Source: Bigelowiella natans CCMP2755 (lineage: Eukaryota > Protista > Cercozoa). From it: a stretch of 50,904 bases of DNA. The stretch is from assembly GCA_000320545.1 (NCBI GenBank), contig ADNK01002344.1, positions 1 through 50,904 on the forward strand, read 5' to 3'. The notes beneath the pieces are model-generated. The model worked only from the letters and a program-made list of their open reading frames with translations, had not been told where the DNA came from and made no database searches. This document shows positions 1 through 50,904 of this stretch, in pieces (position 1 is the first letter of the stretch; every line of letters starts with the position of its first letter). The position numbers and the translations under genes are program-made.

Positions 1-335
1 CGTCGCTCGCGCGAGCCCCCTCGGTTTGAGGTGGGGCACAGGCTATCTTCACCCCCACATGCCTAAACCGGCTTCGAGTATTTCCCCCCCCACCGCTCTC
101 ATACGCATCACACGAAAAGATCTTACATACTCTTCCCGCCGCCACTTGGGAGATGTGTCCCCCCCCCCCCCCCCCCCCTTTTGTTTTTCACGCACCCACC
201 CATACCCATACACATACACATACACATCCACAGGTGCATATACACACATGCATACATGCATAAAGAGAGAGAGCGAGAGAGAGGGGGGGGGGGGAGGGGG
301 GACACTTATCCCAAAAGTTGCAGCGAAAAGTATAG

Positions 336-1012
336 CTGAGATCCTCCCGTATGATGCATTCGAGCGATGTCGCTGGACAATTATTCGAATCGGCCATTGG
401 CAATGTTGGCGTTGTTTTGACATTCCCTCCTACGAATATTAGGGGCATTGCGCGCCTGTCTGCGGAGATGAATATAGATGTCGAGGTGCTGTTGATTTCT
501 TCACGAGAGGCGCACAAAATAGAGGGAAGGGGGGGGCAAGAGAGAGAGGGGCGAATCAGAAGCACACGCGTCCCTACACTGGAAGAAGCATTGTCCAAAA
601 TACATAGATTGAGTAGAGAACAGCTTGGTATGGAATATCTTTGATCGGGGTAGGTATTTATGAAGACTAAATTTTATATCATTCCCTCCCCCCCCCCCCC
701 CTCCTCCTCCTCCTCTTCTATAGATCGGCGTTGCAATGCACAGTGGACAGGTAGCCTCTGCGCTGCTAGGGATGTCTCTGCAACCCCAGTATACGCTCTT
801 TGGCCCTGCTTTCCAGGATCTACGCGCCGTGTACATGCACGCCGCTGTCCCCGGCTGTATCGTCGCCACCGGTGCTGCTGTTCGAGCTGCGATTGAGGAG
901 GGAGAGGAGGATGAAGATGATGCGCGCCGAGCAGGCGCACCAAGCGGAGGGAGCAGGAGCGCGAGGAAAAGCAACAGAAGCGATAGCACACATCGTCATC
1001 GTCATCATTCTC

Positions 1013-1049
<37 letters not shown>

Positions 1050-1896
1050 TAGTAGGAGTCGCGGTCGCACAGGAAACAACGATGCTCCCCGGCGGGTGAC
1101 GGGCAACGTCAAGAACCTCCTTTTCCTCCTCTCCTCAGCCGGACAACAGGGATGGTGCAGCCATAAAACAGTAGCTCTAGGCAGTGGGGAACGACGGAGA
1201 AGGGGGGGGAGGGCGATAGCGACCGTCGCACTGGCGTGCACGCGGACGGCGAAACGGCGTCAGCAGCTGCAGCTGCAAGAAGGACATGACGGACAAAATG
1301 AGGACGACGGAGAAGAGGCGGAGGAGAAGGTAGAGAGGTCGTTTCAGATAAGGAAGGGGAACCATGTGTGGGGGGGACGGGATACGAAGAGGAGGGGCTA
1401 CACTGCTGCCACCTCTCCTCCTACAACTTCTCCAAGAAACCCGTTAGGCCTTGGCCATGGCGGGGGGGGCAGCAGTACTAACCGCAACCATACACCCCTT
1501 CACCGCCCGAATAATCACACCAGCTACATCAGCAGCAGCAGCAGCATGGGGGGAGGGCTCCATTGCAGGACACCACCACCACCAGCAGCGTCAGGGGCTG
1601 AGGAGATTGATGAGCTGTTAGAACGGGAGCTCCGCATGATGCACAAAGACGCCGCGAGCCTTGCGACCCGCGTCACAAGGGACGCGATGAATAGGGTTGC
1701 CCGGAATATACAGCGACACCGTCGAATTCGCTCAAATCCCCACCTCACACTCGGGGCGCAACAGCAGTACCTACAGAAGGCGCAGTGGCGGAGGCAGCGA
1801 CGAAAAAGTCCACCGATGACTGTGACGCCTAGGTCTGTGTCCTCTACTCCAAGGTACACTCCGGCGAAAGCGAACGACGGCCGCCCACATTCCTGA
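336..1896 (+). CDS. 3' part of a gene encoding a degenerate class III adenylate/guanylate cyclase-like domain plus a long low-complexity tail (exons ~336-485 and 724-1896; 5' exons upstream or outside the window)
   Basis: Splicing GT486..AG723 gives ...FESAIGNVGVVLTF...IRGIARLSAEMNIDVE|IGVAMHSGQVASALLGMSLQPQYTLFGPAFQDLRAVYMHAAVPGCIVAT. This aligns by eye with the class III consensus KTIGD..(L)[45 protein letters not shown]. There is a polypyrimidine tract before AG723 and a TGA stop at 1894-1896. Confidence 0.65.
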
Positions 1897-3039
1897 GTCT
1901 ACGTGGTGCCAAGAAGGCGAGATTTTGCTCCGATTCTTTCCTTCATCGGGATGGTTAGGTGGTTCACGGATACGAAAGGATCTAGAGGAGGGTGTCGATC
2001 GCACAATGACACCGAAGAAAAAATTTTCTTTTGTTAAAGCGCTCAGCGTCCTAGCAGCTAGCTAGCTAGCTATGAGTGGCAATCTAGCAATGGCCACTTT
2101 ATTTATCTGTCTTGATGTCTAGGTGTGCAGTTCTAGAATTATGCAGCCCTGCTAGCCTGTCTAGCTATATCTAAGGTGGCTAAATCATTAAAACATCATT
2201 TTAAAGCGAGCTGTACGTATCACGTAAGTCTAGAAGTGGCCGCATGCTAGCTTAGCTAGTTAGAGCAGACACATATATTGCTAGATACTAGAGATAGATC
2301 TAGAGATGCTAGCATGTCTGTCGCAGAAAGTAACAAGCATAATTTCAGCCCTGTACTAGTGTAGCCGCCGCATTGCTAGATTGCGTATATAGCTAAACAG
2401 CTACATCATCTAGATCATGTAAATTTACAAAAATAATTTATTATGCTGTACTAGCTAGCTAGTGCATAGCATTCGATCATTCTAGCATTGCATCCGTCTC
2501 ACATGTATTTGCATCATGCTAGAGCATGCATCGAGACATTCATGTATAGCCACTCTCTAGCTAGCTACCACTGCATGACAAACTCGTCGCGCATTAAAAC
2601 ATGTCAGTAGTCGCTATCTTTGCAAATAAACATATCCCTACTAGATCTCGACATACTGGCTAGCTAGGCCATTTTCTTTCACGTTCTGCGCATCACGCTC
2701 TCTGTCGTGAGGCTCTACATGTTAAAATGTCGCACATGCGCTATGATTGTTATGATTATATTTATTGTCTAATTGTTTGCATGGTTGATTCTACCTTAAA
2801 TTTTAGTGCATGCAATAATTGTAAAGTGTATTTGCACGATTTATTCCGCAGCCCCTCCGTCTAGATACAGAGGCACCGCACGAATAAAGTAGTCTGTACA
2901 AACCTCTGTGCTAAAAAGCCGGCTTCGATTCGCCGGTTCGAAGAAAAAAAGGTCCCTTGCTTGATTGTGCATCTACTTCGTTGATATTCTCATAGCTAAA
3001 AACAATGATGTTTTCCCGAAGGAATCATCGTTCGATCAT

Positions 3040-3069
3040 CAGTCAGTCAGTCAGTCAGTCAGTCAGTCA
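3040..3069. repeat. (CAGT)n tetranucleotide microsatellite about 50 nt after the E3 stop codon
   Basis: cagtcagtcagt... about 7 units. Confidence 0.9.
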
Positions 3070-3119
3070 TCATCGCGTTGGCTGGCATCGTCCTCGCCGT
3101 CGATCTGCCGTGACTGTTA

Positions 3120-3465
3120 TTAGAAGGCTTCATTCCAGTAGCTTTCCCCGGTTTCCTCCTCTGTGTCGGGAATGATACTGGGAGCCTGAAAGGGATATGG
3201 CGGTAAATAACATGTCAGTCAAGGTGGAGGTTTAGTCTAATGTAATAATATCTTTATATATTATGACTTAAATGGGCTGTACAGACCGTCGACATAGTAT
3301 GCGAGTCATCGTCAATGGTCCCGCAGCTCTCCATGGCCCAGATCACTCGCCTAGTCATCGCTTGGACACTCGAATACCTAAGGTTGGAAAGAGGAGGATG
3401 GTGCCGATCCGTAAGTGATTTAACTTCTCGATCTCCCCCCCGCCACACAAATGGCGTAGTTGTAG

Positions 3466-3501
<36 letters not shown>

Positions 3502-6500
3502 CTGCAAGTGACGATAACACACCAACCTGGGCAGGTCTATCTGGAAGAAGCAAGTATGGGCGAGCGGGAAGAAAGAATCTGCTCATGCACATCATTAAGG
3601 GCGGTGTCAAATTACTACACGCCGGAAAAGAGACTATAGCTTGTGGGCGATGGTCCGCGGCTAAAAACGCGATGTTGCTCCAATTGCCCTCCCCTTCCTC
3701 CTCGATATAGAAGAGACGCTGGCCAGTGTGCTGTGAGTAGTGGGTAGTGAGTGGTAGCTACCTGGGTCGTCCGAGCTCTCGCTGGCATTATGCGAGGTGA
3801 TTTTGAATTTTTGTTCGTAGTCTTTCTCGGAATGTGGTAGCCGCGAGCTGCAATTATGTTATATATTATTAGCGAAGGGAGGCAAGAGAGGCTAAAGTCG
3901 AATGCCTCAAAATCAATCGCGCGCAAAACTATATGCCGGCGGCGGCGTTTTTCGCATACCGTCCCCATGTGAAGGAGATGAATTTGGCCCGCTGGTTGTC
4001 ATCGAAGACGTTCTCGAACATCTCCCAGAAGAAGCGTACGTGCTCATCCTGGAGCCCATTCAACATGCAGGAAACGAAGAGGGGGGGGGGGGGGGAAGAG
4101 GACGATATTATAATCGGGGCAATGCGTCCTACATGCATGCCGACATGTGCACGATGCATGAGTTGTATGTGTGTAAGTATAGAATCCTACATCTGGTGAG
4201 CATCCCGAGTAGGATGTCATTCGTTTAAGACTCGGTATGCGGGATTTCGTGACGCCTGAGAGCACACCACCAAAAAACACATCCAAGTAGTCAGTCTATC
4301 ATCGCATGGGGAAGAGTGATGATAATGATGATGATGATGATGATGATGATAGCGAGTACATAAGATGCAAGGGAAGAGGAGAAGGGGGGGCGGGGGAGCG
4401 AGAGGAACCTTGGCCACAGACGAGCATCTCAAGTTCTCTCCACGTAAAAAGCGAGAGAGTGGACAGAGCCACCACTTGCCCTACATTATTATTATAAGAT
4501 CAGTTAATATCAATAAATTGTGACACGACGACGATGATGATGATGATGATGATGATGATGGTGATGGTGGTGGTGGTGGTGGTGCTGGGAGTCAATTGAA
4601 GCGAAGCGGGCGCTGGCAGCAGCAGCAGTAGTTGCTTAATAAGAACTAAAATTCGTCGCTGCTGCTGCCACCGCACGACCCTCCCTCACTTCCCCAACGT
4701 CGTCGTCTGAGACAGATAAAACATGGTGAGTATTCATCATACCTAAGCCTCTTCTCATTGCTTTGGTGTGGAACTCGAATTCGTACAGCCGAGCGTTCCT
4801 GAGTGCTTCGATGTACCTCTTGCTGTTGGCCTTGGTGACGGGGCACCTGGCCCCATCCTCGATGAGGGGAACCACCTTGCCGTCGCACTGGCAGTAGCTG
4901 AACTTTATTCGAGCGAACTGTGAGTTGAAGTCGTTCTCGGACACCCCCTGCTGATGGAGCAGGGCCTGGATGGGCTCGATGGAGGTGAGGGCGGTTTGGT
5001 CGATCGCCTTGATGTCGTTCTCGGTCACCACGTCGCCCACCAGAGGTTTCCACACCACGCTGGGGAAGTTGAGCGGCAGCAGGAACTTGGTTCGGATCGC
5101 AAGGCCGAAGAAGCGTCCGAGGAACTCGTACAGGGCCTTGTGCAGGAGCGACTTCGACGAGGTGCGCGGGACGAACGAGTCCCTGTTTCTGCCGGCATCC
5201 ATGCGACCGTTGGGCGTCTTGATGAACAGTGGGAGCGCTGGAGATTCGAGTTCCCGGCACATCGTCTCGATGGCGTCTCTGTATGGGCCACCGGCATCGA
5301 TTGCGTTCATCCCGATGTAGTTCGCTTTGAACGCTCTGTGATTCTCACCGATCTTGAATACCCTCTCAATGCTGCGGTGCTTCAGCTGCTGGTAGAGCTG
5401 CCCGAAGATGGTACGGCGAGCCTTGTGGTCCGTCTGCCTCTTCAGGGTGACGTTGCTGGCGGCAATGACGTCCAGGTCGACGCTGTCGCCAACGTACTTC
5501 GAGCCGGACGCGAGCATGTACACTGTCTTGCCGAGAGTCTCAGCGAGCATGATTTGCTTGGGATAGGTGAAGATCAACGCCCTGACCTTCCTTATCGCGT
5601 CGGCGAGCGAGGAGAACCCCGACGGCAGGCTCAGATCCGTGAACATCAACGATTTGAGCACCATCTTAGAAAGCTCCTGGAGCACGTTTATCTGTAACTC
5701 AATGTGCTCGTCGCCATGGTGGTTAGAGGAGAGCTTGTCCCCAAGGAGATGCAGCTCGGGCACCCCAGGCGTGTTTTCGATCGGCGACATGTTCTTCTCG
5801 AGCGACCAGCGGTTGACGGCCTCCACGATGCTCTGCACGTGCTGTGGGCCACACATCGAGTCGAGGATGTGGAAGGCCTCCACGGAAATCTTCTTTATCT
5901 TGATATCGCTCCGCCGGACGAAGTCGTACTGGTGCTTCGGCAGGCCAGAGGGGGGGAACTCCATGTCGATAGGGATCACGATGAGCGGCAGCTCGATGGG
6001 CTCCAGACCGTTCACGAAGGAGCGCGTCAATTTGTTCTTCCGAATATCGAGCTTGTCCTGATGCGCTGAGGGGTAGCGGATCTGCCACCTCGTGCCGTCA
6101 TCGAAGTCGACGCTGGCAACGCCCCCCGTCCAGCTGCGCACCTTTCCAGCGTACCACGCCCACTTGTCGGGCGTGTTGTGGTCACCAAAGGGCGCCACCA
6201 CACGGATGCCGACGCGCGGAGTGATGGCTGCAGGAGGCTCCAGAAGGTACTTTCCAGATATCGGCGGATATGTGAACTTCTTCAGCTCTCTGCTCGACCG
6301 CGGGGAGCGGACAAACAGCTCCCATCGTCCAGCCTCGATGTCCACGCACTTGCACTGAACGCACTCGCTCTCCACGTAGCACGTGTTCTTTCTGTAACCG
6401 GTGGCTTTGACGAACACGCGGTCTCCAATCTGTACCGGGGGAACCAGCTCCAGGTTTGTCGGCATCTCTTTCTTCGGAACGCACAAATGCGTTTTGGCCC

Positions 6501-9500
6501 TCACCACCACCTGCGAGAGCGAGAGGGAGCCGAAGTCCTTACGTTGTATCCTGAGGTACCTGATCGTGCACCGCTGGCTGTCCCGTACCTTCTCATACAA
6601 TTTTTCGGCGGCTTCGTCCTTGATCTTGTACTTCTCCACAAACTCAGCGAATTGGGCGTCGGACATCTTGAGCACCTCGTCCATCGAGGACCCAGTGATG
6701 AGGAGAAGCCTCTTCAGCTCGTTGCTCCATGCGCATTTTCTGTCGTCATCATTATCATCATCACCATCATCATTGCGGCTTCCGGTTGTTCTGCCCAGCG
6801 CGTACTTGCTCTTCTCCTTGGACAGCTCTAAGGAGACATTGAGTATGTACGGGTCGGTCGGTTCCTGCCTGTCTTTTCGTTCTGCCATATCGACACAGAA
6901 CACAGACTGCTCGATAAGCTCCTCCATCGAAGGCTCCTTTGCATCGTCAACGGCCTGCAGGAAACCGAACACATAGCAGCTCTGGATGGAGAGGTTGGCC
7001 CCGGATGAGGAGGACGACGATGACGATGATGATGTTCTCGATGACGAGACAAAAGGGGTGTAGATCCTGACGCTCTCAACATCGATGGCTCGGCCGAGAT
7101 CCAACTCCCAGAACGCGTTCTCCTCCTCTTTGGTGCACGAAGCATAGAAAGGGTTGGCGTTAATATATCCGTCAACCGCCCTCCGTGCTGCAAAGAGCGG
7201 GCTGGCAGTGACGGATGCTCGTGTTGCGGCTGACAACGGGGAAGAAGAGCCCCGCTTTTGCTTGGCATCTTTTTGATCTTGGCGCCTATTCTTCTTCGAG
7301 TCTGCGGAGGGAGGCATGCTCTGCGACCCTCGGCTGTTGCCGTCGTCACGATACAGATGCATCCCCGCAGGCATTGGTCGTCGAGAGCTTTGGCGTGCGA
7401 CACGCCCATAGGACGCGTTGCTATCTGCGGTGATCTCACGTGATACGAAATTCTTGAGAACCCTCTTGGCGAAGAGACTAGGCTTGAGGGAGGAGCGCTG
7501 TTGCTTCAGACTTCCAGCACGAGACCTCGCACTTACCCCGCCCCCGAGTGAGTCACTGCTAACAACAGCAGCTGCACCGCCTATGCTGTCACTGCCGTCC
7601 ACGTTGACAGTGTCCAGAGTGTTTGCGAGGTTCAGGAGATCGGAGAACCACATGATGTTCCGGCCGCTGCTCCCGCCGACAGCAGCTGTGTCCGCGCCAC
7701 GGTAGAATGCGGGGAACGCCACGCGATCGTCATCCTCAGTGTCCTCTTCATCCTCCTCTTCCTCACCGCTGGTGTTGTCTCCAGATTCGAGGGCAGCAGC
7801 CTTGGCATCGGAGGAGTTAGTTCCGGGGGTAGTTGTCATCGTCCGCACCTTGAATCGCCGCCGCAGCCGCCCGAGCTTCTTCCTTCGATTCTGGCTGCGA
7901 TACAGCTCTAGGTTGAGCTGCAACAGGCTCTTAAAGAACGTGGAGAAATTGGGCTTTATCCTAGCGTGCAGCTGTATCATGTACTGAAACAGGAGTCTCT
8001 GGTACCTCTGCGTGATCATCGCGGGTTGCATGCGCCGCAGCGCAGGGTGCGAGTTGGCCGATATGATGTTGCAGGCGACCTGCAGGAGAGGTAGGTGATA
8101 CTTCGTAGGCCCTTTCACGATGCACGAGAGGATCAAGTTCATCACGGGCTTGCAGAAGACGTACGGGCGAAGGCTGAGGACTGGACTCTGAGGCTCCTTG
8201 TCCACTGCGTGTTGGAAGATGCCCAGGAAGATGTCCAGCAGCCAGAATACGATTCCGGGGCTAGGGGATGAGCCGGCTAGGATTGGTGATTCCCCCTTCT
8301 CTTTCGTGTCACCCGAGGCGGCCGCCGTCGTCGTCGCGGAAGTGCCATACTCGACCATAAGAAGCAGCTGGAAGACGAGCTCCCGCACCAGCATTGCGAC
8401 AAACGGCGCATGGCGCGCAAGGTAGGACAGCGAGTGCTGCTGCGAAGCCTGTGAACTGCTGCTACTGCTGCTGCTGCTGCTGCTGCTGCCTCCACCACCA
8501 CCACCACGATTGCTGGACTTGTCAGGAGATTGGATTTGCCCCGTGAACAAGGAGTCAAATTTCCCTGCGGCTTCTTCCTTGATCCTGGACACGACCCATG
8601 GCTTTAACCTGTCGATGGCCCCGTGCAAGCTCGACATCTCAAGAACCCTCAAGAGCTTCACTATCCACTCGCAGCCATAGCTACTGCCTGATGACGACGA
8701 GGAGTTGTTGTTGAGGAGAAAGTCGTACTGGGAGGTGTTCGAGCTGTACAGTAAGATTGAGATGACGCTCTCGCGTGCATACATCACACCAAGCGCGCGC
8801 TCAACGAGCGGGCGCATCCGGACGAGCTTCGCCCGTGCCAAACGAAATGCCTCAGATTTGGAGAACTTGTGCGACGGCACGGTGAGGAAGGACGTCACCT
8901 CATCTGGCGCTGGGGTGCAAGTTAGCGGCCCGTATACCTGCGAGTCCACGGTCAAAAGCTCTTGAAGGGCAGACCCTCCTGCCCCCTTTCCGTGTGATGA
9001 ACGTGATTGGATCTTGACGAGATTTTCGAGCTCCTCTGGGGTGATCAGCTCTTCCTCGCCCTGGTCTTCCTGATGGTGGTGATGGTGGTCATCGGTCACT
9101 TCGTCCTCGTCGCTGTTCCAACCCGACGACTTGTCTAACAGCTGTTCCTCCATCTCTGCCAACCGACTATACGCGCTTGGCCCAAGCCCAGCCGCCATGG
9201 GGGAGGGGCTAGTGCCGAGTGTAGACACACGGTAGGCAGGTGAATGAAAGAGGGGCGGCGAAATATCTCCCGGCTGCTGTCCCGAATGACGGCGAGGGCT
9301 ATCTGAGCAAACCTCCGACCTGATCTTAGACTTGACTTCGTTACTGTTATTCGTGGCTGGAGAGGATTCAAATTCTTGCCAGAATCTACGGGATACCCTT
9401 CGAGCATTGGCAGCCTTTACCTCGTTCCCTTGTCCAGAACGGTTCTTGGCGAGCTTGATCGGCGATCCGTACAGTCCAGTGGCGTAGTGAGACTTGATGT

Positions 9501-12500
9501 GAGTGCTTGCCAACTGATCAAGCTCTGAAAGAATCGGGAGACTGGAGGAAAGGCTGGGGAGGCGACCTGCTATCGGACGTCTCAGCTCACGTGAAGCGCC
9601 GCCGCCACTGCTGCTGATGAACGTCGGGAGCTTCGAAAATATGAGCAGTAGCATCCTGTCCCAGGTTTGGCCGAGCGGCATCTCCACGTCAATCTCGCTG
9701 AGTGCTTGTTTCCCCGCCATCACGCACAGGCTCTCCGGAAAGCCAAGCCAGGTGAGGTGCTTCGCCCGCTTCACCACTTGCCGGACTCTCTCCTCAACCT
9801 TGAGCTGGTGCCAGTTCAACAGGAGATCGTTCGCAGCCGCCCGGATTTTGAACCTGTTGCGAATCAGGACCTTGAGCGCGATGAGCCGCGAGCACCCATT
9901 TCCAATGCCGATCAGGCTTGACATGTATCGATCCACAGGGAAGTAGTTGAGCATGAGCTGCTTGGAGGGATCATCCTCGTGATCTGAATCATTGATGAGA
10001 AGCGAAGCCCGCACGTAGACACCGTGTTCTGGTTCTGCCACCGCATGCGGGGCGCTCAGTAACTTGAAGCCACCGGTAGCTTGGGCCACTGGATCGACGA
10101 CACCAGAATCCCTCGGAGCCGTAATGTAGAATTCGCGCCCAAGCTGGAGCGAGATCATCTGGGTCTTAAGAAGCCTGTGCGCTGGCAGCGTCCAAGAATC
10201 CTTGTTAATACTGACGGTTATACCTGCCTCCTGGCTCACTCGAACACCGAACCTGAACCACCGTTTCTGAGGGAAGAGCAGGGGTGATTGGTGGCCTAAG
10301 ATCTTCATTCTGCCGCTAGGAAGCAGCTCCACAATGCCGTACTCTCCTGAATCGGAATATCTTAGGACCCGAACCTCATGCTTGCTATCTGTGAGGTCCT
10401 TTAGGTGCGTGCATGATGCAAGCTCGGCAAGTGGAACCGATAGGATCGCCTCGTCTAGGCTGCTCGACTTCCTCCCGTGGCTCCCCTCTTCCTCAAACCG
10501 CTTTTGCTTTTGCTCCGCGTGTGCGGTGGACACCACCTTGAACAGATTTAGCGTCTTCATCTCTCCCGAGAAGCACCTCGAGTTGAGGTCGGTGCCGATG
10601 AAGCCGTTTCGGCGGGGGATCCGGAGCGTGAAGTCCTTCTTGAATCGCATTCCCGCCTTGTCCAGGAGCTGCTCGGTTATGGTGGGGGGGGATTCCTTGC
10701 ACACATGCACCTTGACATCTACCACCTTGTTCGACCGCGAGAGCTTTGATCCTCGCCATTCGAAGGGGTAGCCGAAGGGACGGTCCTCCATTCCTTCTGA
10801 GAACGCTAGAAGGGCCCGCTGTGTGGAGGTTTCCCGGCAGTAGACCCCGCCCCCATCTACACCCCCGGTCGTGGCCTGAACGGACGACGACTTCTTATTC
10901 TTCTGTTGTTGCTGCTGCAGCGGCACAAAAGAACTCTGTTGTTGCTGCTGCAGAGGCTGCAGTGGTGGCGAGGGCTGCTGCATCGTGAACTCCAACAGGA
11001 GGTTGGACAGTGGGTCGGGGCACCGGATCGGCTTCTTGAACTCAAACCGCACCCACTGGTCGCTCTTCGTGGGCATCTTCTTCTCGTTGTTGGGGAGCAG
11101 GATGTCCTTCTCGGACACCGACATGTCAAAGTCCCCGTCCGTATACTTGACCTGATACGTTCCGTCGCGGTTTATCCCTGTGATCACGGCCGAGTAGGTG
11201 CGGCCGCCGTGCCACTTCGCCTTCACTTTTTCCTCCTTCTGGAAGAGGTTCCCGGAGAAGAGGCCGATGGGAAGATTTTCGGGCCCGTAGACTACGTTCG
11301 TCTCAACGTATCTTTTGTCGCTGTTCGCAAACTCAGATTTCTCCGTCCAAGCGTAAGCGATCCGAACGTTGTGCAAGTCTCTCTTGGGAGCGTTGTATGC
11401 TTTGATAGAGATGCCGGAGATCAGGGTCCCATTCTCAATGCCCACGTTTGCGAGCTCTGAGCTCAGATATATGCTCTGATATTCCAAGTTCATGAACGCG
11501 GTGTTCAGGGGGTAGCCGTGTGCCTTCACCCCGACCGACTTAAAGTGCTCACACAGCTGGATATCGGCCGAGAGGTGGCCGCACGATTGATCGAAGTTGG
11601 CCTTGAAAATCGGAGAGGAGATTTGTGAGATGCTGGAGCTTCCAACAGGGCCGCTCCCTCTGTTCTCAAGGGCCTTCGAGGCCCCCTCGAGGATGATGAA
11701 TGGACTGTGCAGACGATTGCTCTCGAACGTTGCGATCAAGGTGTAGGTGAGCTTTTCGTCCTTCCCGATCACGTCGACATCGAGGCTTTGCTGATGTGGC
11801 GACGGATAATGCATGCGGTACTTTGAGACAACGCCGGCGCGCTCGATGATCACGGTCGCCACGCCATTTTCCCACTTCTCGACGGATCCTGGGAACCAGC
11901 CCCACCTATTCGGGCTTTTCTCTTCCAAGAAGGGTACCATTACCTTAGCGTCCTCCTCTGGGAACAGCGGTCCATCCTTCTCAGGCAGGATGTACTCCCC
12001 AGTCTGTAGAGGGTATTCCACCAGGCGTCTCTGGGCATTCTCCCCACCTGGCGGGGCGATAATCTGCAGGAAAAACCGTCCATCTTTCCTCCTGGGGTAG
12101 CACATTTCAACACGGCCCTCGACGTAGAATTTGCTGGACGACGTAGTCTGCGCAACGCCGGACGAGTCGAGGTCCATGCAGTCTCCGGAATTGGCACCAG
12201 CTTCGTCGTGCCTCACCATGACGCGCTCTCCCACACCTATTGGACATTCCTGCATGAGCAGAATCATGGGCGATTGGGATGTGTTGGCGTCGAGCATCTT
12301 GACGAACTCCAAGTTCATGGGAGACAATGATTTGGAGGCATCGTCAGTGATGGCGCCGCCTCCGCCGCCGCCGCCGCTACCACCTTCACCGCTACCACCA
12401 CCACCGCCCCTATCAGTTCCTCTCGGAGAGAACTCTGTCATGGTGTTTTCCTCCGTTGCCTTGGGAGATGCATTGCTCGGAGTGGGAGAGAAGTTCGCCG

Positions 12501-15500
12501 GTTCTGGCTTGGGGGTCTTCTTCTGCAGCAGCAGCTTGTGGGCATGCGGGGACGGGTAGCCGATACGGTGGGTGTGTCCATCGTCGAAATCCACAACCGC
12601 AACTCCATTTTCCCAGGTTCTTATAGTTCCTGGTAATCCAAACACACAACAACATATCACGATTAGAAGGCTGCAAAACGGTGTTTTGTATGCGCATGCA
12701 TGACCTGTGAATATTGTGGAATCGTACATCTATTGCGTCGAAGAACGGCGAAACTTCCTCTCTATTATAACTACTAGCGATAAGAAACGAAATTCTACCT
12801 GGGAACCATCCCCAACCGTTGGGGGTGTGGTCGTCCACGAATGGCGCCACCACTCTCATCCCAAGCTTCGGCTGCATCTTACTGTGCAGCGTGGGGGCGA
12901 TGAGGTACTCTCCGTGGACTGGAGGGTATTCGTACACGTGCTCTTTCTTGACATCGCACGACTGGATCTTGATAAACCACTTGCCGTTCTCGACGTATCT
13001 CCCTGTGGCGAAGCCGTCCAAGTAGCACAGGTTGCCCTTGTACCCAGAGGTTCTCACCAGGACGCGGTCGCCCTTCTGGATAATGCACGGCACAAGATCG
13101 TCCCCGCCTTCGCCTTTGGTTTCCTCCCCGTCCGATAGCGTACTCAGCAGCTCGTCTTCGTTGGCAACGAAGGTGTTTCGCCGCAGTCGCTTCGTCATCT
13201 TGGCGCTCTCCTCTGCCATGGACACGGACTTCGCGAACATATTTCCGACCCGAGCGCCGTTGAGGTAAAGGGTGATGCTGGACGGGGGTGTTTGAGAGAG
13301 GTTGCCGCTGCACAGATCTCGAGGCTGCGTTTGCAGCGATGACGCTGACGACGACGAAAGGGAGTGAAAGTTGTGGACGAACTCTAGATGCTCCCACTCC
13401 CCCGTGCATACGTCAACGCCCGGGCATGTGTAAAGGTGCATGGACTGCACCTTGCGTTTAACCGTCTTCGCGTCTGGCTCATCCTCTTCGGTATCGTCGC
13501 CGAAGTGGGAACGGGTAGACGAGAAGAATATAAGCACTTCGGGCTCTCCCAGGTGGTTGATTCTCCAGCGAAACCATTGGTCACCATCCACCGTGCCACT
13601 CAAGAGTGGCCCGCCAGTTGGAACGTCATCCCCCACGATTTCCACGTCGTTGAGTCCGACATGCTGCAACTCATCGTCTGCACCACCCTGTGTTCGATCT
13701 ATCAGATCAAAGGTGAACCCTCCCTCGAGGGATGGGGGGAGTAGCCATTCCGTTCCCTCGAACTTGTCCGTCTTCTCGAGGTTTCGGTGCCATTTGACAT
13801 ATTTGCCATCCTTGACTCGTCGCAGCCCAACGCCCAGGAATCCGCTGTCTGTTGGATTCGGCTGCCCCCGGCCTCCAAGCAGTTTGAACCGAATCCGTCT
13901 GGGATTGTAGAATATTGGGCTTCTCACGATCACAGGAGCGTGCATTGTGTCGCGAAGAGCATAAGGAAACGGGAAAATGCCGTTGTTGCGGTTGTTGTTT
14001 GTGGTATTTCTATAGGTAAACCGCGAGTTGCCTCCAAGGACTTGCCAACCTTGCATGCCGGACTTTGGAGTCCAAGAATACTTTCGAATGCTCTGTCCTG
14101 CCTCCGGGAGCTTGATCAGCACGGACAGCCCCCCAGGCGTCTCGGAGAAATTCTTGGAAAGCTCCGCCGCCTTCAGCCCTGAAAACTTGAGGAAGTTCCC
14201 CTTCGGTGCAGGTGTGATCATCCTCACAGGCCGTTTTATATCCGGGATGAACATGTCAAAGAGTAGCGTGTAGTTTTGTAGGCTCTCCGTGACCGATACC
14301 GGGTAGGGCGTTGGGCGGAATAAGTTTCTTGGAACGGACACCGAACCCTGCGAAGTGATACATATCCCCAGCTTCGACTTTTGGCGCAGCTGCATTGGCG
14401 TGGCTGAGCGCGGTGGCGTCGGTGTTGCCAAGGAGGCCGCTTTCCCTTCTCTCCTCCTCGGTGTTGTCGCGTCGCTCGTCGTCTGCCTTTTCTCCATGCT
14501 TGGCAGCGAGGATGCTGCGGTGGACTTTAGTCTTCTGGACCTGAGCTTCTTCTCGACGATGCCAACGACCCTACCCCCATCTTCTTCCTCCGCGTACTTC
14601 AGCCCGACCACCTCAAAACCCTCTCGGGCTTTGAATCGGAAGCGGTTGTCGAGGCCGCCTTCGACGCCACGATCGGGAGATCCCGGCGGCGTCTGCAGTT
14701 GATGGGAGGAGCTGTTGCGCAGGTGGCCCGCGAAATGGCGTTCGCGGCCATTGGAAGTGTGGAAAGTTAGCTGCTTGGCCAAACCCGATCCTTGGATTCC
14801 CGTCACGCAGTTTATGTATTCGTTTTTGTCGAGGACAAAGCGGCTTGGAGAGCCTTTCTTGCTTCCATACTGCCTGAGCTCCCCCTCCCCCCGGAGGACG
14901 AAGGCAACACCCTCCAGTCGGAGGCTGATGTAGGCCCGGATGCTTATCACGTAGGGGATCACCTTCTTCAGATTCAGCTCCGTGTCTCGGTTCAGCTTGT
15001 CCAGAATTTCGGAGTATCTTGCCCTCGTCTGTGCCTCGCTCTCTAGGTCTCTCGCTTTGTGCGCATCCAAATGAGACATCATTGACATGATCTGGCCTTC
15101 ATAACCCATGAACAATGGGAGCCTTGCCAATTCCCTGACACGCTCCTGCACGTCTAGGTCCTCGGTGGTACTGCCTTTCCCAAATTGCTCTTGGGGCCGT
15201 TTCTGAGGCTGTTGTGAGTAGCGGTGGATTGTCACAAGGCAGTTGAAGGTCTTGGATTTCGTGATATTGGGGTTCTGAGCGATAGCCACGGTTGGGAAGG
15301 AGCCGTTAATCATAACAACAAGATCCCCCTTCTTTACGAGATACCACTTCGAGTCCTCCATGATCTCCAAGAAGTTGTGGGGAGGCACGATTCGGAATGG
15401 GATTGCCTTCAGAGGCAGAATAAACGTAATTTCTGTATACTTTCCGTCTTTCGACTGGCTCTTGCGCTCGTCGATCTTTTCAATCTCTTCCCCGCGATCC

Positions 15501-18500
15501 TCTTTCCGCTTCTCGACTGCCGCGGCCGCCACCGAGTTGCTAAGCCTCACCTGACTGCTGCGCCTCTTCTTTCGCCAGCATGACATGAGTGCTGACAAGA
15601 GGGCAAAGTCAACGTTGTGGTCGCAGATAACCTTGACGAGGTGGCCTAGATTGAACGCTTCCAACGCCTCCGCGAGCGTACCTGAAACGTCCAACGCATC
15701 AGGAAGGGTATCTCTTGTCTCGTAAGAGAGAGCCCCGTCTCCCCGCCCAGCGCTAAGACGCGGGCTGCTGCTACCACCCCCTTGGACACTACCATGCGAT
15801 TGATAATTGACGCTTACGCACGGTCGTCGGGGTCCGTGAAGGAAAGGCAACAAGTCCTGCAGCTCGCGGGACTGGCCCTGCATCAGGTCCACATCGTGCG
15901 CCGTGTACTTGAGGTCCTCGTGAGCGCATTTGACCTGGGAGTGGTTAAGCGCGAAGTTCCACACCCCGACGTTGGAAACGGTACCATGGAAGCCGTTCAC
16001 AAAGACGACCTTGCGGCCAGAATGCAGGCTGACATTTCCCCTCTCCAGGATGTACAGGGTCTTCTCCTTCTTACCCTCGAGACGCTGCTGCTCTCTTCGG
16101 ATGGCGCGAATGGCGTGGGCGAGCCGGAGGGTTTGTGCATCATTCATGCCGACGCTCTCCGCCATGGTTTCCAGGGCACTGGAATCCGACTGAAAGGGGA
16201 GCAAGGACTCCAAGCTACCATAACCGCTCCCACCGAGCTTCTCCACGAACTTCTCCAGGTCGTACAGAACGAGGAGTTCGTCAAGATTTTCGATTGGTAG
16301 GGACCGTTGTCGTTGCAGTTCCAGGGGAAGACGAGGAGTCTCAGGTTCGTTCTCGGGCTCGGAGCCGGTACATTCCGAGAGCTGCGGTGAAAGAGGAGCG
16401 GCAAAGACGGGGTCATTCACCTCCAAATTACCGCCACCAGACACAATCTTGGGGCCCTCAAAAGATTTTGGCGTCGTGAAGTCGTCATCGAATTGAAGGT
16501 GCCTGGCATCCGCTCGTAGTATCAGCTCGCCAGATTCGTAAATGGAGATATCGTGGCCCTTTGTCACAGTGACGGTCAGCGAGTACTTTCGCTTCTTCGA
16601 ATCCAACTTGCAGTGCGACACTTTCCGCCGGTCCTTGACGCTGACGTACAAGCCTCCCTTTCGTGCAGCGATGTTGTACAGAGGCTTCCCAGCACAATCA
16701 GTCAGCGTGAGCAGCTGCCTGCAGTTCAAACCAATCGATTGCTCATCCGGGCGCAACCACAGGGAGAAAGTAAGTCCTTCCGGCAGACCGGGACGCTTGC
16801 ACAGGTGCGGCATTCTGAGGAAGAATTCACAATAGGGGTCGACCTTCAAGCTCGCCTTTCGGCAGTCGGGTTCGGCGAACGCACAGGATATCTGTGCCGG
16901 CTGCCCTCCCAAGACATCCCTCACCGAGTGCCTCAGGTAGTTTTGCTTGCGTTTGAACGCGTAGAATGTGTATATAGTTGTCCACGCCTTGCTCTGCTGC
17001 GAATTGTCGAAGGGCGACTCTACCTCTACGATCCGGAATTGCTGTATTTTCTTCAAATCATCCCTTCTCTGTATCTGGTATTCGCTCGAGCCCTGGACTT
17101 TACTCGGGAAGACATGAAACTGCTTGGGAACGGCTGTCGTCGGCGTTCTCCATTTGCTCTCCCGCGCTCTGACACCAGCCGCTACATTGGTCGGGTGCAA
17201 CTTACTTGGGCCCTCGGGCATGAACGCGAAGAAAGGGCGATCGCCATCATGGAAGTTGCTCGATATGTACACGTTGATGGGGACCGATCCTTCCACCGGA
17301 TTCAAGAAAGCAAAGAAGTTGAACAGCTTCTTCCCGAAGGCGTTCTTGTCGGTGCTGGTCTCCGGAGTCGTGGCATTGGAGCCCGTCGTTGTGTTCCCCG
17401 CCTTGCCTATGTTGCATTTGACGGTGGGCTCGTTGTCCACAGCCTTCACCAGCACCAGCTGAGAGCGCCCCTTGAAGTCCGTGACAGATAACTCCACGAT
17501 GCTTTCGGCTGACCGCCAGAGCAGGCGCGGCCCGCTCCGTATAGTCTGGGACATATCGGTTACCAGAAAGACAGCGTCTGGGTACGGCGGGAGCTTTCGG
17601 GATGAAGCCCCGATCTCGGTGTTGCACGCGAGACGAAGCTCCTCCCGGGAGAGGGCTCGCATTTCTGTGTCAGTGAGTACGCCAGTGAACAGCCTCGGGT
17701 TCTGGATGTTGCCCTTGAAGCCGGACTCCGGTTTCGGGAAATCGTCCGCTCCCTTGCCGACCTTCACAACGCTGCCTGCTGGCGACGCTCCCGGTTGCAA
17801 CGTGCCCGAGTTCTCCAGATTGCCGTCCACATACAGCGCTACGGCTCCGTGGTTTATCTCAGAGTGGGTGACGCCTACGTGGTGGATCTTGCCGTCGTTG
17901 ACGGGGGTGGTACCTCTCACAGCTCCCCTGCCGGAGCAGGGAACAGAATCCTTGAAAACCTCGTGGGGCTCAAGGTCCACCTGGCCGTCTCCGTCTTCCC
18001 AGTTCACGGTAATCTTTCCATCCTCGTTCAGTCGTACGACGGTCGCGGGGTACTGGGAGCCGCCCTTGTACTTTGCCATCACCTTGTCCCCCAGCGAGCA
18101 GATGCTCCCCAGCGACCCGAAGTGCAGAACGTTGTTCTGGATGTAGAGTCCCTTGGCGCCCTTCTCAAAGGGCCCCGTCGGTGCGCACTGGGCGATGATC
18201 GCGCCCTGGTTGCCTGCGTTCTGAATGATTGCGCTCAAGCTGAAGTTCCCGCTCAGCCCCAGCTTTGTCTCCGAGATCACCTGCGTTTCCCCGTTGAAGG
18301 TCTTTGCCTCCGCCAGCAGTACGGATTTCTCAAGCACCCTCCTCAAGGTTTCCTCGGTGGTTTCGACCAGGAGGTCCCGGCTTGACTTCTCGTTCCTGGA
18401 CTGCAGTTGGTGAAGGCGCAGCTCCTCGGTGATCGAGTTGACCCGATTCGCGGCGACGAGGCAGTTCTCAAGGTTCCTCATCGAGGGCTGGATCTTCTGG

Positions 18501-21500
18501 ATCGAGTCCAGGGGTTGCATGGCGTACTGGACGAGGTTTTGGATGTACTGCCGGTTCTCGTTCTCGAATTTCTCTCTCCACAGCCCTCCCGAGGATTGCA
18601 GGATCTGTGCGAGCACGCGCATGCACATGCGATGTAGCTGGAGGTTCGATCTTCTCTCTGGCCAACGGGCTATGGAGCCTGGGGTTGTCGGCATCAACAG
18701 GCTATTTTCATCTTCCCCGAATCCGCCTCCTATTACACCATCGTCCTCCAAACTGCCCGTAGTGATGGCACGCACACCCCCCTGGGACTTGAAAGCGGTG
18801 GAGTTGCCGTAAGTGAAATTGGCTAGCTTTGCAATCAAGTCCTTGACGTGGCTCAAGTGGTGGTACGGGAACACGACATCCTCCAAAAGGTGCAGGGCGG
18901 TGTCGTTCTCAACGGTGACGACGGACCCCGAGTCCAGCAGCAGCGCCGTTCTCTTCGACTTTGGGAGGGTTCCCGAGGACGCAGAAGCGAGGAACTTGAA
19001 GCCCCAACTATTTGAGTTTACGTTGCTAGTTTTGAAGTAGACGACGAAGCTGTCGCTCGGAATAAGAAGGGGCGATTCCTTACCGACCCCGGGCCACTTG
19101 CGCCCTGAGTAACCGTGAGGGTTGCCGAAAACCTGACGCTTGCGTCTATCTTTGTAGAAGTACAGAGTGTCCGACTTGGTCTGGCTGCGGGTGTCGAAGA
19201 CCACCTTGATCTCCTTCGCCCCCGGCATTCTCACATCAAACCACTGGGACGTGGAGCGATCGTGGGGATGCTGCGACTGTATCGTGATGTCCTGAATCTG
19301 CTCCTCGGACACGACCGAGTTCTCCGGGCGGAGTATGTGCTGCGAGAGCCGAATGACGATTCCCGGATCGCTCTCCGAGCGCAACCGCACTAAGCTCCCC
19401 ATCCGGAGTGCCTCCTTCTCCCCCCCGAGGATTGCGAGCGCAGACACCAGGTTGTTCGTGAGCTTTTCGTCGTAGCCGATGGTCCGCTTCTTGGTGCTCG
19501 TCAGATCGTTGAGGGCCCCCAGTAGGAACCTCTCCGCCTCCCTTCGCCACAGATTAGTTCGCTCCGCGGGCGAGTGGCGGGTGATGAGCGAGCGGTAGAG
19601 GTAGATGGTTTCCCACGCTAGCGTGGCGTTGTTCGTGAATAGCTCCGAAGGCGCCAGAGAGAGGAGGTGTGAGTGTGGGTTGCGAGGGCTACACCCGTGA
19701 AGATCCGATCGAACATCGACTGTAGCAACTGTTGCGAGCTGTAGAGAAGGCTGGTGCCATTCGGCTGCGTGTACGGCAGCGCCTTTCTGAGGACGCGAGT
19801 AACGAGGATTGACACCGATGAATTCGGCGCGAACCCCTCCATCACGATAGGGAGGAGGATATTCAACCACCGTGGGGAAGCAATAGCAGTGGCCATTTTC
19901 TCAGACTTGACAGCACGGACTAGTACCCACAACTGTTGGCACAACTGAAGCTCTAACTCAGCCGCAGTTAACTCGTTTTTATGCAGTTCCTCGCCACTGT
20001 CTTTGTCGCTCGATGAGCTTCCAACCTTGATGAAGTTCGTGTTAGCAGAATTACCAGCGGCAGTCGAGGGACTCCCACCAGCGGAAAGGGAATCTTGTCG
20101 TTGTCCTCTTTGCTGATCATTTCCCTCAGAAGCAAAACTGGAGATGCTGCCGGAATCTGTGAGATATCGCGCATGCTTGGCAACGCGGATACGATCGGAG
20201 CTTATGGAAACCCATTCTTTGACCCCAGAATGGAGAAATCTGACATTGATGTCGCTGGGAAGCTTGGAGATGAGTATGGCCTCCTTCCAGTCGCCATGGT
20301 CATTCAGCACCTCAATCATCATGCCGGTCTTCAGAGAGACGCGCCATTTCCTATCATTTATGTGCTTGTACCAAGATATCGAGCAGTCCGAGAGAGCCAT
20401 ATCGGACCAGAGAGGATAGTCGTCGCCTCCTGCAGCATTGGGCTCGATATCGTCATCGTCCAAAAGCTCGTGGTCGTCAGGGGGCCCGGATCCTTTAGCT
20501 CGGACGGATTTGCCTAGAACGCCCGTCTTTTCAAGCACGGTTTCCTTCAGCGCGATGACCACGGTGTCGTCGGGATTGAACCTGCGGATCATTGCATCGC
20601 ACCATCTTCTCTTAGGCCTGCTGTAGTAAACAACCTGCTGGCCAACGTGGAACTTTGCGGTCGGGACCCCGCCCTCTTCAGGGCCCACTCCACGAGGATG
20701 CTTGTTTCTGGGAGGGTGTGAGCCTTTGGCGAATTTCTTGCGGTCGAGAGGCTGCTGGGTCTTTTCATCATGGTTTCTGCTTCTGCTGCTGCTGACGCTA
20801 CCTAATTTCTCGTCCACGGCTACGTGCTTCTTGGCCCTAAGGAGGTGGGCTCGACGGGCTGCAACGACACGTGTGAACCAGTCAAATTCCGTCTCCAGCA
20901 TATTGCACACGTTCTTTAGCTCAAGCAGGGTGTCCCTGTCGTCCATCTCAAGCAGATCGTCGACTTCATAGCCTTTGTCCTCGAAGGTAAATGCGAATCT
21001 ATCGAGCCCGATCAACGAGCACAGCTCTTTTACGCTCTTCGGCTTTGGAGCCTCCAGAACGCGGTTCAGTGCCCGATTCTCGTCAATTACCTTCTTGCGT
21101 GCTCGCGTCAAACTCTCAACACGCGAGTGTATCACATCCAGGATAGTCTTGCAAAGAACCGGGTATTCGCTTGCATTGTCAAAGGCCATGTATGATACCA
21201 GGCGAAATAGTAGCCACGCGGCGATCTGTACATATATTTCTTGTTCTCCAGCCGGGTAAAGGATTCCAGACCCAAGTCCCTCGCCCTTGCCGTCGCTAGT
21301 AGCAGCATCATCCTTATCATCATCCGTATCGTCTGTATTTGAGGTGCGAACCTTCTTCTCCTTCTCCTTCTTCTCCTTTCTCTTTGGCCGGGGCACTGGC
21401 TCTAGCGCTTTCGTCTTTTTCGAGGACTGCGCGGAGCCGCGCATGGAGGCCAGCTTCGAGAGCCTCGACACAAAGCCTATGCTCTGTATGTGGCCCAGGT

Positions 21501-24500
21501 CACAGGGTTCAAGGATGGAACACAGCTCGATTGTGCACCTCTTCATGACTACGGAGGAGCCCTTACTTGTGCGGTCCAGGTTGAACATGAAGCTGATGAT
21601 TCCGAAGTAGGAGTCGCCGAGGGCGCGAGTGAGTTTCGGCCCAGCGCATTCCACAGACGTGAGATAGTGGTGCGGGAAGGTCCTGTTGCGAACCAGGGCG
21701 TCTGGACTGCTGCCGCTGTTGCTGCGGCTGTTGCGGGCGCTCTCCCTCGCCGCTAACGAGGACGATAGAGAAGATGCCGAGTTGGCCAATTTTGACGAGG
21801 AGTTTCCAGAGGAGAGGCAAAAGACCCTGGCAAGATGGTAAAGGGCCTGGTTCATAAGAACCACGGCGGTTGATTCGCTCTGAACCACCCTACTCGACTC
21901 GTCAACATCGAGCATGCCGTACTCTCCGGGCGCGTCCCTGCGTTTTCCCTCTGGCCAGGCCATATCCTTGGGAATCACAATCAAGGGCGTATCGACTAGA
22001 TCGATCTTCTGGATGAAATCAAGGTCTAGCCCCCCCCCATCCGGAGCCAGTCTGCCCCTGTGGGGGCTCGGATACCTGATCTCCCAACTTGTCCCATCGC
22101 CGACATTGACTTTGGCCTGATTTCTCCTCCACTCGCTGACGCTTCCAGCGTACCAGGCCCATTTGTCCGGTGTTTTCTCGTCTTGGATCGGGATGAACAC
22201 CCGCGATCCGACCTTGGGCTCCAGCGTATGACGAGGGCACACCAAGTACTCGTCGTTGCTGGGTGGGTAGGGGAAGGCCTTCTCCTTCTGGTCGGATAGG
22301 GGTGCCCTCACTCGCAACTCCCAACCAGTTCTCCCGACCGGCACGCAAGACGACACAGCCCCCTCCAAGTAGCACACGTGGTTTTGGAACCCCTTCGTGC
22401 GCACGAGCACCCGCTCCCCCCGCGAGAGCGGCGGGTGAATCTTCTCCGATACAAACGGTTCTGGTGAGCGCGTAGGTGCCGATATCTGTGGAAACTGAAC
22501 AAAGCACGTCAGCAGCGACTGAAAATAGCGCAAGCCTTGCAACCTCAGCAGGGCGCGCGATCTCTGTATCAGCATCACTTGCCGCACAGATTTCGAGCCG
22601 AATCTCTCCGGGACCGCGGACAGGATGGACAGAATATCCTCACACACGTTCTCAGCGGAAGAGCAAGCTTGGTCGGCCACGGAAACTGTGAGCAGCTGCC
22701 TTCTTACAATTTCTTTTTTTGCCCAGGCCAAAGCTGATTGGTGGAATGACTTCTTGTGGTCGGCCTTGCGCCACTTCGAGGATCCAGATCTAGCGAGCCG
22801 CATCGGAGAGAGCAGGTCATCGTCATCATCAAACTCCTCGTCGAGCATTCCTGGAGAGACACCCATCTCTTTTCTCTCGCTATTGTTAAAGAACGGAATG
22901 GCCCGTACAGCAGGGGGCGGTTGCAGCTCTAACAACAGCCGAAGCCTCTCCCTATATTGCTCGCACAAGTTGTCCATGTTCGCACCCTCGCCTTTTGCGC
23001 GCCCCAGCTCCATCTTTATTCTCCTCACTCGAGACCACCACTCGACGAGGATTTTGAGCACTAGCTTACACTTGCCTTCAAGAGGCTTTTTTTCCTGCTT
23101 TCCCTGCTCTCTATCCATCCGTTCTAGAGTCCTTGCTACGTAGAGCGCGGGCTCAATCATGCGCGTGTGCCGCAGAATGGCGGCGAAGGCAAGTCGGCAT
23201 ATCGGCTCGGAAACCCTCTTTACGGACCCGGGAAGGATAACAGGTCTGAAGTTGCGACGAATCTCTTTCAGTAATATCATCCCAAGGCTCTTCTCCTCAC
23301 AAATGAGCTGAAGAAAATTGTTTGCTTCGTGGTCAATGGCGTCGTCGTCGTCGAATGATGTGGTGGACGTGCCGGAGCCCTTCCTCTCCCTGACTTCTGG
23401 CTGCTGCTTGAGCTCGCCCTCTTTTCTTGCGTAAGAGGGCCGAGAGCCAAGGAGGCTCTCATCCAGAATGGACTGGAGTTCTGGAATGACACCGCTTCTA
23501 ATGCCCCCCTTCAGGAGCGTGCAGTGTATCCAGCTAGTAGTGGCTGGTGACCCTTCGATACTCGTCAGCGGCAGCGAGAAGGTGAGGTGGCCGCACATCA
23601 TAGACGCTACTCTTGCAGTGATGACGGCAAACCGAGAGTGCAGCCAACGAACCACGTCGACTAGAGGGTGGTTGGAGTCCTTTACCTGCGTCACAACCTT
23701 TTCGACGAAGCTCCGGTGCTGCTCGAGGAGGCTTTTCAGGCGCGGAATCATCCGCAGGCAGAACTTGGGCCTCGAAGACAGTCGCGAGCACACCGTCCAG
23801 ATCGCTACCATTATTTCCCTGGCCGTCGAGCCAAGAATGGAGCTTTGGATGCAGCAAAGCAGCCAGCGCGCCTGCGTGGGGTTTTCCTTGGCGGATTCGA
23901 CCATAGTAGAGAGCTGCTCGTACAGCCGCTCACAGTCTCGGATAGCGCTCTCAGCGATGTCAGCGAAAATACTGCAGTACATCTTGGCGTTGCGAGAGGC
24001 CTGCGATGGGTGCACGTTCCCCAGCATTACCCTGCGGAATGGATTTCCGCTTGAGGAGGATGAGCCGCTTCTATCTCCCCACCCGCCGCTATTCCGACTG
24101 TTCCCGTTAGACGAATCGCCTTCGCTTTGTAGCAAGTTGAACTGCCGCATCCATTCTTCTGCATTGACTAGTAACCATTCACCCGCCCGCTCGATGTCAT
24201 CGTCCGCCCCTTCCATGGCAGCCTCGCACACGGCACGTGTATAACCGAGGTCCATCAACCTTCTAAGATCCCCAGTAGGCGCTTCTTCTCCCGAACTCAT
24301 CTGGCTTTCCAAAGCCGCCGCATTCTGTGAGAGGTACTCGGCGGCAGCTTCTACGCTACCGTCGCTCCTCTGCAGGGCTTCAGCACACGCCTCTTCGCTG
24401 TACCCCAGGTCCACAAGCGTCTGTACCTGATGATAATGACAATAACGATGATAGCATAATTAAGCACGAGGTGATGAGCTTACGACCTCAATATCATAGC

Positions 24501-27017
24501 TGAGGATGAGTTCAACAAAAAGGAAGTTCTCAATGCATGGTTCACATACACACAACAAACTCAAAGAATGGATTGGTTTGTGCCCCTCCCTACACTCGAA
24601 TATCATTCCTCGAATTAGTTAGTTGGCAGAAACCAGTTCTGAGAGCCCCGAGTTGGAGGAAGATCGGGGTGAAGCAGCCCCAGCCCCCACAGGAGCAAGC
24701 ACAAGAGAGGGCGTTCCTTTTGAGTCCTCAGACGCCGACGACGCCGACTTCGCAACTTCAGCCTGCTTGAGCATCGCGGCCTCGGAGTCCAACCAGAATC
24801 GCGTTCGAGCAATCAGCTGCCTCAAAAGGCTGTTCGCCATAGCCAGGTGCCCCGTGCGGAACTTGGATTGAGTCCCTTTCCCTCGGAATTCGAGAGAATA
24901 TCTTGCGTCTAGCAGCGCCCTGTAGCCGTGTGGAGTATGTCTGAGCAGGTGCGATGCGAATATAAGCTTGCCGCTCCCGGGATTGTTGCTCTGCGCGGAG
25001 AAGGTAACGGCGGGCGTCAATCCGGTCCCTATCCGAAACCCTTTGAAGGCTATTCCTGGGGTCTTCCCGTTAAGATAAAAGCTCATCTCGCGCTTATCTA
25101 GGTCCAGCGCACAGCCGACGATATCGCCGACGTTCCACCGGCCAGTTTTGTAGGGGATCTTGCCGTTGTGAAAGCAAACTTGGCGGATTCCGTCGTAGGC
25201 CCAGGACACCTTATCGTCCCCCGTGCCGTCGTTGTATCCCGGCGGCTTGAATTCGTCCTTGATCGCCCAGCCGATCTGGCCGATGTATTTGGAGGTCAGC
25301 TTCACTTCGTAGTACCACTTCCCCCTCTTGAGCCTCGGCCCCTCAGCAATGCACGTTGGGAAGTTCGACACGGCTCTCACCCTCCGGTCGTTGATCGCAA
25401 TCGCACCCTCTCGCGACGCGACCTTCAAGCACTGAACGGTGTAAGGCTCCTGTTCCGAGCTCCAAACTTTGGCCTCAAGCTGCGCCTGTGCGCGATGGAG
25501 GTCAGTGTTGCGCAGGTGCAACCAGAGATTGGGTATGACGATAATGGGGAGCTCGTTGAACTCGTAGCTCTCGATCTTCTTGTCGCTGATCGCGTCGTTG
25601 ATATTGGGGCTCGGGTACTTGAACTCCCCATCCTCGTTGTCATCAAACTTGACAGCAGCAAGGCCGGCGTTTCTATTCTGCGGCGAGCGGGTCCACCGGG
25701 TGACCTTCCCTCCGTACCAAGCCCACCTGCCCTCCACTCTGGGATCCCCATATGAAACGTAAACACGAGCGCCGGTCGACGGCGTTATCGCATTTCTAGG
25801 GGGCAGCAGGTACTCTTTCCGGGCGGGTGGGTACGTGAACGTCCGTATTGCTTCCGAGTTCCGAGGAGCCTTGACTTTGAGAATCCATTTCTTCTCTCCG
25901 ACGCCTGCCTCAAAAGGCGAGGATGACGACGACGACGACGACGACGACGGTTGGGAATACTCATCATCTGCCAACTTCACGTCGAGCACGATCCCGTCCA
26001 GGTAGCACTCGGCATGGCCCCGCGTGCGAACAAATATCCGCTCTCCGACTTGCACGGGGGCCATCTGTGCCAGGGAATTCAGCAGTCGCTTTCTCTCCTT
26101 CATTTCCTTTTCTTTACGCTCTCGTATCCGGCGGTGCCTCTGGCCTTCCTTCTCCCATTCCTTGTCCATGGTGATCTGCTTCATGTCAGTCTCCAGAGCT
26201 TCTTGGGAGAGGACCTTCAAGAACTTCTGGAAGTTTCTGAGGAGCCCATCTTCCGTCTCGAGTTCGTTGTACGTTCTGACTACGGTGAGAAACTTCCTGA
26301 ATTTGTTCATCATCACACCGTACACGTTCTTTTCGATTGGATTCAGCGCCTTCGATTCCTTCTCCTTGACCTTGATGATGAAGCGGATTTGGGATGCAAT
26401 GTCGGGGTAAAATATGTGCACGCCGTGGCTCAGGGTGCTGCTAGCTACTCTAGCGAGGCTTGCCCTGATGGAAGATAGGCCATTTCTGGCTTTATCAACT
26501 AATAGATGCCATACTAATTTTTGGAGATGACTCAGCATCACTCCCTCGGTGATTCGAGGACTGCTGCAGTCGCCGCCTTCCTTCTCCTCTCCCTCTTCCT
26601 CCCCGCCCACACAAAGTTCTTTTCGTTTCTTCAGTATTCGGAGAACCGTTTTTAGATCCTTCCGGTCTAAGGCAGTGATGATCTCACTATCTGTTCTTGT
26701 CGGTGATGGGAACGTCCTTTCGAGGGCTTTCAAGTCCGGATTCAGCCTGATCACGTCGTGCACATAGCCCATCGTAAGAGCTTGCTGATTCGTCTTTGGC
26801 GACGTAGGTGACTTCAGCGGCGAGGAATGAGCTCGCGGCTTCGGGGTAGGGAGGCGTGGCGTCTTGGGTGACAGAGGAGATGGAGGGGAGAACAGTGAAA
26901 GTGGGGCTTCGGAAGTTGCCAACTCGATTATAGTTACAAGCTGATGGCGCATTCTGATTTGAAGGAAGTTAATGCACACAAAAACACAACAAATTATATA
27001 TGTAAAAATATAATCAT

Positions 27018-27070
<53 letters not shown>

Positions 27071-29264
27071 ACATTTATATTTTAGTGTCCACGAAGATCT
27101 TATTCTCGAACACAGGGAAAATGATGTACGCAGGAGAAAAGGAAAGAAAGGATAACCGGGCTTGTGTTAGTGGTGGTACCGTTCAATAAGATCTCGGGGT
27201 GAAGTGAAAGCATTTGTGTTCTCTTCATCACGTGTCGCTTGATAAAAGTGGTTTCGCATGATAACCAACCTGAGATTTATCATGCAATTCAAGTGATGAT
27301 TATGGGCTACGTCTAGATATATGAAACGATTCAAAATATGCAAACAAAGCGACGGCAGAGATGGGCAGACAAAAGAAAGAGAGACTGACATTGAGTGTAC
27401 GATGATCGCGTAGGAGAAAATATCGGCCACTTCATCGTAGGTTTCCAAGGGCGCTTCCCTCGTTTTGGATTCCCGCATCGCCCTCGTCTGCCTTTGCGTG
27501 GCTTGCTCCACCGTGCGTTCTAGTTTTTGCAGGGCCTTCCTCAGAATCGAGGAGGCGTGCCGAAACAGCTCCGGCTTGAGCTCGAGCTGCAGCGGGGATT
27601 CCAACACGAGCTTGGTGGAGACGTGTGTGGCCTTGAAAACCTGCATCCTGAGCGTGTCGGTCGGCTTTCTGGCAGTGAATGCAAGGTACACGGTCTCGGA
27701 GTTTATCACCAACGGCCCGTTCCCGGCGACCCCAGGCCACTTGCTCGAGCCTATGTATCGTTCCTGCCCCCAGTACTCCGAGTGATCCGCGTCTCGAAAT
27801 ATCTTCACGAAGGCACCGCTGCTCAACGCTGTACAGCAATCATCGAAGACCAGGGCAATCCCCTTGGCGTCGCTTATTCTAATGGTGATGCTCGCGTCGG
27901 ACGACATTTCTCCTGCTCTTTCTAGTACTTGGGCCGGCTCGGCCTCAAAATCGAAGATGAAGGCTTGCTCTCCTCGAGGGCAATTCGCACTTCCGATATG
28001 GCCGAGAGACTTTCTGGCGCGACTGCTTGGCGACGCCTCATCATTATTCCTATTTTCATTTGAGTCGGGACTGTTATCCTCTTCTTTAATATCCAACTTG
28101 TCCTCTTCCTCCTCCTCCTCCTCCTCCTCCTCGCTCTTGTAGCTATCGCCATCTTTTGTGTGATTTTCTTGGTCATCGTCGTCGTCGTCGCCGCCGTCAT
28201 GGCTACGATCGCTGGTGCCCCGGAACTCTGGCGTAGCCGTAGCTGGACCATACTCCTGGCAGAGAATAGCAAGCAGACTCGATACCCGCGCACAGAAATG
28301 AGTAGTGGGAATCGTCGAAGCTGTTTCTTCTTCGACATGTCCTCGATGACGTTTGCTTTCACCGAGTCTATGCTCCTGATCAGAAGTCGCCACGTCCTTC
28401 TGATCTGCGCTACGAGCACTATCATCATGCATTTTTGTAGGATCCAAGAACTTTTGTAGCTCCAAAAAGTTCAACCCGAAGATCTCTGTCTCGGATACGG
28501 GGGGTTTTCTGAGAAAAATTATACGTGAACTCAATTGGAGCAGGAGGACGTGCATTTTCTGAAAGTAAAAGAATACTTTGACAGCGAGTTTTCCATGAAA
28601 AATTTCTCAAGCTTATGCACAGGGTCGACAGAGAGCATCTTGACATTGCTCGAGACGATGAGATCTGCAGTATGAATACAACTTTGTTATTGCAAATCAT
28701 TCCAACTGCGGGGCTGGTTTTTGGTTGAACTTTTTTGCTAGTGGACTACTCACCTAGAACATCCAGTACTTTGCTCAGTGACCCATCAGCTATCGCAATA
28801 CTCATTGATATCTCTATCGAAGGAGCACATACCTAAGTGATTTTCAGGGAAGATATTTTGTCAGAGGGGAGGGAGGACGGGCTCGAACATTTGTCTTTCA
28901 AAATTATTGCCGTACTTCTTGTGGGATGCCTTCTTGTGTTGCAAGAGTTTTTAGTCTTGAAACCAGAGCCTTAATACTCGGGTCTATATCTGGGAACGGA
29001 TTTTTCCCCGCCATCGGCTTCAAGGTTAATGCCGGCATTGATCTAAAAAATGAGAAATTCACATTTCGCAATCCACGATCTTTCTACTAATATCTTCGTA
29101 CCTAAGGCTCTGGGAGAGGTTAGAAAGGACTCGGGCTAGCATCGCATACTCTTTATGCTTCAGCACAACGTTAAGCATCTCGACTGACATCCCAATTAAA
29201 GCCTGTCATAGACAAATTCACAATTTAGGAAAACACGGATTTCATTGTCCTCTATCACACATAT

Positions 29265-29347
<83 letters not shown>

Positions 29348-30007
29348 GAGTAGTACCTGCAGCGTGTCATCTAGAGGTTTCGGTAAGGGTTTCAATTTAG
29401 AGACACTATGTACCAACTGCTTGTGCTTGTGAACCTGACAAGACCAAATGCGGATTAACCATGATGTACCAGCCTCATAATATACGATTGCGTACCTGAT
29501 TTATCTTTCTCTGACTCTCTCTGACAACCGAATCATATATGTAATCTATAATGGCCATGCGTTGATCCAAGTTATCATCGCGAAGTTCCGGCCTCAGGGA
29601 GCTGAGCTGACGGTTGATAACCTCTTTCACCTGGTAGGTAGACGAAGCACACTAAGTTGCTGCACCTAGTATGTCTAATAATTTCACAAACCTCATCCTC
29701 AAGAGCTTGATTTGTCTGGTTCGTGAAGATTCCCACCGCTGGTTCCGATTCGACCTGCAAAATGCATTATTTCGCAGCAATTACACACAAGAAGTTGGCT
29801 GATGGCCCTCGTTCCACCCCTTTAGTGTTGTCTAAGCACTGTTGCTCTCACTTTAAGGGAATCTTGCTGCTCCTGCTTTGGTAAAGGGATCTGTAGATTG
29901 CGATATAGATCTTTAACGCGATCTTGGAACACAGAATGGAGGTCGAGACGAATTAGCTCCCGGTCCATCTCTTCCGTGTTGGAGAGGCTTTCCAACGAAA
30001 ATTCCAT
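3120..30007 (-). CDS. Giant multidomain HECT-type E3 ubiquitin ligase (HERC/HECTD4-like HECT domain), about 8,100 aa
   Basis: Phase-consistent GT-AG exons: 30007-29852, 29754-29692, 29630-29496, 29434-29357, 29202-29102, 29042-28916, 28832-28754, 28664-28577, 28508-27390, 27269-27180, 26953-24634, 24426-19693, 19642-12799, 12629-4743, 4480-4409, 4255-4191, 4048-3960, 3847-3762, 3578-3527, 3377-3287, 3185-3120 (sum 24,342 nt = 8,114 codons). The junction at 19643-19692 is uncertain. C-terminal HECT motifs: AIDAGGPYRD, LPLFIKTPNG, LYEFLGRFFGLAIR, SLFTWRELEMLVCG, VRFFWEM, FTWGRSRLP, FPLAHTCFFQIDLPRYSS. Confidence 0.9.
3290..5480 (-). other. HECT catalytic domain of the giant E3; catalytic Cys in AHTCFF (exon 3578-3527)
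   Basis: Canonical HECT motifs spread over the end of the large exon and six small exons; the HTCF motif is intact. Confidence 0.93.
6500..7200 (-). other. F-type lectin / F5/8 type C (discoidin)-like domain with insertions, within the giant E3
   Basis: ARRAVDGYIN..SCTKEEENAFWELDLGRAIDVESVRIY ... IRYLRIQR..SLSLSQVVV. Confidence 0.7.
14560..14955 (-). other. Jacalin-like beta-prism lectin domain within the giant E3
   Basis: VISIRAY..LEGVAF..QYGSKKGSPSRFVLDKNEYINCVTG..LAKQLTFHTSNGR..F.FKAREGFEVVGL matches jacalin F.L..GEYI..V.G..L.F.TS.GR. Confidence 0.75.
17640..18300 (-). other. LamG/concanavalin-A-like domain with an inserted Tudor-like domain
   Basis: GNFSLSAII..GAIIAQ..GLYIQNNVLHFG [LGDKVMAKYKGGSQYPATVVRLNEDGKITVNWEDGD] VNDGKIHHVGVTH..VALYVDGNLE..VKVGKG..FKGNIQNPRLFTGVLTDTEMRAL. 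Confidence 0.8.
18985..19285 (-). other. CUB-like beta domain, copy 2, within the giant E3
   Basis: QSQHPH..VRMPGAKEIKVVFD..SQT..DTLYFYKD..YSGRKWPGVGKESPLLIPSDSFVVYFKT..NSWGFKFLA matches the ES.HPY/PGA/WGF pattern. Confidence 0.7.
20185..20660 (-). other. Two Tudor/Agenet-like domains within the giant E3
   Basis: FHVGQQVVYYSRPKRRWCDAMIRRFNPDDTVVI and WRVSLKTGMMIEVLNDHGDWKEAILI..INVRFLHSGVKEWVSISSDRI. Confidence 0.6.
24150..24426 (-). other. Two tandem UBA domains within the giant E3
   Basis: VQTLVDLGYSEEACAEALQRSDGSVEAAAEYL and RRLMDLGYTRAVCEAAMEGADDDIERAGEWLL match the MGF/LGY..AL..A.E(Y/W)L pattern. Confidence 0.85.
24930..25420 (-). other. SPRY/B30.2 domain within the giant E3
   Basis: RGKWYYEVKL..GQIGWA..GTGDDKVSWAYDG..WNVGDIVGCALDLDKREMSFYLNGK..GIAF..LTPAVTF. 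Confidence 0.9.
27021..27070. repeat. Compound (AT)n(GT)n intronic microsatellite
   Basis: Read directly from the sequence. Confidence 0.9.
27670..27920 (-). other. CUB-like beta domain, copy 1 (ZZEF1/MYCBP2-type), within the giant E3
   Basis: IRISDAKGIALVFD..FVKIFRD..YWGQERYIG..KWPGVAGNGPLVINSETVYLAF; clearly homologous to copy 2. Confidence 0.6.
29266..29343. repeat. Compound (AC)n(AT)n intronic microsatellite
   Basis: Read directly from the sequence. Confidence 0.9.
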
Positions 30008-31377
30008 CGTCAGTGATGAGCACTACCAACCACAAGAAATCTAGCTTAGATTTCGGCACTTGTCTCCATATGCGATGTGTCCACCTTTGAAATAAGTGGG
30101 AGTATGAGGCTCGCGAACACACTGCTGCTTCCGTTATTGTTGAGACGGAATTAAACTATCATCAGGTAATATCGCAAGTGTAACGAAATATACAGTATAT
30201 AATTTAGATAACAGAGTTAAATGTAATCAGATACAAAGCAAACGTGTGCAGAAGGTGGTGATTAGGGTGGGTGGACGTTGCTGGAGTTACCTTGTTTCGA
30301 TCCGTTGCTGTGTCTAGCTATCGAAGCCCCCTGCTGAGACCAAATACCCTTTAGAGAAAAGAAATTCAGTGTAACACGTGGTTGTATTGCGCCACCACGG
30401 GTTTATCAAGTTCGGAGGGTGCCCTTTTATGTGGCAATTTCTTGACTCTCATCCATCAAGGAAGGGTAGGGACAACGAAATTCAGACCCAGTGCCTGCTA
30501 AGTCCATCCATGATCGGCCCAGAACCATCCCGAAACTTTCTTGCGACATTTCGCTTGTCAGCCAAATCGATTTTTTAGGAGCAGAAGGTGAAGTTAGGAT
30601 TGAAATCCTCTCATAGGAGAGCTGGGCTGGGGTGCCTTTCTCTCAAACAGATAATGCCGTACATTTCCACCCTCCGACTGGCACGAAAGTTGGTCTTCCT
30701 AAAAAAACCCTATTATAAGAAGACACAGAGCACAGAAGAAAACTTAGGAAGGAGCTACTCATCGGAAAAAAGCCACTCCAAAAATGTATGTGCTGCCACG
30801 GCAGGGCTTTGTCGCACGGCGCCTTCGTCCCTGAACTCGAAAGAGGAAAAACGACAGGTAGTTGCATCGTATTTTTTTGCGGGAAATACAATAAAACGAA
30901 AACTGTCCTAGATCTAGCAAAAGCGTCGAGAATCATCAAAAAATAAATGTACCCATTGCACAGTTTTCGCCCAGCTGTGGCGTTACTGGATGGGAGAGAA
31001 TCTTGGCGATAAGAGACGGAAACCACTTGTTGTCGCCTGTGGAAAATAGCCTACAAATTGCGTAATCCCCCTCAGCCCTCGGGCCGACAAGAAATTTATC
31101 TCGAAGGAGCAACGAGGACGAGGACAAGACCGAGGGGGAAACTTCGAGTGAACTTAGCGTTGTGGGACGGGAAATGCGAGTTTGGCTTGACAGCAACAAT
31201 CATGACCTCTAAAAATAGCTTTCTGATGATACGTCTTTGAAGTTCGACGGCGAAATATAGTGATTAGGTTGATCTCGCGCGAAATAATATCGGTCTCAAC
31301 GTGTACCCATTCTTTTCTGCACTGCTAAAGTTACAATTTTTCATTCCAGAAACCATCAAGATCTGGGAAATCTGAAA
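30008..31377. promoter_or_regulatory. Divergent intergenic region (candidate bidirectional promoter) between the giant E3 and the kinesin
   Basis: Head-to-head ATGs at 30007 (-) and 31378 (+); no recognisable coding motif between them. Confidence 0.45.
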
Positions 31378-34300
31378 ATGCCAAACTCAGCAGGTAAGAA
31401 TGATTATGTGCTTGTTATTATATTTTCTTATTCAACCTCTTCATTTCCCAGCACGCCCGATCGTGTGCTCAAATGCTCTATCAAAGGTAAATTGTAAGTT
31501 CACACCTATCAACCTCGTGAATATTGTCTTGATAACCTTCACCTGACTTGTCGTGTGCCTTTAAACGTCGTTCACCTGAATATTCTAGCAGAAATCCCGC
31601 TCAGCCAAACCTTTGTAAGGCTCTCACTTCTGCTAAACTAATTTGAAGATGGATGGATATCTCACTGAAAATAATTTCTCTAATTCAGGAAGCGGAGCTC
31701 AAGTATTTCAGGGTTGATAATACAGCCAGTATCTAGAAGATCGAGTCAATCGAGACTCAGCATGCGAAGTTCTATTTCCTCGAGGTCCAGCGTTTCGAGT
31801 CGGCGTCGCCGTTCAAGTGTCTCCCTTCTCAATGAAGGCTCTGGAAAAAAGTACAATAAGGCTTCACCATCCAAGGCTAGCGCTTCATCTTTCAGAGCAA
31901 GGGAGGCGTCGATGTCTTCTTCGTCTACCTCTAAATTACCTCAGCGTTCGAAAGTAGTTCAGCGATCATCAAGCAGTGGTGGGCTTCCTGTCACCAGGCA
32001 CATGAGATGGCAAAGTGGATCCCCATCGGTAAATGGAGCACACGCAAACTCACCGATGCGTACCCCATCAAAGGGCCGACCGTCATCGGCTTCTGTCGCT
32101 TCAGCTCGGTATGCATTTGCCCTCTCACAGTGTTCTTTCAACAAGATGTTCACTTAGTATGTGCCCTAGATCGGTGAGTAGCACGGCTGCCTCTCCACGC
32201 CCTCTCAGTGCTGCTGCTGCTGCTAACGCGCAGTCTCTGCGCTCTACAGTTCGGGTCTACTGTCGATTCAGACCGAAGAGCAGAATAGAGTTATCAAGAT
32301 TTTCGGAGGTAAGATTTCATGCGCGCTACGACCGCCCAAGTTTGTGATGTGCAGAATTGTTATTGTTGTTGTTGTTTCGCCTTCTCTATCCTTTCCACAG
32401 ATTTGTGTCAGCATGCCGAACAGCACGAACGTCACCATCGACATTCCTCAAGCAAGGCGCCAAAAAACAACGTCGCACAGCTACGATTACGATCGTGTGT
32501 TTGGCCCTGAAGCCACGCAAGAATTGGTATATCGGGAGTCCGCTGCGCCCATGGTCGAGAACCTCTTAGAGGGGTACAATAGGTTCGTATACATCTTTGC
32601 GATTATTGACATTCGATGAATGCGCGCGCGCGCGCGTGTACGTCCTGCTCGTGTCACTAGCAGGAATAAGGGACGAATCACTGAACATACAACATCCCTC
32701 AGTACCATTCTGGCGTATGGGCAAACTGGATCAGGAAAGACCCACACAATGATGGGAAATATCGATAGCCCAGAAATGCAAGGTATGTTGCATACTTCAG
32801 GATTCCTAAGTTCACAGGAAAAGTGGAGCGGGGGGGGGGTTGGAAAATACGAGGGAACCCATAGTTCCAAACGTTAGATATTTTTTTTCTTCCTTCTTTT
32901 CTTTATATGTGTACATGCAAATTGACCAAAATCACATGAACAAACCACATCCACACCAAAACACACACACACACACACACACACTTCCAGAACAAATCTG
33001 ATTTTGTGAATGCATACGTACGATAAATCAAAGGAATATCTCCCCGATTGGTTAAAGCGATCTTCGAAAGAATAGATTCCAAAAACGGAGAGGGTATGGT
33101 CTTTTTCAGTCATGGATAATTATAATTCACTCTCCTGTGTTTTCACACAAACACATTTTTAGTCACCCAAATCTCGACAATAAGCATGCGTGTTGCAGGA
33201 GCGTCCTACGAGGTTCACGCCTCGTACATAGAAATATACATGGAGAAAGTTGTTGATCTGCTCACTCGACGTCGTAAGCAGAAGTCTATTCGGATACGAG
33301 TGGGGCAGCTTGAAGGTTGGTTCCGACTTCTGTTTACATTCGATGTGCGGCGACACTTCTTACATGTCTTGATCTGCTCTCAGGAGTCGAGCGAGTCCCT
33401 GTGACATCTGCGGAAGAAATGTTTGATGTGATGCGAATCGGTATCGAGAATCGCACAGTGGCGTCAACGGTAAGCCAATCACTGCTCCAATCAAGCTGGA
33501 ATAGCGTTGCCTGGGCCTTTTGATCATGCCCCCAGACATGGATGATCCCTGTTTATTAATATTACTTGAAAAGGCAATGAACAAGGAAAGCTCTCGGAGC
33601 CACAGTGCGTTCATCATAACTCTAGCGCAAAAGCAGCTTGGCGCAACTACGACGTCAAAGCTGTACCTTGTCGACTTAGCCGGTAACAAAGCATCGCTCC
33701 GAACACGACCTCTCCGCCCAACACAATGCATTCTGCACTCTTTTTTCAAGGTTCGGAAAAGGTGTCAAAGAGTGAGCTCACACAGATGTCTCTCAAGGAA
33801 GCTAAATCTATCAACAAGTCGCTCTCAGCCCTAGGTACTCAATCTCCCCTGCGTAGATACTTACCCGTCGTGGAGCATACCCATAGACCGATCTTGTCCT
33901 CCTCACGCAGGAAATGTGATCACCGCGCTTACGAAGAAGGGAAAGGCGAAAGCCCACATTCCTTATCGAGACTCTAAGCTCACATACCTGCTTCGTGATG
34001 CTTTGGTACGACGGACCCCCTTCCTCCATTCCATTTCTGAGAAAAGGGGTTGGGGCTGATCCATACATAAATGTTTTCAGGGTGGCAACTGCATTACCTC
34101 TCTGATTCTTGCCGCCTCCCCAGCGGCATACAACTCCCTTGAGACCCTCTCCACCCTCAGATTTGGTCATCGCGCAAAACAAATACAAAGCAAGGTTTAC
34201 CTGTACTTTTTTGACTTGCCCCCATTCCCCGGGACTGTACCAGCATTCCTCTCATCAAAAAACCTTTACGATAAGGTCTCTCAAAACAAAAATCTAAGCG

Positions 34301-35905
34301 CGGAGGATTTTCGGAATTTGTGGATGCTGGCCAAGGAGAAAGTACTTCGTATTCCTATATAGAGAGCGATCTTCGGACGAGCTAATAATTGGCTGTTGAC
34401 AGGCTGAGAGACAATCCCGCGAAATCGCCGAGCTCCGAATTGCTCTGGAAAGGGCAGGTGCGTGCGTGCGTGCGTGTGCATGCGCATCGTTGTGTGATCG
34501 GATCGTGATCTGTACATATTTCCAGGTTTAAATATAGATGATATCCTCACTCAAACCGATTCGAAGTCTGTAGCCAACCAGGATTCATCCTTCAACACTT
34601 CAATGAGCCCTCCGACACCAGAGGGAAGCCCCTACCAAAGGTAGAAGGGAGGAGGATGCGGGATTTTCAAATGACACGCATTTACCACCAGCTCAATGCT
34701 CTCTATGCTCAGGGGATCGATAGGATCCATGCAAATTCCGAAGATCGACGAGGTCTCTGAGGGCAATAGGTCTGATACACGTTGTTAATGGAATCCCTAT
34801 GCACTCCATCTAACGATGACATCCGCCCACACAGAAGTAGCCCAGCTCCCGAAACTCCGAATGCAAGCGCTCAGCTTCCGCAGGACGTGGAGCAGGTATG
34901 TTGTAGGTGAGAGAGGATGAGCATGTTCGCTCTATGATGCTGGTCCAATTTTGGAGAATGCAATTCATTGCTGCTAAACATTTCAGAGCGAGGAGGTCAT
35001 GCGAATCTGCGAAGAAACACACAAGGATCTCGCGAAGGTACGAGAACGACAAGGACAGGGGCGCTCTAGCTAGCCTTGAACTGCTCCTTGAATTTCCGAT
35101 TTACATGTAGGCCTCCGCACGGCTGGGTGCCTTGGTGTCCAGAGTGCAAAAGGCGCTGGTTGATTCCGACGAGAGAGTGGATGGTGAAGACGAGGAGAAC
35201 AATCCCGTGACTCACGATGCCGTCCCAAAACTGAATCTTGATCCGCAATTCACGATGGCATCAAGTCCGAATAAGCTACAGCCTCAGAGCCCTCGAAATG
35301 ATCAGGAGAAAGCCAGTGACAGGGATGGACGAAGTTTTAACCATACCCCTACACTGAAGGTGCCCAGCGACGGTAGCTCTGATGCTGCTGTCAAGAATGG
35401 CAAATCACCCAACTTTTTTATCATGAGAGACTCGATCTCATCTTCCAATGATGGTATCCTTCACCACAACCTAGTAGATGTTAAATCTCCAGGGGAGTAT
35501 AGTTATCGGTACAAGCAAAAGGACACTAATGATGGAGGAGAGACTCGTTCCATCTATAATGAAAGAGAGGCGCATTTCAATCGCTTGAAGGAAGAGTCCC
35601 TCTTCTTCTCCTCTCCAGTGTCTACCGGCATTGGAAGGATATCTCCAATGTCTTCGGTAGGTGGGGACGATATAGATGAAAGTCATTTGGCTGTAGATAA
35701 CTCTGGGAGGCTGGAGATGCTTGAACGTCCTAGTCGAGAAACATCCTTGGAGAGGTCCACAAGTGATCGTAGGAGTTCGGTAGACGTAGGAAGCCCCCCT
35801 CTAGAAACGAGGAGGGCTGTGGAGAGGAGGAGGACTGTAGAAAGAAGAAGGCCGTCTATCGTAAGGCAACCATCTTCTATACTTCATCCCACGCCGCAAG
35901 TATGA
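31378..35905 (+). CDS. Kinesin motor protein (motor most like kinesin-1/KHC), multi-exon, with an N-terminal Ser/Arg-rich extension
   Basis: Exon-split motifs: [23 protein letters not shown]-loop [27 protein letters not shown], switch I NKESSRSH, switch [45 protein letters not shown]. Start exon ATG31378..GT31394. Terminal exon ends at TGA 35905; the exon structure of the tail is less certain. Confidence 0.88.
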
Positions 35906-37112
35906 CTACACAATCCTAGGGATCGTGGGAAAAATGTACGTCATTGCTCTCGAAAGCCACCTTCCCGCAATGCTTACTGCTAGACAAACTTAGTAATGCA
36001 TAAAGAACTACAGCGTGCAGCAGCATCTACACACATTTGCACATGAAACTAAATAGAATTAAAATGATCGTGAGCACGTCTTCTGACGCTAACGAACCCT
36101 AGCTAGCTAGCGTGTAGCAGCAACATACAGGTCAGCACGCGTAGCCATCACCTGCACTATCTAGACCCATCTAGCCATCCTCGACACTGCTTGCTTTGCT
36201 AGTCATCAAGCATTCTAGCATTGCACAGCAGATTACAACATTGGGATGACCGACTGAAATTTTTTAATGACCATTCATTACGTACATGTCGCCCTATGCT
36301 AGCTAGCTAGACATGCTGCATTGACTCAGGCGGATCCTGCACACCTTACTGCAGACTTCTGAATGCTAGCTAGCTAGAATGCGCTCGTGCTCACTAGTTT
36401 GACTAGTAGTTGACATCATGCTAGCTAGGCCACAAACTACAAGCTAGCTAGATTAGTACACGCTAGCACGTACAGCATAGCCAATACAGAGAAGCTATCG
36501 GATCCGAGCGTATGGCTAAGCTAAGACACCCTCTAGCTAGATGGCCTACAACGTACGTATACGACGTACTAGTCTAGCAGTACGTAGCTATATAGCCAGG
36601 CTAGCAGGTAGCATTACTAGCATTAAGCAACACACAAGCTTTTGAATCAAATGTGTGCAGCGATCAGCACGTGTATACGTGAGCAGGCGCACAACTGCGC
36701 TAGACTTACACATGTCTAGGCGAAGTGCATGCACGTCTATACTGCCGGCGCATGCAAACATAAACATTACATCTAGATAGACATACGATATTTTACAGTG
36801 TGCTAGTGTGCCGCCTAGCCGTGCACAGCACATATCTAGCTATATCAAACTTGAATGGCAGCACAGTATTATTTGCTGTAGCGCGACTTGCATGTCGAGT
36901 GTGCTCAAAACTTAATTTATGATGGAATGTGTCATTTATTAATAACAGTAGAATTCTCGTCGGACATATATTCTACAGAATGTGTTTTTTGAGACAATTT
37001 ACAGTTTTCTTCTGCAAAATTAGCTTCAGTGGTGGACGCTACGCTACACAGCCCACATCGTACATCTACCGACTTCTAAAGAGGATAAGATGCGGCTGCA
37101 ATTAGAAGTGAA

Positions 37113-38675
37113 TTACTTCTGGCCGGGCATCTTTGATGGAACTGATGCCTGCAGATCCTCTACAGTTTTGATAGAGACATCCTTCCACACTCCTGATAGC
37201 ATACCAATTACGTCAAGTTGGTCAACTCACTTGATGATCGATGGGAGCAGAACTTGTGAGTACTGAGCTAAGTACAAGAGAAAAAAATAGGTTTTCAGAT
37301 TTAAAGCAGCCTGGAGTAGTTACCTGAGCTAGAATCCCATGGCCCTTCCGCTTCTGGATCACGGTACCAAGGAGTATCAGCGAGCAATTCCTCGAATCCA
37401 GCGGCTTGCTTAAGGGTGATTTGTGGGATATCAGAATAGCTCTGGCTCTTGTCCCCGTCCTCTACTGTCATCAGCGAATCAACGCTCTCCGAATCCATCA
37501 TCGTACCTTCAGCCTGCTCAGTTCCTCTAAGGACAACATCGGGGAACTTTTCCCGAGCATCGGCGGTGGAGTGTTGCTCCTGATTATGGGAGAAAATGAT
37601 GAGGCCTCGTTGCAACATTAGTGATGTCGTCTATGACTTCGAAACTTAGTACAATCTATGGTCCAAAACGATCGCTTCCACGTCGCTGGACATGTTCTAC
37701 CAAATATACATGGTCTCTCTCCTCATCCCAACAATACATAGTATCTCTCCTCATCCCCAACTTTCCTAACCCTCATGTACCTGCCAGAAATTGATAATTT
37801 CTGTAGCCTGGTTGAGCACATTAATTGTGGATGCCTCGGCAATCCAAGATTTGCTTTCCATGATACTCTTGATATCTTCCCATGCATCGGTTTGTGGCCA
37901 AAGGTGGAAGGTAGTTAAAGGTATTCTCTTATTTCCAGGATAAATCTCATCAACAGCCAAAGCAATATGTTTCTCCAGCCAGAGCACGTTCAGGCCGTAT
38001 GACGTCTCAACAGGGGCAGTTTCCATGATTTCACCTGCCTGTTCATCCTCTAGGGATGGGCCTCCAGTCTCAGCAACAAATGCCTTGTACTCATCCTGAA
38101 ACAATACATGTGGTGAGTCACCCAATCGAAACATATAATTCCGGCTATATATTTTCGATATTATCTTGTAGTCGCGATCCACACATTTCATGTAATCATT
38201 TCAGTCGCTGTCAATCGAAGAAACAGTACACCAAACATACTTCGCGTGTAAGTTCGAATATCATTTCATACAAAAAACTAACACACAGCAAACCAGTTGC
38301 ATGCATCATCGTCATCGATCGTTTGCTCGTCATTACCCAGCTAGATGGTTGCCGCAACTCGTCACCATCGAGAGTTTCCCCCTCTCTCAAATCTCCAATT
38401 AAAGAATCCACGCCATCCTCGACATTTAGGAACCCAATACCAGCATTTGGTTTCACCATATTGCGGCTTGTCCTCATAAAATTGCGAGGAGCTACAATAT
38501 TCATCAAGGGTACTCTGCTACGTGTTGCTACTCCGCTCTGCAGTGAACCCCCATTTATGCTAGAGAAGACGATTAGAAGGGTTAATGCTGCTGATGTAAG
38601 AAGCGAGGCCTTCAGAAGGATGTTGTTCTTCCTGGCGGAAGGTGACGGGAGCAAGGGGGGGGCCATCGTCTGCAT
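37113..38675 (-). CDS. psrp3: Plastid-targeted plastid-specific ribosomal protein PSRP-3 / Ycf65
   Basis: Exons 38675-38337, 38095-37781, 37579-37324 and probably 37192-37113. The domain YGLNVLWLEKHIALAVDEI..IPLTTFHLWPQTDAWEDIKSIMESKSWI..VLNQATEIINFWQ..EKFPDV matches PSRP-3/Ycf65. N-terminus has a hydrophobic stretch (LLTSAALTLLIVFS) followed by an R/S-rich transit-like peptide. The last exon is tentative. Confidence 0.85.
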
Positions 38676-39252
38676 TTTGTGCGGTGTGGATGAGGGGTCC
38701 TGAAGCCAGTAAGATCGTCGGGATACCTCAAGTCAGTAACTTATGAAAGAAATAGAGGCGACTCATAATAACACAATCATACATACCTGTAAAATGATGC
38801 CAAAATAGCAATTATTTCTTCGGCTTACGAGTGGCCATGGGAAGGCGAGTCGGAATCTGAAGCGACAAATTAAAGCTACGGCCCTATTTTGTTAGTGATC
38901 TCTAGAGATCTCCAGAGTTAAATTTGGACGTCGAAGCAACTTCCCGAGAGTGACCTTTCCTCAAGATTTTAATAAAATTTGCCAATTCCATCAGTTTATG
39001 AACATCCTGTGATATCGTACATATCTAACAGAAGGCATAATGATTATTCCATAGCGAGATTTGATCGGAATTATACAGAATAACCGGTTGTAGTGGAGAA
39101 TTTTCGAATTTAAGTTCGTTCTCCAACTTTGACAGAATAAATATTCTCATTAAATTTATTTTATACGACTACGTGATATTCTTGTCGTATTGTATAGATC
39201 AATCGTTTATAGAATAGTGCGGAGACTCGGAAGTCTTAAAAGTCAAGTTGGG
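38676..39252. promoter_or_regulatory. Short AT-rich divergent region between psrp3 and the CCCH gene
   Basis: Head-to-head genes about 580 bp apart; AT-rich core at 38960-39200. Confidence 0.45.
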
Positions 39253-41258
39253 ATGGCGGAGACCGTGACGGACGGGAAGGCAACTCTTGCGGAAAACGAG
39301 GATGCGCCGCAACCCGAGACCTCAACTGGAGGGTTAGAGGAAGCGAAATCCGAACCAGCAAAGGTACTACTTCAAGCACATGACAAGGATTTTTAATCAG
39401 TTCCTCCTACCTCCTCAGTGATCTCCAGAAAATTATATTTATACTCGTGTGGTTTCTCCGAATAATTACATGGTATCTTTAACTTAAAAACAGAGTGACA
39501 AGGAAGACGCAAAGGAAGAAATAAAAGAAGGAAATTCAGAAAGAGGACGTGAGAAGCGATCAGATGGCACACGGCAAGCTAGGTCCAGATCTGCAAGGTA
39601 AATGCTAGTAGATCTGATGGATGTTCGGTTTTTATGTTATTAGTTATATTACCAATGAACGCTGATCAGAATATTTGTGCCTTATAAAGTCCGGACTTAG
39701 AGAGTCGCTGGGCAGCAAGGGAAAGAAGCCCTCCACGTAGACAGGAAATTCAGAGTTTCGAGGTACTGATCACCTTTGTCATTGGTATCATTCAAGTGAA
39801 TTTAAGTTGGTTCCTTTTAGGATGATGAAACTCTTCAGGGAGGTCAAACCGCCCAACGAGGTTTCAATGCGCAACAACAAATATGCCGTGACTTCCTTTT
39901 GGGTCGGTGTTTTCGAGCAACTTGCCGATTTGTACACGATGAATCACAAGCACAAAGGAGTCGACCTGCCCAGCAAGAAACATGCAAGGATTTCATGAAC
40001 GGTGATCGACCTTAAAGCAAAAATGTTTGTTATTGATGAAATATTTGATTCCTATGACTTGATCAGGTCGATGCAGTCGTGGAAGAAGCTGCCGATTCGC
40101 ACACCCGGCTGAAGGTAGTCTTCAATCATACACAAAAAAAAAAAACACATATGCGCAAATGTTGCAAAATGACTTGACGAGTAAGATGCACGCTACGCAG
40201 CGCAAAACATGCTTTTCGGCGCCGGCGCTTATGGCGGCTTTGGGTAGTTACGTACATACCTTAGCGAATCAAAAAACTGAAAAACTCCTCTAAACCTTCT
40301 GTACTACTAATCCTCTAAACTTGATCGCATGCAAAACGAGATTTCTCGTGCCTGAGTATTTTTACCAAACAGCGGGGGCGGATATGGTGGTGGATATGGT
40401 GGTGGCGGAGGTTTTTATGGCGGCGGCGGAGGTTTTGGTGGCGGCGGTGGTTTTGGTGGAGGTTACGGTGGCAATAGAGGACAAGGTTTGCGTGTACTAC
40501 TATGAAGATTTTTTAGCACTGTCAGGTGCTCATTTACTTTATCTTAGGTGGTAAAATCCCGGAAATGTGTCGGGACTTTCTGAATGGCAAGTGTACTAGA
40601 GGGCAATTCTGTCGATTCATGCATGAAGAAAGGGGCGTAGATGTTTGTAAGGATTTCCAAAAAGGAAGGTGCATGCGCGGTTCGGAATGTAAATTCCGTC
40701 ATGAATCGATAGATGGTGGAGCAGTTCGAAGTCGATATGGTGGTGACGCAAACGCAGGAAGCATGGTTCCCATTTGCAAAGATTTTCAAAATGGGAGATG
40801 CGCAAGGTGTGAACAGGTTTCGCTTAAAATCGAGTTGCCCATGTTTTGATTGTCACGTGCAAATTAGGGGTAACGCATGTAAGTATCTGCACGAAATGGG
40901 AGAGCAAAAGCAAGAGGCTCAGGCTCAGGCTCCTCAGACGTGCCGTGATTTCCTTCTCGGCAGATGTTTCAGGCCAAATTGTAAGTATCTTCACGATGCA
41001 AGTCAAAGGTATGTCTTTCTCATTGTTTGTTTAGATTGAATTCGTGTATGAGATAATATCAAACATACCCTGCGGATATGCAGATTGGATCAGAATGACG
41101 GCTCTAATAACCAACCTGCTTCTAGTGATCGAGGTGGTTATCTTCCACCAGAATCTAGTGATCAAGGTGGTTATCTTCAACCATGTAGAGATTTCCAGCG
41201 AGGTCGATGTGTGCGGGGAAATATGTGCAAGTTCTCTCATGATGCTGCGATCTATTGA
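39253..41258 (+). CDS. Multi-CCCH zinc-finger RNA-binding protein (7 fingers, muscleblind/ZC3H10-like spacing) with Gly-rich and RS-like segments
   Basis: About 10 exons. Fingers: ICRDFLLGRCFRATCRFVH, TCKDFMNGRCSRGRSCRFAH, MCRDFLNGKCTRGQFCRFMH, VCKDFQKGRCMRGSECKFRH, ICKDFQNGRCARGNACKYLH, TCRDFLLGRCFRPNCKYLH, PCRDFQRGRCVRGNMCKFSH. Stop TGA at 41256-41258. Confidence 0.88.
41121..41183 (+). repeat. 33-nt coding tandem duplication (SSDRGGYLPPE / SSDQGGYLQP)
   Basis: tctagtgatcgaggtggttatcttccaccagaa | tctagtgatcaaggtggttatcttcaacca. Confidence 0.8.
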
Positions 41259-42875
41259 TTTTGAATTTCTACTCGGACTTCTGGATCAGTTCAATTTCAT
41301 CTACAGAATTACAAATAGATCTTCATTGAGGAAGAGAATGATGATTGGACGATCACGACGATCCAAATGGTTGGAGGATCGAAATTCACTAATCATCTAG
41401 AAATGTAACACTACTAAAGTTATCTACTGTAGCCATTGTCTAGCTGGAATGCTGTCCAACTACGTGCACGACTACACATTCGCCTTACATATTTGCAATT
41501 ATACCGACGCACTAGCTAACTAGCGCAGGCTTCTCAGACAGAGCGAGATAGATGACGATGCATGTATCCATTGCACACATATACGTGCGCATGCACAGCT
41601 AGTGTAAGCCATTCCAATAATCTTACATGCATGAGGACCGCTACCTAGCTACCTAGCTACGCTTCTAATCGATTTGTTCCTTGCGATAATAAATTAAATG
41701 AGCTATCTGGATTTTCATAAGCGTTTGATGATTGCTCACAAAGGGCAATGTTATCATGCAGCACATGCACAGTGGCGCCGAGGCGCCGACACTGTTGTTT
41801 AAATCGTGCTAATGATGAAAAAAATAAAAAACATGCACATCTTCGAAAGCAATCTAAGGCATTGCTTCATAGGTAAAACGAAAAGGCTTAGTTCGAGTTT
41901 CTATCTTGGTAATATGTTCAAATCCTAGAATGAGATCTTACATTTTCGTCCTTCCGACTCTAATGCTACGTTCTTTTAAATGAGAATTGCAGCAGCGTTC
42001 ACATGTCAGCTCCTCCGTCCTTGAAACTTTGTTCCGCAAGTGGCGGCTTCTCCCCGATATCAAATGGAATGTGAGGAAGGTTTGTTGTAAACCGCAATAA
42101 AATTATCATAATTGTTAAATGTGATGCGGATTTATCCCCTCCCGACGTATGGGAGTAGTCCTCATCTGAAACACCTATGCATGTGGTGGAGGAAAATTAT
42201 AATGTTAGTTCTTATCCCAGAGGAAAGGTGACTTTTGTTCCTCTTATTATACTTTGAGTCAACCCATCCTGGCCAAACAAAAAAAGTTGTCGGGAGTTAC
42301 CGTTTCTAATTTTTAAACGTGAAACGGAATTTCAGGTGACGGGTGGAGAGCGAAGAAGTCACGACGTCACCATCGGTCCGAGAGAAGGGCATTCGGAAGC
42401 ACGGCTCTGGAATGATGACAAAATCAGATCCAGCGCGACAACAAACGTGCGGGTCTGTAATGCCGAGAAAGATAGCGAAAGAGCCCCGGCAATATCTCGT
42501 AATTTACGAAAGTTGCCGTAGGCTTGCGGAGCAAACAAAGAGATTAGTGACCAATGTCAAACACAAGGCCCCGGAGGACCAAGAGAGATGTGGCCGAAAC
42601 GCCATAAACCTGCACGAAATGCCAGCGCGTTTCAGGCGGTGTGGAGTTGTGCCGGGATTCGCTGGAGAGCTAAGAGAGACCAGAGAAAGGTGTGGGTTCG
42701 CCGAGATACGTGCACGTCGACTGCCACGCACGCTGCACGCAGCATACCTCAAATTGTGATAAAATCGTGGGTAAGTCCCGACTTTCTACCAAGACCGCCT
42801 GCATTAGCGCTCCGAAGCTGGCGAGTCCGCACTTTGCCCGAGCTTAAACGTGACCCGGAAAACACACTTGTCAAC

Positions 42876-44794
42876 ATGTCCACGTACAACGCCATCGTTG
42901 ATCTCGAGACCCAGGTTGCGCCCAAGCGCTCCTCCAACATGCTCGTCAAGGCACTCTCTGTGTCTGCCGTTGCTCTCTCCATGGTTCTTTGCTACCAGGC
43001 AGTATCCATGGCAAATCAGCAAGGTGGGGTATAGTCGTTGTGGCAATTATGCAGAAACCCATCTGCAGCTTCTGCGTTGAAAGATTATCCTTGTATTATG
43101 CCTAAAGACCTTTTTGAGAATAGTTGAATCGATGAATCCTTTCTGAGACATTTTTGTTGCAGTTGCTGTCGAGCCTCTCGTTGGAGGTGGGTTCTCCATG
43201 GCAGGTGTCCGCCCTGTTTCCCGCATGGCTGTTGCTCCTATGCACTCCGTTTCTCCTATGAACGTTGGCCGCTTCTCCAAGCCTTCTGTTACCAAGTTCT
43301 CTGCAGTCTCCCGCCCTCAGCAGCTTAAGGTTAACGTTGAAAAGAAGATGTCTGTTGGTGACTTGAAGAAGGAAGAGCTCGACGGAAAGGTTGCTCTCGT
43401 TCGTTGCGACCTCAACGTTCCTCTTGACGGAAAGACCATCACTGATGACACCCGTATCCGCGCTTCCATCCCAACCATCAAGCACCTGGTAAGAAGCAAA
43501 CACAACCGTCATTCGCAAATGATGAGCGACCAGAAAACCCCTCTTAACTGAAATAACTTCGTAGGTTGAGAGCGGCGCTAAGGTTCTCCTTACCTCCCAC
43601 CTTGGACGTCCTAAAGACGGTACGCAAATCAAACTATGTTCAGATTCAGGCTACAGTCTGTTCAAAATCTCACGTCCAATCATCGTAAATCTCAGGACCT
43701 GAGGATAAGTTCTCCCTCGCTCCTGTCGCTGCTCGTCTTTCCGAGCTCCTCGGACAGGACGTGACCTTCGTCAAGGACTGCATTGGAGAGCCTGTCAAGG
43801 AGGCTGTTGCCACCATGACACCTGGATCCGTCGCTCTCCTCGAGAACGTTCGTTTCTACAAGGAAGAGACCAAGAACGAACCAGAGTTCGCTAAGAAGGT
43901 GCTTGCAAAAACTCACAAATAAAACTAGCAGCCCAGTAAGATATCATGACGAAACAAACGGTTCTGACTGTGTCCCCGTGTCCCCTTGTATGCTCTTAGC
44001 TCGCTGCTAACGCTGACCTCTTCGTGAACGATGCTTTCGGAACCGCTCACCGTGCTCACGGATCCACCGAGGGAGTTACCGCTCACCTCAAGCCTTCCGT
44101 CGCTGGATTCCTTCTTCAGAAGGAGCTCGACTACCTTCAAGGCGCTGTTGCAGAACCTGCTCGTCCTTTCGCTGCTATCGTTGGTGGATCCAAGGTTTCC
44201 TCCAAGATCGGTGTTATCGAGTCCCTCCTCGAGAAGGTTGACAAGCTCGTCATCGGAGGCGGTATGGTTTTCACCTTCCTCAAGGCTCGCGGCCTCGAAG
44301 TAGGAAGCTCCCTCGTCGAGGAGGACAAGCTCGAGCTCGCTAAGGACCTTGAGCGCATCGCAAAGGAGAAGGGCGTTGAACTCATCCTCCCTACCGACGT
44401 TGTCCTCGCTGATGCATTCGCCAAGGATGCTAACACCCAGGTCGCTGATGCTACCGCAATCCCTGAGGGATGGATGGGACTTGACCAGGGGCCTAAGGCT
44501 ACCGAGGAGATCATTGCTGCTCTCAAGGACTGCAAGACTGTTATCTGGAACGGACCTATGGGTGTCTTCGAATTCGAGGCGTTCTCCAAGGGAACCTTCG
44601 GAGTTGCTGACGCTCTCGCTGATCTCACCAAGGGAGGCGCAACCACCATCATCGGCGGAGGAGACTCCGTTGCTGCTGTAGAGCAGGCTGGCCTTGCTGA
44701 CCAGATGTCCCACATCTCTACCGGAGGTGGAGCTTCCCTCGAGCTCCTCGAAGGAAAGGTCCTTCCTGGAGTTGCTGCCCTTAACGCAGCTTAA
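42876..44794 (+). CDS. PGK: Plastid-targeted phosphoglycerate kinase
   Basis: Exons 42876-43023, 43163-43488, 43565-43619, 43696-43898, 44000-44794. Motifs [75 protein letters not shown]. Bipartite leader of about 110 aa. Strong C/T-ending codon bias suggests high expression. Confidence 0.97.
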
Positions 44795-45566
44795 ACAGTC
44801 CATGTACCTTATTACCTCGCGCGTGATGAAGCTTCCAATTAAGAGCCGCACGAGAACCCATGTTACGCATGAGCGTTTGTGTATGCCAAAGAAGTTGATT
44901 CTAAGCGAGATTATTAATCTGTAATTAAAAAAATCAAAAGAAAAATATGGTACAGCTTGAAAAAAATATCTGTCACTAATCTAGTATTGCGGGGCCGGTG
45001 CGTCACAATCGACAGTCTAGCAGTGCATGCTTTGCTATGCGTCTCAGCTCACATACCCGCATCTAGATCAATAAGTAGTAGTAGCAGATGCATGCGAACT
45101 CTGAATCTAGATGAGAGATACTGAATCGAAGCAAGTGCGTAAACTCATAAGATACGCTGCGTACTAACAAATGATAGCATCTTAACCGCTAATAAGCGAA
45201 ATGATGAATGATAACCAACCTAGCCAGCAACTCGATGCGTCATGGTAGCATGCATGCGAATATGTTCAACGTCTAAATATTGTTCCGTGCAGCTGCATGT
45301 AAATCTACATTACTGTCTAATAATCTACATAACTGTCTGGTTGAGTTGGTTGAGGTCACTGCTACACGTTGTATAGCACTGCTCGCATAGCTACATTATG
45401 TCATAAGATGGCCGTTCAAAGAAATTAATTTATTTGATTATTACATGCGTCAGACACTATATGTAAACAAACGGAGCCAGAAGTATGCTAGTATGTAACA
45501 GTTCTTGATATCTTGGACTCCAAAATCTAACTTATATTATTACTATTCCAGTATCGCAGCGCTGCG

Positions 45567-46469
45567 CTACGGGTCCTCTACGCGTTGTATTTCTCCTTCA
45601 TTGTCCAAGGTCAACGTTAAGAGCTTCTCAATCTTCCTTCTGTGCCACCATTCCTTCGCCGGCGGGGCTTTCGCGCTTGTCCTCTCATCAACAGCACTTG
45701 TTGCATTCGAACCCCCGTTTGAAGGCGGAGACGTAATCTCCGCAAGAGCTTCGGCCAATGCCCGTGTCTCATCATCCCCACTCATCATCGTCTGGTCATC
45801 AATATCCATGTAGTTTCCTTCCGGGAGAAAAAGAAAAGCAGCAAGCACCCTCAGCATGAGAAGATGAACAACCCCCTCCCCCCCCACCCCCACATCGCGT
45901 CCAGACGCAGCTCTCAACTCATCCAGTACTCGATTATGCGTGATGGATTAGCACCGCATTTGGTGTCATATAGCAGATAGATAGATGCTGCTAGGTGGGT
46001 TAGTGTACGAATCATCTTACGTTTGCTCGTGAGGTGGTAGTCGTAGAGCGAGACAGAAATGTACTTTGGAGGGGCCTCAGGGAAGGGGTTCTCGCTTATC
46101 AGGGACAGAACCTAGCGCAAGCATCATGGACGACGCAGCCGAAGGAAGGACGACAATGTTTAGCTCCAGTGGCTTTTCCAGATAAAAATGGCAGTGTTTT
46201 TTGAGGTATCACAAGGAAAGCGAGACGATGGCAGCAAGGAAGAATTGGAAAAGGGAATAAAACGTAAGAAAGAAGAAAAGAAGGGAGGAGGAGGCGACGG
46301 TCGTGATGAGCACTGCGAGTGGGCACTACCGGTTTAGATCCCTGCAGCAGCCTTTGCAGGAAGATCATGAACCACTGAGAGCGCCCCCAACACGCATCCA
46401 TCAAGCGATGAGAAAACACGAAGAGGCATAATGCCCATCAACCCAAAAAAGCCCAAAGTCAGTGATTAA

Positions 46470-46511
<42 letters not shown>

Positions 46512-46676
46512 GTGTGAGTGGGGATGTGTGTGATCACACGCATGCTAGTGTTTACGTCTGGAAGAAATCCGCCGCGGTAGAGCCTCAGCGGTATGAACCT
46601 GTGACAGCAGATAATCAGGATGCACGCTCCTTTTTTGTTTATCCAACGACACGGCACGTGCGGTGGAATTGTTGGC

Positions 46677-46719
<43 letters not shown>

Positions 46720-49126
46720 AGAAATATTATATGTATAAAATGTATAAAATGTGATGTAACAGATGTGAGAGAGCCATTCGCTCTCACACATCTGTTACAT
46801 CACAATGAGCTACCACCCAGGAAGGAAGAAATGATATTTAAGAACGGAGGAACACCCGATAGCTCAAGCGAGTATACACGGTAGCAGTAGGAGCAGCAGC
46901 AGCAGCAGTAGCAGCAGCAGTCGAATGCTCGGAGAAGTTTCTCTCTAGATCGATATGAATGTCCAGCTCGGCTAGCAATCTTCAGCTTACCACAGCATCC
47001 AGTCAAGCCTGGGCATGTGGCCCAGAGGAGCGAACGGGGGCGGACGTGTGACAAGGCCTGACGGCTTATACCTGGTGGTGATGGTAGTGGTGGGGGTGGG
47101 GGGGGGTGGGTGGTAGGTGGGGTTGCAGTAGGAGAAGAAGTATGCGGTGGAAATCGGAAACAAAACAAACGAACCAAAAAAAAAAAAAAACAGAAAAAAA
47201 GTTCAGCCTTTTGCACTCGGAGCTTTTTCCCGCTCATACTATTAGGCGAAGGGGTGGTAGCAGCAGCAGCAGCAGCGTCATTAGCTCGTTGCTGGCTCAT
47301 ACTTGAAGACATATTCTTTCCAGTGCTTGCCGTCGTTGGATCCCTCCACGATGAGCTCCCATCGGAACGTCGTCATGGACGCGAACAGCCCGTAGCTGTG
47401 GCCTACGTTGAAAGGGCGTAACAGCCGCGAGCTGCTCTCCAAGAACCCTGCAGCACGCATTGCAGGCGTCATATACGATCGATATCAGACATAAAGGCGG
47501 CGGTGGGATGAGGTGTATAGTCGTAGTGTAGTGGCAGCAATGGCGACGCCCCAGGCGATACGATCGATAACCTAGGAGGGCAGGGTACCTGCGAGAATAT
47601 CAGGGGGGGCTTGGTCGTTGAGCCGGAAAATTGGCGCGACGATGGCAGCGTAGATCCACGGTGCGAAGAACGCCGTGAGGGCCAGATGCGCAACTTTCCA
47701 CGCCAAGGGCATCGCGACCTGATGATAATCCAGAGCGCGGACGATGCAGGGAAGGAGGAGAACGATGTTGGATGGGACAAGACGCGGCAGCGAAGGACGA
47801 TGACGACTACAACGGCTACGGCTACGGCTACGGCTACGGCGGCGACGACGAATTACCTCTTGGTACTGGGTAAGAGCGGCGCCTATTTTGCTGGCGACGG
47901 TTCCCAATGGGGTCGAGAGAAAAGGAGCAGCAGCGGCGGCCGGGACGGCGCGCATGGCGGTGGCAGCAGCCGCAACAGAATCCGCCGACGAGGAAGGACA
48001 AAGAAGAGTCGGAAAGGTACGATGGACACTGGGCGGGATCCAGGACGACGACGATGACGCTAAATAGGCCAGCTTGGATGATGCGCAAGATGCGACGGCT
48101 GAGCAGGAGTGCCTGAGCAGGTCCACTGCGCCCCCGAGCCGCGAACCGAAGCAGCTCAAGAGCTCCCCAACTTGGCCTTCGAGACGCTTGTTGTCGGGCA
48201 GAAGCGATAGCTATCGGGAGAGTGATGTTATGTATTTATGTAAATCACGATGTTTTTTGCTATTATCCGAATAGATGACAGGGACACCGCCCAACCCACA
48301 CCCACCCTAGGCAGACATCGTCATCGTCATCGTCATTGTCATCATCATCATCATCATCATCATCATGCTGGTGGCCGACCGAGAGTGCGATCGTCAGCCA
48401 GTTGAAGAACCCGTAATTTCCTGCGCAGCGTGGGATGTAGTGGGATATGGTGCGATGATTATGATGGCGACGAAGACAACAACGTTGGTGAGTTCAGATG
48501 AGAGATGAGAAACGAAAGAGCTGAGTCCACAAGATTCTGTTTATCTTCCTTCCCCCCCCCCCCCCCCCTTCCCTCCACTACACCTGTAAGTATAATGCTG
48601 AACATAAGAGCCACGGTGCCTATGAAGCCAGCACTCCATAATTTTGGCAAGGGCGTCATGTACAAAAGAGGCAATCCAAGCTCCGCCACGAATGTTCCCA
48701 GCGCCGTGTAGCTTTGCGCCCATGATGGAGCTCTGGATGGGGGTGGTAAGCAACAGAGCAACGGCTATACTAACGGTACTGGCAGTGGTGGTGGTGGTGG
48801 TGATGTTTGATGATGATCGTGATGATTGCTGTGGCGACGACGACTTTTGGAGAAAGTAACGTGCGCGAAGCATTGTTAAGTTGGGGTAGATTTTCAAAAA
48901 AACGAAAAAAAGGGGCGAAAACAACAACAATGATTTTATCATCATCATCATCATCATCATCATCCTCTCATCATCATCATCATCATAAATCACAAACTCG
49001 CACGCTACCCGTGTGCGAACCACGACAGCTTATGCGGGAGGGGCTGCGTTTCGTAATGATAGTCCTGTGGTGTTGCATGTTCATCATTCGTCAATCTCGT
49101 CGTCATCACCACCACCATGTAGAGCA

Positions 49127-49170
<44 letters not shown>

Positions 49171-49396
49171 TCCACAAATATGATGATGATCGAGGATATG
49201 CCATGGCAATGATGGGAGCTGCTGCTACAGGGCGGCTGCTGCTGCTACCATGGCTGTGAGCGTCCGCCATTTGGGACACTGCGACTCAAGCTTTACGACC
49301 CCGCTAGCAAACATCACTTTGAACGCCAGCGCCCTAGACAACGCACACGACAAAGGTGACAAGGGAGGGGGAAAGGCAACGGTGTATTTGTTAACG

Positions 49397-49432
<36 letters not shown>

Positions 49433-50904
49433 GTGAGATCTAATACAGAGCTGGGTCGTTGTCATCTTGTTTTTTTAGCGGCTGCTGCTGCTGCTGCTAC
49501 TACTACTACTACTACTATTGCTGCTGCTGCTGCTGCACTCATCACGAACAACAGCCCCACCTGATGTTCCAGAGCGCGAGCGATGTCGCGAGCAGCGTTC
49601 CTCCCGGCAGTGCCAGCAAGGATGCGACTAGTGATTAATGACGACGACAAACGACAACGGTGATGATCCAGGTTATGGACTCGCAAATTAGGAGAATTAT
49701 GCACGGCGGCAGAGCAGGCATGCTTACTCGCCCCAGCCTCGAGGAGCAGCACATCCCACTGAAGGTTCGTGAATTGCTATAGGAAAACAATGGGTGAGGA
49801 GTGATCGCGGATACGAATGACTCGTGGCGCACATGGGAGACCGGGAAGAGATGTGCAGGTGTTGATAAGACGACGGAGAAGAGGAATGAGGAGGAGGAGG
49901 CGGAGGAGAAGAAGAATACACACCAAAAAAACACACATACATACAGGCACACACCTACCTCTGTTACGTCCGTCAAGTTGAGATATATGACCCTGGAGGA
50001 AAAAGATCAGGTAAGTGGATGATGACGACTCAGCTTGACATGATTTCCGAGTCTACGAACTCCCACAAACAAGAAAGTGCTTTGTCGCAGTGTTTCGTCG
50101 CCCGCCTTCTAACATCATCGTCGTCGTCGTAGCCGTCATCATCATGATCAAGGAGTAGGTACCACATCGAAGCGAACATCAAGGCCCACGTATACTATTC
50201 AGAGAATTAGAAATCAATGATGACTCGAAAATTGCGAACACAATCGTCTCAGTAGAGCTACGGCACAGCTCCTGCAGCACCTTTCCTCGCACTGTTGAAT
50301 TTCTATACATAGATACGTGTGCTGCGACATATACATGGTAGTAACACCTGGAGGAAAGCGAAGGCCTTGAGGGGGGCCAAGAACGAAGCCAGAGAGAGGA
50401 CAATTGCTAATACATACAGCATTTGTCGTCTCAGTGAATGAGCTGCCGGCCAACGATAATTCATATATTTTTACACATATGTGTATATTCTACATATTTT
50501 CATGCTTGTGTATGATCATTGCACGATGAAAACTACCTGAGTCCACCATCCTCCGCATGCCTTTATCGCTCGATCCAAACATTTCCCAGCATTTTTTCTG
50601 AGCAAGCAAGCACCAACCCGTTGGCTCCTGTCCGTCCTCTCAACTTTTGGTTTTTAGTGCTTGACCTAGTGCGAACCCCCTCCCCCCCCCTCCCCCCCCC
50701 TCCTCCTCTTCCCCTCTGTTACCTGTGCTCGGAACACCGCCCGATTCAACTGCTGCGGGACCTGCGGCCGTATCTTCATCCTTTTTTGGCTGCTCTAGGA
50801 CTCTTTCCACGTTGCTTCTCCACCTGAAGGAGCGATATTAGTTGTTGTGTATATTTCAGGTAGAAATGGCTTGTATCACACGATGGGGAATGCAATATGC
50901 CTAC
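45567..50904 (-). CDS. Lipase maturation factor (LMF1/LMF2 family) ER membrane protein; 5' end beyond the window
   Basis: Exon fragments: QWDVLLLEAG, FKVMFASGVVKLESQCPKWRTLTA, GTFVAELGLPLL, GNYGFFNWLTI, HSYGLFASMTTFRWELIVEGSNDGKHWKEYVFKY, PLGHMPRLDWMLW, WFMIFLQRLLQG, ENPFPEAPPKYI..LYDYH, WWHR. Stop TAG at 45567-45569. Confidence 0.88.
46470..46716. repeat. (GT)n and (AT)n intronic microsatellites in the LMF gene
   Basis: (GT)n at 46474-46516 and (AT)n at 46681-46716. Confidence 0.85.
46750..46804. repeat. Near-perfect inverted repeat (25-bp arms, one mismatch, 5-nt loop) in an LMF intron
   Basis: tgtgatgtaacagatgtgagagagc-cattc-gctctcacacatctgttacatcaca. Confidence 0.9.

Follow-up and report, generated by a model that had tools for sequence, protein, structure and literature searches.

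We conclude that minus-strand positions 30007 to 3120 of a 50,904-nt stretch of DNA (the window) from the alga Bigelowiella natans very probably form one nuclear protein-coding gene that encodes a giant HECT ubiquitin ligase of class I, related to HECTD3 and the large HERCs. The reading frame runs from an ATG at 30007 to a TAA at 3120 and joins several large ORFs and short flanking exons in phase across GT-AG introns. Our best model has 21 exons, a CDS of 24,342 nt and a product of 8,113 aa. Every one of the 20 introns has GT-AG ends and keeps the phase, and the joined frame of 8,113 codons is free of internal stops. The five minus-strand ORFs from which an earlier note on this DNA proposed a single gene (2697, 2485, 1598, 786 and 462 aa) are present at the positions that it gave; counted as stop-free stretches they span 2697, 2495, 1613, 820 and 479 codons. 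By simple arithmetic, random sequence would stay open for 2,697 codons with a probability of about (61/64)^2697, roughly e^-129.

Gene structure

The 5' part of the gene consists of short exons that follow a predicted orthologue of 7,801 aa (P0001). Exon 1 (29852-30007, start codon 30007-30005) aligns with P0001 residues 1-53, from its Met, and ends at a GT donor; the frame is closed by a TAG 18 nt before the ATG. Exons 2 to 8 are all bounded by AG and GT. Exon 2 (63 nt, 29692-29754, stop-free) and exon 3 (135 nt, 29496-29630) are both in phase 0 and correspond to P0001 51-78 and 73-131. Exon 4 (78 nt, 29357-29434) corresponds to 130-143 with 71% identity, exon 5 (101 nt, 29102-29202) to 145-178, and exon 6 (127 nt, 28916-29042), which has a split codon for R, to 178-221 with 52% identity. 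Exon 7 (79 nt, 28754-28832) contains IAIADGSLSKVLDVL, matching VAIARGSLVDVL at P0001 221-246, and exon 8 (88 nt, 28577-28664), with a split codon for D, contains DLIVSSNVKMLSVDPVHKL, similar to P0001 DHAMSSKVNEISPQPVLKL.

The 462-aa ORF hides an in-frame, stop-free GT-AG intron of 120 nt (27270-27389, GC 0.39). It encodes 40 residues that are unique to the window and missing from P0001. Splicing it out yields AIIVHSMLVIMRNHFY, the P0001 counterpart of which is AIAHAMLRIMRNHFY, and shortens the product from 8,153 to 8,113 aa. The intron lies in a low-GC run (27199-27406), the sole such run detected within the large exons. It defines the end of exon 9a (27390-28508, AG acceptor 28510-28509) and is followed by exon 9b (27180-27269, GT donor at 27179). 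Further in-frame introns may be hidden inside the large exons, within which comparison with P0001 reveals several insertions present in the window only.

Most of the protein is encoded by four large exons with AG/GT borders. Exon 10 (2320 nt, 24634-26953) is in phase, and exon 11 (4734 nt, 19693-24426) matches P0001 1410-2961 and residues 128-1566 of ORF A in a relative's transcript contig (L002); both alignments start at its first base and end at most two codons beyond its last. Exon 12 (6844 nt, 12799-19642) is collinear with P0001 2966-5249, L002 ORF A 1574-2521 and residues 34-1187 of the protein P0172. Exon 13 (7887 nt, 4743-12629) has its 3' end inside the HECT N-lobe, and a B. natans transcript contig (L001) is unbroken over 7047-4742.

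The same contig, at 99-100% identity, confirms the seven 3' introns and shows transcription and splicing of the 3' 4.3 kb of the gene in B. natans. The exons that it defines, in phase, are exons 14 (4409-4480), 15 (4191-4255), 16 (3960-4048), 17 (3762-3847), 18 (3527-3578), 19 (3287-3377, the canonical end of the HECT C-lobe) and 20 (3120-3185, stop TAA 3122-3120). Exon 20 encodes a conserved acidic tail ending in EEETGESYWNEAF, an ending also found in P0002; P0001 and P0172 end in ESYWDEEY and ESYWDEGF. L001 runs on to 2767, giving a 3' UTR at 2767-3119. The gene ends proposed earlier, 30007 and 3120, are both right, because P0001 starts and ends there and L001 splices exactly into the last exon. 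The suspicion that automated annotation would split the gene was also justified: in the protein collection, 19402-12416 appears as a 2,329-aa call and the C-terminus as a 155-aa JGI model. The cluster of the transcript-derived C-terminus includes jgi/Bigna1/141138 from B. natans.

One gene or several

The four large junctions (12798-12630, 19692-19643, 24633-24427 and 27179-26954) all have GT-AG ends and keep the frame. P0001 is collinear with 30007-3123 from its first Met to its last residue and crosses every junction. Both P0001 and P0151 (7,803 aa) are themselves gene predictions, and it is the proteins that were compared; the orthologues are of the same length class as the window product and have the same domain order. 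L002 (18,994 nt, with a poly(A) end) is collinear with 25095-3287. It bridges the large junctions 24633/24427, 19692/19643 and 12798/12630, three of the four, and takes in the whole HECT domain, crossing all the HECT introns except the last (3286-3186). Two domains also tie the large exons together. A tandem-Tudor module of 155 aa, found at this locus only in the 91-Mb genome, is cut in its third copy by the 12798-12630 intron, and UBA 1 begins on the far side of the 24633-24427 intron, since the match enters the profile at position 6. Thus, in-phase GT-AG junctions, P0001, L002 and L001 together bear out the joining of the five ORFs into one gene.

Searches of transcript contigs found none from B. 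natans for exons 1-12. Phase, conservation across the junction and the P0001 and P0151 predictions indicate that exons 1-9 are probably linked to the remainder. An alternative is that an upstream gene for a CUB-like protein of ~680 aa (30007-27167) is followed by a separate gene for a HECT protein of ~7,430 aa that starts at ATG 26952. This ATG comes immediately after the putative acceptor, and its open frame has no earlier Met; the upstream frame ends at a TAA (27169-27167) three codons beyond the putative donor. The 27179-26954 junction is uncrossed by transcripts (L002 starts downstream, in the SPRY region), and residues 640-781 of P0001 are unaligned with the window here. However, conservation with P0001 passes through the 27180/26953 junction (DLIE-R-MRHQL in the window, NLVQ-K-IRGQL in P0001), where the Met matches an internal Ile, and P0001 and P0151 hold both parts in a single product. 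In addition, the upstream CUB-like domain has a paralogue in exon 12, and the 226-nt gap is intron-like, with GC 0.31 and GT-AG ends. We consider two genes unlikely.

The least certain junction is the 50-nt intron at 19643-19692, which has GT-AG ends and restores the frame. It is the shortest of the putative introns and by far the most GC-rich (0.64, against 0.30-0.52 for the other 19), and the frame change at ~19.65 kb could instead be a true disruption, whether a frameshift in a gene that is decaying or the point where two genes meet. Consistent with a disruption, ORF call P0077 (98.8% identical), taken from a second record, has its frame end in the same way, and the orthologues have 7-8 more residues at this site than the spliced window product. 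Yet the P0001 protein and the polyadenylated L002 mRNA are continuous here, both flanks are strongly conserved, and ~5,000 downstream codons remain open and conserved, the downstream frame lacking an ATG for 166 codons. A C/T-rich tract precedes the AG, and the gene has other short introns of 59-68 nt. A disruption is thus very improbable. We give almost no credence to the idea that the long frame arose as a chimera of the assembly or is a relic without function. Nothing specific favors it beyond the extreme length of the gene and the fragmentary public models of the locus, and it is countered by full-length collinearity (35-65% identity) with orthologues that come independently from two or more other organisms, by transcription and splicing of the 3' end, and by the complete lack of stops in the frame. 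We therefore retain the single-gene model.

HECT domain

The HECT domain (3287-5265) is encoded by exons 13-19, with a Pfam HECT match in exon 13 (3.3e-23). Compared with solved structures, the whole domain in its transcript-derived form (P0153) is closest to HECTD3 (154 bits, 3.4e-44); other solved HECT domains, those of SMURF2, HUWE1 and RSP5, score at most 94 bits. The motif LAHTCFF in exon 18 contains the catalytic cysteine, its TGC codon at 3550-3552, which aligns with the active-site Cys of HECTD3. By its sequence, the domain is complete and retains the catalytic Cys, and the gene product is predicted to have ubiquitin ligase activity. The 8,113-aa product agrees with the earlier expectation of ~8,100 aa and of one intact HECT domain at the C-terminus.

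Tandem Tudor/Agenet modules

A repeat that the earlier note listed as unrecognised and fivefold is, by structure modeling, a tandem Tudor/Agenet fold. The modules lie on the minus strand at 25519-26088 (module 1, genome search E 5.5e-55), 21967-22431 (module 2, 3.8e-67), 12532-13081 (module 3), 11689-12255 (module 4, 3.3e-52) and 5968-6456 (module 5). Modules 1, 2 and 4 are in alignment A1, from which the five-copy module has its own conserved signature, WAWYxG ... YPSPH ... P.IVIP. Module 3 was found by a genome profile match and is interrupted by the 12798-12630 intron: model positions 4-104 fall at 13087-12785, positions 99-136 follow at 12633-12520, and across the intron it reads GWGWFPG / TIRTWENGVAVVDFDDG. 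The AlphaFold2 model of module 5 (pLDDT 91.7) matches SETDB1, AGDP1, SGF29, BAHCC1, FMRP and UHRF1 in Foldseek (probability 1.0, TM 0.36-0.46) and a BAHCC1-like Tudor, SETDB1 and Agenet in an atlas (TM 0.45-0.53). These six readers and the window module appear to have the double-barrel fold in common, with a sequence identity of only 10-20%. In other proteins the tandem Tudor/Agenet fold is a reader of methyl-lysine or methyl-arginine. The genome search found the module in this gene only, and a literature search found no paper describing tandem Tudor/Agenet joined to HECT. A weak single Tudor-like stretch (11134-11232; Pfam Tudor_2 E 0.001, below cut-off) has the same weak match in P0001.

Other domains of the scaffold

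Much of the domain list first drawn up for this protein was recovered: SPRY, two UBAs, Laminin_G_3 and HECT pass Pfam cut-offs, the CUB-like domains are supported by a structure model and the F-type lectin by a profile. SPRY (24991-25320) matches PF00622 at 2e-21 (76.7 bits, cut-off 26.3). Two UBA stretches occupy 24157-24426 (1.7e-15), and the final codons of exon 10 encode the start of the first. Laminin_G_3, a concanavalin-like domain (17663-18040), matches PF13385 at 3.3e-10 (40.7 bits, cut-off 27.6), and in P0001 it occurs as two stretches (4.4e-18). CUB-like domain 2 (18959-19288) has no match at the sequence level; its AlphaFold2 model (pLDDT 78) has as best Foldseek matches the CUB domains of Kremen, MASP-1, TSG-6, C1s and neuropilin (TM 0.57-0.67). 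CUB-like domain 1 (27608-27970) is paralogous to it, and the model of copy 2 provides the evidence for its fold. The F-type-lectin-like (galactose-binding-like) domain (6754-7335) was identified with an orthologue profile (A4) that matches FBP32 (7e-12), Sm-hPAF (7e-10) and eel agglutinin 1K12 (1e-5); as a single sequence the region gives 1.3e-3, with a weak match to Pfam F5_F8_type_C_2 and none to ANAPC10.

Other entries on that list fared less well. The jacalin-like region (14723-14917) is borderline (Pfam 22.9 bits, cut-off 22); the block is kept in three species, and an orthologue profile found no match in the PDB. SAM passes the cut-off in the orthologue only (P0001 SAM_2, 22.7 bits against 20.5). 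The window itself has no Pfam SAM match, and in a weak remnant (16067-16174) the C-terminal half alone aligns with the SAM_2 region. Beyond that list, a PDZ-like region (15221-15421), weak in the window, aligns with P0001 (PDZ_6, 33 bits against a cut-off of 27) but has a loop deletion. Neither RCC1 nor WD40 repeats were found in the window protein with Pfam at E<=1, in keeping with the earlier view that RCC1 repeats are not evident.

Relationship to known HECT ligases

The window protein is an unusually large member of a known ligase class with added modules, and not a new kind of enzyme. The earlier note recognized no matching family. However, the HECT domain is nearest to HECTD3, and SPRY, Laminin_G3 and HECT together make up the class I pattern (Grau-Bove et al. 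2013, PMC3673628), in which SPRY is confined to class I and Laminin-G3 to families HECTHe1 and HECTEx1. Similarity ranking and architecture thus suggest placement in class I. Relatives of 4,100-4,200 aa show SPRY, LamG3 and HECT too, for example Aphanomyces stellatus A0A485KLZ6 (4,236 aa) and a Papus ankaliazontas protein with the KEGG label HERC1 (4,102 aa). Like the window protein, HECTHe1/HECTEx1-type proteins end in a HECT domain from the same similarity group, with SPRY and Laminin_G_3 upstream and a scaffold that is very long and for the most part unannotated, a likeness in similarity and architecture. The window protein is about twice as long as these examples. Its additional domains are five tandem Tudor/Agenet modules, a pair each of CUB-like and UBA domains, and an F-type-lectin-like domain; SPRY and HECT are separated by ~6,500 rather than ~500 residues, and an MIB_HERC2 domain is lacking.

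Human HECTD3 (PDB 9r85) is the best solved HECT match, and in both proteins HECT is preceded by a beta-sandwich of the galactose-binding-like type. That of HECTD3 is presumably an APC10/DOC domain, whereas the window sandwich matches F-type lectins and not ANAPC10. The HECTD3 chain has 864 residues, against 8,113 aa here, and the window protein has an additional conserved C-terminal exon, that of the acidic tail. HERC1 and HERC2 have a class I HECT and giant size in common with the window protein, which has SPRY as in HERC1 but, at E<=1, no RCC1-like or WD40 repeats; we found no support for a proposed HERC1/2-like N-terminal motif. The claim of exceptional size was overstated. The largest proteins of the apicomplexans P. 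falciparum (PF3D7_0628100, >10,000 aa) and T. gondii (17,226 aa) have HECT domains (PMC10993292), and they and the window protein are all SAR-protist HECT ligases far bigger than any human one. PF3D7_0628100 is reported to have ankyrin repeats, and both apicomplexan giants are likened to the window protein by description and for HECT only.

Proposed mechanism

By analogy with other HECT ligases, we suppose that a ubiquitin-loaded E2 would dock onto the HECT N-lobe, that ubiquitin would form a thioester with the C-lobe Cys encoded at 3552-3550, and that it would then be moved to a substrate lysine, with the ~7,700-residue N-terminal scaffold keeping the substrate in place. The recognition modules of this scaffold would be the five tandem Tudor/Agenet modules, the SPRY domain, the UBA pair, both CUB-like domains, one or two LamG domains of concanavalin-like fold, the F-type-lectin-like domain and perhaps a jacalin-like beta-sandwich. 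UBA domains bind ubiquitin. The gene product would most likely serve as a multivalent platform that recruits substrates.

Evidence for a single gene

The long minus-strand reading frames between 30007 and 3120 very likely form a single giant gene for a class I HECT ligase. The earlier note had read them as one HECT E3 ligase of about 8,100 aa, and this reading is well supported by four independent lines of evidence: a predicted orthologue protein, a transcript contig from a relative, a B. natans transcript contig, and domains that are split by introns.

We searched proteins exhaustively with the final 1,200 codons of exon 13 and found the orthologue, P0001, a predicted protein of 7,801 aa that is 50% identical. 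It comes from a 91.6-kb ENA contig, has a cluster mate of 7,803 aa, and is collinear with the window over every junction, from the Met at 30007 to the last residue at 3123. No contig of JGI sample 3300016974 is longer than the relative's transcript contig, L002 (18,994 nt), which has a poly(A) run at its end, indicating that it is an mRNA of that relative (47-65% identity). Its two ORFs, with one frameshift between them, are collinear with 25095-3287, and it crosses the junctions at 24633/24427, 19692/19643 and 12798/12630 and all of the HECT introns but the last (3286-3186). The two ORFs overlap at L002:7621-7664; this single frameshift in the middle of the orthologue is probably an assembly error. 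The B. natans transcript contig, L001 (3.2 kb, 99-100% identical), covers 7047-2767 and is spliced exactly at the seven 3' introns.

Two domains run across introns. Copy 3 of a 155-aa module is divided by the intron at 12798-12630 (model positions 4-104 upstream and 99-136 downstream), and the first UBA domain starts in the final codons of exon 10 and continues across the intron. A genome search found the 155-aa module only at this gene within the 91-Mb genome, and this confinement links four of the five long ORFs to one another.

It is conceivable that exons 1-9 are a separate gene and that a second gene starts at exon 10, where an ATG lies directly behind the acceptor; the transcript contigs covering the gene do start downstream of the exon 9-10 join. 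However, conservation with P0001 crosses this junction ('DLIE-R-MRHQL' versus 'NLVQ-K-IRGQL'), and the Met is aligned to an internal Ile. We therefore regard two genes as highly improbable and favor a single gene. Further transcript searches at the internal junctions found nothing, in collections that may leave out records of this genome. An exon-only pattern of 30 nt, taken from where exon 11 ends, had no match in metagenome_contigs; a related-locus search found no transcript contig for the opening 300 aa of exon 12; and protein searches with the final 700 aa of exon 11 and with P0001:340-1130 gave mostly low-complexity candidates, among which there was no internal-junction transcript.

Our analysis amends the public view of the locus, for which only fragments are on record: a JGI model of 155 aa and naive ORF calls. 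The transcript-derived C-terminus falls in a 90% cluster that includes jgi/Bigna1/141138, aug1.60_g15846 (B. natans). Two proteins that might be taken for gene models are not: P0171 (2,329 aa, 100% identity) is an unspliced ORF call of 19402-12416, and P0077 is likewise an unspliced ORF call, from a near-identical record.

Exon structure and introns

The window DNA is nuclear DNA of Bigelowiella natans. ORF calling confirmed the five large minus-strand ORFs that the earlier note had listed (462, 786, 1598, 2485 and 2697 aa; 28.6-4.6 kb), with stop-to-stop lengths of 479, 820, 1613, 2495 and 2697 codons. ORFs of this kind cannot be chance; by simple arithmetic, the odds of 2,697 stop-free codons are about (61/64)^2697. 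GC content is ~0.55-0.57 in the coding parts versus ~0.43-0.49 in the flanks.

The four minus-strand introns proposed between the large ORFs, at 27179-26954 (226 nt), 24633-24427 (207 nt), 19692-19643 (50 nt) and 12798-12630 (169 nt), all have GT-AG boundaries and a length that keeps the frame. On the 5' side, eight short exons were traced from the ATG at 30007 with P0001 as a guide, and on the 3' side seven short exons were traced to the TAA at 3122-3120. The transcript and the orthologues bear out the proposed gene end at 3120, which is reached through an extra intron and a last exon; they rule out the stop at 3257-3255, in the open frame past exon 19, as the end of the gene. Scripts were used to verify phases, split codons and stops in each exon, and searches were done exon by exon or with the orthologue proteins. 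All exons are phase-compatible, with sensible split codons and zero stops, and this first model comprises 24,462 nt and 8,153 aa.

The 462-aa ORF contains 40 residues that are found in the window but not in P0001. They correspond to 120 nt (27389-27270) with GT...AG bounds and a GC content of 0.39, located in the sole low-GC run inside any large exon. When these are removed, 'AIIVHSM...LVIMRNHFY' becomes a match to P0001 'AIAHAMLRIMRNHFY', as seen in a local translation of 19 residues over the proposed join 27390|27269. We conclude that the 40-residue stretch is a hidden intron dividing exon 9, so that the best model has 21 exons and encodes 8,113 aa. The intron is in frame and stop-free and thus invisible to ORF analysis. 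Similar hidden introns could be present elsewhere in long protist ORFs. More of them in this gene are unlikely because the large exons show no other low-GC run; several window-only insertions relative to P0001 remain.

The proposed intron at 19692-19643 is the shortest, and its GC content is 0.64 versus 0.30-0.52 in the other 19 introns. It carries CACAC and CTCTCT runs, and the second record's ORF call, P0077 (98.8% identical), has the same frame structure around it. At this junction the orthologues have 7-8 residues more than the spliced product. The relative's mRNA and P0001 read continuously across this point, with strong conservation on both sides, indicating that the coding sequence continues past ~19.65 kb, whatever the exact splice. 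Two other introns of the gene contain (TA)n(TG)n or (CA)n(TA)n microsatellites, at 29203-29356 and 27020-27080.

The HECT domain

The gene encodes a complete, C-terminal HECT domain, with the N-lobe in exon 13 and the C-lobe in exons 14-19. Exon 13 matches positions 2-166 of the 306 in the Pfam HECT model (3.3e-23), and the remainder of the domain lies in the later exons. The best solved structure is HECTD3 (154 bits), with SMURF2, HUWE1, RSP5, TOM1 and E6AP at 94 bits or less. The transcript-derived full HECT domain (P0153) aligned to HECTD3 497-859, and the catalytic Cys, in the C-lobe motif 'LAHTCFF' (codon 3552-3550), aligns with the Cys of HECTD3. Exon 20 (3120-3185) encodes an acidic tail, '...GESYWNEAF', past the usual HECT end. 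This tail is kept at the C-termini of P0001 and of the orthologue protein P0172 as '...ESYW(N/D)E.(F/Y)'.

By analogy with established HECT ligases, an E2 charged with ubiquitin would dock on the N-lobe, and ubiquitin would be handed over to the catalytic Cys and, from there, to a lysine of the substrate. The N-terminal 7,700 residues may form a platform that offers many weak binding sites. The pair of UBA domains would be predicted to bind ubiquitin, proteins or glycans would be the ligands of the SPRY and beta-sandwich domains, and the five tandem Tudor modules described below might bind methylated residues.

Accessory domains

Pfam cut-offs were passed by SPRY, two UBA domains, Laminin_G_3 and HECT, and P0001 has these domains too, in an identical order, with SAM_2 and PDZ_6 in addition at threshold. 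SPRY (PF00622) scored 76.7 bits and is present in P0001 too; Laminin_G_3 (PF13385) scored 40.7 bits, and 66.3 bits over two stretches in the orthologue. A Tudor_3 match at 18088-17957 overlaps the Laminin_G_3 match and was rejected as an extra domain. About 85% of the protein is outside any family assignment.

The 155-aa module is the five-copy repeat that the earlier note had described as unrecognised. The repeat itself stands, as its copies align well within and between species; its fold can be recognised, and is that of a tandem Tudor/Agenet domain. The predicted structure (pLDDT 91.7) has two SH3-like five-strand barrels in tandem. All of its Foldseek matches are tandem Tudor/Agenet proteins (SETDB1, AGDP1, SGF29, BAHCC1, FMRP and UHRF1), its atlas matches are BAHCC1-like Tudor, SETDB1 and Agenet clusters, and conserved W, W and Y residues are present in the module alignment. 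Four proteins of 660-880 aa (P0005, P0157, P0007 and P0014) are built from three to five consecutive copies of this type of module; the source of P0005 is a Chlorarachnion reptans transcriptome. Either the module also occurs in other chlorarachniophyte proteins or these four are fragments of larger proteins.

The model of the CUB-like pair has a pLDDT of 78, and its top structures are the CUB domains of Kremen, MASP-1, TSG-6, C1s and neuropilin, with TM scores of 0.57-0.67 but marginal E-values (1e-3 to 6e-2). At the sequence level the pair had no match; CUB scored 0.094 in one of five members. Searched against the PDB, the CUB-like profile gave a single match, to a de novo TIM barrel, which is spurious.

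An F-type lectin domain had also been proposed, and the orthologue profile upholds it by matching solved lectins: FBP32 (7e-12, both of its domains), Sm-hPAF (7e-10) and 1K12 (1e-5), with the alignment limited to the N-terminal half. F-type lectins have a fucose motif, H-x24-R-x-R, in which the His binds fucose. This His is absent here: where FBP32 has the His of 'SCTHT', the window has K, and P0001 and P0172 both have G. Judging from these residues in three species, fucose binding by the F-type-lectin-like domain is doubtful.

Other regions gave borderline matches. The jacalin-like region scored 22.9 bits in Pfam against a cut-off of 22, and its orthologue profile matched no PDB chain at E<=1. 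SAM had no Pfam match in the window; the SAM_2 region of P0001 scored 22.7 against a cut-off of 20.5, and only half of it can be aligned to the window. A PDZ-like region at 15221-15421 has a loop deletion and no Pfam match in B. natans; its counterpart in P0001 scores above the Pfam cut-off. The proposed resemblance of the N-terminus to a HERC1/2 motif gained no support: no PDB chain matched the first 340 aa of P0001, and neither did any of the other 170 proteins (HECT matches and cluster members).

Relationship to class I HECT ligases

In the survey by Grau-Bove et al. (2013; PMC3673628), class I HECTs comprise HERC1, HERC2, KIAA0614, HECTD3, HECTEx1, HECTAm1 and HECTHe1. The authors hold SPRY to be exclusive to class I and take the combination of Laminin-G3 and SPRY as the mark of HECTHe1 and HECTEx1. 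The protein had been thought to match no recognised family; through its combination of SPRY, Laminin_G_3 and HECT it fits known class I. This placement rests on similarity ranking, with HECTD3 ahead by 60 bits among solved structures, and on architecture. The HECT search matches include relatives from Aphanomyces (an oomycete; 4,236 aa) and Papus (4,102 aa, KEGG label HERC1) that have SPRY, LamG3 and HECT, as here.

The protein differs from the familiar members of the class. The large HERCs, HERC1 and HERC2, have RCC1-like domains, whereas no RCC1 family was found at E<=1 in any window segment or at E<=0.1 in P0001. No WD40 repeats were found in the gene product. HECTD3 family members have APC10/DOC upstream of HECT, whereas ANAPC10 had no match in the window or in P0001, and the matches of the beta-sandwich at 7335-6754 are to F-type lectins instead.

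The size of the protein is less exceptional than it had seemed. HECT is present in the largest protein of P. falciparum, at >10,000 aa, and in that of T. gondii, at 17,226 aa (PMC10993292), and the search matches here include HECT proteins of 5,333-6,685 aa. What the locus adds is an ~8,100-residue HECT ligase outside Apicomplexa that is conserved in at least three organisms.

Possible function

The gene pairs HECT with tandem Tudor/Agenet modules; no HECT ligase with Tudor modules was found described in the PMC3673628 survey or in searchable papers. We speculate that the protein might be a reader-writer ligase, an idea we consider tentative and on balance unlikely. The Tudor/Agenet modules would bind methyl-lysine or methyl-arginine marks, whether on histones, on RNA-granule proteins or elsewhere in the proteome, and thereby direct HECT ubiquitylation, and the lectin-like sandwiches would provide a second address, to glycans or proteins. 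Should the modules prove to be methyl readers, methylation would be linked to HECT ubiquitylation through this protein. If not, the protein would be an oversized yet ordinary member of a known enzyme class.

Neighboring ORFs and other HECT loci

The neighboring ORFs (170-386 aa) at 736-1896 (+), 35132-35905 (+), 38056-38703 (+) and 43925-44851 (-) matched no Pfam family at E<=0.001.

B. natans has been described as having many HECTs with little domain diversity (PMC3673628). Our search of the B. natans genome gave 41 HECT matches at ~25-30 loci, among them C2038:87376-88629, C3665:30649-31800 and C2538:63715-64629. Some of the matches fall within frames that stay open for 2,700-4,400 aa, suggesting that there are more very large HECT genes in this organism. 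The low domain diversity in the survey may come partly from truncated models, as models cut down to the HECT end would leave accessory domains unseen.

What the first reader, a model, noticed from the sequence alone, without database searches (positions are those of the whole stretch)
5962..26061. Unrecognised ~130-160 aa module repeated five times through the giant E3
Seen: five dispersed homologous copies at ~25530-26061, 21961-22434, 12533-13090 (split by an intron), 11782-12246 and 5962-6442. Consensus: P(V/I)x.G(E/D)R(V/I)xV(R/K)xxG...CY(L/V)(E/D)G...W.L.V.(A/S)P....F.YPP...(E/K)YL....P..G.RV..P(F/Y).D...P..W(A/G)W(Y/F).G.V..W..G.A.V.FDDG......YPS(P/A)H. Three copies end in (E/T)(L)P(L/I)IVIP. 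Each copy looks like two SH3/Tudor-type barrels (both halves start G.RV and end YP), with a conserved W-x-W-(Y/F) aromatic cluster. Inference: a new tandem Tudor/SH3-like reader domain, possibly binding methyl-Lys/Arg or peptide degrons multivalently.
Basis: partly seen in the sequence, partly recalled or inferred. Interest (0 to 1): 0.85.

Follow-up and report, generated by a model that had tools for sequence, protein, structure and literature searches.

The report
Lineage-specific tandem Tudor module in E3s
The five repeats are real copies of a roughly 160-residue double-barrel (tandem Tudor-like) module, found so far only in chlorarachniophyte algae and a few unassigned marine sequences, that is attached to ubiquitin ligases and a kinase and probably picks out their targets, perhaps through methylated lysine or arginine.

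Summary
Observation confirmed. The window is Bigelowiella natans. Pairwise BLASTP gives 3e-16 to 9e-35. Transcript-type contigs from three studies confirm the 169-nt intron in copy 3.

No copy reaches any Pfam cut-off, and MIB_HERC2 does not match at all. An exhaustive profile search of 1.84 billion proteins found only 19 hits. The true members come from chlorarachniophytes (Bigelowiella, Chlorarachnion, Lotharella, Amorphochlora) and unnamed marine contigs.

The module sits in varied architectures:
- a collinear 7801-aa ortholog with five copies
- U-box + 4 copies
- zinc finger + 1 copy + HECT
- ankyrin + 3 copies + kinase
- SAM + 1 copy
- ankyrin + 1 copy + SPRY

AlphaFold2 (pLDDT 95.7) gives two small beta-barrels plus a helical tail that ends in the PLIVIP strand. 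The best fold matches are tandem Tudor/Agenet methyl-lysine readers (Z up to 8.5). The second barrel aligns to canonical Tudor repeats (hhalign 98%, E 2.3e-13) and keeps the aromatic-cage pattern.

Ligand binding is inferred, not tested. I class it as a new variant of a known kind, of moderate interest. The scan had earlier notes on this same stretch, but none on this module.

The parts
3287..30007 (-). Giant HECT ubiquitin ligase gene (about 7,800 codons), with four large exons and small exons at both ends. The JGI annotation splits it into several models.
   Evidence: Stop-free frames. Collinear with the single 7801-aa ORF P0001 from residue 1 to about residue 7780. P0005, P0006 and P0008 are 99-100% identical fragments.
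25531..26061 (-). Module copy 1, with a Ser-rich insertion in barrel 1 and a PIIVIP tail
   Evidence: HMM 141.7 bits; alignment; ortholog P0001:971-1130
21961..22434 (-). Module copy 2, with a PLIVIP tail. Cage partly degenerate (Ile and Val at two aromatic positions).
   Evidence: HMM 182.1 bits; cage table; ortholog P0001:2059-2216
12799..13093 (-). Module copy 3, first exon part: barrel 1 and the start of barrel 2, ending at WGWFP plus the first base of the Gly codon
   Evidence: HMM positions 2-101, 95.8 bits; sequence read
12630..12798 (-). 169-nt GT..AG phase-1 intron that splits copy 3 inside barrel 2
   Evidence: Contigs of runs X1, X11 and X16 (three studies) join 12628/12629 to 12798/12799 and skip 169 bases
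12533..12629 (-). Module copy 3, second exon part: the rest of barrel 2 up to YPSPH; no PLIVIP tail
   Evidence: HMM positions 97-132; alignment
11689..12246 (-). Module copy 4, the most divergent copy: insertion in barrel 1, cage degenerate (Ile and Arg at two positions), degenerate tail
   Evidence: HMM 106.9 bits over positions 2-157; cage table
5962..6441 (-). Module copy 5, about 235 residues upstream of the HECT domain, with a full cage pattern and a PLIVIP tail. This is the copy that was modelled.
   Evidence: HMM 193.2 bits; AF2 pLDDT 95.7; sister to the copy of the small HECT protein P0009; P0009 residues 148-590 align to 5284-6594 at 45% identity
4714..5265 (-). N-terminal part of the HECT catalytic domain; the rest lies in small exons down to about 3287
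   Evidence: Pfam HECT 80.6 bits against a cut-off of 23.9; tblastn of the HECT C-termini of P0001 and P0009
24991..25320 (-). SPRY domain just downstream of copy 1
   Evidence: Pfam SPRY 74.8 bits
24157..24429 (-). Two UBA domains
   Evidence: Pfam UBA 55.6 bits, two stretches
17936..18118 (-). Single classical Tudor domain inserted in the LamG-like region
   Evidence: Pfam Tudor_3 27.9 bits against a cut-off of 25.8 when scanned alone
11080..11247 (-). Second single Tudor-like domain (below threshold)
   Evidence: Tudor_2 at 3.4e-5, PTM_DIR17_Tudor at 1.6e-4 and 53-BP1_Tudor at 3e-3, all below their cut-offs

Best explanation
The five repeats are copies of one compact domain of about 150-160 residues. 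Each copy has three parts: a very divergent SH3/Tudor-like barrel, a genuine Tudor barrel, and a short helical linker ending in a beta-strand (PLIVIP).

The domain forms a lineage-restricted family (chlorarachniophyte algae and a few unassigned marine sequences) within the Tudor/Agenet 'royal' superfamily.

The second barrel keeps the canonical cage pattern. In copy-5 numbering this is an aromatic at the end of strand 1 (F85), an aromatic at the start of strand 2 (Y97, preceded by the hallmark W-A-W), an aromatic at the end of strand 3 (F113), an Asp in the following turn (D115) and a Trp at the start of strand 4 (W119).

The module is joined to HECT, U-box and kinase catalytic domains, and to Ank, SPRY and SAM adaptors. 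It is therefore most likely a mobile ligand-recognition module that brings these enzymes to their targets. In the giant HECT ligase, five modules, one classical single Tudor, a second sub-threshold Tudor-like segment, and SPRY, LamG and UBA domains would give multivalent target capture.

The most likely ligand class is methylated Lys or Arg. The two near-invariant acidic residues beside the cage (D87, D115) would favour lower methylation states.

Shown: the repeats, the family, its distribution and architectures, the predicted fold, and the profile homology of barrel 2 to Tudor.
Inferred: ligand binding, the methyl mark, and the multivalent mechanism.
For: Repeats:
- BLASTP 3e-16 to 9e-35 between copies.
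- Exactly five copies in the window.
- Copy 3 is spliced as predicted.

Family:
- A 29-copy alignment shows near-invariant G6, R8, C21, D87, W94, W96, G99, V101 and P124.

Fold:
- AF2 with that alignment gives pLDDT 95.7 and pTM 0.89, with all five models at 95 or above: two barrels, two short helices and a final strand.
- VIA-align top ten are all tandem Tudor/Agenet readers: BAHCC1 TTD Z 8.5 (115 aligned residues), then FMRP/FXR1, UHRF1, SETDB1, AGDP3 and SGF29 (the same with the shallow model).
- Foldseek gives probability 1.00 for SETDB1, AGDP1, ADCP1, SGF29, UHRF1 and FMRP.

Sequence:
- Barrel 2 against repeats that Pfam calls Tudor_5, Tudor_3, 53-BP1_Tudor or BAHCC1-like_Tudor gives hhalign 98.0%, E 2.3e-13.
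- Those proteins were almost the only non-family hits in 1.84 billion; P0019, the weakest hit, had no Tudor match in Pfam.
- Cage positions are aromatic/Asp in 25, 26, 26 and 26 of 28 copies, and Trp in 16 of 28.

Context:
- The same module occurs with U-box (4 copies), HECT, kinase + Ank, SAM, and Ank + SPRY.
- There is copy-by-copy orthology with a 35-50% identical giant ortholog, so each copy has been kept over a long divergence.
Against: - No binding data exist.
- No copy reaches a Pfam cut-off, and no PDB sequence match is significant.
- Fold scores are middling (TM 0.35-0.46, Z about 8). The tool itself warns that Z below 8 can reflect a common arrangement.
- I could not inspect model coordinates, so the cage geometry rests on sequence alignment to Tudor repeats and on my knowledge of Tudor cages.
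- The most conserved residues (W94, W96, R8, C21) are not the canonical cage residues. The key surface may therefore lie elsewhere.
- Copies 2 and 4 have degenerate cage positions.
Confidence: 0.62

Rival explanations
1. The fold is the same, but the ligand is not a methyl mark. The module binds unmodified peptide motifs (degrons), ubiquitin or another protein surface. UBE2O's SH3-like substrate and ubiquitin-binding barrels work this way, as does the groove between the two barrels of UHRF1's TTD, which binds unmodified linker peptides.
For: - Single-barrel fold matches to UBE2O barrels at Z 5.3-5.5.
- Weak Pfam hits to SH3-C_UBE2O.
- UHRF1 TTD complexes with unmodified polybasic, spacer and Stella peptides are among the matches.
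- The most invariant residues (R8, C21, W94, W96) lie outside the canonical cage.
- All partner domains belong to protein-protein signalling.
Against: The cage pattern of barrel 2, including the Asp, is conserved in about 90% of copies and aligns with canonical Tudor repeats. That is hard to explain if the cage is unused.
Confidence: 0.2
2. The modules are architectural. They pack against the body of the giant ligase or mediate oligomerisation, and have no external ligand.
For: - The positions of the five copies along the 7,800-residue protein are conserved between distant orthologs.
- The spacing between copy 5 and the HECT domain is kept in the small paralog P0009.
Against: The same module occurs as 3-4 tandem copies making up most of small proteins (U-box + 4 copies; P0004 with three copies and nothing else). 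This is the layout of a binding array, not of a scaffold insert.
Confidence: 0.08
3. The module binds nucleic acid, as reported for FMRP Agenet domains, or docks on RNA polymerase-like partners, as the CarD and UvrD/PcrA Tudor-like domains do.
For: - FMRP/FXR1 Agenet pairs are tied for the top fold match (Z 8.0).
- Barrel 1 alone matches the PcrA/UvrD and CarD Tudor-like domains at Z 6.6-6.8.
- R8 is invariant and R12 is highly conserved.
Against: - No nucleic-acid-related partner domains appear in any architecture.
- Single-barrel matches at Z 5-7 are generic for SH3-like barrels.
Confidence: 0.06
4. The module is simply a member of an existing curated family (MIB_HERC2, or a described tandem Tudor family) and is not new at all.
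For: Sub-threshold Tudor_5 and Agenet hits in about a third of copies.
Against: - No hit at or above any Pfam gathering score for any of 29 copies.
- MIB_HERC2 is absent even at E<=10.
- Only 19 hits in 1.84 billion proteins.
- Barrel 1 and the C-terminal extension match no family.
Confidence: 0.04

Closest known systems
BAHCC1 / TNRC18 tandem Tudor domain (H4K20me1 / H3K27me3 reader; PDB 8ye8)
   Same: Best whole-module fold match: Z 8.5, 115 residues aligned, rmsd 3.6. The top ESM-Atlas shape match is a BAHCC1-like_Tudor cluster, TM 0.55. Both have two packed barrels, one of which carries a cage.
   Different: 16% identity. Pfam BAHCC1-like_Tudor hits only one of 29 copies, at E 0.077. There is no BAH partner. 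The module has an extra W-A-W loop insertion and a helical + PLIVIP extension, and it sits in ligases and kinases rather than chromatin proteins.
UHRF1 tandem Tudor domain (an E3 ligase that reads H3K9me2/3)
   Same: It is the known case I am aware of (from general knowledge) in which a tandem Tudor targets a ubiquitin ligase. Fold match Z 7.3-7.8 over both barrels.
   Different: In UHRF1 the cage lies in the first barrel (my knowledge); here the pattern is in the second. UHRF1 uses a RING and has one TTD; here the partners are HECT or U-box, with 1-5 modules. There is no sequence match.
SETDB1 triple Tudor / Pfam Tudor_5
   Same: Best Foldseek matches (E 4e-4 to 8e-4, probability 1.00). It is the commonest sub-threshold Pfam hit for barrel 2: 11 of 29 copies, best E 3.8e-4.
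   Different: Every copy is below the 31-bit cut-off. TM is only 0.42-0.46. SETDB1 has three barrels and a methyltransferase context.
Plant tandem Agenet readers (AGDP1/ADCP1, AGDP3) and FMRP/FXR Agenet pairs
   Same: Whole-module fold matches: Z 7.2-8.0, Foldseek probability 1.00. Both occur as arrays of tandem pairs along one protein. Agenet is a sub-threshold hit in 10 of 29 copies.
   Different: No hit above threshold. The partner domains are different, and those families lack the C-terminal helical/strand extension.
Canonical single Tudor repeats (Tudor_5 / Tudor_3 / 53-BP1_Tudor-type) in brown-algal, cryptophyte and metagenomic proteins P0010, P0012, P0016 and P0018
   Same: Barrel 2 is homologous to them (hhalign 98%, E 2.3e-13) and the cage columns align.
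   Different: These are single barrels repeated head to tail. They have no barrel 1, no 6-residue W-A-W loop insertion and no tail.

Membership tests
Tandem Tudor / Agenet ('royal family') fold | Two consecutive 4-5-stranded SH3-like beta-barrels packed into one unit | tested here: met
   The AF2 model (pLDDT 95.7, pTM 0.89) has strands 8-14, 20-34, 39-45, 53-58 and 80-86, 94-105, 108-113, 118-122. The top ten VIA matches are all tandem Tudor/Agenet proteins and span residues 1-160.
Tandem Tudor / Agenet ('royal family') fold | Significant sequence or profile similarity of a barrel to recognised Tudor domains | tested here: met
   Barrel 2 against Pfam-positive Tudor repeats: hhalign 98.0%, E 2.3e-13. 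Barrel 1 alone: only 23%, E 8.9e-4, so barrel 1 is assigned by fold only.
Tandem Tudor / Agenet ('royal family') fold | Aromatic cage residues (three to four aromatics plus an acidic residue) at the canonical strand ends | tested here: met
   Columns F85, Y97, F113 and D115 are aromatic/Asp in 25, 26, 26 and 26 of 28 copies, and W119 is Trp in 16 of 28. They align with the corresponding columns of Tudor repeats. Window copies 2 and 4 are degenerate. The three-dimensional geometry was not inspected because no coordinates were available.
Tandem Tudor / Agenet ('royal family') fold | Binding of methylated Lys/Arg peptides | not testable with these tools
   Needs peptide arrays, ITC or a co-crystal.
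Pfam Tudor_5 (PF18359) / Agenet (PF05641) | Score at or above the curated gathering cut-off (31 / 27 bits) | tested here: not met
   The only window-copy hit is Tudor_5 on copy 5, 16 bits, E 0.01. Across the 29 family copies the best E-values are 3.8e-4 (Tudor_5) and 2e-3 (Agenet), and none is listed at or above a cut-off.
Pfam MIB_HERC2 (PF06701) | Any hmmscan match | tested here: not met
   No match at E<=10 for the five copies, nor among the families matched by the 29 copies at E<=1.
HECT ubiquitin ligase (host protein) | HECT domain above the Pfam cut-off | tested here: met
   80.6 bits against a cut-off of 23.9, profile positions 2-176 of 306 in the large exon. The remainder is found in small downstream exons by tblastn. 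The catalytic Cys was not checked.

The most novel reading that the evidence does not exclude
Chlorarachniophytes evolved their own 'methyl-degron' machinery: a private tandem-Tudor reader family wired directly to U-box and HECT ligases and to a kinase. In this reading, methylation of Lys or Arg on non-histone proteins is read out as ubiquitylation or phosphorylation. The giant ligase would use five such readers, plus its single Tudor domain(s), to recognise multiply methylated targets.
Probability: 0.25. Interest if true: 0.7.

Novelty: new variant of a known kind. Interest (0 to 1): 0.42.

Why it matters
If the module is a methyl-mark or degron reader, the small U-box + 4-module protein would be a simple, tractable system for studying how a reader array targets a ubiquitin ligase. 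Few such cases are known to me, UHRF1 being the main one.

It also defines an uncurated domain family (alignment A2, 29 copies) that could be added to domain databases. It annotates about 800 residues of a 7,800-residue protein that is otherwise poorly described and is split into several models in the JGI annotation.

The interest is limited by three things. The fold is a familiar one, the family is confined to a small, non-model lineage, and the function is untested.

Tried and rejected
- Pfam on the five copies: nothing except Tudor_5 on copy 5 at E 0.01.
- Profile searches of PDB sequences with the whole module, barrel 1 and barrel 2: no significant hits. The best were circovirus Rep at 0.13, a Pif1-type helicase SH3 at 0.44 and a designed SH3 at 0.032, all taken as chance.
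- Own-genome search with the five-copy profile: only the window's copies came back, because the paralogs are cut into tiny exons. Protein queries then found them on contigs C522, C2852 and C2023.
- Internal duplication of the two barrels: only weak support (hhalign E 5.7e-4, probability 29.5%).
- ESM-Atlas feature search: all scores below 0.9, with Tudor_3/Agenet clusters as leads only.
- Raw RNA reads of run X23: a single read over the stretch, too sparse to use.
- Literature search for 'Bigelowiella natans' + 'Tudor': four papers, none of the three listed (by title and abstract) concerns this module.
- The joined sequence was never built or searched.


Full report
**1. The observation**

The minus strand of the window carries four very long stop-free frames: 24622-27081, 19621-24459, 12416-19900 and 4639-12729. 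Their translations contain SPRY, two UBA domains, a LamG-like domain, a weak jacalin-like stretch and the start of a HECT domain.

Three database proteins (P0005, P0006, P0008) are 99-100% identical to these frames. Two of them are JGI Bigna1 models 141141 and 141142. The window is therefore Bigelowiella natans nuclear DNA, and the published annotation splits this gene into several models.

A single 7801-residue ORF from an ENA assembly (P0001) is collinear with the window from about 30007 down to about 3287, at 35-50% identity. That makes it one gene.

Copy 5 needed a one-base frame correction (5962-6441). BLASTP between copies gives 9e-35 (c5/c1) and 3e-16 (c5/c4). Family HMMs run on the six-frame translation find exactly these five and nothing else.

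Copy 3 is interrupted after WGWFP-G by a 169-nt GT..AG phase-1 intron (12630-12798). Contigs from three runs of three different studies join the two sides and skip exactly 169 bases. The spliced form therefore exists, and copy 3 is intact in it.

The joined sequence was not built or searched.

**2. Is it a recognised family?**

- None of the five copies, nor any of 29 family copies, reaches a Pfam gathering score.
- MIB_HERC2 does not appear at all.
- Tudor_5 and Agenet appear below threshold in 11 and 10 of 29 copies.
- Profile searches of PDB sequences give nothing significant.

**3. Distribution and architectures**

A five-copy profile was scored by HMMER against 1.84 billion representative proteins. 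Only 19 hits came back.

The full-module hits that carry names are all chlorarachniophytes: Bigelowiella natans, Chlorarachnion reptans, Lotharella globosa and Amorphochlora amoebiformis. The rest come from unnamed ENA or Logan assemblies, one of them a marine metagenome scaffold.

The architectures are:
- the giant HECT ortholog with five copies at matching positions
- U-box + four tandem copies (P0002, P0024)
- three copies and little else (P0004)
- three copies + ankyrin + RanBP zinc finger + protein kinase (P0007)
- RanBP zinc finger + one copy + HECT (P0009)
- SAM + one copy (P0036)
- ankyrin + one copy + SPRY (P0014)

In the B. natans genome itself, family genes lie on at least three further contigs: C522 (the U-box gene, cut into many small exons), C2852 and C2023.

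A maximum-likelihood tree separates a 'HECT-type' clade from a 'U-box/kinase-type' clade (support 99/98). It pairs window copies 1, 2 and 5 with their positional counterparts in P0001, and it groups copies 3 and 4 with the adjacent pair in P0001 (row left out: the short second exon piece of copy 3). The five copies are therefore older than the split of the two species.

Copy 5 is sister to the copy of the small HECT protein P0009. P0009 aligns with the window from upstream of copy 5 into the HECT domain at 45% identity. 'Module + linker + HECT' therefore behaves as a conserved unit.

**4. Fold**

With only the five copies as alignment, AlphaFold2 gave pLDDT 87, and three of the five models were poor. 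With the 29-copy alignment, all five models reach 95 or more (best 95.7, pTM 0.89).

The model has two barrels of four to five strands, two short helices and a last strand formed by the PLIVIP motif.

VIA-align against 48,161 PDB representatives puts tandem Tudor/Agenet readers in all of the first ten places (the shallow model gave the same picture):
- BAHCC1 TTD: Z 8.5, 115 residues aligned
- FMRP and FXR1: Z 8.0
- UHRF1: Z 7.8
- SETDB1: Z 7.6
- AGDP3: Z 7.6
- SGF29: Z 7.3

Foldseek agrees, giving probability 1.00 and E from 4e-4. The ESM-Atlas shape search puts a BAHCC1-like_Tudor cluster first (TM 0.55).

The scores are middling, and the tool warns that Z near 8 can be a common arrangement. 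What carries weight is that the list is consistent and the matches cover both barrels.

**5. Sequence link to Tudor**

Four of the five non-family hits of the exhaustive search (P0010, P0012, P0016, P0018) are proteins made of repeated single barrels that matched only barrel 2. The fifth, P0019, the weakest hit, has no Tudor match in Pfam.

Pfam calls these four Tudor_5, Tudor_3, Agenet, 53-BP1_Tudor or BAHCC1-like_Tudor, far above the cut-offs. An alignment of 29 such repeats compared with the barrel-2 alignment gives hhalign probability 98.0%, E 2.3e-13 over 46 columns. Barrel 2 is therefore a true Tudor.

Barrel 1 gives only 23%, and the two barrels against each other give 29.5%. Barrel 1 is assigned by fold alone.

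**6. Cage**

In the hhalign alignment, the columns that hold the aromatic cage of classical Tudor domains correspond to F85, Y97, F113, D115 and W119 of copy 5. The identification of those cage columns is my knowledge of 53BP1- and SMN-type domains, not a test made here.

Across 28 copies, the first four are aromatic/Asp in 25, 26, 26 and 26, and W119 is Trp in 16. D87 is Asp in 27.

The family hallmark W-A-W sits in a six-residue loop insertion just before Y97.

Window copies 1, 3 and 5 keep the pattern. Copy 2 has Ile and Val at two positions, and copy 4 has Ile and Arg. I could not view coordinates, so the geometry is unverified.

**7. Reading**

The module is a lineage-specific variant of the tandem Tudor reader, and it is repeatedly fused to enzymes that modify proteins.

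The simplest mechanism is target recognition. The U-box or HECT part supplies ubiquitin transfer, and the modules, singly or in arrays, supply binding. That binding is probably to methylated Lys or Arg, but unmodified peptides or ubiquitin are possible.

In the giant ligase, the five modules are joined by one classical single Tudor (Tudor_3, 27.9 bits against a cut-off of 25.8) and a second sub-threshold one. They also sit alongside SPRY, LamG-like and UBA domains. This suggests multivalent capture.

None of the binding steps has been tested.

**8. Novelty and score**

This is not a new fold. It is a new, uncurated family with a distinct first barrel, loop insertion and C-terminal extension, and with new architectures. 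U-box + four tandem-Tudor modules is, as far as I know, undescribed, and a literature search found nothing.

I class it as a new variant of a known kind, with interest about 0.4.

Earlier scan notes on this genome independently name the organism, and list many other unusual Tudor fusions in it. They also note lectin-like folds in this same gene. None of them describes this module.

Noticed in passing
window 3287-30007 (-): The giant HECT gene is split in the JGI Bigna1 annotation into at least three separate models (141141, 141142 and a third unnamed fragment). The ortholog P0001 is one 7801-aa ORF, and a 17-kb transcript-type contig crosses part of the gene.
   Followed up: partly
window 17936-18118 (-) and 11080-11247 (-); also 20170-20667 (-): Besides the five modules, the protein has single classical Tudor-type barrels. 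One is above the Pfam Tudor_3 cut-off and is inserted in the LamG-like region. One is below threshold, between copy 4 and the middle of the last large exon. A weaker pair gives Tudor_KDM3B at E 0.028.
   Followed up: partly
G000:C522:3600-15740 (-): The B. natans paralog with a U-box and four tandem modules is broken into more than 25 very small exons (about 25-50 codons each). For that reason the profile search of the genome missed it.
   Followed up: partly
L021 (ENA marine metagenome scaffold) and L022 (Logan contig): Family members from unnamed assemblies are single uninterrupted ORFs in gene-dense contigs with intergenic spacers of a few hundred bases. B. natans, in contrast, is intron-rich. 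The source organism is unknown; it may be a compact-genome relative.
   Followed up: no
P0010 (Sphacelaria rigidula, 1394 aa): This brown-algal protein is made of 15-18 head-to-tail Tudor_5-type repeats (Pfam 423 bits). It is the strongest non-family hit of the module profile.
   Followed up: partly
window 12416-19900 (-), residues 621-746 and 1663-1726 of that frame: There is a Laminin_G_3 (ConA-like) domain above the cut-off and a sub-threshold jacalin-like stretch in the same ligase. This matches an earlier scan note about lectin-type folds here.
   Followed up: no
window about 26960-27081 (-): The stop-free frame upstream of the first large exon reads as alternating His-Thr and Ile-Tyr runs, that is, dinucleotide microsatellites. 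This is probably intron sequence between the exon ending near 27170 and the one starting near 26955.
   Followed up: no
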